From the NCBI GenBank assembly GCA_030390025.1, contig JASTWF010000180.1:62001-126000 (forward strand): DNA of 64,000 bases. Reading direction: 5' to 3'. This document shows positions 1-64,000 of this stretch, in pieces. Source of the DNA: Squalus acanthias. Its lineage: Eukaryota. The position numbers and the translations under genes were made by a program. The notes under the pieces were generated by a model that ran no database searches, was not told where the DNA came from, and was given only the letters and a program-made list of their open reading frames with translations. Positions within the stretch are counted from its first letter, which is position 1; every line of letters starts with the position of its first letter.

Positions 1-58
1 TGACCATCTCGGAGCTGCGGCTTACTGACACCGCGGTGTATTACTGTGCACTGAGTCT
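1..58 (+). CDS. TCR alpha/delta V, family A, 3' end only (..TISELRLTDTAVYYCALS)
   Basis: FR3 DTAVYYC motif directly followed by an RSS; 5' part lies outside the window. Confidence 0.9.
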
Positions 59-97
59 CACAGTGATGGGAACGAGCTAAAGCCTCGTACAATAACT
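59..97 (+). promoter_or_regulatory. 23-RSS
   Basis: CACAGTG (59-65), 23-bp spacer, ACAATAACT (89-97). Confidence 0.95.
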
Positions 98-399
98 GCC
101 GCAGGTTTCTGGGTCACAGCTGCTGTCTATTGTGGGCTGTTTATCACAGCGGGTCAGACACTGACACGTGAATACATTCCTGTGCGCGCAGACCCCGATC
201 AGAATCCACATAAAACTCATACCAAACCGTCACATCGAATACTGATTCCGTCTGATTATTGTATTAACTGTGTGAGGTCAGCATTGACTGCTGTTTATTT
301 ATGTATTTCTGGGAACACGCCAGTCTCTTTGAGAATAAACACACCTGCGGGTTACTGGAAGTGGTTCTATCGATGCACCGCTGCTTTGGATATAACACA

Positions 400-1540
400 A
401 GAAATAAGAGCCAGGAGTAGGCCATTTGGCCCATCGAGCCTGCTCCGCCATTCAATCATATCATCTCCGCTTTCCTGCACTATCCCCATATCCCTTGATT
501 TCCTTAATAATCAAAAATCTATCGATCTCAGTCTTGAATATACTTAACGACTAAGGCTCCACAGCCTCTGGGGTAGAGAGTTCCAAAGATTCACCACCCA
601 CTGAGTGAAGAAATTTCTCCTCATCTCAGTCCTAAATGGCAGACCCCTTATTCTGAGACAGTGACCCTTGGTTCTAGACTCCCCAGTCCCTGCATCGACC
701 CTCTCAAGCCCTGTAAGAATTTTGTATGTTTCAATGAGATCGCCTCTCATTCTTCTAAACTCTAGAGAATATAGGCCGAGTCTACTCAATCTCTCCTCAT
801 AGGACAAACCCCCCATCGCAGGAACCAGTCTGGTGAACCTTCGTTGCACTCCCTCTATGGCAAGTATATCTTTGTTTAGGTAAGGAGATCAGAACTGTAC
901 ACAACACTCCAGGTGTGGTCTCACCAGGGCCCTATATAATTGCAGTAAGACGGCTGTACACTTCTGCACAAATACTCTTCTAAAAATGACAACATACCAC
1001 TGGCTTTCCTAATTGCTTGCAGTACCTGCATGTTAACTTCAGTGATTCGCGTAAAAGGACGCCCAGGTCCCTCTGAACACTAACATGTCCCAACCTCTCA
1101 CCATTAAAACATACTCTGTTTTTCCATTGGATAACTTCACATTTCTCCACATTATATTCCATTTGCCATGTTCTTGCTTACTCATTTAGCCTTTTTATAT
1201 CCCCGTGAAGCCTCTTCACATCCTCCTCACAACTTACATTCCCATCCAGCATTGTATCATCAGCAAACTTTAATATATTACATTTGGTCCCCTCATCCAT
1301 ATCATTTATGTCGATTAGGAATAGCTGAGGCCCAAGCACTGATCCTTGCGGTAACCTACTAGTTACAGCCTGCCAACCCGAAAATTAACCGTTTATTCCT
1401 ACTCTCTGTTTTCTGTCCGTTAACCAATCCTCAATTCATGCAAGTATATTACCCCCAATCTCATAAGCCCTAATTTTCTTTGAGACCCTCTTGTGTGGCA
1501 CCTTATCGAATGCCTTCTGAAAATACAAATGCACCACATC
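400..1540 (-). mobile_element. CR1/HER1-type LINE 3' fragment
   Basis: ORF2 C-terminal motifs QRRFTRLVP, RMRGDLIETYKI, FRTEMRRNFFTQ; decayed. Confidence 0.9.
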
Positions 1541-1544
1541 AACA

Positions 1545-2450
1545 ATAATGGAAAATGTGAGGTTATGCACTTTGGCAGGAAAAATCAGAGAGCAAGTTAT
1601 TATCTTAATGGCGAGAAACTGGAAAGTACTGCAGTAAAAAGGGATCTGGGGGTCTTGGTGCAAGAAAATCAAAAAGTTAGTATGCAGGTGCAGCAGGTGA
1701 TCAAGAAAGCCAATGGAATGTTGGCTTTTATTGCTAGGGGGATAGAATATAAAAACAGGGAGGTATTGCTGCAGTTGTATAGGGTATTGGTGAGACCACA
1801 CCTGGAGTACTGCATACAGTTTTAAGAAAAGACATATTTGCTCTCGAGGCAGTACAAAGAAAGTTCACTCGGTTAATTCCGGGGATGAGTGGGTGGACAT
1901 ACGAGGAGAGGTTGAGTAGATAGGGACTCTACTCATTGGAGTTCAGAAGAATGAGAGGCGATCTTATTGAAACATATAAGATTGTGAAAGGGCTTGATTG
2001 GGTGGACGCGGTGAGGATGTTCCCAATGATGGGTGAAACTAGAACTAGGGGACATAATCTTAGAATAAGGGGCTGCTCTTTCAAAACTGAGATGAGGAGA
2101 AACTTTTTCACTCAGAGGGTAGTGGGTCTGTGGAATTTGCTACCCCAGGAAGCTGTGGAAGCTCCATCATTAAATAAATTTAAAACAGAAATAGACCGTT
2201 TCCTAGAAGTAAGGGAATTAGGGCTTACGGGGAGCGGGCTGGAAATTGGACATGAGTTTGAGTTCGGATCGGTCAAGGCCCTGTGGGTGGCGGAGCGGGC
2301 CCAGGGGCCGAGTGGCCTGGTCCTGCTCCTACTTCTTGTGTTCTTTAGAGTTGAGGTTGGATCAGATCAGCCATGATCTCATTGAAAGGCGGAGCAGGAT
2401 CGAGGGTCCGATTGGTCTACTCCTGCTCCTATTTCTTATGTTCTTATTGC
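1545..2450 (+). mobile_element. CR1/HER1-type LINE 3' fragment, nested in opposite orientation
   Basis: KCEVMHFG, LVRPHLEYC, RGDLIETYK motifs; 3' tail cctgctcctatttcttatgttctt. Confidence 0.9.
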
Positions 2451-3303
2451 CCCCTTAGCTATGCTGCTAGTTACAACCTCAAAAAATTCTAACAGATGAG
2501 TCAAACACTCACGGCAAACGGACAAATAGTGATTGGTTTAAAATACCAGTCTACAGTGTAGACGGAGATTGGTCGGTTGGGGAAGACTCCAATAATTCTA
2601 ATAACGTTATTAAACATTGCTCACTATTAAAGACCCTTGCACATGTTAAAACTAACAATCTGCATTATAAGTAGATTCCAGTGGGAAAAATCAGGACAAG
2701 ATTAGAAGCTGCAAACGAACTTTAATGGACTAATAACCTGTAAGAACAGAAGTGTTGTGTTCCAGGCTCCGGGCCAGATAGATAGAGGAACCGACTGAAT
2801 AAAAAAGGTTGATATAGAAGATATAAGAAAAGACGAGATAGTGAGGTTCAAACCGCATAAAGAACCAAGTACAAAGACGAAGTAACGTCGTACAGACTCA
2901 TTACAGAGAATTTCATAATTTACAAGATGTTTTAATGGTTTAACGTGTTACGTATTAATTATGGGGTGTTGACATGTTATCATCACGTTCCTTAAACGTT
3001 ACTAAGCCTGTAACACAAAAGATGAAAACACTTGAAAGGTACAAGCTTGAGGCAGTCAAGGAACAAGAGGTTAACGCTGATCCCAATAGGAACGAAAAAT
3101 ATCAGTTCTATTGTATCTATTGCCTTAGCTGGTAAGATTGTTAGCAACCTGAATTATTAACTGTGCTTTGTCTTGCACTAAAGAAAACTGGTTAATTACC
3201 ACAACCGTTTTGGCACAGTCTCCTGCTGAATGTCCGAATGTGACTTGAAACAGTACTTCACCGAATTGAAGGCAAAATGACCGGGGAGCAGTCCTGAGTT
3301 ATT

Positions 3304-3318
3304 CCACTAGATGGCAGC
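3304..3318 (+). promoter_or_regulatory. candidate CTCF site
   Basis: CCACTAGATGGCAGC matches the CTCF core consensus; motif only. Confidence 0.5.
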
Positions 3319-3548
3319 AAACACCCACTAATCACGCGTCCGAACCTGTCTTGAAAGGTCGATCTCTGCGCGTGTTATTCAGGAATCAACACACACAATC
3401 GACCAATAACGACTGAACTAAGGTACTGGAGATTAGGTCAGCCACCGGCTGGTCTGGCACCTGTTTACCAGCAACTCCGTGATTTACAATCGTCTAGAAC
3501 TATTGAGAAATCAATCAGGTTAAATTGCTGAATTCATCTGTCCGGGTA

Positions 3549-3674
3549 AAGCCAACTCACGGTCATTGACTTTGGGCGGAAATCGATGATTGAACACGGT
3601 TGCAGAACTGCTGCTGGTGATTTCTTCACTTGAACTCAGGTTGACGATAACAGTTGGATGATGCAACACACGAT
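3549..3674 (-). pseudogene. IgH (IgM CH2-like) constant exon relic, copy 1
   Basis: Acceptor ttcttgcag, then DRVLHHPTVIVNLSSSEEITSSSSATV, a frameshift, then CSIIDFRPKSMTVSWL (C1-set strands A-C); truncated. Confidence 0.72.
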
Positions 3675-3729
3675 CTGCAAGAAAATAAATTATATGGGGA
3701 TTATTGTTCGCAATCCAAACAATTTCTGT

Positions 3730-4590
3730 ACTAGACCGTGTCCCTGTTTATATTAAACTAGACCCTGTCTATATTTGTATTAAACTATACCCTATCTCTA
3801 TTTATATTACACTAGACCCTGTCTCTGTTTATATTACAGTAGACACTGTCTCTGTTTATATTAGACAAGACCCAGTCTCTGTTTATATTACACTAGAACC
3901 GGTCTCTGTTTATATTACACTCAAACATTTCTCTGTTTATATTACACTAGACCCTGTCTCTGTTTACATTACACAAGCCCTGTCTCTGGTTATATTACAC
4001 TAGGTCCTGCCTCTGTTTATAATACACTAGGCCTTGTCTCAGCTATTGCTGCACTAGTTCATGCCTTTTTTAATATATTACACTGAGTACTGTCTCAGTT
4101 ATCTCTGCACTGGGCCATGCCTGTGTTTACGTAACACTAGGCCCTGTCTCAGTTATCACTGCACTAGACCCTGTCTTTGTTGATATAACACTAGGACCTC
4201 TCTCTGTTTATATTACACTACACGCTGTCTCTGTTTTTATTACACTAGGTGCTGCCTCTGTTTATATTACACTAGACCCTGTCTCTGTTTATATTACACT
4301 ACACGCTGTCTCTGTTTATATTGCACTCGGCCCTGTCTCTGTTTATATTACACTACACGCTGTATCTGTTTATATTACACTAGGTGCTGCCTCTGTTTAT
4401 ATTACAGTAGGGCTTGTCTCCGCTATTGCTGCACTAGACATGTCTCTGTTTATATTACATTACACCATGTCTCTCACTGTATTACACTAGGGCTGGTCTC
4501 AGCTATTGCTGCACTAGACCATGTCTCTGTTTTTATATTACACTAAGCCAGGCTCAGTTATTACGACACTAGACCATGCCTCTCTTTATA
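3730..4590. repeat. 27-bp minisatellite (ctagaccctgtctctgtttatattaca)n
   Basis: Direct tandem repeats; inverted paralog at 30390-31770. Confidence 0.95.
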
Positions 4591-5669
4591 TTTCACCGTT
4601 GTACAACTCATTTTAAATACATGTGCAGTGAGTCAGAGAGTTTACAAATAGAGACATTAATCCACCTGACTGTAGCTCGGTGGCTCGGACCTCTTCTGAT
4701 ATAGCACAGACTTGCAACTCAAAACCCCCATTCGCCCAGTCCAGAGCCCCTCAGCTACTATGTAACAGCTGTCTGCATCTCAGACACCGCCTTCCACGTA
4801 TGGCAGAATCCAAGGGAAGACGGTCTGTAGCCGGTGGGGGTCCGGGGTGCGGTGCTGGACAGTCTCCCTGGTGGCAGTGTCCTGAGTGATTCGTACCTGA
4901 GCCTGTGTGGCACATCTCCCGCTCGGAACCGGGTCTAAGGGTTGCTACCTGAGTAAAAACGTTCAACCATTGCGTACAGACAGGCACTGACCTGAGCCAC
5001 CGTGAGGGCCCTTATACCCCTGCACAGGTACATTGCTCAGATCTTCCTTTCATTCAGTCACTTCCATTGTCCTTTTTCATCAGTTTCTTTGTTTTATTTT
5101 AACCAGCTGTTTATTTTTGTGTTACCTGTCTGTTCATTGTTCCTCTGTTTCCAATGATTTTCACCATCTGTTCTGCTAATTTCTCCCCATCTCCCTCATT
5201 CCCTATGCTTTCCACAGATTCCCCCCCGCCCCATTCCCATGTCCCCAGGTGACACCGTGCAGTCTGTTGTCCGTGTGAGTATCCCTGAGATTCAGTCTCT
5301 CTGGCCCTGTGTCCGTGTGAGTCACTCTACCTCAGTCAGGCTGTGTTTCATTAGCTCTCTCATTGTCCATTTTTATTACACAGAAGAGTTCCGACCCCAT
5401 AGCCCCACTGCACGGCTTCAGGGGTCATCCCAATGGCGAAATAGTCAGCACAACCCTTATTAACCTGTTGCCTTTCTGTGACTTCATATTTATAAATACA
5501 CGTCTGGTTCAATCTCCCTCTGTTGGTGTCTCACTGTATGACTGTACTCAGTCAAACCTTTAGCTCTCTCTCCCGTATTTTGGTGACTCTCTGCATCACT
5601 CACTGTACTCAGTCTCACCTTTATCTATCTCCCTCTTTTGGGTAGCTCGCTCAAAGTGTACAGGCAGAC

Positions 5670-5955
5670 AGAGGCTTGATCTATGGAGGTGGTTTCACTC
5701 ACCTGCACAGCTCCATTGCTCCAATCTTTCACCATGGAGGACAGACAGACACTGAGCTGGTCCACCGTGGGTGCCTCCCTCACCTGTATAGGTACAATAC
5801 TCAGATATTTAAGCATGGAGAGCAGACATTGGTGGGGCTGATCCGCCGTGGGGGTCTCAATCACCTGCACAGTTCCATTGTTCAAATTTTTAACCATGTA
5901 GGGCAGACAGGCACTGGGCTGATCCACCGTGGGGGGCTCACTCACCTGCACAAGT
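5670..5955. repeat. ~81-bp degenerate tandem repeat
   Basis: ccaccgtggggg..cacctgcacag.tccattg unit x3-4; related copies at about 6425-6530, 28255-28360, 29030-29305. Confidence 0.75.
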
Positions 5956-7161
5956 ACGAATCCTGAGGGAGCAGCGAGAAACATCAACACTTAGCGGACA
6001 GAAACATTAATCAGATGAATTGGAGCTTGCAAATTCACAGCTTCCGCTCGCAGATTTGACCCTTTCTAATCTGCACAACAAGCAACAATAACCCACAACC
6101 CATATTCACAACAACTGACTTTCATTTCCTTTCAGTTCAACTTGCGACGAATGTCCGTGATCTTTATGTACATGCTCCAGACAGTAAGAGTGTTTTCCCT
6201 CCTGCATTTCCCAGTTTCCGTGATTCCTTTCTCCGTGTAGTTGCACTGGGATAAACCTGGTGCAGACTGGTTCCCCTTGCTCCGGGAGAACAAATAATCG
6301 AGGCCCAGACAGGCCGCTGGCCACCGGTTTGTCAGCCATCAGCCTTGTTACCTGTATAAAGGCCTTTCACTCATCTACCTGCATTTGTATGTATATACAA
6401 TGCAGGTAGATGAGTGAAAGCCGCATTGTACCATACAAGTGAGGGAGCCTCCCCACGTTGGACAAGCTCAGTTTCTGTCAGTCCTCCATGGTTAAAGCTT
6501 TCAGCAATGGAGCTGTGCAGATGAGTGAATATATATTTTATATACGTATATATTTATAAATAATACAGATAAATATGTATTAATATAAGCAGTTTAAGGT
6601 CAACCACTGTCCCATCTGATGTTCACACACTCCCATTCTGCTCAAACCATCAGTCACTTCGCATTTCATTGATATAATCGGTGGCTTTTTTCTAATTTAC
6701 CGCATCAATCTGTTCTAAACCTAGAGGACCCGCTGGCATTAATATGCCCCTTTATTTCGGCTGTGGGTAGTTGTAATGATCAGTGAGCAGCTCTTTTAAT
6801 GGGAGCCTCCGGCACTGATGCCAGAAGAACATTAACTATTTTTCTTCACTGGCCCCACCTCAGAGACTGACCCTGTTAAAGAACCAGCATTGGGTTTAAT
6901 CCTCGTCCAGTTCTCTGTTGTGAAGGAAAAAATTCACTTCCTTCCCGGCAGCTGGCTCTGACGTCATGACTTGGAGAACAAAGGAGCTGTGAACTGATTG
7001 GATGAATTTGAGAAAATTGCACTCGTGACCTGATTTACCATCACCTGCTGACTCTCTCAGGAATGAACCAATCGGCAGAAAGGCCGGCTGTGACTCAACG
7101 TCTTTCTATCAGTTGACGAAAAACAATTTCAGGTTCAAAGCGTCATCAACTCTCTGCAAAC

Positions 7162-7213
7162 ATGCTGGCTGTTGCTTATTAATTATTCCTCAGAGCTACA
7201 GCTCTCATAAATG
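7162..7213 (+). pseudogene. orphan V leader exon with in-frame stop
   Basis: ATG ctg gct gtt gct tat TAA ... g|gtaagt; CRE TGACGTCA at ~6959, CCAAT and TGACTCA upstream; no V exon follows. Confidence 0.65.
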
Positions 7214-7256
7214 GTAAGTTCACAAGTTACACAGCATTGTGTTTCACACTTTTATT

Positions 7257-8438
7257 GGCCCAGAAATTGGCCTCTCCGGCTTGCCGCGGGAATAAGGATC
7301 GCGCGCAATCTTACCTACCGCGCCGGCCATTCTGTTTCGGGCCCACACGAACTTCGTGTCCCGGACCTCTCCCTGGTGCCGAGGCGCAGTGTGTGCGTGT
7401 CCCAGAGGCGCAGTTAGTTGGATGCGACCTCTGGGATCACGTGGGGCATGGAGAGTGAGCAACACGGTGGCATAGTGGTTAGCACTGGTGCCTCACAGCG
7501 CCAGAGACCCAGGTTCGAATCTGGCCTCGGGTGACTGTCTGTGTGGAGTTTGCACATTCTCCCCGTGTCTGCGTGGGTTTCCTCCGGGTGCTCCGGTTTC
7601 CTCCCACAGTCCAAAAATGTGTGGGTTAGGTTAATTTGGCTCTGATAAATTGACCCTTAGTGTTAGGGGGGGATTAAATATGTGGGGTTACAGGGATAGG
7701 ATGGGATATGTTAGGGGGAATTAAATACGTGGGGTTACGGGGATAGGGTGGGATATGTGTCGGTGCAGGCTCGATGGGGATTCTGTGTGAGAAAGCAGGG
7801 ACAGGGTACTGGATTTGGATGATCAGCCATGATCGTATTGAATGGTGGAGCAGGGTCGACGGGCCGAATGGCCTACTCCTGCTCCTAGTTTCTATGTTTC
7901 TATGTTTCTATGTATGAGAGCCAATGGCAGCATACCATCTTTCATTCATAGTTTTGACAGGAGAACTGTCAAAACTATGAACACAAATTGTCCCCAAAAG
8001 AACAGCTAAACCTCAATTAAATTTTTTAAAAAGCCATCACATTAATAAAATAACTATAGTTAAATAAATTAACCACGTTAAACAAAAATTTAAATTTTTG
8101 AAAAAATTTAAATTCTTCTTTAAAGTTATAAAAATAAACTTACCTTTCTTTAAAGTCTCTAAAAAAGATAAACCTGTTGAAAAAAAATTAAAATAATACT
8201 TAATTAATGACTTACCTTGTTAAAAGGGGTCTTACGCCTGCTTGCTTCATGTGTAAAATCTTCAACACTTACCTGGGCGTTCAATCCTGAAAAAAAATAA
8301 GTGTGCTGCGTGCTTCGCAACACCCGAAGTGCCGGTTTCCCGCGCATGCGCAGTGCATGCAGGAAACCGGCACTTCGGGACCAAATACGCGAGAGTACAC
8401 ACTGCGTTATCTCCCGTATTCAGCCGAATGTTTGGGCC
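7257..8438 (+). mobile_element. non-autonomous DNA transposon (MITE-like, ~770 bp) with nested SINE
   Basis: Termini GGCCCAGAAATT...AATGTTTGGGCC, GC-rich ends, AT-rich core; paralogs at 21336-22100 and 47349-48112. Confidence 0.8.
7456..7915 (+). mobile_element. HE1-like tRNA-derived SINE
   Basis: A box ggtggcatagtgg, B box ggttcgaatc, CR1-like tail ending (ctatgttt)n; gagag on both sides; absent from the other MITE copies. Confidence 0.88.
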
Positions 8439-8499
8439 AATGTCTCTTAATCTCTCCTGCCTTCCATCTTTTCACAGACTTTTCGTTTTGTTGTTTCCT

Positions 8500-8700
8500 C
8501 CCCTCTCCGCTTTCCCGGCCCCTACACTTGCTTAACATCTGTTATATCTCCAGCTTTTTCCATTTCTTACGAAGGGTCATCCACCTAAAACGTTAACTCT
8601 GTTGCTCTCTCCACAGATGCTGCCTGACCTGCTGAGTATTTCCAGCATTTTCTGTTTTTATTTCAGATTTCCAGCATCCGCAGTATTTTGCTTTTGTATT
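8500..8700 (+). mobile_element. Penelope-like 3' relic with degenerate hammerhead
   Basis: cttacgaagggtcatccacctaaaacgttaactctg..gatgctgcctgacctgctgag; homologous to 61705-61825; paralog at about 48170-48370. Confidence 0.6.
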
Positions 8701-9042
8701 AAATAACGACCGGGTTGATTCAGCTCCAATCTAGAGTATTGAGACACAATATCTGGCACACGGTTTATTTCCTTTATGATCAATAAACCCCAAATCCGCT
8801 CAATGACCTTATTCTAAACCGGATTGAACAAAATCCGCCATCAGATGTCGCCAAACTAAAGCATGGTAATTAGAAAGCCAGGTGATGTACTCACCAAAGC
8901 CAATCACGATGGAAGCCTGAGTGAGGTCACAATGGGGCCGCCCCCTGCAGTGTGCGGGTGGAACAATGAGCTGAACAGGCCCCGGGTTACCGCTCTCCTT
9001 CTCAATCTCTGCCTCATTTCATTCCAAGAGATATAATCAGAC

Positions 9043-9543
9043 ATGTTTCTCATAATACTGGCGGCTGTGATGGACACCGAGGGCTAGATTATATTTAAAA
9101 CACACAGGTCAGCAGATTGATGAAAAGAGTTTATTCAGGGAATCAGAAATATCCATATAAAGGACAGTTTGGTACATGGGAAGTTACACTCAGACAGATA
9201 GAAGCAAGTTTAACTCGATTCTGTATAACCTCCTGTTCTTCTGTTCCCCTATCTGAGGCGAACTGTATGCAAATCCACTCACCCAGTCTCCGGTGGCAAT
9301 TGCCGTGTCAGCAGGGTATTCAGTGCAGTTAGATTGCGAATATCGAACCCTGGATATTGACGACAAGCAATGGTACCGACAGAACCCGGCACAGACTCCA
9401 ACCCGAATACTTAGCAAAGTAGCAGCACTGAAGGGAATCGAAATCACAGGACAATATCTGAAGGCTGTTGACAAGTCTAGAAAGCATGGTCACCTCAAAA
9501 AAAGCGGCCTGAGTGTGGGGCGGTCTATTACTGTGCAGTGAGG
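9043..9543 (+). pseudogene. TCR V family C pseudogene
   Basis: V exon 9258-9543 (QLDCEY..WYRQNP); 7-nt deletion before YYC; leader donor lost; heptamer TACAACG. Confidence 0.9.
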
Positions 9544-10761
9544 TACAACGTTAAATAAAAGCAAATGCCCTGTAAAAAAACTGAGCGAGTATTTATAGCT
9601 CCATTGGGTCTGGATAGTAACAGTTAGCCGGCCTTTGGTGAGCTGCTGTCGGGTTAGCGAGGCACCAGTCTCAGTCTTTTTACCAATAAACTGCTGATTG
9701 GCTTTATCTCAAACGGGAATATTGACTCAAATTCAAACAGTTGCGTGAGGCGAGGTTTCAGGGAACACCTTCAACCAGCCATTGTTGACAACTATTTTCC
9801 AATATTTCCATTTATCTCTCATACATATATATATATATATCTGTGTGTGTGTGTGTGATTGAGAGAGATAGAGACAACCACACAGAGGCACGAAGACACA
9901 CAGAACCCTCTGAACAATTTCCGAGGACCAAACTGCTGCATTACCTCTTCGTACATGATTGCATACATTTTTTGGACGCAGCCTTCCTGTCTAAATAGGG
10001 ATTCACAAAAAAGAATGAATATTCAGCTGAAAATAAGAAATTTAGTGGGCTATAGGGAAACAGCAGTAGAGTGGCACAAATGAAAAAGCCGACACAGGCA
10101 CGATGGGCCGAATGGCTTCCTGCTTTGCTGCATGATTTCTGGAATGAGCAAAGAGTGAAATTGAAAGAGACACTCGTGTGGCGACTTTGAACCAGGAGGA
10201 CAGGCATCGTGTAGTTTCAGGCTCTGACCACTTGGTGGCTCCGTGGAGCGAAGTTCTGCAGTCTCTCGGTCGCTATTTCCTACTTTAAAATCATATTTAC
10301 TCTCCCCGATAATGCGAAGGGCAGCTCAGTATTGTTTATATAAAATGCCACAGCTACATTCAATTAACTAAATTACTTAGGAAGGGGACAATTTCCCTGT
10401 TCACTGAGTGTAGCGAATGGCTAATCCTGCCACGAAGATTTCCTCTGGTCGCTCTCGCTAAATGAACCTTTAACAAATTAAGTTGTTCAAAAAGAAACTG
10501 TTGCTGATTTGCGAAGAAATGACGAACAGAGGAATCTCCATTGAAAATTTCGAATGTTGCTGCACACACAGTGACCAGAGCAATTCTCCCCGCTCCCTGA
10601 TGGTGTGAAATTATCACAAACGGACGTGACATTTTGTGCAGAGTCACTTCCCTTTCTATGCTTCTAACAGGGTTAAATAGTTCAGCCTGGTCCGGTACTG
10701 GTGGCAGTTTTTGCTACAGTAGTGAAGTGGTCGATGCTCATATTGTGACCCCCGGACAGCG

Positions 10762-11204
10762 ATGTGTTTCCCTATCTATTTCAGTGTGATGTTGGCGCTC
10801 TCTGTGCTGCGCAATTACATTGTAAATCCGAGTACAAAAGGCACCAATAGGTACGGTTAGAGGGACGGATATTTGGAAATGTTCAATTTCTCTTCCAGCC
10901 AACAGCTTTGGCGGCGTGATCGTGCATCAAGACTTTTCGACCAGGACGATGGGGGAAGGAGAAGCGGTGACGCTGAATTGTAGCTTCAAACAACATATAC
11001 AAACCCTGAGCTTTTCTTGTACCGGCAGCTTCCCGGTCGCGCCCCAGTAAACGTGTTGCTTATCACCAATAACAACACGTTGCCAGGCGACTTCGCCAAG
11101 GACCGTTTTACAGCAGAGCTGAGCGCAGAAGGGAGCGCGGTTCGGTTGAGAGTTTCTGGGGCGGAGCTGTCAGGCGGCGCCGTGTATTACTGCGCGCTGA
11201 GACC
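10762..11204 (+). pseudogene. TCR V family B pseudogene
   Basis: Leader 10762-10810 with GC donor; V exon from 10899 with 1-nt deletion after first Cys; heptamer AACAGTT, nonamer ACAAAAACT. Confidence 0.92.
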
Positions 11205-11787
11205 AACAGTTGCACAGCTCTGTGCCCGTCCTTTACAAAAACTGCAGCACACCGCGTGTAAATAAACATGTGTGGCCGGAATAGCCGCCGGGTCTTATTA
11301 GGATATTTACTGTCTGAACAGAATATTCCCACTGGGCAACTCCCGCCAGCTCTGAATAGAGGAGTATGGATTTAAATTTCATTCACCCTATAATGAGGGA
11401 TGAACAGGAGGAAACGCGCGCACGTTTAATAGGCCAATGTACCGTGTAATATCTGTTCAATGTCAAGTTACCCTCTTCACTGCCGCTATGTTTTTTTTCA
11501 TTTTCACACCCCTTAAACCAGCACAGGAGTGTGTAGCTTTGCTTTGGTTTAGGATTATATTGAAAGGGCTCTAAACCTTCCCTTTTCATGTGTTGGTTTA
11601 ATTTCTTTCGGTCTGTGACAGCTCGCCGAGAACAATAATTTCATTCTCCTGTAACATCCGTGTTTACACCGAGGTGTCCGCTCTGTGCGGTAGAATTCCT
11701 CTGGCCGCTTCTAGTGAACGCGTTCTAAAAGAATGAATGACGATTCTACAAAACTGGCGATCAGACGAGATTTACTGCTGTGTTTGG

Positions 11788-12070
11788 CTGTCTCTCAGGT
11801 CAATTAGCGATCAAGCTGACTCTAGAGTCAATTAGAGATCAAGCTGTCTCTCAGGTCAATTAGAGATCAAGCTCTCTCTGAGGTAACTTTGAGATCAAGC
11901 TGTCTCTTGGGTCAATTAGAGATCAAGCAGTCTCTCGGGTCAATTAGAGATCAAGCTGTCTCTCAGGTCAATTAGAGATCAGCTGTCTCTGAGGTAACTT
12001 TGAGATCAAGCTGTCTCTCGGGTCAATTAGAGATCAAGCTGTCTCTCAGGTCAATTAGAGATCAATCTGT
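11788..12070. repeat. 28-bp tandem repeat (gctgtctctcaggtcaattagagatcaa)n, ~10 units
   Basis: Direct repeats upstream of family A promoter; also ~19485-19580, 38510-38620, 51520-51800, 63340-63460. Confidence 0.9.
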
Positions 12071-12317
12071 GTCTTTTTCTAAGTCTTTCTTGCTCTGATC
12101 AGCGGAATGAAACGTTAATGCCTCAGTTCTCTGAAACAAACGAGTGGTTAAAGACGTGACATCAGACCAGACCCAACCGGTGCACTCAGCTCTTTCTGAT
12201 CGATGTTCTGCAGGAAATGACGGCAGTCCAGCCCGTGGCGACGCGCCCAGCTCTTTCGATTTGATGTTCTGCAGGTTCCTGAGACACAAAAAGTCCCTCC
12301 AATTCGGAGCAGAAGCA

Positions 12318-13390
12318 ATGCGGCTCCCCATTCTCGCTGTGCTGTGGGTGACATTCTTTCTCGGTAAGAAGTTTATAACTTTAATTAGGAGTTCATTTCT
12401 AGAGGAATACAATTGAAAGGCAGAGCGATTGCAGTAACCTTTTATCGAACCTTGGTTAGACCAGACTTGGAGAAATGTGCACAGTTCTGGTCTTCATATT
12501 ACATAAAGGACATGGAGGCTCTAGAGAAAATACAAGAAAAATTCACAAGAACGATACCAAAAGTGAGCGATTATAACTTCAGGAAAGATTCAACCGGCTT
12601 GGGCACTTTACTTCAGCTTCGTCGCGACCCGATAGAGGTCTTTAAAATTACGAAGCTGATTGATCGGGTAGACGTAGAGATTATCTTCCACTTGTGGTGG
12701 AGTCCAAAACTCGGCGGCAGAATATTAGATAATCACAAAAAAATCAAATAAGAAATTCAGGAGAAAAATCAGTACCAAGGTTGGAATGTGAAACTCGCTA
12801 ACACAAGGTGTCGTTGAGACTAACAGCATAGATGCGTTTTAGGGGAAGTCAGATAAGCGCATGAGGGAGAAAGCATTAGAAGGATATGCTGATAGGGGGA
12901 GAGAAAGAAGGTTGGGTGGAAGCTCGTGTGGAGCATAAACACGACATAGACCAGGTGGCCTAATGACCTACTTCTGTTCTGTAAATTCAATTGAATTATA
13001 TGTTAAAATCACCGCGCATTTTCACCGTTAGTTGGTTCAATTTGAACTTTTAATCGATGATTTCCGCTTTGTTTAACCGTGCGTTCCAGATCTGAGCGAT
13101 GGAGATTCTGTCACTCAGGGGGAGCCCTCGCTCACACAGACAGAGGGAGAAGATGCCACTTTAACCTGCACCTATTCCGGCGATGGTTACTTATTCTGGT
13201 ACCGCCAATACCCAGGCAGACAGCCCGAGTTTGCAGTCCGGAGGCACACGAACGGCCGTTTCGAACAAAAGGCGGATTTCGCTCAAGGCCGTTTTTCTGA
13301 TGCAGTCCGGCAGTCAGAGAAGTTGTACCGATTGACCATCAGGGAGCTGCGGCTGACTGACACCGCGGTGTATTACTGTGCACTGAGTCT
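12318..13390 (+). CDS. TCR alpha/delta V family A, apparently functional (exons 12318-12363, 13090-13390)
   Basis: Leader MRLPILAVLWVTFFL, GT-AG phase-1 intron, open V exon GDSVTQGEPSL..C..WYRQYPG..DTAVYYCALS. Confidence 0.95.
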
Positions 13391-13429
13391 CACAGTGATG
13401 CGCACGAGCTAAAGCCTCGTACAATAACT
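13391..13429 (+). promoter_or_regulatory. 23-RSS
   Basis: CACAGTG, 23 bp, ACAATAACT. Confidence 0.95.
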
Positions 13430-13919
13430 GCCGCAGGATTCTGGGTCACAGCTGCTGTCTGTTGGCTGTTTATCACAGCGGGTCAGACACTGACTCGTGA
13501 CTACATTGCTGTGCGCGCAGACCCCGAGCAGAAACCACATAAAAGTCATATAAAACCGTTCACATCGAATACTGATTCCGTCTGTTTATTGTATTAACTG
13601 TGTGAGGTCAGCATTGGCTGCTGTTTATTTGTGTATCTCTGGGAACTCGCCAGTCCCATTGAGAATAAACACACCTACGGGTATTGGAAATGGTTATATC
13701 GATGCACCACTGCTTCGTATATAACGCACGGCAAGCCGACAAATAATGATTGGTTTGAATTATCAGTCTACAGTGCAGACAGGGATAGGTCGAATGCGGA
13801 ATTTCCCAATAATTCTAATTACGATAATAAGCAATTCTCAATATTAAAGACACTTATTAACGTTAATAATCTTCTATATTCGCAGGTTCCAGGAGGTCAC
13901 ATTCAGGACAAATTAGAAC

Positions 13920-15320
13920 GTATGAAATAGGAGCAGGAATAGGTCATTCGGTCCTTCGAACCTGCTCCGCATTCAACAAGATCATGGCTAATCTTGTACC
14001 TGAACTCCATCTTCCCGCACTATCCCCATGTCCCTTAATTCCGTTCCTTCCCCAAAAATGTATCGACCTCTGTCTTAAATATACTCATGATGCGGAGATG
14101 CCGGCGTTGGACTGGGGTGGACCAAAATGAGAAGTCGCAAAACACCAGGTTATAGTCCAACCGATTTATTTAAAATTACAAGCTTTCGGAGCTATCCTGC
14201 CCCTTCTTCAGGTAAAGTTACACTGAGTCACTCAGTGTAACTTTACCTGAAGAAGGGGGAGGATAGCTCCGAAAGCTTGTAATTTTAAATAAATCTGTTG
14301 GACTATAACCTGGTGTTGTGCGACTTCTCATTTTTAAATATACTCAACGACCGAGCATCCACAGCTCTCAGTCCTACATGTCCTATCGCTTATTCTGTGA
14401 CTGTGAGCCCGTGTTCTCGATTCCCCAGCCAGGGGAAACATTTGCTCCGCATTAACCCTGTCAAGACCCTTAAGAATTTTATACGTTTAAATTAGATCAC
14501 CTCTCATTCTTCTAAACTCGAAGGAATATAGGCCAGTCTACTCAATCTCTCCTCATTGGGCAATCCCCTTATCCCACGTAACAGTCTAGAGAATCATCAC
14601 TGCCGTCCCTCTGAGGCAATTATGTTTTTCCTTATGTAAGGAGACCAAATTTGCACACAGTACTCCAGGTGTGGCCTCGCCAATTCCCAGTTTAATTGTA
14701 CCAAGACTTCTTTACACGTATACTCTAATTCCTTTATAACAAAAGCTAACATGCCATTTGCTTTCGTAATTGCTGGCTGTACCTGAGTGTTAACTTTCCG
14801 TGATTCATGTACAAGGACACCCAGCTCCCTCTGAGTGCAAACAGTTCCCAGCCTCTAAACATTGAAAAAATATTCTGCTTTTTAGTTATTCCTACCAAAG
14901 TGGATAACTTCACAATTCCCCACATTGTATTCCATTTGCCATGTTCTTGCCCACTCAGTCAACCGATCGAAATCTCGCTTATTCCTACTCTCTGTTTTCT
15001 AGCCAATAGCCAATCCTCAATTCATGCTAATATATTACCCCAATACCTTGAGTCCGAATTTTGTGTGGCACCTTATTGAATGCTTTTTGAAAATCCAAAT
15101 ACACTACATCCACTGGTTCCCCCTTATCCATCCTACTAGTTAAATCTTCAAAAAACAGATTTGTCAAACAAGACTTCCACTTCATAAAACCGAGTTGACA
15201 TTGCCGAATTATATTATGATTTTCCAAGTGCCCTAATAATAGATTCTAGTATTTTGGCTACTACTGATGTCAGGCTAACTGGCCTACAGTTCACCATTTT
15301 TCTCTTTCTCCTTTCTTAAA
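13920..15320 (-). mobile_element. CR1/HER1-type LINE fragment truncating the family D V
   Basis: VDVVYLDFQKAFNKVPH, KSCLTNL motifs. Confidence 0.88.
14088..14333. mobile_element. palindromic Penelope-like insertion
   Basis: Long inverted repeat, 13-bp TSD ttaaatatactca, hammerhead-like ctgaaga..gaaagctt; paralog 53821-54054. Confidence 0.75.
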
Positions 15321-15339
15321 TAGCCGATGAACAAACATA

Positions 15340-15710
15340 AATCGACTAATTTTCTGTAGGACAGATGTGCTGTGTTCTATGTACCTGACCAGATATTCAG
15401 AAGACTCTGACTGTGTCTGGTGACTGTGCCAATAAACATAATATGCAGCACCGCTTCTTTTCAAGATGTAGGCTAGTGTGACATTACTTTCCTCCTCAAC
15501 CGTCATTTCCGGATCCGGCTATTCCACTGTGTCTTGGTGGCTCCATTCTGACATAAAATATGAGTAATAGTGATTATCATCACCAACGTCACTGTGCTAA
15601 TAATAACATCTGGGTTGTAGCATTCAGGGGGTGAATTGATTTTTATTGGGAAGGAAATACTTACTGAGAAGTGATATAATGATGAGGAGCGGTGCGAGAC
15701 AGTTGCTAAT
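15340..15710 (-). pseudogene. TCR V family D relic
   Basis: Leader-like exon ending ctca|gtaagt; V start ..EMTVEEESNVTL..YYVYWH; no YYC or RSS. Confidence 0.7.
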
Positions 15711-16448
15711 ACTGGTCACTGCGCCTGTAACTCTGCAGTCCGGGAAATCCTCTGTCGGAGCAGAAATACAGATCCTGTATCCCAATGCACTGCTGATCAC
15801 ACCAATGCCATACAGGGAACAGCGGCAACAATCTCTTCAATAACACAGGGCAGGCAAAGTGGGTCAGAGCGAGAGCAGGAAACGGAAGTTGTGGGCGTGG
15901 TTGCAGAAGACTCAAAATTGAGCGAAACCAAGTCTCTGTTTCACGCCAGAAAGTGCCCGACGCCGCTCAGCTGCACTCGAAGTTGATGGAGCGGAAAGTG
16001 GGATGGTTGGGTCTCGAGAATGCTGTGGTCAAACTGCTCCTTTCCACTGAGCAAGTGAATGGGAATAAATAGAGGTGGAGGGAAATGAAGGGTTTCCATT
16101 GCTTCAAAAATAACGACCGGGTTTAATTAGTTCCAATCTAGAATTTTGAGACAAAATATCTGGCACATGTTGTTTTTATATATGATAAATACACCCTAAA
16201 TCCCCGCAATGACCTTATTCCAAATCGGATTGAACAAAATGCGCCAGCAGTGGGCGGCAAACACAAGCATGTTAATTAGAATGTCACGTGATGCAAACAA
16301 CAAGATCAATAACGATCGAAGCCTGAGTGAGGTCACAATGGGGCCGCTCCCTGCAGTGTGCGGGTGGAACATTGAGCTGAACAGGCCCCGGGTTACCGCT
16401 CTCCTTCTCAATCTCTGCATTATTCCATTCCAAGAGATATAATTAGCT

Positions 16449-16951
16449 ATGTTTCTCATAATACTGGCGGCTGTGATGGAGAGTAAGTACTGGACTATGT
16501 TTAAAAAACACAGGTCAGCAAAGTGTTGGTGCAGGGAATCAGAAATATCCATATGATTGACAGTTGGGTGCATGGGCGGTTACACACATTCACAGATAGA
16601 CGCAAATTTAAATCGACCCTGTTTCACCTCCTGTGCTTCTGTTCCCCTATCTTCTCAGGCGGACTATGTGCAGATCCAGTAACTCAGTCTCCGGTGACAA
16701 TTGCCGTTTCAGCAGTGTGTTCGGTGCAGTTAGATTGCGAATTTACAACCCTGGATATTGACTACATGCAATGGTCCCGAAAGAACCCGGCACAGACGCC
16801 AAGCCAGATAATTATCAAAGCAGCAGCAGTGAACGGAGTCGAAATCACCGGACAATATCTGGCGGCTGTTGGCAAGTCTAGAAAGCATGGTTACCTCAAT
16901 ATAAGCGGCCTGAGTGTGGGAGACGGGGCGGTCTATTACTGTGCAGTGAGG
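16449..16951 (+). CDS. TCR V family C, open frame (exons 16449-16482, 16659-16951)
   Basis: Short leader MFLIILAAVME|gtaagt; DPVTQSP..QLDCEF..WSRK..DGAVYYCAVR; RSS CACCGCG-23-ACAAAAAAA (16952-16990); function uncertain. Confidence 0.8.
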
Positions 16952-17295
16952 CACCGCGTCAGATAAAAGGAAAGGCCCCGTACAAAAAAAGAGCGAGTAT
17001 TTACAGCTCCATTGGGTCTGGATGGAAACAGTTAACCGGCCTTTGGTGCTCGGCCATCGGGTTAGCGAGGCACCAGTCTCTGTCTCTTTACCAATAACCC
17101 GCTGATGGTCTGTATCTCAAACGGGAATATTGACTCAAATTCAAGCAGAAGCGTGAGGCGTGGTAATCGGGAACACCTTCAACCGGCCATTGTTTATAAC
17201 TATTTTCCAATATTACAAGCGTAACTTTACATCCTCCTTCTTTCTTTCTGTTATTGAATTTCTCCATTTAATTATCTCTCATATATATATATATT

Positions 17296-17332
<37 letters not shown>

Positions 17333-18260
17333 CTGTGTGTGTGTGTCTGTGTGATTCAGAGAGATAGAGACAACCACAGAGAGGCGCGCGCACACACAGA
17401 ACACACTGAGCAATTTCCGAGGACCAAACTGCTGCATTATCTCTCTGTACATGATTGCAAACCTTCTGTAGGACACAGCCTTCCTGTCTAAAGAGGGATT
17501 CACAAAATGAATGGAGATTTAGCTGAAACGGAAACATTTAGAGGGCTATAGGGAAACAGCAGTTCAGTGGCACAAAACAAATAGCCTACACTGGCATGCT
17601 GGACCGAATGGCCTCCTTCTTTGCTGTATGATTTATGGAATGAGCAGAGAAGTAAAGTTAAAGAGACACTTGGGTGCGACTTGGAACCACGAGAACAGTC
17701 ATCGTGTAGTTTCAGGCTCTGGCCACTTGGTGGCTTCGTGGAGCGAAGTTATGTCGTCTCTCGGTTGTTATTTGCGATATTAAAATCATATTTACTCTCC
17801 CCGCTAATGCTACTGGCATCTCAGTACTGTCTATGTAAAATGCTACTGCTACATGCAATGAGCTAAATAACTAAGGAAGGGGGACAATATCCCTGTTTAC
17901 TGAGTGCAGCGAATGGTAAATCCTTCCACGAAGATTTCCACTGGTCGCTCTCTCTAAATGAACCTTTAACAAATTAAGTTGTTGAAAAATAACGGGTTTC
18001 TGACTTACATAGAAATACCGAATAGAGGAATCTACATTAAAATATTTCGGATGTTGCTGCACACACATCAGTGACCAGAGCTTATCTCCACACTCCCTGA
18101 TGGTGTGAAATTATCAGAAACGGATGTGGCATGGTTGCAGAGTCACTTTCCCTTCTAATCTTATCACAAGGTTAAATAGTTCACCTTGAACCAGTACTGG
18201 TGGCAGTTTTTGCCACAGTAGTGAAGGGGTCGATGCTCATATTGTGAACCCCGGACAGCG

Positions 18261-18704
18261 ATGTGTTTCCCTGTTTATTTCAGTGTAGTGTTGGCGCTCT
18301 CTGTGCAGTGCAATTACATTGTGAATCCGAGCAGAAAAAACTCCAATAGGTCCGGTTAGAGGGTTGGATATTTGGAAATGTTCAATTTCTCTTCCAGCCA
18401 TCAACGTTGGCGTCGAATCCGTGCATCAAGACTTTTCGACCAGGAAGGTGCGGGAAGGAGAATCGGTGACGCTGAATTGTAGTTTTACAACAACATATAC
18501 AAACCCTGAACTTTTTTGGTACCGGCAGATTCCCGGTCGCGCCCCAGTAAATCTGTTGTTTATCACCAAATACAACACCTTCCCAGCCGACATCGCCAAG
18601 GACCATTTCACAGCAGAGCTGAGCGCAGAGGAGAGCGCGGTTCGGCTGAGAGTTTCTGGGGCGGAGCTGTCAGACGGCGCCGTGTATTACTGCGCTCTGA
18701 GACC
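18261..18704 (+). CDS. TCR V family B, open V exon with non-canonical GC leader donor (exons 18261-18309, 18398-18704)
   Basis: ESVHQDFST..LNCSF..WYRQIPG..DGAVYYCALR; donor GCAATT; RSS CACAGCT-23-AGAAATACT (18705-18743). Confidence 0.8.
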
Positions 18705-19659
18705 CACAGCTGCACAGCTCTGTGCCCGTCCTGTAGAAATACTGCAGCAGACCGTATTTAAATAGAACAGTGTGTGACCGGGATAGACGCCTGTGATGGT
18801 CTGATTAGGACAGTTGCTGACAGGACAAAATATTCCCACAGGGCAGCTCCCAGCAGCTCTGAATAGAGGAGTATGGTTTTAGAATCCATTCACTCGATAA
18901 TGAGGGATGAACAGGAGGACACCCGCGCAGCTTTAATAGGCCAATGTACCGTATCATGTGTGTTCAATTGCAAGTTACTCTCTTCACTGCCGCTGTGTTT
19001 GTTTCATTTTCACACCCCTTAAACCAGCACAAAAGTGTACAGCTTTGCTTCGGTTTGGAATTATATTCAAAGGTCTCTAAACCTTCCCTTTTCTGAGTGT
19101 TGGTTTAATTTCTGTCGGTGTGAGACAGCTCACCGAGAGTAATAATTCCATTCTCCTGTACCATACGTGTTTACACCGAGGTGTCCACTCTGAATGGTAG
19201 AATTCCTCTTGTCGCTACTTCTAGTGACATAGTGAACGCATTCTAAATGAATGAATGACGCTTCTACTAAACTAGCGATCAGACGAGATTTCCCGCTGTG
19301 TTGGGATGTCGCTAACTCAGGGAGACCAGAGGAAATCTTCCCCTTGTGTGTCCCCAGCAGAAGGTTAATCAAACCCGACCTCCTGTCAACAACCTCAGTC
19401 TGATTACTGACAGTGAGAGAACCAAACTGAACACCTTCATCTACATTCAAATAGTTTTTATCACTTTGAGGCTACTTTCCTCAGGTCAAGCTTTCTCTCA
19501 GGTCAATTAGAGATCAAGCTGTCTCTCGGGTTAATTAGAGATTAAGCTGTTTCTCAGGTAAATTAGACATCAAGGTGTACCTTTTTCTTCATCTTTCTTG
19601 CCCTGATCAGAAGGATGCGACGTTAATTTCTCAGTTCTCTTAAATAATAAAGTTGTTAA

Positions 19660-19840
19660 AGACGTGACATCAGACCCGCCCCAACCGGTGTTCTCAGTTC
19701 TTTCTGCTTGCTGTTCTGCACGAGGTGACGTCAGACCAGCCACAACCGGTGCTCTCAGCTCTTTCTACTTCATGTTCTGCAGGAAGTGACATCAGACCAG
19801 TCCCAGCTGGTGCTCTCAGCTCTTTCTATTTGATGTTCTG
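19660..19840 (+). promoter_or_regulatory. family A promoter: three ~61-bp repeats, each with a CRE/decamer-like motif
   Basis: GTGACATCAG, GTGACGTCAG, GTGACATCAG just upstream of leader ATG 19888. Confidence 0.75.
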
Positions 19841-19887
19841 TCGGTTCCTGAGACACAAAAGTACCCTCCAATTCCGGAGCAGCAAAA

Positions 19888-20975
19888 ATGCGGCTCCCCG
19901 TTCTCGCAGTGGCGTGGGTGACATTCATTTTCGGTAAGAAGTTTATAACTTTTAAAAGGGATTCATTTCTAGAGGAATACAATTGAAAAGCAGAGCGGTT
20001 ACATTAAACTTGTATCGAACCTTGGTGAGAACAGACTTCGATTCCTCTGCACAATACTGATCTCCATATTACACAAAGACATGGAGGCTTTGGAGAAGGT
20101 GCAACAAAGATTCACAAGGACGATACCAGAACTGAGAGATTATAACTTCAGTAAAGATTCAACAGGCTGGGGCTCTTCACTCCAGGAAGGAACTGCTTAG
20201 GCGCGACCAGATACACATCTTTAAAATTACGAAGGTGATTGATAGGGTAGACGTAGATAATATGTCTCCACTTGTGGTGGAGTTCAAAACGCGGCGGCAG
20301 AAATATTAGATAATCACAAAAAAATCAACTAGGAAATTCAGTAGAAACGTCTTGACCAAGGTTAGAATGTGGAACTCGTTCCCACAATTTGTCATTGAGT
20401 CGAACAGCATAGATGCGTTTTAGGGGAAGTTAGATAAACGCATGAGGGAGAAAGGATTTGAGCGATATGCTGATCCGGGGAGATGAAGAAGGTTGGGTGG
20501 AGGTTCCTGTGGAGCATAAACACCGGCATAGACCAGTTGGCCGAATGACCTACTTCTGTTCTGTAAATTCTATTTAACTTTATGTAAAACTCGCTGCGCA
20601 TTTTCACCGACAGTTCGGTTCAATTTGAACCTTTAATCGATGAGTTCCGCTTTCTTTAACTGTGTTTTCCAGAACTGAGCGATGGAGATTCTGTGACTCA
20701 GCGGGAGCCCTCGCTCACACAGACAGAGGGAGAAGATGCCACTTTTACCTGCACCTATCCCGGCGATGGTTATTACTTGTTCTGGTACCGCCAATACCCA
20801 GGCAGACAGCCCGAGTTTGCAATCCAGAGGTACACGAGCGGCAGTACTAAACATAAGGCGGATTTCGCTCAAGGCCGGTTTATGATGCAGTCCGGCAGTC
20901 AGAGAAGTTGTACCGATTGACCATCTCGGATCTGCGGCTGACTGACACCGCGGTGTATTACTGTGCACTGAGGCT
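19888..20975 (+). pseudogene. TCR V family A with a single frameshift (exons 19888-19933, 20673-20975)
   Basis: 1-nt deletion at ~20880 (ggccggtttatgat vs ggccgtttttctgat); intact RSS 20976-21014. Confidence 0.9.
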
Positions 20976-21335
20976 CACAGTGATGGGAACGAGTTAATGC
21001 CTCGTACAATAACTGCCGCAGGTTTCTGGGTCACAGCTGCTGTCTGTTGTGGGCTGTTTATCACAGCGGGTCAGACACTGATTCGTGACTACATTCCTGT
21101 GTGCGCAGACCCCGAGCAGAATCCACATCAAACTAATGTAAAACCGTTCACATCGAATACTGATTCCGTCTGATTATTGTATTAATTGTGAGAGGGCAGC
21201 ATTGGCTGCTGTTTATTTGTGTATCTTTGGGAACTCGCCAGTCCCATTGAGAATAAAGACACCTGTGGGTACTGGAACTGGTTATATCGACGCACCGCTG
21301 CTTCGGATATAACGCACGGCAAACGGACAAATAAT

Positions 21336-22100
21336 GGCCCAGAAATTCGGCCGAATGCGGGAGAGTACGCACTGTGCACTCACCGGTATTCGGTCCCGAA
21401 ATGCCGGTTTCCTGCATGCACTGCGCATGCGCGGGAAACCGGCACTTCCGATATTGCGAAGGGGGCGGTTCCTAAGTGAACCGCGTGCGCACTACAGGCT
21501 GTGCGCACGCAGCACACTTAGGTTTTTTTTCAGGTTTCAACGCGAGGGTAAGTATGGAAGATTTTACACATGAAAAAAGGTGGCGTAAGAACCCCTTTTA
21601 ACAAGGTAAGTAGTTAATTAAGTATTATTTTAAAGTTTTTTCAGCAGTTTTATCTTTTTTAGACACTTTAAAGAAAGGTAAGTTTATTTTTATAACTTTT
21701 AAAAAGAATTTAAATTTTTGCAAAAATTTAAATTTTTGTTTAAAGTGGTTAATTTATTTAACTATAGTTATTTTATTAATGTGATGGTTTCTTTTTAAAA
21801 TTTAATTGAGGTTTAGCTGTTCTTTTGGGGACAATTTGTATTCATAGTTTTGACAGTTCTCCGGTCAAAACTATGAATGCAAGATGGTGTGCTGCCATTG
21901 GCTCTCCATGCCCCACGTGATCCCAGAGGTCGCATCGAACTAACTGCGCCTCTGGGACACGCACACACTGCGCGTCGGCACCAGGGAGAGGCCCGGGACA
22001 CGAAGTTCGTGTGGGCCCGAAACAGAACGGCAGGCGCGGTAGGTAAGATTGCGCGCGATCCTTATTCCCGCGGCAAGCCGGAGAGGCCAATTTCTGGACC
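21336..22100 (-). mobile_element. MITE-like element, left inversion boundary
   Basis: TIR GGCCCAGAAATT..AATTTCTGGACC; flanks AAT/ATT do not form a TSD. Confidence 0.82.
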
Positions 22101-22146
22101 ATTAATAAAAGTGTGAAACACAATGCTGTGTAACTTGTGAACTTAC

Positions 22147-22198
22147 CAGTTAAGAGAGCTGTAGCTCTGAGGAATAAATAATAAGCAACAGCCAGCAT
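22147..22198 (-). pseudogene. orphan V leader exon MLAVAYYLFLRATALLT
   Basis: 52-nt phase-1 exon, g|gtaagt donor, CRE promoter upstream; intron broken by MITE; no V exon. Confidence 0.68.
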
Positions 22199-22829
22199 GT
22201 TTGCAGAGAGTTGATGACGCTTTGAACCTGAAATTGTTTTTCATCAAGTGATAGAAAGACGTTGAGTCACAGCCGGCCTTTCTGCCGATTGGTTCATTCC
22301 TGAGAGAGTCAGCAGGTGATGGCAGATCAGGTCACGAGTGCAATTTTCTCAAATTCATCCAATCAGTTCACAGCTCCTTTGTTCTCCAAGTCATGACGTC
22401 AGAGCCAGCTCCGGGGAAGGGAGTGAAATTTTTCCTTCACAACAGAGAACTGGACGAGGATTAAACCCAATGCTGGTTCTTTAACAGGGTCAGTCTCTGA
22501 GGTGGGGCCAGTGAAGAAAAATAGTTAATGTTCTTCTGGCATCAGTGCCGGAGGCTCCCATTAAAAGAGCTGGTCACTGATCATTACAACTACCCACAGC
22601 CGAAATCAAGGGGCATATTAATGCCAGCGGGTCCTCTAGGTTTAGAACAGAATGATGCTGTAAATTAGAAAAAAGCCACCGATAATATCAATGATATGCG
22701 AAGTGACTGATGGTTTGAGCAGAATGGGAGTGTGTGAACATCAGATGGGACAGTGGTACTGGAGTGAGCTACTCATTACAAATATTTACAACATATTGAC
22801 ATCAGCAATAACCATAATACAAAATAACT

Positions 22830-24500
22830 TTTCCTTATTCATTCCGGGATGTGGGAGTTGCTGGCAAGGACAGGATCTATTGTACATCCCTCATTGCCGC
22901 TGAGATGGTGGCGGTGTGCCGCCTTCTTGAATCACTGCAGTCCTTGTGGTGAATGTACTCCCGCAGTGCTGTTACGGAGGGAGTTCTAGGTTTTGGACTC
23001 AGCGACGATGAAGGAAGGACGATATACTTCCAAGTCAGGATGGTGTGTGACTTGGAGGGGAACTTGGAGGTGGTGGTGTTCCCATGTGCCTGCTGCCCTT
23101 GTCCTTCTAGGCGGCAGATGTCGCAGGTTTGGCAGATTCTGCCAAAGAAGCCTCGGCGTTATGCTGTAGTGCATCTTGTAGATGCTATATACTGCAGCCA
23201 CGGTACACCGGTGGTGGAGGAACTGAATGTTTAAGGTGGTGGATGGGGTGCTAATTAAGCAAGCTGGTTTGTCCTGGATGTGTCGAGCTTCTTGAGTTTT
23301 GGCTTTGGGGAGTCAGGAGATGAGACAGCCGCAGCAGAATACCCAGCCTCTGACCTGCTGTTTTTGCTGCAGTATTTATGTGGCTGGATCAGTTAAATGT
23401 GAGAAGTCGCACAACACCAGGTTATAGTCCAGCAGCTTTATTTGAAATCACAAGCTTTCGGAGCGCTGCTCCTTCGTCATTCACCTGACGAAGGAGCAGC
23501 GCTCCGAAATCTTGTGATTTCAAATAAAGCTTTTGGACTTGAACCTGGTGTTGTGCGACTTCTCACATTTGTCCACCCCAGTCCAACTCCAGCATCTCCA
23601 CATCATGGTTCCGAAAAGTTTCTGGTCAATGGTGCCACCGGGAATGTGATGGTGGGGTATTCGGCGATTGTAATGTCGCTGAATGTCAAGGGGCGGTGGT
23701 TAGATTCACTTTTGTTGAAGATAGTCATTGCCTGGCACGAATGTTACTTGCCACTTATGCGCCAAAGCCTGAATGTTGACTAGGTCTTGCTGCATGTCGG
23801 CACGGATTGCTTTTTTATCTGAGGAGTTGGGAACACTGTGCAATCATCAGCGAACATCCCTACTTCTGAACTTAAGTTGCAGGGAAGGTCATTGATGAAG
23901 CAGCTGAAGGTGGTTGGGCCTAGGACGCTGCCCTGAGGAACTCCTGCAACGATGCAGTGGGGCTGAGATGGATGGCCTCCAATAACCACAACCATCTTAC
24001 TTTGTGCTGGATATATCTCCAGCCAGTTGAGTGTTTTCTTCTTGATTCCATTGACTTCAATTTTACGAGGCTCCTGGATGACACACTCGGTCAAATGGTG
24101 CCTTGATGTCAAGGGCAGTAACTCTCACTTCACCTAGGGAATTCAGCTCTTTTGTCCATGTTTGGACCAAGACTGTAATGAGGTCTGGAGACGAGTAGTC
24201 CTCGAGGAAACCAAACTGAGCATCGGTGAGCACGTTATTGGTGAGTAAGTGCCACTTGATAGCACTGTCGACGACACCTTCCATCACTTTCCTGATGAGT
24301 GAGTAGACTGATGGGGTGGTAATTGGCCGAATTGGATTTGTCCTGCTTTTTGTGGGCAGGACACACCTAGGCAATTTTCTACATTGTCGGGTAGATGCCA
24401 GTGTTATAGCTGTACTGCAACAGATTGGCGAGAAGCGTGGCTAGTTCTGGAGCACAAGTCTTCAGGACGACAGCTCGGATATTGTTGGAGCCCATAGCCT
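22830..24500 (-). mobile_element. LINE (CR1/L2 group) RT fragment
   Basis: GVPQGSVLGP..FINDL..MFADD and ALDIKAPFDRV motifs, frameshifted. Confidence 0.88.
23395..23605. mobile_element. palindromic Penelope-like insertion with hammerhead motif
   Basis: Inverted repeat centred near 23480; tcac-CTGACGA-aggagcagcgctcc-GAAA-tctt-gtga. Confidence 0.72.
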
Positions 24501-24646
24501 TGCGTGCCCTGTGTTATTGGAGAGTTTGGTGCTGCTGTTCTCTGTTTGGCATTGGTGTGACCAGCAGTGCAGTGCAGCAGAGGATCTGCATTTGTGCTCC
24601 GACACAGGATTTCCCGGTCTGTAGCGTTACAGACAAATAGAGCATC

Positions 24647-24893
24647 ATGCGGATCCGTCACGTTCCGCTCCTCATCATTATATCACTTCTCAGTAATATT
24701 ACTTTCCCAGTAAAATTCCATTGGTCCTCTGACTGCTGTAACACAAGTGTTATTCTTGGTAAAGTGATGTTGTTGATGATGATAATGATGGATCATGGTT
24801 GAAAATGTTTTTTCAGATCTGAGTCATGGAGATTCTGTCACTTGGCGGCTGTGCTCAGGAATTAAGTCAGAGTGGGAAGCGGTGACTTTTTGA
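24647..24893 (+). pseudogene. truncated V relic with family D-like leader
   Basis: Leader MRIRHVPLLIIISLL 24647-24692 |gtaat; exon from 24817 DLSHGDSVT..EAVTF then stop. Confidence 0.7.
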
Positions 24894-25017
24894 GTTTTGT
24901 GTTTTGTTGCACTTTTGAGAAGGTCCCTGTGCCTCTCACTGTGGAGGCTAAATTATCGCTTCAGTTTCGCGGTGTGAGACCGCCCTCTGGTGAGCACTAA
25001 CTGGAACTCTCAGTATG

Positions 25018-25140
25018 GGTTTTTGTACGTGATCCTCGACATCTCTGTGGCATTGTGGGTTCATGGCACAGAAATACACGGCGGTGTCGGAGATCAGGGG
25101 TTTGCCGATCGTTAGCTCGGTAATCTTGACACTCTCATTA
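25018..25140 (-). pseudogene. orphan V 3' fragment with RSS
   Basis: ITELTIGKPLISDTAVYFCAMN; CACAATG (25051-25057), 24-bp spacer, ACAAAAACC (25018-25026). Confidence 0.85.
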
Positions 25141-25310
25141 TTACACTGCTTTTTCTCCTTCTCTTTCTCATTCTTTCTTTCGTTTTCACTTTCTTTTCCA
25201 CTGTATATTTTACAACTCTCTTCATTTCTCACTTTCTTCAAATCTTTATCTTCTACCAATCGCGTTTTTCCAAACACAGCAGAGCAGGTTTCTGTGTTTG
25301 TTGCACTGTG

Positions 25311-25644
25311 GGCTCACGAAGCAGAGATCGGTGGCGGTGTCTGTCACTCGCGCTTCTCTCACAGTCAGGGCAGTGAGTTCGTTGCCTCCCCCGATTGAAG
25401 CACTGATCCTTCCGTGTTGATCGGCCCCGCTTGTGGCCATCACCAGATGCTGGAGGGTCTGATCCGGGTTCTGTCTGTACCAGTGCAGGAAGGTAAACGC
25501 AGCGACAGTGGTGCAGTTGATGGATACGCTTCTCTCTTCACTAACAACCACCCGCCGAGGGAGCTGCGTCACCTCATCCTCGCCGCTCACATCCGTGCAG
25601 ATCAGAGTGTAAATCAGCAGGGAAACTCTGTAAATCCGGAGCAT
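25311..25644 (-). CDS. single-exon leader+V TCR V gene, probably non-functional
   Basis: MLRIYRVSLLIYTLICTDVSG contiguous with EDEVTQ..INC..WYRQ..TDTATDLC; heptamer CACAGTG 25304-25310; nonamer-like ACAGAAACC only 8 bp away. Confidence 0.85.
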
Positions 25645-25824
25645 TATCCGATCAGATGAAAAGGAGGCTGAAAATATTGCACGCGAAGGTTTGGTTAGAG
25701 CCAGGACACCGATATTATATTCAGCAGCATTAACAAAGAGACAAACTCCCGCTTTACTCAGAGGCTTCTTCCTGTCTAACTAACGAAACAAGCTCAGTCT
25801 CGGGGATTACCCAGCCCGGGCGGC

Positions 25825-26620
25825 CCACACTCAGTGTTTCTCAGTAACGCCAGCTCACATTGTCTCTGCCCACACACAGGGAAGCCCACACTCAGTTTTT
25901 ATCACTAACACCAGCACAAACTCTCTCTGAGCTCACACCGGCCTCCCACATTAAGTATTTCTCACTGACACTAGCTCGCACTGTCTCTGAACTCACACCG
26001 GCCGCTCACACTCAGTGTTTCTCACTGACACCAGCTCACACTGTCTGTGAACTCACACCGGGCCGCTCACACTCAGTGTTTCTCACTGACACCAGCTCAC
26101 ACTGTCTCTGAGCTCACACAGGGCCGCCCACACTCAGTGTTTCTCACTGACACCAGCTCACACTGTCTCTGAGCTCACACCGGGCCGCCCACACTCAGTG
26201 TTTCTCACTGACACCAGCTCACACTGTCTCTGAGCTCACACCGGGCCGCTCACACTCAGTGTTTCTCACTGACACCAGCTCACACTGTCTCTGAGCTCAC
26301 ACCGGGCCGCCCACACTCAGTGTTTCTCACTGACACCAGCTCACACTGTCTCTGAGCTCACACCGGGCCGCCCACACTCAGGGTTTCTCACTGACACCAG
26401 CTCACACTGTCGCTGAGCTCACACCGGGGCGCTCACACTCACTGTTTCTCACTGACACCAGCTCACACTGTCTCTGAGCTCACACCGGGGCGCTCAAACT
26501 CAGTGTTTCTCACTGACACCAACTCACATTGTCTCTGAACTCTCACCAGGCCGCCCACATTCAGTGTTTCACTGACACCACCTCACACTGTCTCTGAGCT
26601 CACACCTGGCCGCTCACAGT
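25825..26620. repeat. 61-bp minisatellite, ~13 units
   Basis: cacactcagtgtttctcactgacaccagctcacactgtctctgagctcacaccgggccgcc. Confidence 0.95.
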
Positions 26621-27059
26621 TTCACATTGCCCTCTTGTCTCGAGTACTGGTAATTGCGTGGTGCAATTTGTGACGCCAATTCCCGAAATGTTGTAATTCA
26701 CGAGCTAATGACAAATGAGCTGAGCTACTTGCTTCTTCTCGGGATGGCTCCGTCATCCAGAGAGTTTCTACCTCTCGCCTTCCGTTGTAACATCTAATGA
26801 TTCCAATGTATTGCCTCCCCCATTCTAACTTGGAAGAATACACGTGAGATTACAGTCGAATGGCCGAAAGACATGACCCAACCCCCGAGGCCCGTGACGG
26901 ACTTTGACAGGCACACGAACCTTAAACCCACAGGTTGTGTGGAGTTTTCCTTTCATATCACAAGACGTGGAGATTAGGAACTGATCCTATTGGAAGATGC
27001 TCAATGTTCATTGAAGGAAGTTTTTTTCAATTGATTCAAGCACCTTCGCGTTGCACCCC

Positions 27060-27506
27060 TGGAGCTGTGGGGAATTGTATGTCTGTTTAACTACTTTGAT
27101 TTACTTCTCAGGTAAGTTTTGAGGGTGACGGGCTGATTCTGGGGGATAGACACAGTGAAGTGCCAATGTTTAATTTAATATCGCTCTGGGCTGTTGCAGG
27201 ATATTATCGAGGCGACTCCCTTTCACAGACACCAGCTGCAACCACAGTACGTGAAGGAGACGATGTTCAGTTCCACTGTAATTATACAGCTACAAGCACC
27301 GTCAACCCTTACCAATTCTGGTACCGTCAGTATCCCAGCGAATCCATAGAGTATCTGCTGAAGAGAAACAAATACAAAGAGCACCAAGAGACAGTTCCAG
27401 GGGACCGTTTATCAGCGAAGATCAATGATTTGAACCGAACCATCCCGCTGAAAGTGTCTCAAACACAACTGACAGACTCCGCGGTGTATTACTGTGCACT
27501 GAGCCC
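27060..27506 (+). CDS. single-copy TCR alpha/delta V; V exon 27200-27506 intact, leader exon lacks in-frame ATG
   Basis: GDSLSQTPAA..FHCNY..FWYRQYP..DSAVYYCALS; donor g|gtaagt at 27111; RSS CACAGAG-23-ACAAAAACT (27507-27545). Confidence 0.88.
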
Positions 27507-27719
27507 CACAGAGACACGGAGCTGGCCTCGACATTGACAAAAACTGTCAGAGCGTCGCTCAGCATATCAGCGCGTCAGGGGAGCATTGTGATCAGGAGCG
27601 AGGTTGAGCTGGTCCCTATATTTATGATTAGATCTTCGGCTGTTAATTATAATATATATATACTTTTAGTTATAATAAATATATGATAGAAATATACAAA
27701 TGCAGTTACACGAGTAAAG

Positions 27720-28165
27720 AAAGAAAGAGTATTGATAGAGGCCTTTCACGACATCCCAACATGTTTAACAGCCGATGAAGTACTTTTGAATTGTAACCAC
27801 TGTTGTAATGTAGGAAACGCGATAGCCAATTAGCGTGCAGCAAGCTCCCACAAACAGTAATGTCATAATGACCAGATAATATGCCTTAGTGATGTTGATT
27901 GAGGGACAAATTTTGGTCAGGATTTGAGGAGAAATCCTCTGTTCTTTTTCGAAATAGTGGGGTCTATTAAATTGCCTGAGAGAGCAGATAGCGCGAGGTA
28001 TAACGTCTCATTCAAAAGATAGCACCCCTGAGAGTGCAGCACCCCTTCAGTACTGGCGCCGGGAGGGTCTGCCCAGATTTTGTGCTCAAATCCCTGCAAT
28101 ATGAATTGAACCCATAACATTCTGACTCAGAGGCGAGAGTTCTACCAACTGAGACACGGCAGACA
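27720..28165 (-). mobile_element. old tRNA-derived SINE (SacSINE1/DeuSINE-like)
   Basis: Minus-strand head ccgtgtctcagttggtagaactctcgcctctgagtcagaa..gggttcaa; family name from memory. Confidence 0.55.
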
Positions 28166-30389
28166 CCTGGTTCTTGTAGATTAGACATTAAACTATTTAT
28201 ATTAATACATACTTAGCTGCATTAATTATAAATATATATATATATAAAATATATATTCACTCACCTGCACAGCTCCATTGCTCAAATCTTTAACCATGGA
28301 GGATAGACAGACACTGAGCTTGTCCACCGTGGGGGGCTCACTCACCTGTATGGTACAATGCTCCTTTCACTCATCTACCTGCATTTGTATATATATAAAT
28401 ATACATATAATTATACATACATATATATTCATACAAATGTAGGTAGATGAGTGAAAGGCCTTTATAGAGGTAACAAGGCTGATGACTGACAAACAGGTGG
28501 CCAGCAGCCTGTCTGGGCCTCAATTATTTGTTCTCCGGGAGCAAGGGGAACCAGTCTGCACCAGGGTTATCCCAGGTCAACTACACGCAGAAAGGAATCA
28601 CCGAAACTGGGAAATGCAGGAGGAAAAACATTCTTACTGTCTGGAGCATGTACATAAAGATCACGGACATTCGTCGCAAGTTGAACTGAAATTAAATGAA
28701 AGTCAATTGTTGTGAATGTGGGTTGTGGGTTATTGTTGCTTGTTGTGCAGATTAGAAAGGGTCAAATCTGCGAGCGGAAGCTGTGAATTTGCCAGCTCCA
28801 ATTCATCTGATTAATGTTTCTGTCCTGTAAGTGTTGTCGTAGAAAGCACGACATTTGCCATCTGCATCAGCGTCAGCGCAACATCTCCCCAAAATTGGGC
28901 CCTGGAAACGTCCCCACAGATGCGCTGACAGTGTGTTTTCACCCAGTATCCGAACAGTGTAAAAGTTCTCATCATATCCGCCAGAGGGCGCCGTGGTCAC
29001 ATGTTTCTCGCTGCTCCCTCAGGATTCGTACTTGTGCAGGTGAGTGTGCCCCCCACGGTGTCTCAGCCCAGTGCCTGGCTGTCTTCCATGGTTAACAATT
29101 TGAGCAATGGAACTGTGCAGGTGATTGAGCCACCCACGGCGGATCAGCCCCATCAATGTCTGCTCTCCATGCTTAAATATCTGAGCATTGTACCGATACA
29201 GGTGAGGGAGGCTTCCCACAGTTGTCCAGCTCAGGGTCTGTCTGTCCTCCATGGTTGAAGATTGGAGCAATGGAGCTGTGCAGGTGAGTGAAACCACCTC
29301 CATAGATCAGCCCTTAGTCTGTCTGTACACTTTGAGCGAGCTACCCAAAGGAGTGAGATAGATAAAGGTGAGACTGAGCACAGTGAGTGATGCAGAGAGA
29401 CACCAAAATCAGGGAGTGAGCTAAAGGTCTGACTGAGTACAGTAATACAGAGAGATACCAACAGAGGGAGATTGAATAAGACGTGTATTTATAAATATAA
29501 AGACACAGAAAGGGAACAGGTTAATAAGGGTTGTGCTGACTATTCCACCATTGGGATGACCCCTGAAGCCGTGCAGCGGGGCAAAGGGGTCGGAACTGTT
29601 CAGTGTAATACAAATGGACAATGCGAGGGCTGAGTAAACACAGCCTGACTGAGGTAGAGTGACTCACACGGACACAGGGCCAGAGAGACTGAATCTCAGG
29701 GATACTCACACGGACTGTAGACTGCACGGTGTCACCTGGGGACATGGGAATGGGTGGGAATCTGTGGAAAGCATAGGGAATGAGGGAGATGGGGAGAAAT
29801 GAGCAGAACAGATGGTGAATATCATTGTAAACAGAGGTAGAAATTAACTGACATGTAACAGAAAAATAAACAGCTGGTTACAATAAAACAAAGAAACTGA
29901 TGAAAAAGGAGAATGGAAGTGACTGAATGAAATGAAGATCTGAGCAATGTACCTGTGCAGGGGTATAAGGGCCCTCACGGTGGCTCAGCTCAGTGCCTGT
30001 CTGTACTCAATGGTTGAACGTTTTTACCCAGGCTGCATCCCTTAGACCCGGATCCGAGCGGGAGAGGTGCCACACAGGCTCAGGTAGGAACCACTCAGGA
30101 CACTGCCACATGGAAGACTGTCCATCACCGCACCCCCCACCCCCACCGGCTACAGACCGTCTTACCATAGACTCTGCCATAGGTGGAAGGCGGTGTCTGA
30201 GATGCAGACAGCCGTTAAATAGTAGGTGAGGGCTCTGGAATGGGCTAATGGGGGTTTTGAGTTGCAAGCCTCTGCTATATCAGGAGAGGTCCGAGCCACC
30301 GAGCTACAGTCAGGTTGATGAATGTCTCTATTTGTAAACTCTCTGTCTCACTGCACATGTATTTAAAATGAGTTGTACAACGGTGAAAT

Positions 30390-31770
30390 ATAAACAGAGG
30401 CATGGTCTAGTGTCGTAATTACTGAGACTGGGCTTAGTGTAATATAAAAACAGGGACATGGTCTGGTGTAGCAATAGCTGAGACCAGCCCTAGTGTAATA
30501 TAAACAGAGACATCGTCTCGTGTAATATAAACAGAGACATGGTCTAGTGCAGTAATAGCGGAGACAAGCCCTACTGTATTATAAACAGAGGCAGCACCTA
30601 GTGTTAGATAAAAAGAGACAGCGCATAGTGTAATACAAACAGAGACAGGGCCTACTGTAATATAAACAGTGATAGGACCTAGTGTAATATAAACAGAGAC
30701 AGGGCCTACTGTAAAATAAACAGAGACAGGGTCTACTGTAATATAAACAGAGACAGGGTCTAGTGTAATATAAACAGAGACAGAACCTTGTGTAATATAA
30801 ACAGAGACAGGGCCTACTGTAAAATAAACAGAGACAGGACCTAGTATAATATAAACAGAAACAGGACCTGGTGTTATATAAACAAAGACAGGGTCTACTG
30901 CAGTGATAACTGAGACAGAGCATAGTGTAATATAAGCAGAGACATGGTCTAGTGCATTGATAACTGAGACAAGGCCTACTGTTACGTAAACACAGGCATG
31001 GCCCAGTGCAGAGATAACTGAGACAGTGCTTAGTGTAATATATAAAAAAAAGGCATGAACTAGTGCAGCAATAGCTGAGACAAGGCCCAGTGTAACATAA
31101 AAAGTGGCAGGATCTAGTGTAATATAAACAGAGACAAGGCCCAGTGTAATATAAACAGAGACAGGGCTTCGTGCAATATAAACAGAGACAGGGTCCAGTG
31201 TAATATAAACAGAGACAGGGTCTAGTGTAATATAAACAGAGACAGGGTCTCGTGTAATATAAAATGAGACAGGGTCCAGTGTAATACAAACAGAGACAGG
31301 GTCTAGTGTAATATAAACAGAGACAGGGTCTAGTGTAATTTCAACAGAGACAGGGTCTAGTGTATTATAAACTGAGACAGGGTCTAGTGTAATATAAACA
31401 GAGGCAGGGTCTCGTGTAATATAAGCAGAGAAATGTTCCAGTGTAATATAAACAGTGACAGTGTCTAGTGTAATATAAACAGAGACAGGGTCCAATGTAA
31501 TACGAACAGAGTCAGGTTCTAGTGTAATATAAACAGAGACAGGGTCCAGTGTAATATAAAGAGAGACAGGGTCTAGTGTAATATAAACAGAGACAAGGCC
31601 CAGTGAATTATCAACAGAGACAGGGTCTAGTGTAATATAAACAGAGACAGGGTCTAGTGTAATATAAACAGAGACAGGGTCTAGTGTAATATAAACAGAG
31701 ACAGGGTCGAGTGTAATACAAATATAGACAGGGTCGAGTGTAATATAAACAGGGACATGGTCTAGTACAG
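30390..31770. repeat. 27-bp minisatellite, expanded inverted paralog of 3730-4590
   Basis: (tgtaatataaacagagacagggtctag)n. Confidence 0.95.
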
Positions 31771-31821
31771 AAATTGTTTGGATTGCGACCAATAATCTCC
31801 ATATAATGTATTTTCTTGCAG

Positions 31822-31947
31822 ATCGTGTGGTACATCATCCAACTGTTATCGTCAACCTGAGTTCAAGTGAAGAAATCACCAGCAGCAGTTCTGCAACCGT
31901 GTTCAATCATCGATTTCAAGCCAAAGTCAATGACCGTGAGTTGGCTT
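31822..31947 (+). pseudogene. IgH (IgM CH2-like) constant exon relic, copy 2
   Basis: ttttcttgcag|at; DRVVHHPTVIVNLSSSEEITSSSSATV, frameshift, CSIIDFKPKSMTVSWL. Confidence 0.75.
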
Positions 31948-34900
31948 CCCCGGACAGATTAATTCAGCAATTTAACCTGATTGATTTCTGAAAATTCTAG
32001 AAGATTGGAAATCACGGAGTTGCTGATAAACAGGTGCCAGACCAGCTGGTGGCTGACCTTATCTCCAGTACCTTAGTTCAGCCGTTTTTGGTCGATTGTG
32101 TGTGTTAATTGCTGAATAACACGGGCAGAGATCGACGTTTCCAGAATGGTTCGGACGCGTGATTCCTGGGTGTTTGCTGCCATCTATTGGAATAAGTCAA
32201 TATTGCTCCCCGGTCATTTTGCCTTCAATTCGGTGAAGTGCTGTTTCCAAGTCACATTCGGACATTCAGAAGGCGATTGTGCCAAAACGGTTGTGGTAAT
32301 GAACCAGTTTTCTTTAGTACTAGAAAAAACACAGTTAATAATTCAAGTTGCTAACAATCTTACCAGCTAAGGCAATAGATACAATAGAACTGATATTTCT
32401 CGTTCCTATTGGGAGCAGCGTTAACCTGTTGTTCCTTGACTGCTTCAAGCTTGTACCTTTCAAGTGCTTTGATCTTTTGTGTTATAGTCTTAGTAACGTT
32501 TAAGTAACGTGATGATAACATGTCAACACCCCATAATTAATACATAACATGTTAACCCATTAAAACATCTTGTAAATTATGAAATTCTCTCTAATGAGTC
32601 TGTACGGCGTTACCTCGTCTTTGTACTTGGTTCTTTATACGGTTTGAACCTCACTATCTCGTCTTTTCTTATATCTTCCATATTAGCCTTTTTTATTCAG
32701 TCGGTTCCTCTATCTATCTGGCCCGGAGCCTGGAAGACACCACGTCTGTTCTTACAGGTTATAAGCCATTAAACTTCGTTTGCAGCTTCTAATTTTGTCC
32801 TGATTTTTACCACTGGAATCTCCTTATAATGCAGATTGTTAGTTTTAACATGTGCAAGTGTCTTTAATAGTGAGAAATGTTTAATAACGTTATTAGAATT
32901 ATTAGAGTCTTCCCCGATCGACCTATCACCGTCTACACTGTAGACTGATATTTTAAACGAATCACTATTTGTCCGTTTGCCGTGAGTGTTTGACAAATCT
33001 TTTAGAATTTTTTGAGGTTTGAGCTAGCAGTATAGATAAGGGGGGACCAGTTGATGTGGTGCATTTGTATTTTCAGAAGGCATTCGATAAGTTGCCACAC
33101 AAGAGGTTCTAAAAGAAAATTAGGGCTCATGGGATTGGGGATAGTATACTAGCATGGATTGAGGATTCGTTAACGTACAGAAAACAGAGAGTAGGAATAA
33201 AGGGCTCATTATCGGGTTGGCAGGCTGTAACTAGTGGGTTACCGAAAGGATCAGTGCTTGGACCTCAGCTATTCACAATCTACATCAATGATATGGATGA
33301 GTGGACCAAATGTAATATATCCAACTTTGCTGATGTTACAAAGCTGGGTGGGAATGTAAGTTGCGAGGAGGATGTGAGGAAGCTACAAGGGGATATAAAC
33401 AGGCTAAGTGAGTGAGCAAGAACTTGGCAAATGGAATATAATGTGGAGAAATGTGAAGTTATCCACTTTGGTAGGAAAAATAGAAAAGCAGAGTATTTTT
33501 GAAATGTTGACAGATTGGGAAATGTTGGTGTTCAGAGGGCCCTGTGTGTCCTTGTACATGAATCACTGAAAGTTAACATGCAGGTACAGCAAACAATTAG
33601 GAAAGCACGTGGTATGTTGTCATTTTTACAAGAGGATTTGTGTATAAGAGTACAGCCGTCTTACTGCAATTATATAGGGCCCTGGTGAGACCACACCTGG
33701 ACTAATGTGTACAGTTCTGATCTCCTTACCTAAGGAAAGATATACTTGCAATAGAGGCAGTGCAACGAAGGTTCACCAGACTGGTTCCTAGGTTGAGGGG
33801 ATTGTCCTATGAGGAGAGATTGAGTAGACTTGGCCTATATTCTCTGGAGTTTAGAAGAATAAGATGTGATCTCATTGAAACATACAAAATTCTTACAGGG
33901 CTTGAGAGGGTAGATGCAGCGAGGATGATTCCCCTGGCTGGGGAGTTCCTCTCTTTCATCAGACCCTATGTTCCCCAGAGATGTCGGGGAACATAGGGTC
34001 TGATGAAAGGGAGGAACTGAAAGAAATCAGTATTTGTAGGGAAATGCTGTTAGGGAAATTGGCGGGTTTGAAGTCCGTAAAATCCCCAGGGCCTGATAAT
34101 CTACATCCTAGGGTACTTAAGGTAGTCGCCCTAGAAATATTGATGCATTGCTGATCATCTTCCAACATGCGATGGAATCTGGAACAATACCCATGGATTG
34201 GAGGGTAGCTAATGTTACCCCACTATTCAAAAAAGGTGGTAGAGAGAAAACGGGGAATTACAGACCGGTAAGCCTGACATCGGTAGTGGGGAAAATGCTA
34301 GAGTCCATTACAAAAGATGTAATAGCAGAGCACTTGGAAAACAGTGACAGGATCGGACAAAGTCAACATGGACTTACAAAAGGTAAATCGAGCTTGACTA
34401 ATCTACCGGAATTTTTTGAGGATGTAACTGTTAAAATAGTAAAGGGAGAACCAGTGGATGTGATGTATTTGGACTTTCAAAAGGCTTTCGATTAGGTCCC
34501 GCATAGGAGATTAGCGTGTAAAGTTAAGGCACATGGGATTGGAGGCAAGGTATTGACTTGAATAGAGAACTGATTGGCAGACAGACAGCAAAGATTTGGA
34601 ATAAACAGGTCTTTTTCTGAGTGGCAGGCAGTGACTGGTGGGGTACCGCAGTGATCGGTCCTTGGACCCCAGCTATTCACAATATATATTAATGATCTAG
34701 ACAAGGGAACTGGATGTAATATCTCCAAGTTTGCAGACGGCACAGGGCTGGGTGGGCGTGTGTGCTGTGAGGAGGATGCCGAGAAACTCCAGGATGATTT
34801 GGACAGGTTGGGTGATTGGGCAGAAGTATGGCAGATGCAATATAACGTGTATAAATGCCTGGTTATCCACTTTGGTGTCAAAAACAGGAAGGCAGATTAT

Positions 34901-35165
34901 TATCTGAATGGCAATAGATTGGGAGAAGGGGAAGTGCAACGAGAGCTGAGTGTTCTTGTGCACCAGTCGCTGAAGGTAAGCATGCAGGAGCAGCAGGCGG
35001 TTAAGAAGGCAAATGGTATGTTGGCCTTCGTAGCGAGAGGGTTTGAGTACAGGAACAAGGATGTCTTGCTGCAGTTGTGATGTGGAGATGCCGGCGTTGG
35101 ACTGGGGTGGACAAAAATGAGATGTCGCACCACACCAGGTTATAGTCCAACAGATTTATTTAATT

Positions 35166-35203
35166 TTACAAGCTTTCGGAGCTGTCGCTCCTTCGTCAGG
35201 TAA
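35166..35203 (-). ncRNA. minimal type I hammerhead ribozyme motif
   Basis: ttac CTGACGA a ggagc gaca gctcc GAAA gctt gtaa on the minus strand. Confidence 0.68.
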
Positions 35204-35407
35204 GTTAACAATGAGAGAATCTCCCAGAATTCACAATTTAAACCCAGACAAAATCTATTCACATTATTCGCTACAACAAAGAGCACAGCCAAGACCCCCT
35301 GGGACACATCTCATTGTCTTGGCTGTGCTCTTTGTTGTAGCGAATAATGTGAATAGATTTTGTCTGGGTTTAAATTGTGAATTCTGGGAGATTCTCTCAT
35401 TGCTAAC

Positions 35408-35445
35408 TTACCTGACGAAGGAGCGACAGCTCCGAAAGCTTGTAA
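35408..35445 (+). ncRNA. minimal type I hammerhead ribozyme motif
   Basis: ttac CTGACGA a ggagc gaca gctcc GAAA gctt gtaa. Confidence 0.68.
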
Positions 35446-36079
35446 AATTAAATAAATCTGTTGGACTATAACCTGGTGTTGTGCGACTTCTCATTTTTGC
35501 TGCAGCTGTACAGGGCCTTGGTAAGACCACATCTTGAGTATTGTGTGCAGTTTTGGTCGCCTTGTCTGAGGAAGGAGGTTCTTGCCATGGAAGGAGTTCA
35601 GCGAAGATTCACCAGGCTGATACCTTGCATGGCAGGAATGACGGATGAGGAGAGATTGGTCGATTGGGCTTATACTCGCTGGAGATTAGAAGAATGAGAG
35701 GGGATCCCATTGAAACTTATAAAATTCTGACAGGACTGGACGGACTAGACGCAGGAAGGATTTTCCCGATGGTCGGGGATTCCAGAACCAGGGGTCACAG
35801 TCTAAGGATAAGGGGTAAGCCATTTAGGACAGAAATGAGGAGGAATTTCTTCACCCAGAGAGTGGTGAACCTGTGGAATTCTCTACCACAGAAGGCAGTA
35901 GAGGCCAATTCATTAAATATATTCAAGAAGGAGTTGGATATATTTCTTAAGGCTAAAGGGATCAAGGGATATGGGCAGAAAGCAGGGACAGGGTTCTGAA
36001 TTTGGATGATCAGCCGTGATCGCATTGAATGGCGAAGCAGGCTAGAGGGATCGAAAGGCCTACAGCTGCTCCTATCTTA

Positions 36080-36501
36080 CATAGAAACATAGAATCTAGG
36101 AGCAGGAGTAGGCCATTCGGCCCGTCGAGCCTGCACCACCATTCAATACGATCATGGCTGATCATTCAAATCCAGTACCCTGTCCCTGCTTTAATCCCCA
36201 CAGTACACATATCCCACCCGACCTCCGTAACCCCACGTATTTAATTCCCCCAAACATATCCCATCCTATCCCCATAACCCCACATATTTAATCCCCCCCT
36301 AACACTAAGGGTCAATTTATCATAGCCAAATCAACCTAACCCGCACATTTTTGGACAGTGGGAGGAAACCGGAGCACCCGGAGGAAACCCACGCAGACAC
36401 GGGGAGAATGTGCAAACTCCACACAGACAGTCACCCGAGGTCAGATTCGAACCCGGGTCTCTGGCGCTGTGAGGCACCAGTGCTAACCACTATGCCACCG
36501 T
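36080..36501 (-). mobile_element. HE1-like SINE
   Basis: Reverse complement of the 7456-7915 element. Confidence 0.88.
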
Positions 36502-37090
36502 CTTCTATGATGCTATGTTTCTAGAACCAAGTGTCACAGTCTCAGAATAAGGGGTCGGCCATTTGGCACTGAGATGAGGAGAAATTTCTTCACTCAGTGG
36601 GTGGTGAATCTTTGGAATTCTCTACCCCAGAGGACTGTGGAGGCTTAGTCGTTGAGTATATTCAAGACTGAGATCGATAGGTTTTTGATTACTAAGGAAA
36701 TCGAGAGATATGGGGATAGTGCAGGAAAGTGGAGATGATCTTATTGAATGGCGGAGCAGGCTCGATTGCCCCAAATGGCCTACTCCAACTCTCATTTTTA
36801 CGTTATATCCGAAGCAGCGGTGCATCGATATAACCAGTTCCAGTAACACGCAGGTGTGTTTATTCTCAATGGGACTGGCGAGTTCCCAGAGATACACAAA
36901 TAAACAGCAGCCATTTCTGCCCTCACACAGTTAATCCAATAATCAGGTGGTACCAGAATTCGATGTAAACGGTTTTATATGGTTTATGCTCGGGGTCTGC
37001 GCGCACAGGAATGTAGTCACGAGTCAGTGTCTGATCCGCTGTGATAAACAGCCCACAATAGACAGCAGCTGTGACCCAGAAACCTGCGGC

Positions 37091-37129
37091 AGTTATTGTA
37101 CGAGGCTTCAACTCATTCCCATCACTGTG
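37091..37129 (-). promoter_or_regulatory. 23-RSS
   Basis: CACAGTG, 23 bp, ACAATAACT on the minus strand. Confidence 0.95.
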
Positions 37130-38180
37130 AGCCTCAGTGCACAGTAATACACCGCGGTGTCAGTCAGCCGCAGCCCCGAGATGGTCAATCGGTACAACTT
37201 CTCTGACCGCTGGACTGTATCAGAAAACTGGCCTCGAGCGAAATCCGCCTGATATTCAGAACCGCCGTCTGTGTACCTCTGGACTGCAAACTCGGGCTGT
37301 CTGCCTGGGTATTGGCGGTACCAGTATAAATAATTACCAGCGGCGGAATAGGTGCAGGTTAAAGTGGCATCTTCTCCCTCTGTCTGTGTGAGCGAGGGCT
37401 CCCGCTGAGTAACAGAATCTCCATCGCTCAAATCTAGAACACACGGTTAAAGAAAGCGGAATGAATCGGTTAAAGGGTCAAACTGAATCAAGTAACATTG
37501 AGTTTTACATAAAATTAAAAATAATTTACTGCACACAAATAGGTCATTCGGCAAACTGTTCTCTGTCCGTGTTTATACTCCCACCCACACTTCATCTAAC
37601 GCTATCAGCATATCTTTCTGCTCCTTTCTGCCTCATGTACTTATCCAGCCTCCCTTAAATGTATCTATGCTATTCGTCTCAACCACCCTCTGTGGTAACG
37701 GGTTCCACATTCTCAACACTCTCTGGGTAAAGAAGTTTCTCCAGTATTCGCTATTGGATTTTTTTGTGATTTTCTTACATTTCTGGCAGCTGGTTTTGGA
37801 GTTCCCCACAAGTGAAAACATATTCTCTACGTCTATCCTATCAATCCCTTTATAATTTTAAAGATGTCTATCAGGACACCTCTCAGCCATCTCTTTTCTA
37901 AAGAAATGAGCCCCAGCTAGCTTAGTCTTTGCTGATAGTTATAATTTCTCAGTTCTGGTGTAATCCTTGTAATTTTCTTCATCCTTCGCCAGTGCCGCTA
38001 TATATTTTTTATAAATGGAGACCAGACCTGTTCACAGTACACGTATTGTCTCACCAAAGGCTAACACAACTTCTCTGGTTTTCAATTGTATTCCTCGAGA
38101 AATGAATCCCTTTTAGAAGTTATAAACTTCTTACCGAACATGAATGTCAACCAGACCACAGCGAGAAAGGAGAGCTGCAT
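37130..38180 (-). CDS. TCR alpha/delta V family A, apparently functional (exons 38180-38135, 37433-37130)
   Basis: Leader MQLSFLAVVWLTFMF, GT-AG intron, open V exon to DTAVYYCALR. Confidence 0.95.
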
Positions 38181-39397
38181 GGCTGCTACTCCGTAATTCG
38201 AGGGAGGTTTTGTGTCTCAGAAACCTGCAGAACGTCAAATAGATAAAGCCGAGAGCGCCGGCTGGGGCTGGTCTGACCTCATTTCCTGCAGAACTTCAAT
38301 CAGAAAAACTGAGAACACAGGATGGGGCTGGTCTGACGTCACTTCCTGCAGAACTTCAATCAGAATGAGCTGAGAGCGCCGGCTCGGGCTGGTCTGACGT
38401 CATCTCCCTGAACCACAGGTATGTGTTGATTGCAGATAACTGAGTCATCCACTAACGTCACATTCTGCTGATCGGGGCGAGAAATACTAATAAAAAGAGA
38501 CAGCTTAATTTATAATTGATCTGAGAGACATCTTGATCTCTAACGGACCCGAGACAGTTTGCTCTCCAATTGACCGAAGAGACAGCTTGATCATTAATTG
38601 ACCTGAGAGAAAGCTTGACTTGAGGAAAGTAGCCTCCAAGTGATAAAAATTATTTGAGTGTAGATGAATATGTTCACTTTTTTTCACTCACTGTCATTAA
38701 TCAGACTGAGGTGTTTGACAAGAGGTCGGGTTTGATTAAACTTCTGCTGGGGACAAACAATGGGATGATTTCCTCTGGTCTCCCTGCGTCAGCGACATCC
38801 CAAACACAGCGGGAAATCTCGTCTGGTCGCTAGTTTAGTAGAATCGTCATTCATTCTTTTAGAATGCGTTCACTATGTCACTAAAAGCAGCGACCAGAAG
38901 AATTCTACCACACAGAGCGGACCCCTCGATGTAAACACGAATGTTAAGGAGAATTAAATTATTGCTCTCGGTGAGCCGTCACACATCGACAGAAATTAAA
39001 CCAGCACTCAGAAAAGGAAAGGTTTAAAGCCCTTTGAATATAATCCCAAACCGAAGCAAAGCTGCACACATCTGTGCTGGTTTAAGGGGTGTGAAAATGA
39101 AAAAAGCACAGCGGCAGTGAGATGGAAACTTGAAATTGAACACACATTACACGTTACATTGTCCGATTAAACCTGCGCGGGATTCCTCCTGTTCATCCCT
39201 CAGTATAGAGAGAATGAAATCTAAAACCATACTCCTCTATTCAGAGATTTTGTGAGCTGCCCGATGGGAATATTCTGTCCTGACAGTAACTGTCCGATTG
39301 AGACCATCACAGGCAGGTATTCCGACCACACACTGTTCAATTTATACACGGTGTGCTGCGGTATTCTACAGGACGGGCACAGAGCTGTGCAGCTATG

Positions 39398-39842
39398 GGA
39401 CTCAGAGCGCAGTAATACACGGCGCCCTCTGACAGCTCCGCCCCAGAAACTCTCAGCCGAACCGCGCCCTCTTCTGCGCTGAGCTCTGCTGCAAAACGGT
39501 CCTTGGCGAAGTCGCCTGGCAACGTGCTGTATTTGTTGATAAACAACACGTTTACCTGGGGCTCGACCGGGAATCTGCCGGTACCAGAAAAGCTCAGGGT
39601 TTGTATCTGTTGTTGTAAAACTGCAATTCATCGTCACCGTTTCTCCTTCCCGCACAGTCCTGGTCGAATAGTCTTGATGCACGGATTCGCCGCCAACGCT
39701 GTTGGCTGGAAGAAAAATTGAACATTTACAAATGCCCGCCCCTCTAACCGGACCTATTGGTGTGTTTTCTACTCAGATTCACAATGTAATTGCACAGCAC
39801 AGAGAGCGCCAACACTACACTGAAATAAACAGGGAAACACAT
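39398..39842 (-). pseudogene. TCR V family B pseudogene
   Basis: 1-nt insertion at ~39555; GC leader donor; heptamer CATAGCT. Confidence 0.92.
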
Positions 39843-40727
39843 CGCTGTCCGGGGGTCACAATATGAGCATCGACCCCTTCACTACTGTCGCAAAAAACTG
39901 CCACCAGTGCCGGATCAGGCTGAACTATTTAACCCTGTGGTAAGCTTAGAAAGGGTAGTGACTCTGCAACCATATCACATCCGTTTGTGATAATTTCACA
40001 ATATCAGGGAGTGGGGAGAATTGCTGTGGTCACTGATGTGTGTGCAGCAACATCCGAAATGTTTCAATGGACATTCCTCTGATCGGCAGTTCTAGGGAAA
40101 TCAGATACTCTATATTATTGAAAAACTTAATTTCTTTAAGGTTCATTTAGACAGAGCGACCAGAGGAAATCTTCGTGGAAGGATTTACCATTTGCTGCAC
40201 TCAGTGAACGGGGAAATTGTCCCCCTTGCTTAGTTTTTTAGTTCATTGCATGTAGCAGTGGCATTTTGCGTAGACAGTACTGAGCTGCTCTTAGTTTTAT
40301 CGGGGAGAGTAAATGTAATTTTAATATAGCAAATAGCGAAACAGAGACTGCAGAAATTCGCTCCACGGAGCCACCAAGTGGTCAGAGCCTGTAACTACAC
40401 GATGACTGTTCTCCTGGGTCAAAGTCACCCCCGAGTGCCTCTTTAACTTGCCTTCTCTGCTCATTCCAAAAATCATACACAGCAAGGAAAGAGGCCATTC
40501 GGCCCATCGTGCCAGTGTCGGCTTTTTAATTTGTGCCACATAACTGCTGTTCTCCTATAGCCCTCTAAATTTCTCCTTTTAGCTAAATATCGATTATTTT
40601 TAGTGAATCGCTGTTTAGACAGGAAGGCTGTGTCCTACGGAACGTTTGCAGTCATATACAGAGAGATAAAACAGCAGTTTGATCCGCAGAAATTGCTGAG
40701 AGCGTTCTGTGTGTGCACACCTCTGTG

Positions 40728-40857
40728 NNNNNNNNNNNNNNNNNNNNNNNNNNNNNNNNNNNNNNNNNNNNNNNNNNNNNNNNNNNNNNNNNNNNNNNNN
40801 NNNNNNNNNNNNNNNNNNNNNNNNNNNNNNNNNNNNNNNNNNNNNNNNNNNNNNNNN
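40728..40857. other. assembly gap (130 N)
   Basis: N run where paralogs carry a (CA)n/(TA)n microsatellite. Confidence 0.99.
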
Positions 40858-41164
40858 TGAATAACAGAAAGAAAGAAGGAGGATGTAAAGTTACGCTTGT
40901 AATATTGTAAAATAGTTGTAAACAATGGCCGGTTGAAAGTGTTCCGTGTAACCTCGTCTCACGCTTCTGTTTGAATTTGATTCAATATTCCCGTTTGAGA
41001 TACAGACCATCAGTAGATTATTGGTAAACAGACTGTGACTGGTGCCACGCTAACCCGATGACAGCTCACCAAAGGCCGTTTAAATGTTACCATCCAGACC
41101 CAATGGAGCTGTAAATATTCGCTGAGGTTTTTGTACGGAGCCTTTGTTTTTATCTGACGCTGTA

Positions 41165-41690
41165 TCACTCTGCACAGTATTAGACCGCACCGTAACCGAC
41201 ATTCAGGGCGCTAATATTGAGGTAACCATAATTTCTAGATTGATCAACAGCCGCCAGATATTGTCGCGAGATTTCGACGCCGTTCAGTGCTGTTACTCTG
41301 CTAATTATCCGGCTTGGATGCTGTGCCAGTCTCTGCCGATATCATTGGATGTAGTCAATATCCAGGGTTGTATATTCGCAGTCTAACTGCACCGAACACC
41401 GTGCTGAGACGGCAATTGTCAACGGAAACTGAGTTGCTGGATCTACACATAATCGGCCTGAGAAGAAAGGGGAACAGAAGAACATGAGTTTGAGCAGTAT
41501 CGTTTTAAATTTGCGTCTATCTGTGTGAGTGTGTGTAACCGCACATGTTCCAAACTGTGCATCATATGGATATTTCTGATGCCCTGCACAAACTCTTTGC
41601 TTCATTGTGCTGACCTGTGTTTTTAAATATAATCCGGTACTTACTGTGCATCACAGCCGCCAGTATTATGAAAACATGTCTGATTAAATC
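41165..41690 (-). pseudogene. TCR V family C pseudogene
   Basis: TGA at conserved Trp, TAA in YYC; heptamer TACAGCG, nonamer ACAAAAACC. Confidence 0.9.
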
Positions 41691-42599
41691 TCTCACAGTT
41701 ATTTGAAATGGAATAATGCAGAGATTGAGAAGGAGAGCGGTAACCCGGGGCCTGTTCAGCTCATTGTTCCACCCACACACTGCAGGGGGTAGGCCCAATT
41801 ATGACCTCATTCAGGCTTCTATCATTATTGGCTTTGCTGTTTGCATCACGTGGCTTTCCAATTACCATGCTTGAGTTTGGCTTTGTTCACTTTGTTTCAC
41901 TAACTGTCAGTAATCAGACTGAGGTGGTTGACAAGAGTTCGGGTTTGATTAAACTTCTGCTGGGGACAAACAATGGGATGATTTCCTCTGGTCTCCATGC
42001 GTAAGCGACATCCCAAACACTGCGGGAAATCTCGTCTGACCAGCAGTTTTGCAGAATCGTCATTCATTCTTTTAGAATGCGTTCACTATGTCACTAGAAG
42101 CAGCGACTAGAAGAATTCTACTGCGCAGAGCGGACACCTCGGTGTAAACACGAATGTTAAAGGAGAATGAAATTATTGCTCTCGGTGAGCCGTCACACAT
42201 CGACAGAAATTAAACCAACACTCAGAAAAGGCAAGGTTTAAAGCCCTTTGAATATAATCTCAAACCGAAGCAAAGCTGCACACATCTGTGCTAGTTTAAG
42301 GTGTGTGAACATGAAAAAAACACAGCGGCATTGAGAGGGAAACTTGAAATTGAACACAAATTACACGGTACATTGGTCGATTAAACCTGCGCGGGTTTCC
42401 TCCTTTTCATCCCTCATTATAGAGAGAATGAAATCGAAAACCATACTCCTCTATTCAGAGCTATTGGGAGCTGCCCGATGGGAATAACTGTCCTGACAGT
42501 AACTGTCCTAATCAGACCATCACAGGCGGGTATTCCGGCCACACACTCTTCTCGTTACACGCGGTGTGCCGCAGTTTTTGGACAGGACGGGCAGTTGTG

Positions 42600-43034
42600 C
42601 GTCTCAGCGCGCAGTAATACACGGCGCCGTCTGACAGCTCCGCCCTAGAACTCTCAGCCGAACCGCGCCCTCTTCTGCGCTCAGCTCTGCTGTGAAACGG
42701 TCCTTCGTGAAGTCGCCTGGCAACGTGTTGTATTTGCTGATAAACAACAGGTTTACTGGGGCTCCACCGGGAATCTGCCGGTACCAGAAAAGACCAGGGT
42801 TTGTATATGTTGTTGTAAAACTGCAATTCAGCGTCACCGATTCTCCTTCCCGCACAGTCCTGTTCGAATACTGTTGATTCGGCGCCAAAGTTGTTGGCTG
42901 GAAGAAAAATTGAACATTGACAAATGCCCGCCCCTCTAACCGGAGCTATTGGTGTGTTTTCTTCTCGGATTCACAATGTAATTGCACAGCACAGAGAGCG
43001 CCAACACTACACTGAAATAAACAGGGAAACACAT
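42600..43034 (-). pseudogene. TCR V family B pseudogene with two frameshifts and shortened RSS spacer
   Basis: 8-nt and 1-nt deletions; RSS CACAACT-11-CCAAAAACT (42573-42599). Confidence 0.9.
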
Positions 43035-44310
43035 CGCTGACCGGGGGTCACAATATGAGCATCGACCCCTTCACTACTGTGGCAAAAACTGCCACCAGTA
43101 CCGGATCAGGCTGAACTATTTAACCCTGTGGTAAGCTTAGAAAGGGTAGTGACTCTGCAACCATATCACATCCGTTTGTGATAATTTCACAATATCAGGG
43201 AGTGGGGAGAATTGCTGTGGTCACTGATGTGTGTGCAGCAACATCCGAAATGTTTCAATGGACATTCCTCTGATCGTCAGTTCTAGGGAAATCAGACACT
43301 CTATATTATTGAACATCTTAATTTCTTTCAGGTTCATTTAAACAGAGCGACCAGAGGAAATCTTCGTGGAAGGATTTTCCATTGGCTGCACTCAGTGAAC
43401 AGGGAAATTTTCCCCCTTGCTTAGTTTTTTAATTCATTGCATGTAGCAGTGGCATTTTGCATAGACAGTACTGAGCTGCTCTTAGCTTTATCGGGGAGAG
43501 TAAATGTAATTTTAATATAGCAAATTGCTACCAGAGACTGCAGAAATTCGCTCCACGGAGCCACCAAGTGGTGAGAGCCTGAAACTACACGATGACAGTT
43601 CTCCTGTGTCAAAGTCGCCCCCGAGTGCCTCTTTAACTTGCCTTCTCTGCTCATTCCAAAAATCATACAGCAAAGAAGGAGACCATTCGGCCCATCGTGC
43701 CAGTGTCGGCATTTTGATTTGTGCCACATAACTGCTGTTTTCCTATAGCCCGCTAAATTTCACCTTTTAGCTACATATAGATTATTTGTAGTGAATCCCT
43801 GTTTAGACAGGAAGGCTGTGTCCTACAGAACGTTTGCAGTCATGTACAGAGAGATAATGTAGCAGTTTGATCCTCAGAAATTGCTGAGAGCGTTCTGTGT
43901 GGGCTCACCTCTGTGTGGTTGTCGCTATTTCTCTCTCAATCACACACACACACGCAGATATATGTATATATATATATATATGAGAGAGAATTAGATGGAA
44001 AAATGAATAACATAAAGAAAGAAGGAGGATGTAAAGTTACGCTTGTAATATTGGAAAATAGTTGTAAACAATGGCCGGTTGAAGGCGTTCCCTGTAACCT
44101 CGCCTCGCGCATCTGTTTGAATTAGAATCAATATTCCCGTTTGAGATACAGACCATCAGCAGGTTATTGGTAAACAGACTGTGACTGCTGCCTCGCCAAC
44201 CCGATGGCAGCTCACCAAAGGCCGGTTAAATGTTACCATCCAGCCCCAATTGAGCTGTAAATACTCGCTTAGGTTTTTGTACGGGGCCTTTGTTTTTATC
44301 TGACGCTGCA

Positions 44311-44830
44311 TCTCACTGCACAGTAATAGAGCGCACCGTAACCGACATTCAGGGCGCTTATATTGAGGTAACCACACTTTCCAGACTGATCAACAGCCGT
44401 CAGATATTGTCGCGAGATTTAGACGCCGTTCAGTGCTGCTACTTTGCTAATTATCCGGCTGGGAGGCTGTGCCGGTCTCTGCCGATATCATTGGATGTAG
44501 TCAATATTCAGGGTTGTATATTCGCAGTCTAACTGCACCGAACACCGTGCTGACACGGCAATTGTCAGCGGAGACTGAGTTACTGGATCTGCACACAGTC
44601 CACCTGAGAAGAAAGGGGAACAGAAGAACATGAGTTTGAACAGTATCGTTTTAAATTTGCGTCTTTCTGTGTGTGTGTGTAACCGCCCATGTTCCAAACT
44701 GTCCATCATATGGATATTTCTGATTCCCTGCACAAACTCTTTGCATCAATCTCCTGACCTGTTTTTTTTAAATATAGTCCAGTACTTACTGTCCATCACA
44801 GCCGCCAGTATTACGAATACATGGCTGATT
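44311..44830 (-). pseudogene. TCR V family C pseudogene
   Basis: V exon 44603-44311; TGA at conserved Trp; heptamer TGCAGCG. Confidence 0.9.
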
Positions 44831-45552
44831 AAATCTTTCACAGTGACTTGCAATGGAATAAGGCGGAGATTAAGGAGAGCGGTAACCCGGGGCCTGTTCA
44901 GCTCATTGTTCCACCCGCACACTGCAGGGGGTAGGCCCAATTATGACCTCACTCAGGCTTCGATCATTATTGGCGTTGCTGTTTGCATCACGTGGCTTTC
45001 AAATTCCCATGCTTGAGTTTGGCGCTCTCTGCTGGCGGATTTTGTTCAATCCGATTTAGAATAAGGTCATTGAGGGTATTTTGTGTTTATTGATTATATA
45101 TAAAAACAACGTGTGCCAGATACTGTGTCTCAAAACTCTAGATTGGAGCGGATTAACCCGGTCATTATTTCTGAAGCGCTGCCATCCCTTCATTTCCCTC
45201 CACCTCTATTTATTCCCAGTCACTTGCTCAGTGAGCAGGAGCAGGTTGACCACAGAATTGTCGAGACCCAGCCACCGCCCTTTCTGCTCCAATAGCTCCG
45301 TGTACAGCTGAGCAGCATAGCGCACTTTCTGTCGTGGTTTCGCTCAATTTTCAGTCTCCTGCAGCCCCGCCCACAGCTTCCGTCTCCTACTCTAGCTCTG
45401 ACCCGCCTTGCCTGCACTGTCCTATTGGAGAGTTGTTGCCGCTGTTCCCTGTTTGGCATTGGTGTGATCACCAGTGCAGTGCGGCAGGGATCTGTATTTC
45501 TGCTCCGACAGAGGATTCCCCGGACTGCAGAGTTACAGACTCAGGGACCATC

Positions 45553-45925
45553 ATGCGGAACCGTCTCGCACCGCTCCTCATCGTTATATCACTTCCCTGT
45601 ATTTCTTCCCCACTAAAAATCCATTCTCCCCCTCACTGCTACAACCCAGATGTTATTATTAGCCCAGTGATGTTGGTGATGATCATCACTATCACTAATA
45701 TTTTATGTCAGAATGGAGCCACCAAGACACAGTGGAATAGCCGGATCATGAAATGACGGTTGAGGAGGGAAGTAATGTCGCACTAACCCACACCTTGAAA
45801 ACAAGCGGTGCTGCACATTATGTGTATTGGCACAGTCAGAAGTCACAGTCACAGTATTCTGACTATCTGGTCTGGTGGATAGAACACACCACGTCTGTCC
45901 TACAGGTTATTAGTCGATTAATGTA
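45553..45925 (+). pseudogene. TCR V family D relic
   Basis: Leader MRNRLAPLLIVISL; MTVEEGSNVAL..YVYWH; cut by LINE. Confidence 0.7.
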
Positions 45926-45944
45926 TGTTCATCGGCTATTTGAG

Positions 45945-47165
45945 AGAGGAGAAAGAGAAAACATGGTGAAATGTAGGGCAGTTAGACTCACATCAGCAGT
46001 AGGCAAAATGCTAGAATCTATTATTAGGGCACTTAAAAAAATCATAATATGATTAGGTAAAGTCAAGGTGGTTTTTTGAAAGGGAAATCGTGTTTGACAA
46101 ATCTGTCACAGTTTTTTGAAGATGTAACAAGTAGATGGATAAGGGGGTACCAGTGGATGTAGTGCATTTGGATTTTGAAAAGGCTTTCGATGAGGTGTCA
46201 AACAAGAGGGTATTACACAAAATTAGGACTCAGGGTATTGTTGGTAATAAATTAGCATGGATTGAGGATTGGTCAATGGACAGAAAACAGAGAGTAGGAA
46301 TAAAAGGATCATTTTCGGGATAGAGACCGGTTGACTGAGTGAGCAAGAACATGGCAAATGGAATACAATGTGGGGAATGTGAAGTTATCCACTTTGGTAG
46401 GTAAAACAAAAAAGCGTAATATTTTTTGAATGTTGAGAGGCTGGGAAATGTTTGCAGTCAGCGGGACCTCGGTGTCCTTGTACATGAATCACAGAAATTT
46501 TACACACAGGTACAGCAGGCATTTAGGAAAGCAAATGGTATGTTAGCTTTTGTTACAAAGAGATTAGAGTATAAGTGTAAAGAAGTCTTCGTACAATTAA
46601 ACAGGGCATTCGTGAGGCCACACCTGGTGTACTGTGTACAGTTTTGGTCTCCTTACCTAAGGAAAGACATACTTGCCTTAGAGGGAGTGCAGCGAAGGTT
46701 CACTAGACTGGTTCGTGGGATGCGGGGATTGCCCTATGAGGAGGGATTGAGTAGACTGGCCTATATTCCTTAGAAGTGTGAGAGGTGATCTAATTTAAAA
46801 GTATAAAATTCTTAAACGGCTTGACGGGTTTAATGCGGGGTAAATGTTTCCCCTGGCTGGGGAATCTAGAACACGGGCTCACAGTCACAGAATAAACGAT
46901 AGGACATTTAGGACTGAGATGAGGAGAAATTTCTTCACTCAAAGGGTTGTGAATCTTTGGCATTCTCTACCCCAGAGAGTCGCGGTTGCTCGTTCGTTGA
47001 GTATACTCAAGACAGTGGTCGATAATATTTGGGGAACGAAGGTAATTAAGGGATATGGGGATAGTGCGGGAAGATGGAGTTGAGCTGGAAGATTAGCCAT
47101 GATCTTGTTGAATGGCGGAGCAAGTTCGAAGAGCCAAATGACAGATTCCTGCTCCTATTTCATAG
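45945..47165 (+). mobile_element. CR1/HER1-type LINE fragment
   Basis: RPHLVYCVQFWSP, FRTEMRRNFFTQ motifs. Confidence 0.9.
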
Positions 47166-47348
47166 GTTCTAATTTTCTCCTGAATGTGATCTCCTGGAAC
47201 CTGCGAATATAGAAGATCATTTACGTTAATATGTGTTAAGTGTCTTTAATATTGAGAATTGCTTATTATCGTTATTAGAATTATTGGGAACTTACGCACA
47301 CCACCTATCTCTGTCTGCAATGTAGACTGATATTTTAAACCAATCATT

Positions 47349-48112
47349 GGCCCAGAAATTTGACTCGGAGGCTTGCCGCGGGGGTAAGGATCCCCCGCGA
47401 TATCACACACCGCGCCGGCCGTTGTGATTCGGGCCCACACGAACTTCAGCTCCCGGGCCTCTCCCTGCTGCCGGCGCGCAGTGTGTGCGTGTCCCAGAGG
47501 CGCAGTTAGTTCGATGCGACCTCTGGGATCACGTGGGACATGGAGAGCCAATGGCAGCACACCATCTTTCATTCATAGATTTGACATGAGAACTGTCAAA
47601 CCTATGAATACAAATTTCCCCCAAAGGAACAGCTAAGCCTCAAATAAATTTAAAAAAAACCATCACATTAATAAAATAACTATAGTTAAATAAATTAATC
47701 ACTTTAAACAAAAATTTAAATTTTTGCAATAATTTAAATTCTTTTTAAAAGTTATAAAAATAAACTTGCCTTTCTTTAACGTCTCTAAAAATGATAAACC
47801 TGTTGAAATTTTTTTTAAATAATGCTTAATTAACTACTTACCTTGTTAAAAGGGGGTCTTACGCCTCCTTTTGTTCATGGGTAAAATCTTCCATACTTCC
47901 CTTCGGGTTGAAACCAGAAAAAAAACCTAAGTGTGCTGCGTGCGCACAGCTTGTAGTGCGCACGCGGTTCACTTCGGAACCGCCCCCTTCCCCATGCCGG
48001 AAGTGCCGGTTTCCCGCGCATGCGCAGTGCATGCAGGCAATCGGCTCTTCGGGACTGAATACGCGAGAGTCCACAGTGCGTGCTCTCCCGTACTCAGCCG
48101 AATTTTTGGGCC
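47349..48112 (+). mobile_element. MITE-like element, right inversion boundary
   Basis: GGCCCAGAAATT..AATTTTTGGGCC; flanks ATT/AAT. Confidence 0.82.
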
Positions 48113-48717
48113 AATGTCTCTTAATCTCTCCTGCCTTCCATCTTATCACAGACTTTTCCTTTTGTTGTTTCCTCCCCTCTCCGCTTTCCCGGCCCCTACA
48201 CTTGCTTAACAGCTGTTACATCTCCAGCTTTTTCCATTTCTTACGAAGGGTCATCCACCTAAAACGTTAAATCTGTTTCTCTCTCTACAGAGGCTGCCTG
48301 ACCTGCTGAGTATTTCCAGCATTTTCTGTTTTTATTTCAGATTTCCAGCATCCGCAGTATTTTGCTTTTGTATTAAATAATGACCGGGTTTATTCAGCTC
48401 CAATCTAGAGTATTAAGACACAATATCCGGCACACGGTTTATTTCTTAAATGATCAATAAACCCCAAATCCGCTCAATGACCTTATTCTAAACCGGATTG
48501 AACAAAATCCGCCATCAGAGGGCGCCAAACTAAAGCATGGTAATTAGAAAGCCAGGTGATGTTAACACGAAAGCCAATCACGATGGAAGCCTGAGTGAGG
48601 TCACAATGGGGCCGCCCCCTGCAGTGTGCGGGTGGAACAATGAGCTGAACAGGCCCCGGGTTACCGCTCTCCTTCTCAATCTCTGCTTTCATTTCATTCC
48701 AAGAGATATAATCAGAC

Positions 48718-49218
48718 ATGTTTCTCATAATACTGGCGGCTGTGATGGACACCGAGTGCTAGATTATATTTAAAAAACACAGGTCAGCAGATTGATGAAA
48801 AGAGTTTGTTCAGGGAATCAGAAATATCCATATAAAGGACAGTTGGATACATGGGAAGTTACTCTCAGACAGATAGACGCAAGTTTAACTCAATTCTGTA
48901 TAACCTCCTGTTCTCCTGTTCCCCTATCCGAGGCGAACTGTATGCAGATCCACTCACCCAGTCTCCGGTGGCAATTGCCGTGTCAGCAGGGTATTCGGTT
49001 CAGTTAGATTGCGAATATAGAACCCTGGATATTGAGGACAGGCAATGGTACCGACAGAACCCGGCACAGACTCCAACCTGGATAATTCGCAAAGTAGCAG
49101 CACTAAAGGGAATCGAAATCACAGGAGAATATCTGAAGGCTGTTGACAAGTCTAGAAAGCATGGTCACCTCAAAAAAAGCGGCCTGAGTTTGGGGCGGTC
49201 CCTTACTGTGCAGTGAGG
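48718..49218 (+). pseudogene. TCR V family C pseudogene (paralog of 9043-9543)
   Basis: Same 7-nt deletion; heptamer TACAACG. Confidence 0.9.
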
Positions 49219-50495
49219 TACAACGTTAAATAAAAGCAAATGCCCTGTAAAAAAACTGAGCGAGTATTTATAGCTCCATTGGGTCTGGATAGTAACAGTT
49301 AGCCGGCCTTTGGTGAGCTGCTATCGGGTTAGCGAGGCACCAGTTTCAGTCTTTTTACCAATAACCTGCTGATGGGCTTTATCTCAAACGGGAATATTGA
49401 CACAAATTCAAACAAATGCGTGAGGCGAGGTTTCAGTGAACACCTTCAACCAGCCATTGTTGACAACTATTTTCCAATATTTCAAGCGTAACTTTACATC
49501 ATCCTTCTTTCTTTCTGCTATACATTTTTCCCATCTAATCATCTCTCATATATATATATATATATATCTATATATATGTGTGTGTGTGTGTGATTGAGAG
49601 AGATAGAGACAACCACACAGAGGCACGAAGACACACATCACCCTCTGAAAAATTTCCGAGGACCAAACTGCTGCATTACCTCTTCGTACATGATTGCATA
49701 CATTCTGTAGGACACAGCATTCCTGTCTAAATAGGGATTCACAAAAAAGAATGAATATTCAGCTGAAAATAAGAAATTTAGTGGGCAATAGGGAAACAGC
49801 AGTAGAGTGGCACAAATGAAAAAGCCGACACAGGCACGATGGGCCGAATGGCCTCCTGCTTTGCTGCATGATTTATGGAATGAGCAGAGAGTGAAATTGA
49901 AAGAGACACTCGGAGGCGACTGTGAACCAGGAGGACAGGCATCGTGTAGTTTCAGGCTCTGACCACTTGGTGGCTCCGTGGAGCGAAGTTCTGCAGTCTC
50001 TCGGTCGCTATTTCCTACTTTAAAATCATATTTACTCTCCCCGATAATGCTAAGGGCAGCTCAGTATTGTTTAAATAAAATGCCACAGCTACATTCAATG
50101 AACTAGATTACTTAGGAAGGGGACAATTTCCCTGTTCACTGAGTGTAGCGAATCGTAAATCCTGCCACGAAGATTTCCTCTGGTCACTCTCGCTAAATGA
50201 ACCTTTAACAAATTAAGTTGTTCAAAAAGAAACAGTTGCTGATTTGCCAAGAAATGACGACCAGAGGAATCTCCATTGAAAATTTCGAATGTTGCTGCAG
50301 ACACAGTGACCAGAGCAGTTCTCCCCGCTCCCTGATGGTGTGAAATTATCACAAACTGATGTGACATGGTTGCAGAGTCACTTCCCTTTCTATGCTTCTA
50401 ACAGGGTTAAATAGTTCAGCCTGGTCCGGTACTGGTGGCAGTTTTTGCTACAGTAGTGAAGTGGTCGATGCTCATATTGTGACCCCCGGACAGCG

Positions 50496-50938
50496 ATGTG
50501 TTTCCCTATCTATTTCAGTGTGATGTTGGCGCTCTCTGTGCTGTGCAATTACATTGTAAATCCGAGTACAAAAGGCACCAATAGGTACGGTTAGAGGGAC
50601 GGATATTTGGAAATGTTCAATTTCTCTTCCAGCCAATAGCTTTGGCGGCGTGATCGTGCATCAAGACTATTCGACCAGGACTATGGGGGAAGGAGAAGCG
50701 GTGACGCTGAATTGTAGCTTCAAACAACATATTCAAACCCTGAGCTTTTCTAGTACCGGCAGCTTCCCGGTCGCGCCCCAGTAAACGTGTTGCTTATCAC
50801 CAATAACAACACGTTGCCAGGCGACTTCGCCAAGGACCGTTTTACAGCAGAGCTGAGCGCAGAAGGGAGCGCGGTTCGGTTGAGAGTTTCTGGGGCGGAG
50901 CTGTCAGGCGGCGCCGTGTATTACTGCGCGCTGAGACC
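50496..50938 (+). pseudogene. TCR V family B pseudogene (paralog of 10762-11204)
   Basis: Same frameshift; TAG at Trp; heptamer AACAGCT. Confidence 0.92.
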
Positions 50939-52049
50939 AACAGCTGCACAGCTCTATGCCCGTCCTTTACAAAAACTGCAGCACCCCGCGTGTAAATAAA
51001 CATGTGTGGCCGGAATAGCCGCCGGGTCTTATTAGGATATTTACTGTCTGAACAGAATATTCCCACTGGGCAACTCCCGCCAGCTCTGAATAGAGGAGTA
51101 TGGATTTAAATTTCACTCACTCTATAATGAGGGATGAACAGGAGGAAACGCGCGCACGTTTAATAGGCCAATGTACCGTGTAATATCTGTTCAATGTCAA
51201 GTTACCCTCTTCACTGCCGCTATGTTTTTTTCATTTTCACACTCCTTAAACCAGCACAGAAGTGTGTAGCTTTGCTTAGGTTTATGATTATATTCAAAGG
51301 GCTCTAAACCTTCCCTTTTCATGTGTTGGTTTAATTTCTTTCGGTCTGTGACAGCTCACCGAGAACAATAATTTCATTCTCCTGTAACATCCGTGTTTAC
51401 ACCGAGGTGTCTGCTCTGTGCGGTAGAATTCCTCTGGCCGCTTCTAGTGAACGCGTTCTAAAAGAATGAATGACGATTTTACAAAACTGGCGATCAGACG
51501 AGATTTAATGCTGTGTTTGGCTGTCTCTCAGGTCAATTAGAGATCAAGCTTTCTCTAGAGTCAATTAGAGATCAAGCTGTCTCTCAGGTCAATTAGAGAT
51601 CAAGCTCTCTCTGAGGTAACTTTGAGATCAAGGTGTCTCTCGGGTCAATTAGAGATCAAGCTCTCTCTCGGGTCAATTAGAGATCAAGCTGTCTCTCAGG
51701 TTAATTAGAGATCAGCTGTCTCTGAGATAAATTTGAGATCAAGCTGTCTCTCGGGTCAATTAGAGATCAAGCTGTGTCTCAGGTCAATTAGAGATCAATC
51801 TGTATATTTTCTGAGTCTTTCTTGCTCTGATCAGCGGAATGAAACGTTAATGTCTCATTTCTCTGAAACAAACTAGTGGTTAAAGACGAGACATCAGACC
51901 AGACCCAACCGGTGCACTCAGCTCTTTCTGATCGATGTTCTGCAGGAAATGACGGCGGTCCAGTCCGAGGCGACGCGCCCAGCTCTTTCTATTTGATGTT
52001 CTGCAGGTTCCTGAGACCCAAGAAGTCCCTCCAATTCGGAGCAGCAGCA

Positions 52050-53122
52050 ATGCGGCTCCCCATTCTCGCTGTGCTGTGGGTGACATTCCTTCTCGGTAAG
52101 AAGTTTATAACTTTAAAAAGGAGTACATTTCTAGAGGAATACAATTGAAAGGCAGAGCGATTGCAGTAACCTTGTATCGAACCTTGGTTAAACCAGACTT
52201 GGAGAAATGTGCACAGTTCTGGTCTTCATATTACATAAAGGACATGGAGGCTCGAGAGAAAATGCAACAAAAAATCACAAAACGATACCAGAACTGAGCG
52301 ATTATAACTTCAGGAAAGATTCAACCGGCTTGGGCACTTTACTCCAGCTTAGTCGCGACCCTATAGAGGTCTTTAAAATTACGAAGCTGATTGATCGGGT
52401 AGACGTAGAGATTATATTCCACTTGTGGTGGAGTCCAAAACTCGGCGGCAGAATATTAGATAATCACAAAAAAATCAAATAAGAAATTCAGGAGAAAAAT
52501 CAGTACGAAGGTTAGAATTTGAAACTCGCTACCACAAGGTGTCGTGGAGACTAACAGCATAGATGCGTTTTAGCGGAAGTCAGATAAGCGCATGAGGGAG
52601 AAAGCATTAGAAGGATATGCTGATAGGGGGAGATAAAGAAGGTTGGGTGGAAGCTCTTGTGGAGCATAAACACGGCATAGACCAGTTGGGCCGAATGATC
52701 TACTTCTGTTCTGTAAATTCTATTGAATTATATTTTAAAATCACCGCGCATTTTCACCGTTAGTTTGTTCAATTTGAAATTTTAATCGATGATTTCCGCT
52801 TTCTTTAACCGTGTGTTCCAGATCTGAGCGATGGAGATTCTGTCACTCAGCGGGAGCCCTCGCTCACACAGACAGAGGGAGAAGATGCCACATTAACCTG
52901 CACCTATTCCGGCGATGGTTACTTATTCTGGTACCGCCAATACCCAGGCAGACAGCCCGCGTTTGCAGTCCGGAGGTACACGAACGGCCGTTCTGAACAA
53001 AAGGCGGATTTCGCTCAAGGCCGTTTTTCTGATGCAGTCCGGCAGTCAGAGAAGTTGTACCGATTGACCATCAGTGATCTGCGGCTGACTGACACCGCGG
53101 TGTATTACTGTGCACTGAGTCT
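52050..53122 (+). CDS. TCR alpha/delta V family A, apparently functional (exons 52050-52095, 52822-53122)
   Basis: Leader MRLPILAVLWVTFLL; open V exon; RSS CACAGTG-23-ACAATAACT (53123-53161). Confidence 0.95.
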
Positions 53123-53649
53123 CACAGTGATGGGAACCAGCTAAAGCCTCGTACAATAACTGCCGCAGGTTTCTGGGTCACAGCTGCTGTCTGTTGGCTG
53201 TTTATCACAGCGGGTCAGACACTGACTCGTGCATACATTGCTGTGCGCGCAGACCCCGCGCAGAAACCACATAAAAGTCATATAAAACCGTTCACATCGA
53301 ATACTGATTCCGTCTGATTATTGTATTAACTGTGTGAGGTCAGCATTGGCTGCTGTTTATTTGTGTATCTCTGGGAACTCGCCAGTCCCATTGAGAATAA
53401 ACACACCTACGGGTATTGGAAATGGTTATATCGATGCACCAGTGCTTCGTATATAACGCACGGCAAGCCCACATATAATGATTGGTTTAAATTATCAGTC
53501 TACAGTGTAGACAGGGATAGGTCGGATGCGGAATTTCCCAATAATTCTAATTACGATAATAAGCAATTCTCAATATTAAAGACACTTATTAAAGTTAATA
53601 ATCTTCTATATTCGCAGGTTCCAGGAGGTCACATTCAGGACAAAATTAG

Positions 53650-55030
53650 AACGTATGAAATAGGAGCAGGAATAGGTCATTCGGTCCTTCGAACCTGCTC
53701 CGCATTCAACAAGATCATGGCTAATCTTGTACCTGAACTCCATCTTCCCGCACTATCCCCATGTCCCTTAATTCCGTTCCTTCCCCAAAAATGTATCGAC
53801 CTCTGTCTTAAATATACTCATGATGCGGAGATGCCGGCGTTGGACTGTGGTGGACCAAAATGAGAAGTCGCAAAACACCAGGTTATAGTCCAACAGATTT
53901 ATTTAAAATTACAAGCTTTCGGAGCTATCCTGCCCCTTCTTCACTGAGTCACTCAGTGTAACTTTACCTGAAGAAGGGGGAGGATAGCTCCGAAAGCTTG
54001 TAATTTTAAATAAATCTGTTGGACTATAACCTGGTGTTGTGCGACTTCTCATTTTTAAATATACTCAACGACCGAGCATCCACAGCTCTCAGTCCTACAT
54101 GTCCTACCGCTTATTATGTGACTGTGAGCCCGTATTCTCGATTCCCCAGCCAGGGGAAACATGAGCCCCGCATTAACCCTGTCAAGGCCCTTAAGAATTT
54201 TATACGTTTAAATTAGATCACCTCTCATTCTTCTAAACTCGAAGGAATATAGGCCAGTCTACTCAATCTCTCCTCATTGGGCAATCCCCTTATCCCACGC
54301 AACAGTCTAGTGAACCTTCACTGCCGTCCCTCTGAGGCAATTATGTTTTTCCTTATGTAAGGAGACCAAATTTGTACACAGTACTCCAGGTGTGGCCTCA
54401 CCAATTCCCTGTTTAATTGTACCAAGAATTCTTTACACGTATACTCTAATTCCTTTATAACAAAAGCTAACATGCCATTTGCTTTCGTAATTGCTTGCTG
54501 TACCTGAGTGTTAACTTTCTGTGATTCATGTACAAGGACACACAGGTCCCTCTGAGTGCAAACAGTTCCCAGCCTCTAACCATTGAAAAAATATTCTGCT
54601 TTTTAGTTATTCCTACCAAAGTGGTTTACTTCACAATTCCCCACATTGGATTCCATTTGCCATGTTCTTGCCCACTCAGTCAACTGATCTATATCTCGCT
54701 TATTCCTACTCTCTGTTTTCTATCCAATAATCAATCCTCAATTCATGCTAATATATTACCCCAATACCTTGAGTCCTAATTTTGTGTAATAACTTCTTGT
54801 GTGGCACCTTATTGAATGCTTTTTGAAAATCCAAATACACTACATCTACTGGTTCCCCCTTATCCATTCTACTAGTTAAATCTTCAAAAAACAGATTTGT
54901 CAAACACGACATCCCCTATTATATTATGATTTTCCAAGTGCCCTAATAATAGATTCTAGTATTTTGGCCACTACTGATGTCAGGCTAACTGGCCAACAGT
55001 TCACCATTTTTCTCTTTCTCCTTTCTTAAA
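53650..55030 (-). mobile_element. CR1/HER1-type LINE fragment with Penelope-like palindrome (53821-54054)
   Basis: Paralog of 13920-15320. Confidence 0.88.
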
Positions 55031-55049
55031 TAGCCGATGAACAAACATA

Positions 55050-55420
55050 CATCGACTAATAATCTGTAGGACAGATGTGCTGTGTTCTATGTACCAGACC
55101 AGATAATCAGACGAGTCTGACTGTGTCTGGTGACTGTGCCAATAAACATAATGTGCAGCACTGCTTGTTTTCAAGATGTAGGCCAGTGTGACATTATTTC
55201 ATCCTCAACCGTCATTTCCGGATCCGGCTATTCCACTGTGTCTTGGTGGCTCCATTCTGACATAAAATATGAGTAATAGTGATTATCATCACCAACGTCA
55301 CTGTGCTAATAATAACATCTGGGTTGTAGCATTCAGGGGGTGAATTGATTTTTATTGGGAAGGAAATACTTACTGAGAAGTGATATAATGATGAGGAGCG
55401 GTGCGAGACAGTTCCTAATG
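55050..55420 (-). pseudogene. TCR V family D relic
   Basis: Paralog of 15340-15710. Confidence 0.68.
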
Positions 55421-56157
55421 CTGGTCACTGCGCCTGTAACTCTGCAGTCCGGGAAATCCTCTGTCGGAGCAGAAATACAGATCCTGTATCCCAATGCACT
55501 GCTGATCACACCAATGCCATACAGGGAACAGCGGCAACAATCTCTTCAATAACACAGGGCAGGCAAAGTGGGTCAAAGCGAGAGCAGGAAACGGAAGTTG
55601 TGGGCGTGGTTGCAGAAGACTCAAAATTGAGCGAAACCAAGTCTCTGTTTCACGCCAGAAAGTGCCCGGCGCCGCTCAGCTGCACTCGAAGTTGATGGAG
55701 CGGAAAGTGGGATGGTTGTGTCTCGAGAATTCTGCGTTCAAACTGTTCCTTTCCACTGAGCAAGTGAATGGGAATAAATAGAGGTGGAGGGAAATGAAGG
55801 GATTCCATTGCTTCAAAAATAACGACCGGGTTTAATTAGTTCCAATCTAGAATTTTGAGACAAAATATCTGGCACATGTTGTTTTTATATATGATCAATA
55901 AACACTAAATCCCCGCAATGACCTTATTCCAAATCGGATTGAACAAAATGCGCCAGCAGTGGGCGGCAAACACAAGCATGTTAATTAGAATGTCACGTGA
56001 TGCAAACAACAAGATCAATAACGATCGAAGCCTGAGTGAGGTCACAATGGGGCCGCTCCCTGCAGTGTGCGGGTGGAACATTGAGCTGAACAGGCCCCGG
56101 GTTACCGCTCTCCTTCTCAATCTCTGCATTATTCCATTCCAAGAGATTTAATCAGAC

Positions 56158-56670
56158 ATGTTTCTCATAATACTGGCGGCTGTGATGGACAGTAAGTACT
56201 GGATTATATTTGAAAAACACAGGTCAGCAGATTATTGCAAAGTGTTGGTGCAGGGAATCAGAAATATCCATATGATTGACAGTTGGGTGCATGGGCGGTT
56301 ACACACACTCACAGATTGACGCAAATTTAAATCGACCCTGTTTCACCTCCAGGACTTCTGTTCCCCTATCTTCTCAGGCGGACTATGTGCAGATCCAGTA
56401 ACTCAGTCTCCGGTGACAATTGCCGTGTCAGCAGGGTGTTCGGTGCAGTTAGATTGCGAATATACAACCCTGGATATTGACTACATGCAATGGTCCTGAA
56501 AGAACCCGGCACATACGCCAAGCCAGATAATTAGCAAAGTAGCAGCACTGAACGGAGTCGAAATCACCGGACAATATCTGGCGGCTGTTGACAAGTCTAG
56601 AAAGCATGGTTACCTCAATATAAGCGGCCTGAGGGTGGGAGACGGGGCGGTCTATTACTGTGCAGTGAGG
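56158..56670 (+). pseudogene. TCR V family C pseudogene (paralog of 16449-16951)
   Basis: CGA>TGA at 56497-56499; RSS CACCGCG-23-ACAAAAACT. Confidence 0.92.
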
Positions 56671-57399
56671 CACCGCGTCAGATAAAAGGAAAGGCCCCGT
56701 ACAAAAACTGAGCGAGTATTTACAGCTCCATTGGTTCTGGATGGAAACAGTTAACCGGCCTTTGGTGCTCGGCCATCGGGTTAGCGAGGCACCAGTCTCT
56801 GTCTCTTTACCAATAACCCGGTGATGGTCTGTATCTCAAACGGGAATATTGACTCAAATTCAAGCAGAAGCGTGAGGCGTGGTAATCGGGAACACCTTCA
56901 ACCGGCCATTGTTTATAACTATTTTCCAATATTACAAGCGTAACTTTACATCCTCCTTCTTTCTTTCTGTTATTGAATTTCTCCATTTAATTATCTCTCA
57001 TATATATATATATATATGTATAGATATAAATATATATATATATATATATATATCTGTGTGTGTGTGTCTGTGTGATTCAGAGAGATAGAGACAACCACAG
57101 AGAGGCGCGCGCACACACATAACACACTGAGCAATTTCCGAGGACCAAACGGCTGCATTATCTCTCTGGACATGATTGCAAACCTTCTGTATATAACGCA
57201 CGGCAAACGGACAAATAATGATTTGTTTAAAATATCAGTCTACAGTGTAGACAGAGATAGGTGGTGTGCGTAAGTTCCCAATAATTCTAATAACGATAAT
57301 AAGCAATTCTCAATATTAAAGACACTTAACACATATTAACGTTAATGATCTTCTGTATTCGCAGGTTCCAGGAGGTCACATTCAGGACAAAATTAGAAC

Positions 57400-58610
57400 C
57401 TATGAAATAGGAGCAGGAATCTGTCATTTGGCTCTTCGAACTTGCTCCGCCATTCAACAAGATCATGGCTAATCTTCCAGCTCAACTCCATCTTCCCGCG
57501 CTATCCCCATATCCCTTAATTACCTTCGTTCCCAAAAATTTATCGACCACTGTCTTGAATATACTCAACGATCGAGCATCCGCAATTCTCTGGGGTAGAG
57601 AATTCCAAAGATTCACAACCCTTTGAGTTAGAAATTTCTCCTCATCTCAGTCCTAAATGTCCTGAGGTTTATTCTATGACTGTTCTAGATTCCCCAGCGA
57701 GGGGAAACATTTACCCCGCATTAAACCTGTCAAGCCGTTTAAGAATTTTATACTTTTAAATTAGATCACCTCTCACACTTCTAAGGAATATAGGCCAGTC
57801 TACTCAATCCCTCCTCGTAGGGCAATCCCCACATCCCACGAACCAGTCTAGTGAATCTGCGCTGCACTCCCTCTAAGGCAAGTATGTCTTTCCTTAGGTA
57901 AGGAGACCAAAACTGTACACAGGACACCAGATGTGGCCTCACGAATGCCCTGTTTAATTCTCCGAAGACTTCTTTACACTTATACACTAATCTCTTTGTA
58001 ACAAAAGCTAACATACCATTTGCTTTCCTAAATGCTTGCTGTACCTGTGTGTTAACTTTCTGTGATTCATGTACAAGGACACCCAGGTCCCGCTGACTGC
58101 AAACATTTCCCAGCCTCTCAACATTCAAAAAATATTACGCTTTTTTGTTTTACCTACCAAAGTGGATAACTTCACATTCCTCACATTGTATTCCATTTGC
58201 CATGTTCTTGCTCACTCAGTCAACCGGTCTATATCCCGAAAATGACCCTTTTATTCCTACTCTCTGCTATCTGTCCATTAACCAATCCTCCATCAATGCT
58301 AATATATTACCCCCAAGAGGATGAGTACAAATTTTCTGTAATACACTTTTGTTTGGCACCTTATCGAAAGCTTTTTCAAAATCAAAATACACTACATCCA
58401 CTGGTACCCCCTTATCCATCCTGCAAGTTACATCTTCAAAAACTGTGGCAGATTTGTCAAACAAGATTTCCCTTTCATAAAACCACTTATATACCTAATC
58501 ATATTATGATTTTCTAAGTGCCATAATAATAGATTCTAGCATTTTGCCTACTAGTGATGTCAGGCTAACTGGCCTGCAGTTCACCATTTTTTCTCATTCT
58601 TCTCTCTTAA
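57400..58610 (-). mobile_element. CR1/HER1-type LINE fragment
   Basis: Inverted paralog of 45945-47165. Confidence 0.9.
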
Positions 58611-58624
58611 ATAGCTGATGAACA

Positions 58625-59001
58625 CACATTGACCGACTAATAATCTGTAGGACAGATGTGGTGTGTTCTATGCACCAGACCAGATATTCAGAAGACTGTG
58701 ACTGTGACTGCTGACTGTGCCAATACACATAATGTGCAGCACCGCTTGTTGTCAAGATGTAGGTTAGTGTGACATTACTTTCCTCCTCAACCGTCATTTC
58801 CGGACCCGGCTGTTCCACTGTGTCTTGGTGGCTCTATTCTGACATAAAATAATAGCAATAGTGATTATCATCACAATCATCACTGGATCAATAATAAAGT
58901 CTGGGTTGTAGCAGTCAGGGGGAGAATGGATTTTCAGTGGGGAGGAAATAATTACTGAGAAGTGATATAATGATGAGGAGCGGTGCCAGACGGTTCCGCA
59001 T
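58625..59001 (-). pseudogene. TCR V family D relic
   Basis: EQPGPEMTVEEESNVTLT..YVYWH; leader ATG at 59001. Confidence 0.7.
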
Positions 59002-59745
59002 GATGGTCCCTTAGTCTGTAACTCTGCAGTCCGGGGAATCCTCTGTCGGAGCAGAAATACAGATCTCTGCCGCACTGCACTGCTGATCACACCAATGCCA
59101 AACAAGGAACAGCGGCAACAACTCTCCAATAGGACAGTGCAGGCCAGGCGCTTCAGAGCGAGAGCAGGTACCGAGCTGTAGGCGGGGCTGCAGAAGATTC
59201 AAAATTGAGCGAAACCAAGTCTCTGTTTCACGACCGAAAGTGTGTTATGCCGCTCAGCTGCACTCGGAGTTGATGGAGCGGAAAGGGCGGTGGCTGGGTC
59301 TCGAGAATTCTGTGGTCAACCTGCTCCTGTTCACTGAGCAAGTGACTGGGAATAAATAGAGGTGGAGGGAAATGAAGGGATGGCAGCGCTTCAGAAATAA
59401 TGACCGCGTTAAGCCGCTCGAATCTAGAGTTTTGATACACAATATCTGGCACACGTTGTTTTTATATATGATCAATAAACCCAAAATCCCCTCAATAACG
59501 TTATTCTAAATCGGATTGAACAAAATCCGCCAGCAGAGAGCGCCAAACTCAAGCATTGTAATTAGAAAGCCACGTGATGCAAACAGCAAAGCCAATAATG
59601 TTCGAAGCCTGAGTGAGGTCATAATTGGGCCTACCCCCTGCAGTGTGTAGGTGGAACAATGAGCTGAACAGGCCCCGGGTTACCGCTCTCCTTCTCAATC
59701 TCTGCATTATTCCATTCCAAATCACTGTGAGAGATTAAATCAGAC

Positions 59746-60711
59746 ATGTTTTCATAATACTGGCGGCTGTGATGCACAGTAAGTACTGGATTATATTTAA
59801 AAAACACAGGTCAGCAGATTGATGCAAAGAGTTTGTGCAGGGAATCAGAAATATCCATTTGATGGACAGTTTGGAACATTGGCGGTTACACACACTCACA
59901 CAGATAGACGCAAGTTTAAAACGGTACTGTTCAAACTCATGTTCTTCAGGGGCAACACGGTGGCATAGTAGGGGCAACACGGTGGCATAGTGGTTAGCAC
60001 TGGTGCTTCACAGCGCCAGGGACCCGGGTTCGAATCTGACCTCGGGTAACTGTCTGTGTGGAGTTTGCACATTCTCCCCGTGTCTGCGTGGGTTTCCTCC
60101 GGGTGCTCCGGTTTCCTCCCACAGTCCAAAAATGTGCGGGTTAGGTTGATTTGGCTATGATAAATTGACCCTTAGTGTTAGGGGGGGGATTAAATATGTG
60201 GGGTTATGTGGATAGAATAGGATGGGATATGTTAGGGGGAATTAAATACGTGGGGTTACGGGGGTAGGGTGGGATATGTGTACTGTGGGGATTAAAGCTG
60301 GGGACAGGGTACTGGATTTGGATGATCAGCCATGATCGTATTGAATGGTGGAGCAGGCTCGATGGGCCGAATGGCCTACTCCTGCTCCTAGATTCTATGT
60401 TTCTATGTTTCTGTTCCCCTTTCTTATCAGGCCGATTATGTGTAGATCCAGCAACTCAGTTTGCCGTGTCAGCACGGTGTTCGGTGCAGTTAGACTGCTA
60501 ATATACAACCCTGGATATTGACTGCACCCAATGATATCGGCAGAGACCGGCACAGCCTCCAAGCCGGATAATTAGCAGAGTAGCAGCACTGAACGGCGTC
60601 GAAATCTCGCGACAATATCTGGAGGCTGTTGATAAGTCTAGAAAGTATGGTTACCTCAATATAAGCGCCCTGAATGTCGGTTACGGTGCGGTCTAAAACT
60701 GTGCAGAATGA
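59746..60711 (+). pseudogene. TCR V family C pseudogene with SINE in the intron
   Basis: V exon from 60431 with deletion and stops; nonamer ACAAAAACC 60742-60750. Confidence 0.88.
59949..60410 (+). mobile_element. HE1-like SINE with duplicated 5' 22 nt
   Basis: ggggcaacacggtggcatagt x2, A/B boxes, (ctatgttt)n tail. Confidence 0.88.
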
Positions 60712-61704
60712 TAGAGCGTCAGATAAAAACAAAGGCCCCGTACAAAAACCTCAGCGAGTATTTACAGCTCCATTGGGTCTGGATGGTAACATTTAAACGG
60801 CCTTTGGTGAGCTGTCATCGGGGTAGCGAGGCACCAGTCACAGTCTGTTTACCAATAACCTGCTGATGGTCTGTATCTGCAAACGGGAATATTGATTCAA
60901 ATTCAAACAGAAGCGTGAGGCGAGGTTACAGGGAACACCGTCAACCGGCCATTGTTGACAACTATTTTCCAATATTACAAGCGTAACTTTACATCCTCCT
61001 TCTTTCTTTCTGTTATTCATTTTTCCATCTAATTATCTCTCATATCTAGATATATATATATATATATCTGTGTGTGTGTGTGTGATTGAGAGAGATAGCG
61101 ACAACCACACAGAGGTGTGCACACACAGAACGCTCTCAGCAATTTGTGAGGATCAAACTGATGCATTATCTCTCTGTACATGACTGCAAACGTTCTGTAG
61201 GACACAGCCTTCCTGTCTAAACAGGGATTCAATAAAAATAATCGATATTTAGCTAAAAGGAGAAATTTAGAGGGCTATAGGAAAACAGCAGTTATGTGGC
61301 ACAAATCAAAAAGCCGACACTGGCACGATGGGCCGAATGGCCTCATTCTTTGCTGTATGATTTTTGGAATGAGCAGATAAGGCAAGTTAAAGAGACACTA
61401 GGCTGCGACTTTGACCCAGGAGAACAGTCATCGTGTAGTTTCAGGCTCTGACCACTTGGTGGCTCCGTGGAGCGAATTTCTGCAGTCTCTGGTTCGCTAT
61501 TTGCTGTATTAAAATTACAGTTACTCTCCCCGATAAAGCTAAGAGCAGCTCAGTACTGTCTATGCAAAATGCCACTGCTACATGCAATGAACTAAAAAAC
61601 TAAGGAAGGGGGACAATTTCCCTGTTTACTGATTGCAGCAAATGGTAAATCCTTCGACGAAGATGTCCTCTGGTCGCTCTGTCGAAATGAACCTTAAAGA
61701 AATT

Positions 61705-61825
61705 TATTTGATTTCCTGCTGTCTCCAGTTCTGATGAAAGGTCTTCGACCTGAAACGTTAACTCTGTTTCTCTCTCCACGGATGCTGCCGCGCCTGCTCA
61801 GTTTTTCCAGCGTTTTCTGTTGTTA
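61705..61825 (+). mobile_element. short Penelope-like insertion
   Basis: 12-bp TSD cttaaagaaatt; absent from paralogous B promoters. Confidence 0.78.
61727..61763 (+). ncRNA. minimal type I hammerhead ribozyme motif
   Basis: agtt CTGATGA a aggtc ttc gacct GAAA cgtt aact: stem I agtt/aact, stem II aggtc/gacct, palindromic stem III. Confidence 0.75.
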
Positions 61826-62122
61826 CTTAAAGAAATTAAGTTGTTCAATAATATAGAGTGTCTGATTTCCCTAGAACTGCCGATCAGAGGAATATCCATT
61901 GAAACATTTCGGATGTTGCTGCACACACATCAGTGACCACAGCAATTCTCCCCACTCCCTTATGGTGTGAAATTATCACAAACGGATGTGACATGGTTGC
62001 AGAGTTACTTCCCTTTCTAAGCTTACCACAGGGTTAAATAGTTCAGCCTCATCCGGTACTGGTGGCAGTTTTTGCCACAGTAGTGAAGAGCTCGATGCTC
62101 ATATTGTGACCACCGGAGAGCG

Positions 62123-62565
62123 ATGTGTTTCCCTGGTTATTTCAGTGTGGTGTTGGCGCTCTCTCTGCTGTGTAAGTACATGAGGAATCTGATTAAAAAA
62201 ACACCAATAGGTCCGGTTAGAGGGGAGGATATTTGGAAATGTTAAATTTCTCTTCCAGCCAACAGCGTTTGCGGCGAATCCGTGCATCAAGACTATGCGA
62301 CCAGGACTGTGCGGGAAGGATAAACGGTGACGCTGAATTGTAGCTTTACAACAACATATACAAACCCTGGTCTTTTCTGGTACCGGCACATTCCAGGTCG
62401 AGCCCCAGTAAACGTGTTGTTTATCACCAAAAACAACACGTTGCCAGGCGACTTCGCCAAGGACCGTTTCACAGCAGATCTGAGCGCAGAAGAGGGCGCG
62501 GTCCGGCTGACAGTTTCTGGCGAGAAGCTGTTAGACGGCGCCGTGTATTATTGCGCTCTGAGAGC
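62123..62565 (+). pseudogene. TCR V family B pseudogene
   Basis: Only B copy with canonical t|GTAAGT donor (62172), but GAA>TAA at 62321-62323; RSS CACAACT-23-AGAAATACT. Confidence 0.92.
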
Positions 62566-63784
62566 CACAACTGCACAGCTCTGTGCCCGTCCTGTAGAAA
62601 TACTGCAGCACACCGCGTGTAAATAAAACAGTGTGTGGCTGGAATACCCGCCTGTGATGGTCTCATTCGGACAGTTACTGTCAGGACAGAATATTCCCAC
62701 AGGACAACTCCCAACAGCTCTGAAGAGAGGAGTATGATTGTAGATTTCATTCACTCTATAATGAGGGATGAACAGGAGGTAACCCGCGCAGGTTTAATAG
62801 GCCAATGTACCGTGTAATGTGTGTAAATTTCAAGTTTCCCTCTCACTGCCGCTGTGCTTTTATTTCATTTTCACACCCCTTAAACCAGCACAGAAGTGTG
62901 CAGCTTTGCTTCGGTTTGGGATTATATTCAAAGGGCTCTAAACCTTCCCTTTTCTGAGTGTTGGTTTAATTTCTGTCGGTGTGTGACGGCTCACCGAGAA
63001 TAATATTTTCATTCTCCTTTAACATTCGTATTTACACAGAGGTGTCCACTCAGTGGTAGAATTCCTCTGGTCGCTACTTCTAGTAACATAGTGAACGCGT
63101 TCTAAAAGAATGAATGACGATTCTCCTAAACTAGCGATCAGACGAGATTTCCCGCTGTGTTTCGGGTGTCGCTAACGCAGGGAGACCAGATGAAATCATC
63201 CACTTGTTTGTCCCCAGCAGAAGGTAAATCAAACCCGACCTCCTGTCAACCACCTCAGTCTGATTACTGACAGTGAGAGAAACAAACTAAATATTTACAT
63301 CTACATTCAGATAGTTCTTACCACTTTGATGCTCCTTTCCTCTGAGATGAAGCTGTCTCTCAGTTCAATTAGTGATCAAGCTGTTTCTTGTGTCAATTGG
63401 AGAGCAAACAGTCTCGGGTCCGTTAGAGATCAAGATGTCTCCCAGATCAATTATAAATTTAGCTGTCTCTTTTTATTGGTATTTCTCGCTCCGATCAGCA
63501 GAATGTGACGTTCGTAGATGACTCAGTACTCTGCGATAAACACATACTTGTGGTTCAGGGAAATGACGTCTGGCCAGACCGAGCCGGCGCTCTCAGTTTT
63601 TCTGATTGAAGTTGTGCAGGGAGTGACGTCAGACCAACCCCATCCCGTGCTCTCAGTTTTTCTGATGGATGTTCTGCAGGAAATGAGGTCAGACCAGCCC
63701 CAGCCGGCGCTCTCGGCTTTATCTGTTTGACGTTCTGCAGATTTCTGCTGCACAAAACCTCCCTCGAATTACGGAGTAGCAGCC

Positions 63785-63830
63785 ATGCAGCTCTCCTTTC
63801 TCGCTGTGGTCTGGCTGACATTGATTTTCG
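63785..63830 (+). pseudogene. family A leader exon with mutated donor; V exon beyond window
   Basis: MQLSFLAVVWLTLIF then GAAAG instead of GTAAG; CRE repeats at about 63560-63740. Confidence 0.8.
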
Positions 63831-64000
63831 GAAAGAAGTTTATAACTTCTAAAAGGGTTTTATTTCTCCAAGACTACAGTTGAAAACCAGAGAAGTTGTG
63901 TTCGCCTTTGGTGAGACAATACTTGTACCGTGATCTTATCTGGTCTCCATGTTATAAAAAATATATAGCGGCACTGGCGAATGTTGAACAAAATTACACG

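Follow-up and report, generated by a model that had tools for sequence, protein, structure and literature searches.

A 25-kb inversion of V genes between two inverted transposon copies in a putative shark TCR alpha/delta array

INTRODUCTION

The window analyzed here, a stretch of 64,000 nucleotides from Squalus acanthias (assembly GCA_030390025.1, contig JASTWF010000180.1, positions 62,001 to 126,000), raises the question of how a block of V genes came to lie reversed between two inverted copies of a transposon. A first-pass annotation proposed that ectopic recombination between the copies had flipped the block, so that the intact V gene inside it would join J by the opposite mode to its paralogs. 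The 25-kb inversion that it observed is confirmed to be present in the assembled sequence and is well supported. In our judgment it very probably arose in the germline when two inverted, non-autonomous TIR transposon copies, each inserted separately, underwent non-allelic homologous recombination. The locus thereby offers a base-resolution view of one route to mixed V orientations in antigen-receptor loci; the setting is the oldest jawed-vertebrate lineage, and both parental junctions are preserved in neighboring paralogs.

RESULTS

Judged by its sequence, the locus reads as an elasmobranch TCR alpha/delta V array (features in Table 1). The family-A genes near 13, 37, and 53 kb each combine a V-set exon, a separate leader, and a 3' RSS with a 23-nt spacer. 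Family A, the sole family compared, matches unnamed-function V proteins of Chiloscyllium and Scyliorhinus at 63-72%, shares 51 of 97 residues (53%) with a sawshark protein named TCR alpha chain-like, and matches coho salmon TRAV/DV at 40%. A search of PDB sequences did not discriminate chain type, multi-domain antibody fragments dominating the best 60 of 2476 matches. The window contains 71 12-RSS-like sites and no full J motif (one chance FG/WG match lies in a frame with a stop), and its open frames include no constant exon.

Eight V segments lie inside the block. All five segments of families A, B, and C there are on the minus strand, as first annotated, and all 13 outside it are on the plus strand. 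The 37k V had been called intact, and by sequence it is: it has a leader, GT/AG splice sites, an open frame, and the signal CACAGTG-23-ACAATAACT, together with a Pfam V-set match, and it is the sole intact V in the block. A family-D segment inside the block lies on the plus strand, so mixed V orientation is older than the flip, and D held the minority orientation beforehand; a homolog search with this segment returned a single match (53%), a Chiloscyllium protein of unnamed function.

The two boundary elements are in opposite orientation and are identical at 687 of 763 aligned columns (90.0%). As is typical of MITEs, both are short (764-765 bp), TIR-bounded, associated with a target duplication (TSD), and non-coding; the TIR is about 12 bp with one mismatch in each copy, and the longest ATG-started frame has 74 codons. 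The element folds strongly (z of -10 against 20 shuffles), and an Rfam search gave no match at the gathering threshold. A third copy, within an un-inverted paralogous block, carries a SINE-like insertion of ~460 bp (about 7456-7915, GAGAG duplicated) and a 44-bp deletion. The three copies in the window stem from two insertions, at what we call sites 1 and 2.

On re-reading, the flanks in element orientation proved to be as claimed, cacacttttattAAT / ATTatttgtcc for the left element and aaaccaatcATT / AATgtctctt for the right. On the plus strand, the left element stands between AAT (21333-21335) and ATT (22101-22103) and the right between ATT (47346-47348) and AAT (48113-48115); exchanging these flanks gives AAT..AAT at both sites, which upholds the proposed swap. 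Because AAT and ATT are the two strands of the same trinucleotide, the TSD swap alone is weak evidence, and it is the kilobases of flank homology that carry the case instead. Self-BLAST, with matches counted from 500 bp and 78% identity upward, places 31 of 56 on the minus strand; once 21392-48056 is reversed in silico, 2 of 56 remain there, a drop far beyond chance. The reversal restores the parental order, and both of the remaining minus-strand matches pair one element with the other.

Both parental arrangements can be compared within the window. The third copy unites the left flank of the left element with the right flank of the right element and so retains the parental pair, as had been reported, but it lacks a perfect TSD (ATT..AAT) and is 3 nt short at its left, so that the site-1 TSD is read from the left element only. 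A few exact patterns found no empty site 1 in the window. Empty versions of site 2 had been noted near 13,740 and 57,211, and both are there, along with a third that had been missed (Table 1); against these three, the AAT duplication at site 2 is exact. The locus thus shows homologous copies in opposite orientation at both breakpoints with exchanged flanks and TSDs, the pattern looked for in transposon-made inversions. No post-inversion marker was found for dating, so the flip can be placed only after the ~3% duplication.

The annotation had each boundary element resembling the third copy at one end only. A switch is seen, but it is lopsided, the left element being like the third copy over ~700 of 766 alignment columns: informative sites favor the left element 50:11 up to column 702 and then the right element 7:2, and non-CpG sites alone give the same switch (40:9, then 1:4). 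The three-way alignment that had been suggested as a check places the switch near columns 693-720, giving moderate support to an exchange ~50-65 bp from the outer end, but its significance shrinks when clustered sites are merged. The posterior for columns 692-720 is 0.87 with independent sites and 0.27 or 0.11 with clustered sites merged, and the likelihood ratio against an exchange exactly at the tip is 489 with independent sites and 14 and 3.6 with merged ones. Change-point permutations gave 4/1000 and 3/600 with independent sites but 22/600 (adjacent sites merged) and 83/600 (merged within 3 nt), which is marginal or nonsignificant. The left element would accordingly be a chimera, mostly the site-1 insertion but with ~50-65 bp at its outer end derived from the site-2 insertion, and the right element its reciprocal, mostly the site-2 insertion with an outer tip from site 1. 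Sites at which the two boundary elements agree against the third copy are in excess (27 versus 11 over columns 1-700, p 0.014), whereas flank rates are balanced (73 versus 75); a single clean crossover is therefore insufficient, and patchy conversion must be added. Faster evolution of the third copy's block was rejected as the cause of its excess private sites, as the flank counts are balanced (42 versus 50 and 31 versus 25).

TABLE 1 Features of the inverted block and its paralogs, in positions of the 64,000-nucleotide window
Feature	Position	Strand	Remarks
Inverted block between elements	22101-47348	minus	25,248 bp; 26,777 bp including both elements
Left boundary element	21336-22100	minus	765 bp; non-coding TIR element, MITE-like
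Right boundary element	47349-48112	plus	764 bp; non-coding TIR element
Third element copy	7257-8438	plus	Within un-inverted paralogous block; site-1 flank pair retained
Likely left exchange zone	21385-21410		Alignment columns about 693-720
Likely right exchange zone	48038-48063		Alignment columns about 693-720
Paralogous block, parental order	1-17470	plus	Matches 37187 to 28184 and 22757 to 21902 (inverted), then 47543 to 57191 (direct)
Empty site 2 (single AAT), paralog	13745-13747	plus
Empty site 2, paralog	53477-53479	plus	Missed by the first-pass annotation
Empty site 2, closest paralog of filled site	57217-57219	plus	95-97% over first kb
Assembly gap at microsatellite	40728-40857		130 N; inside inverted block
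V, family A, intact, TCR alpha/delta-type	37091-38180	minus	Leader 38180-38135, V exon 37433-37130, 23-RSS 37129-37091
V, family A, intact, outside block	12318-13429	plus	Paralog of 37k V
V, family A, intact, outside block	52050-53161	plus	Paralog of 37k V
V, family D	27200-27545	plus	V segment 27208-27506; open V exon, good 23-RSS, leader without in-frame ATG
V pseudogenes/remnants E and F	25017-25590	minus	E without second cysteine motif; F a 3' remnant with 24-nt spacer
V pseudogene C	39.4-39.7k	minus	Frameshift; range of this and the next three 39395-44595
V pseudogene B	41.2-41.4k	minus	Stops
V pseudogene C	42.6-42.9k	minus	Frameshift
V pseudogene B	44.3-44.6k (to 44595)	minus	Stops

DISCUSSION

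The reciprocal flank exchange, the parental junctions in paralogs, the regained collinearity, and the unequal relatedness of the boundary elements to the third copy all support the ectopic recombination that had been proposed. In the history that we envisage, B-C-A units were tandemly duplicated, as their identity of about 84-87% attests; element 1 then entered site 1 and its carrier segment was duplicated, as is evident from an element in both copies and flanks matching at 96.5-97.4%. Element 2 entered site 2 in reverse, with duplication of AAT, as the three empty paralogous sites demonstrate. Finally, the two elements would have crossed over, in all likelihood 50-65 bp in from their outer ends, and so have flipped the 25 kb. 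The flip itself is evident, the crossover position is moderately supported, and recombination is the mechanism that we infer.

An assembly artefact, in which a repeat node at the elements, with two entries and two exits, was wrongly resolved, would likewise yield reciprocally swapped flanks; the microsatellite gap suggests a short-read assembly, and misassembly was also considered possible for the inverted TRAV block of salmon, according to the accessible text of PMC8559430. One 40-bp run of identity between the boundary elements (columns 654-693) directly precedes the switch, with a posterior of 0.06-0.11. We nevertheless consider this explanation quite unlikely: the copies are merely 90% identical, all their identical runs of at least 15 bp finish by column 693, the longest, of 63 bp, is some 500 bp away from the switch and has a posterior of at most 0.03, and identity at the best switch point is 6-8 bp today. 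Moreover, the paralog at 43915-44004 is collinear with the sequence on either side of the 130-N gap, which places the inversion junctions on separate contigs, each within its contig and away from the gap. Unlikely, too, is a flip driven by transposase at the termini, whether the outer TIRs acted as one large transposon or the block was cut and rejoined exactly at the outer ends, either of which would leave the elements non-chimeric. The exchange near the outer ends, the similar TIRs at both ends, and the fall of the internal-crossover likelihood ratio to 3.6-14 with merged sites fit such a flip, but the last 51 columns of the third copy match the right element at six of seven informative sites, meaning that the tip remained attached to its flank, and the original AAT triplets are still whole, neither a new TSD nor a footprint being present. 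If a transposase break did no more than start homologous repair, it would be part of the recombination explanation and no separate rival.

Intramolecular replicative transposition is established to leave the same flank pattern as that found here, and one element could, through replicative or alternative transposition, have produced both the inversion and the second copy at once. Such an origin predicts equal relatedness of the boundary elements to the third copy, whereas 52 versus 18 sites were observed (binomial p 6e-5), and over the first 200 columns identity to the third copy is 97% for the left element versus 87% for the right; the unequal relatedness leads us to reject it as highly improbable. 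Least probable of all is a RAG-mediated germline inversion at cryptic signals within the elements, to which we give almost no credence. The heptamer CACAGTG does occur in both boundary elements (21376, minus strand; 48072, plus strand), about 10-25 bp from the exchange zone, and germline RAG activity in sharks is the topic of PMC2193156, but there is no nonamer at a spacing of 12 or 23 (6-8 of 9 positions mismatched), the two heptamer sites are of the same type and so form no 12/23 pair, and both a signal joint and a processed coding joint are absent.

If recombination between the elements turned the block, RAG geometry predicts that the 37k V and its plus-strand paralogs use opposite modes of joining to D/J, provided that a single D/J cluster beyond the window serves the V genes. 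The flip probably has little effect on use of the 37k V, and the functional stake is small, since one intact V of eight was flipped and inverted TRAV genes of salmon are used normally.

The element itself shares traits with Pangu, an AAT duplication at site 2 seen against the empty sites and a TIR starting with GG, although these come from two insertions and a 3-mer, which is weak. As described in the accessible text of PMC4482050, Pangu (PHIS) duplicates a 3-bp ANT target, as its empty sites confirm, and has a TIR of 11-40 bp starting with GG or AG, to which the shark element is similar; membership would call for a Pangu-clade DDE transposase in an autonomous partner, and the shark element, which has no transposase, resembles Pangu in TSD and TIR. 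PIF/Harbinger in the strict sense was rejected, as it requires a TWA target duplication and the TSD here is AAT/ATT. Because Harbinger was not detected in the elephant shark (PMC9179366, accessible part) and no vertebrate is among the 15 genomes in which PMC4482050 reports Pangu in that text, the element is a modest side lead. It is improbable, in our view, that three things hold jointly, namely, that the inversion segregates or differs between close species, that the element is a Pangu-type PHIS element, and that the exchange near the outer TIR marks a transposase-made break. If the inversion did segregate, the two haplotypes would rearrange the same intact V differently, one by deletion and the other by inversion, and so provide a natural test of how orientation affects V usage or survival through successive alpha rearrangements.

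Both the mechanism and its consequence have published precedents, described here from the accessible parts of the sources. The MITE BuT5 generated inversions 2s of Drosophila mojavensis and 2x3 of D. uniseta, and Galileo those of D. buzzatii (PMC3698922, PMC3355041); there, as in the shark, inverted non-autonomous TIR copies at the breakpoints and exchanged TSDs point to ectopic recombination, and a transposase-made break has been proposed as the trigger. The shark case differs in its vertebrate host, in a block of just 25 kb, in a TSD of 3 bp, uninformative alone, rather than 8-9 bp, and in paralogs within the same window that keep both parental junctions. In Atlantic salmon, 29 TRAV genes form an inverted block, expression extends to 13 of 14 functional inverted TRAV genes, and usage of the two blocks is similar in frequency (PMC8559430); in mice, Trav inversions are described for Trav3-1 of Mus castaneus and for M. 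spretus (bioRxiv 10.1101/2024.09.05.611428). These resemble the shark locus in having V genes of both orientations in one TCR alpha/delta array, but the accessible accounts give no breakpoint mechanism, whereas in the shark the breakpoints can be traced to two paired transposon copies. The inverted TRBV30 of human and Trbv31 of mouse are conserved, and inverted V genes follow C in beta and delta loci (PMC12227049). As may be the case in the shark, these are inversion-rearranging V genes among deletion-rearranging neighbors; they are, however, ancient single genes 3' of C, while the shark has a local, lineage-specific block inside its V array. Among the top matches listed in the literature searched, at most 20 per search and subscription papers aside, no inversion flanked by MITEs came up for a TCR or shark locus. 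Set beside the BuT5 inversions with exchanged TSDs and the expressed inverted TRAV genes of salmon and mouse, the shark case illustrates with unusual clarity a known inversion route, by which one intact gene was turned around.

Results

In a self-comparison, the stretch 1-17470 aligned with 37187-28184 and 22757-21902 in inverted orientation, and then with 47543-57191 in direct orientation. When 21392-48056 was flipped in silico, the long self-matches on the minus strand fell from 31/56 to 2/56, both of them element against element, and each element came to have AAT on both sides, as the swap of flanks proposed in the first-pass annotation predicted; its wording of the flanks of the two boundary copies (the 21k and 47k copies, inverted MITE-like TIR elements) was the same on re-inspection. 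Because the flip restores both collinearity and AAT pairs, today's order is the derived one, with its breakpoints within the elements; the exchange of target site duplications (TSDs) would be weak evidence alone, since AAT is the reverse complement of ATT. The block, put at ~25 kb, measures 25,248 bp between the elements. The inversion is thus confirmed, with corrections noted below.

In three paralogous places, the two annotated (~13740 and ~57211) and one more, site 2 (where the main body of the 47k copy inserted) lacks an insertion and has AAT only once, which proves a 3-bp duplication at this site. An empty site 1 (the insertion site of the element carried by the 7k copy and mostly by the 21k copy) was searched for in the window with exact patterns and not found. 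The 7k copy, in the un-inverted paralogous block, had been said to keep the first parental flank pair; it does join the 21k left flank to the 47k right flank, but 3 nt are missing on the left and it therefore lacks a perfect TSD, these nucleotides having been either lost by the 7k copy or gained by the 21k copy. The segment that carries the element was duplicated, and the flanks of its two copies share 96.5-97.4% identity; this yields a relative maximum age for the flip rather than a date for the inversion itself.

Other features of the duplicated units are listed in the table. A unit junction lies ~30 bp before the empty site 2 at 57217; among the paralogs of the filled site, the sequence to the right of this junction is the nearest, with 95-97% identity in its first kb and 93% across its length. 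A 5.4-kb stretch holding V families D, E, and F is missing from the 7k paralog. To the left of the point where it is missing, the paralog is 90-93% identical to the other copy, and to the right ~97%, which suggests that an older and a younger duplicate were joined to form the paralog. A ~450-bp SINE-like element inserted three times independently (90-95% identical), once within the 7k copy with duplication of GAGAG. The minisatellite, which lies in the duplicated segment, gives stop-free frames as long as 466 codons, probably noncoding, and LINE-like pieces similar to those in the block are scattered across the array.

Features of the window
Feature	Position	Strand	Remark
Element, 7k copy	7257-8438	+	SINE-like insertion, 44-bp deletion
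Element, 21k boundary copy	21336-22100	-
Element, 47k boundary copy	47349-48112	+
Element columns 301-600	about 7990-8310 (7k), 21500-21800 (21k), 47650-47950 (47k)
RSS heptamers in boundary copies	21370-21376, 48072-48078		subterminal
Empty site 2	13745, 53477, 57217		single AAT
Unit junction	57184-57219
Stretch absent from 7k paralog	6601/6603		counterpart 22758-28183
SINE-like element	7456-7915, 36079-36504, 59948-60412
27-bp minisatellite	3730-4596, 30383-31766		32 and 51 copies
61-bp tandem array	25816-26618		13 copies
LINE reverse transcriptase fragments	34121-35077		Pfam RVT_1 match, 34121-34492
37k V (family A)	37091-38180	-	intact
Family-D V (27.2k)	27040-27545	+	exon open and RSS good, but leader lacks an in-frame ATG
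E and F V segments	inside block	-	defective
Family-B V exon	16449-16990	+	open, RSS degenerate (CACCGCG)
Family-C V exon	18398-18743	+	open, RSS degenerate (CACAGCT)

The element has three copies in the window. The boundary copies are 764-765 bp long, have TIRs of ~12 bp beginning with GG, and contain no ATG-started frame of more than 74 codons. ANT-type TSDs and GG-starting TIRs are both as in the Pangu group, making the element a candidate Pangu-type element by TSD and TIR rather than by a transposase match. PIF/Harbinger proper was rejected, as the ANT-type TSD fails the TWA rule.

The window consists of a tandem array of cartilaginous fish antigen-receptor V segments, with 21 segments or fragments in a tblastn inventory. 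The 37k V has a V-set domain and an RSS with a 23 spacer; its matches to proteins of Chiloscyllium and Scyliorhinus are at 63-72% (best 5 of 13 matches, one unnamed record among them), and it shares 51/97 residues with a sawshark protein labeled TCR alpha chain-like. On that basis the array is filed as putative TCR alpha/delta V, with family A alone compared with named proteins, by matches rather than a tree. No J segment was found in the window (0 full J motifs at 71 12-RSS-like sites checked).

All five A, B, and C segments inside the block are on the minus strand, as annotated, and all 13 outside on the plus strand. Stops or frameshifts disrupt four of the five; the 37k V, annotated as intact, does have its leader, splice sites, reading frame, and RSS undamaged, and the same holds for the 13k and 53k paralogs on the plus strand. 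The D, E, and F segments in the block were absent from the first list. As D is on the plus strand there, it was in the minority orientation before the flip, and mixed orientation in the array is therefore older than the MITE event, which hints at an older inversion. D stands head-to-head with the E pseudogene, the 61-bp array between them. Outside the block, function of the open B and C exons appears doubtful, and the C leader could not be identified convincingly. In RAG-mediated rearrangement, V orientation sets the joining mode; given this geometry, the 37k V is predicted to join by the opposite mode, provided that the V genes share a single D/J cluster located outside the window. The functional stake of the inversion is small.

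Discussion

Our results support ectopic recombination as the cause of the inversion: two element copies would have inserted independently, and recombination between the inverted copies would then have flipped the block. This best fits the parental junctions in the paralogs and the restored collinearity, and we regard it as quite probable. A replicative origin from one element was rejected, as it predicts equal relatedness of the boundary copies to the 7k copy and the observed sites are split 52 versus 18 (P = 6e-5). In the three-way alignment proposed for mapping the crossover, 50 informative sites up to column 702 place the 7k copy with the 21k copy and 11 place it with the 47k copy, the counts thereafter being 2 and 7 (permutation, 4 of 1000); non-CpG sites show the same switch. 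With sites taken as independent, columns 692-720 hold a posterior of 0.87 as the exchange zone, and exchange at the extreme tip is disfavored by a likelihood ratio of 489. Once neighboring differences are merged, which penalizes the dense left part of the alignment, permutation support falls to 22 of 600 and 83 of 600 and the likelihood ratios to 14 and 3.6, so that an internal crossover is likely, not proven. The tip stays with its own flank at 6/7 sites, which disfavors a flip right at the outer TIRs. RAG action at signals in the elements could draw on the canonical RSS heptamers near the exchange zone in both boundary copies, but these have no nonamer, and this route is likewise disfavored.

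Misassembly at the repeats would also yield reciprocal junctions, so reciprocity does not speak against it; we nevertheless consider it very improbable. The boundary copies are only 90% identical, their longest identical run (63 bp) is ~500 bp away from the switch, and a 40-bp run adjoining the switch keeps a posterior of only 0.06-0.11. A 130-N gap, with flanks collinear with a paralog, separates the junctions, each of which lies inside a contig of its own. One residue is otherwise unexplained: the 21k and 47k copies agree against the 7k copy at 27 sites versus 11 of the reverse class (P = 0.014), although flank rates are balanced. Patchy conversion would explain this excess, whether it took place between the copies or an outside copy converted the 7k copy. 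Within columns 301-600 it amounts to 19 versus 6 sites, possibly reflecting conversion between the inverted copies.

Pangu is listed in 15 genomes, no vertebrate among them (PMC4482050); Harbinger was not detected in the elephant shark (PMC9179366). That a vertebrate Pangu-type element made an inversion that is segregating seems improbable. No V orientation map was found in passages of two shark papers (PMC12227049, PMC5931798), and the top matches listed in a literature search covering few subscription journals included no inversion bounded by MITEs in a TCR or shark locus. Inversions in antigen-receptor loci are reported elsewhere: in Atlantic salmon, 29 TRAV form a block of opposite orientation, with 13/14 of its functional genes expressed and the blocks used at comparable frequency (PMC8559430); mouse species carry Trav inversions, including a functional inverted gene (bioRxiv 10.1101/2024.09.05.611428); and inversions are reported across bird IGH loci (bioRxiv 10.64898/2026.09.05.749481). 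TE-mediated rearrangement has general support in vertebrates (PMC13320814). Ectopic recombination between inverted TE copies, which leaves chimeric copies and exchanged TSDs, is described as one of the two principal routes by which inversions arise, and two were made in this way by the MITE BuT5 (PMC3355041, PMC3698922). The present inversion, with its exchanged TSDs, resembles those of BuT5 and is a new, well-documented instance of an already known kind of mechanism.

Follow-up and report, generated by a model that had tools for sequence, protein, structure and literature searches.

The window, by which we mean the whole 64,000-nucleotide stretch of DNA analysed here, carries two copies of the damaged 5' half of a C1-set constant exon, probably IgM Cmu2, within an array of V segments that would fit a TCR alpha/delta locus. 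According to our preferred reading, to which we assign a probability of roughly three in four, an IgM gene beside the V cassettes was truncated, either by a deletion or through unequal recombination, the half exon became fused to a V cassette, and this unit was copied as the array grew. Debris of IgM genes among TCR alpha/delta V genes is already known in shark and ray genomes, and the relic is of this ordinary kind. The first copy (copy A) and its immediate surroundings comprise the following features:

31822..31946, plus strand: copy A of the damaged C1-set constant exon, probably IgM Cmu2; 5' half, with strands A to C (motifs, paralogue contigs)
31811..31821, plus strand: pyrimidine tract and AG acceptor, phase 1 (sequence; a contig of run X13 joins another exon here)
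31775..31821, plus strand: 3' end of the upstream intron, homologous to the intron of intact paralogues (paralogue contigs)
31898..31899, plus strand: position of the five lost bases, with a frameshift immediately ahead of the B-strand Cys, common to copies A and B (paralogue contigs, copy comparison)

The AT at 31822-23 completes the phase-1 codon, and RVVHHPTVIVNLSSSEEITSSSSATV follows in one frame; our reading of the window sequence continues after it with CSIIDFKPKSMTVSWL in the next frame, one base further on. The strand-A P-x-V, the B-strand Cys, the F/Y-x-P and the C-strand Trp of a C1-set exon are all present across this one frameshift. The window contains the Cys..F.P..V.W motif at two sites (31900, plus strand; 3596, minus strand), whereas simulated sequences of 64 kb contain it 0.03 times on average, and none of 100 simulations had a strand-A motif beside it, the strand-A motif having been written after the sequence was known. 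A chance motif is excluded by this control together with the paralogue contigs described below. The phase-1 acceptor and the C1-set signature of the original prediction are thus borne out by the sequence, the chance control and spliced paralogues; its extent (31822..31947) holds for the exon relic and fails at the end, as homology to the paralogue contigs stops at 31946. There is no complete C1 domain: beyond that point, the motif scan found no C-half motif nearby. The shifted frame runs into a stop at 31989-31991 and encodes neither an F-strand Cys nor a membrane anchor or tail, so that no useful protein could be made from the half exon. An open reading frame of 466 codons on the minus strand (30434-31834) was discarded; it is the 27-bp minisatellite listed further below.

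Contigs of four public runs (X1, X5, X6 and X13, out of 15 runs listed) were aligned to positions 31775-32400. They contain close paralogues of the half exon, mostly 90-95% alike or less. In run X13, which is RNA according to the tool's guess, 14 contigs align (eight at 90-95%, six below 90%), with little beyond the exon covered; this run leaves 21 of the 30 bins empty, every one of them to the right of the exon, which is not evidence on expression, and neither is the fact that no RNA run covering 31775-32700 was listed. Contig depths over the exon range from hundreds to thousands and are not read here as copy number or expression level. One X13 contig has 29 different letters before the acceptor, reading SGSDWSVEMP in frame up to the exon's D in a hand-read loose end; in this paralogue, therefore, another exon is spliced at exactly this acceptor. 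A second X13 contig shows a different, longer and proline-rich 5' end before HPTV (one loose end). The upstream exon end bears no J motif in the two X13 loose ends of 29-30 letters each, and because the exon spliced in front is no J segment, the half exon is a second or later constant exon. The non-J exon upstream in the paralogue argues against a light-chain constant exon, a TCR constant exon or any first heavy-chain constant exon (CH1).

The paralogues also reveal what the relic has lost. One X1 contig has five extra bases behind 31898, which restore one frame through the Cys. The paralogue contigs align over 31817-31946 and diverge from the window behind 31946, where loose ends in three of the four runs (X1, X6 and X13) continue W-L-K-N/K-G-Q and the window turns to unrelated sequence. 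The relic has therefore lost five bases and breaks off after strand C. On the upstream side, one X6 contig shares the intron from 31792 onwards, and one X1 contig whose exon lacks the deletion shares it back to at least 31775, where the contig runs over the end of the aligned stretch, so that some intact genes may share more upstream sequence. A hexamer in the window behind the break, GGACAG at 31952-31957, matches the paralogue continuation, of which just 12-16 loose letters are visible; decayed homology may thus extend slightly beyond 31946.

One X6 contig (31821-31989, no gaps, nine other letters) bridges both lesions, which shows that the damaged form occurs as real DNA elsewhere than in this assembly. 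An assembly artefact is ruled out by this contig and by the existence of two diverged copies in the window. A contig of run X5 (organism B) also lacks the five bases, with only 28 letters past the site, just short of our bridging rule. The deleted form is found in organism A contigs (two runs) and probably in organism B (one contig). Loose ends before 31922 and behind 31957 were also seen in run X5, where a contig may share just the junction region and have other neighbours on either side, possibly by chance at 80% likeness. Of nine well-supported exon differences relative to the paralogues, seven change the residue and two are silent, which suggests an absence of selection, albeit on small numbers.

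The half exon is probably IgM Cmu2, judging by indirect signs and by a presumed likeness to shark IgM. The paralogue sequence is, as we assume, close to Cmu2 of horn shark and nurse shark and presumably a poor match to MHC membrane-proximal domains. Several paralogue contigs with two different 5' ends point to a multi-copy family with divergent 5' ends, which is suggestive, not diagnostic of Cmu2; a unique Cmu2 5' end is described for one nurse shark IgM gene in PMC2435157. In a protein collection of 5.8 billion sequences, which includes shark proteins (two of the eight matches of a V-segment search), none of 26 candidates scored with the read-through query at E up to 10, and Pfam assigned no family to the read-through. 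Of the 1262 PDB matches, the best 60 correspond to the N-halves of C1 domains and are weak (best E 0.0044), comprising 57 antibody chains, nearly all of them light chains, and three MHC class II beta chains. No named shark IgM or other shark constant region was returned by the protein, PDB and literature-motif searches. Short exon motifs gave no match to a shark IgM sequence in literature text or in the accessible supplements of PMC12227049 and PMC3964593, as distinct from figure alignments. The IgM CH2 identity proposed originally agrees with the presumed likeness to shark IgM and with indirect signs; the PDB matches, which were weak, were to light-chain and MHC class II C1 domains.

As predicted originally, the relic lies inside a TCR-type V array. 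The window holds 22 V-like intervals in both orientations, one of them weak. A V-set domain was found by Pfam in all seven candidates tested, and 23-spacer recombination signals (RSS) stand behind the V segments, whose nearest proteins are unnamed shark V models (61-67%). The array would fit TCR alpha/delta, with D, J and C elements outside the window. Together with the paralogue contigs, these data support a pseudogenised second-or-later constant exon of heavy-chain type in such an array. The V segments closest to the argument are:

27190..27545, plus strand: nearest V segment upstream of copy A, 23-spacer RSS at 27507
37091..37446, minus strand: V segment of the duplicated unit, tail to tail with the relic, 23-spacer RSS at 37129

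The counterpart of the latter ends at position 58 of the window, with its RSS at 59. The family with RSS at 59, 13391, 20976, 37129 and 53123 combines a consensus heptamer with a constant variant nonamer, TACAATAAC, in all five copies. Two more V types adjoin each other: at 25017-25139 (minus strand) a 3' V fragment, whose RSS at 25057 is close to consensus, and at 25246-25779 (minus strand) a decayed V. A 61-bp tandem repeat (25816-26618, 13 units, 90% alike) lies between two divergent V genes. The array is composed of repeated and inverted three-V cassettes and includes a 9.7-kb direct duplicate (7916-17470 versus 47543-57191, 94.6% identity). A run of 130 N at about 40720-40850 marks an assembly gap inside a V cassette. 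Nine candidate CTCF-like motifs (3304, 16244, 24993, 28978-28992, 32190, 45035, 48512, 55953 and 59530) match an assumed consensus at one mismatch; several of them repeat along with V cassettes.

An IgH minicluster (V-D-D-J-C) is not seen: no VH, D, JH or CH1 was recognisable in the window, in agreement with the original prediction. Motif scans of the window returned no match for VH or JH, no other constant exon and no convincing 12-spacer or D-type RSS; pieces in heavy decay would escape such scans. At up to three mismatches, the end of the upstream exon (CH1) had no match in the window, and none of 50 open reading frames in the flanks of copy A belongs to an Ig family.

The original prediction reported one relic; copy A stands, and a further copy, located on the minus strand at 3674-3550, had been overlooked. 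It belongs to a large inverted duplication with the following components:

3550..3674, minus strand: half exon copy B, with deletion and break as in copy A; 120/125 bases identical
1..6601: inverted segmental duplicate of 28184-37187; 87-90% identity over blocks, about 93% in repeat-free flanks
28184..32780: relic block of about 4.6 kb, common to copies A and B only, with ordinary V-cassette DNA on its right
31947..32780: sequence replacing the exon's 3' half, within the window confined to the two copies; no Ig family in its open reading frames
30383..31766: 27-bp minisatellite, 51 units, directly upstream of exon copy A
3730..4596: 27-bp minisatellite of copy B, 32 units
29033..29291: 81-bp repeat, 3.2 units, within the relic-specific block

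From left to right, the block consists of the 81-bp repeat, 1 kb of unique DNA, the 27-bp minisatellite, the half exon and 0.8 kb of unique DNA, and its right junction is at about 32780-32785. It has no other homologue in the window and is absent from all other V cassettes; it occurs solely inside the larger V-containing duplicate, never alone, and two of the five V genes of the duplicated unit's family in the window carry it. An inverted copy of the 81-bp repeat was observed at 28256-28458, upstream of the forward array, and more single units near 29940-30018. Within its unit, the half exon has the orientation opposite to that of the V gene. Both copies retain an intact acceptor; they differ at 5/125 positions in the exon versus 54/753 in the flanks (96% versus 93% identity). 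Because the deletion, the break and the V-cassette junction are common to both copies, they predate the duplication, and since the shared lesions lie inside a block unique to the two copies, a single damaged fragment was multiplied by segmental duplication. The idea that the relic is the footprint of a cluster that once sat here is thus half right: with identical lesions in an inverted duplicate, at least one copy was carried in already dead, and decay in place and import of a fragment are indistinguishable.

How could such a unit arise? The preferred account builds on the exon's identity with spliced paralogues, both lesions, the two copies and the limits of the block, which are established; the isotype, the joining event and the absence of function are what we infer. 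The source piece would be an Ig heavy-chain gene, most likely IgM, contributing the end of the Cmu1-Cmu2 intron and the first 125 bases of Cmu2. This piece would have lost five bases and also the exon's 3' half, and would have ended up downstream of a TCR alpha/delta-type V gene, separated from it by about 0.5 kb of cassette sequence. The joining most likely took place in the germline, by deletion or by unequal recombination of V cassettes with an adjacent IgM minicluster, the two being interleaved in elasmobranch genomes. The fused unit would then have been copied by the segmental duplications and inversions that expanded the V array. The half exon would be a non-coding remnant that makes no protein.

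No cluster need ever have stood here if what was captured from an IgM gene was just a small piece, some 155-190 bases comprising the half exon and the intron end before it, and if the remainder of the 4.6-kb block consists of unrelated repeat DNA or of a non-autonomous mobile unit that brought the piece into the V array. One paralogue has an intron whose homology ends at 31792, near the end of the minisatellite, and neither motif scans nor flank open reading frames show any other IgH part in the window; to the right of the break, relatives have different neighbours in the three DNA-type runs (loose ends at 32163, 32216, 32306-7 and 32378-97). Two observations weigh the other way, the X1 contig with an undeleted exon that shares the intron to at least 31775 and the confinement of the block to the V-containing duplicate, never alone; on balance we hold such a capture to be unlikely. 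The relic could also derive from another multi-domain C1 gene, i.e. IgW, IgNAR, UrIg2 or MHC. MHC class II beta-2 domains account for three of the best 60 of 1262 PDB matches (E about 0.07), and, according to table S1 of PMC12227049, IgW 'C only' pieces and UrIg2 also occur in the elasmobranch region. All four runs contain many close paralogue contigs, and these, like the variable 5' ends, fit the picture of a multi-copy IgM family; the likeness of the paralogues would be close to shark IgM Cmu2 and poor to MHC. We regard these other genes as an unlikely source, somewhat less likely than the capture just described.

Quite improbable, in our judgement, is a third possibility, namely that an IgM-derived block was retained or spread for a cis-acting element (insulator, enhancer or hypermutation targeting), or for an acceptor that catches germline V transcripts. 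The intact acceptor in both copies and the higher identity of the exon (96%) than of the flanks (93%) are in line with it, but 5/125 versus 54/753 differences are a small gap. The candidate CTCF-like motif at 28978 in the block of copy A would be a candidate element, but it lies in 28837-29000, a part missing from copy B. According to PMC5931798, shark TCR alpha undergoes hypermutation, for which IgH linkage has been put forward as an explanation in PMC12227049. The presence of the block in just two of five V genes of the family and the seemingly unselected exon substitutions do not favour retention for a function.

IgM remnants in this setting have been listed before. Table S1 of PMC12227049 enters such pieces among the TCR alpha/delta V genes: 'IgM (missing V)' and 'IgM pseudo?' for the great white shark, and for a stingray 'IgM C only', 0.66 kb long, and 'IgM pseudo', 1.9 kb long. 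These entries are the counterpart of the defective IgH clusters that the original prediction mentioned for the nurse shark TCR alpha/delta locus. The elasmobranch IgM/TCR alpha/delta complex of that paper resembles the present case in having IgM-type constant sequence without V, D and J among TCR V segments. In our case, what remains is half of one exon, not enough for a gene model, and it has been amplified within a V cassette, of which the accessible part of that paper makes no mention. Cmu2 of the nurse shark, judging by PMC2435157, PMC4279169 and PMC5192425, is likewise a second-or-later C1 exon with a phase-1 acceptor, close paralogues and a variable 5' end; the relic, in contrast, is frameshifted and cut after strand C, in a window without V-D-D-J, Cmu1, Cmu3, Cmu4 or tail, and its likeness to a named Cmu2 is presumed. 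Ig-TCR chimeras and TCR alpha hypermutation in sharks are the subject of PMC5931798. The IgH V segments in shark TCR delta, the trans-rearrangements and TAILV cited in PMC12227049 and PMC5931798 share the region and the mixing of Ig and TCR elements; those are V segments used in T-cell receptors, whereas the relic is a scrap of a constant exon without RSS or rearrangement role. In the literature covered, i.e. text as opposed to figures and alignments, and without the primary nurse shark locus papers, we came across no account of half exons that had been amplified within V cassettes.

A far-reaching version of the fusion, which we consider very improbable, would see in the relic the scar of one IgM-to-TCR-V fusion that predates the split of at least two sampled species and was amplified many times through the TCR alpha/delta V array, spreading IgM-derived regulatory DNA. 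If this were true, the amplified scar would be a physical cause for the hypermutation of shark TCR alpha/delta genes. The finding would gain greater importance only if regulatory DNA that attracts hypermutation to TCR V genes were demonstrated in the block. The 5-base deletion and the break point may serve as a marker for counting and dating V-cassette duplications and for tracing the donor IgM subfamily, to the search for which the X1 contig with an undeleted exon, sharing the relic's intron to at least 31775, is relevant. For the biology of these genomes, the relic confirms on a small scale that TCR alpha/delta V cassettes and IgM genes were interleaved so closely that the two could fuse and then be copied as one.
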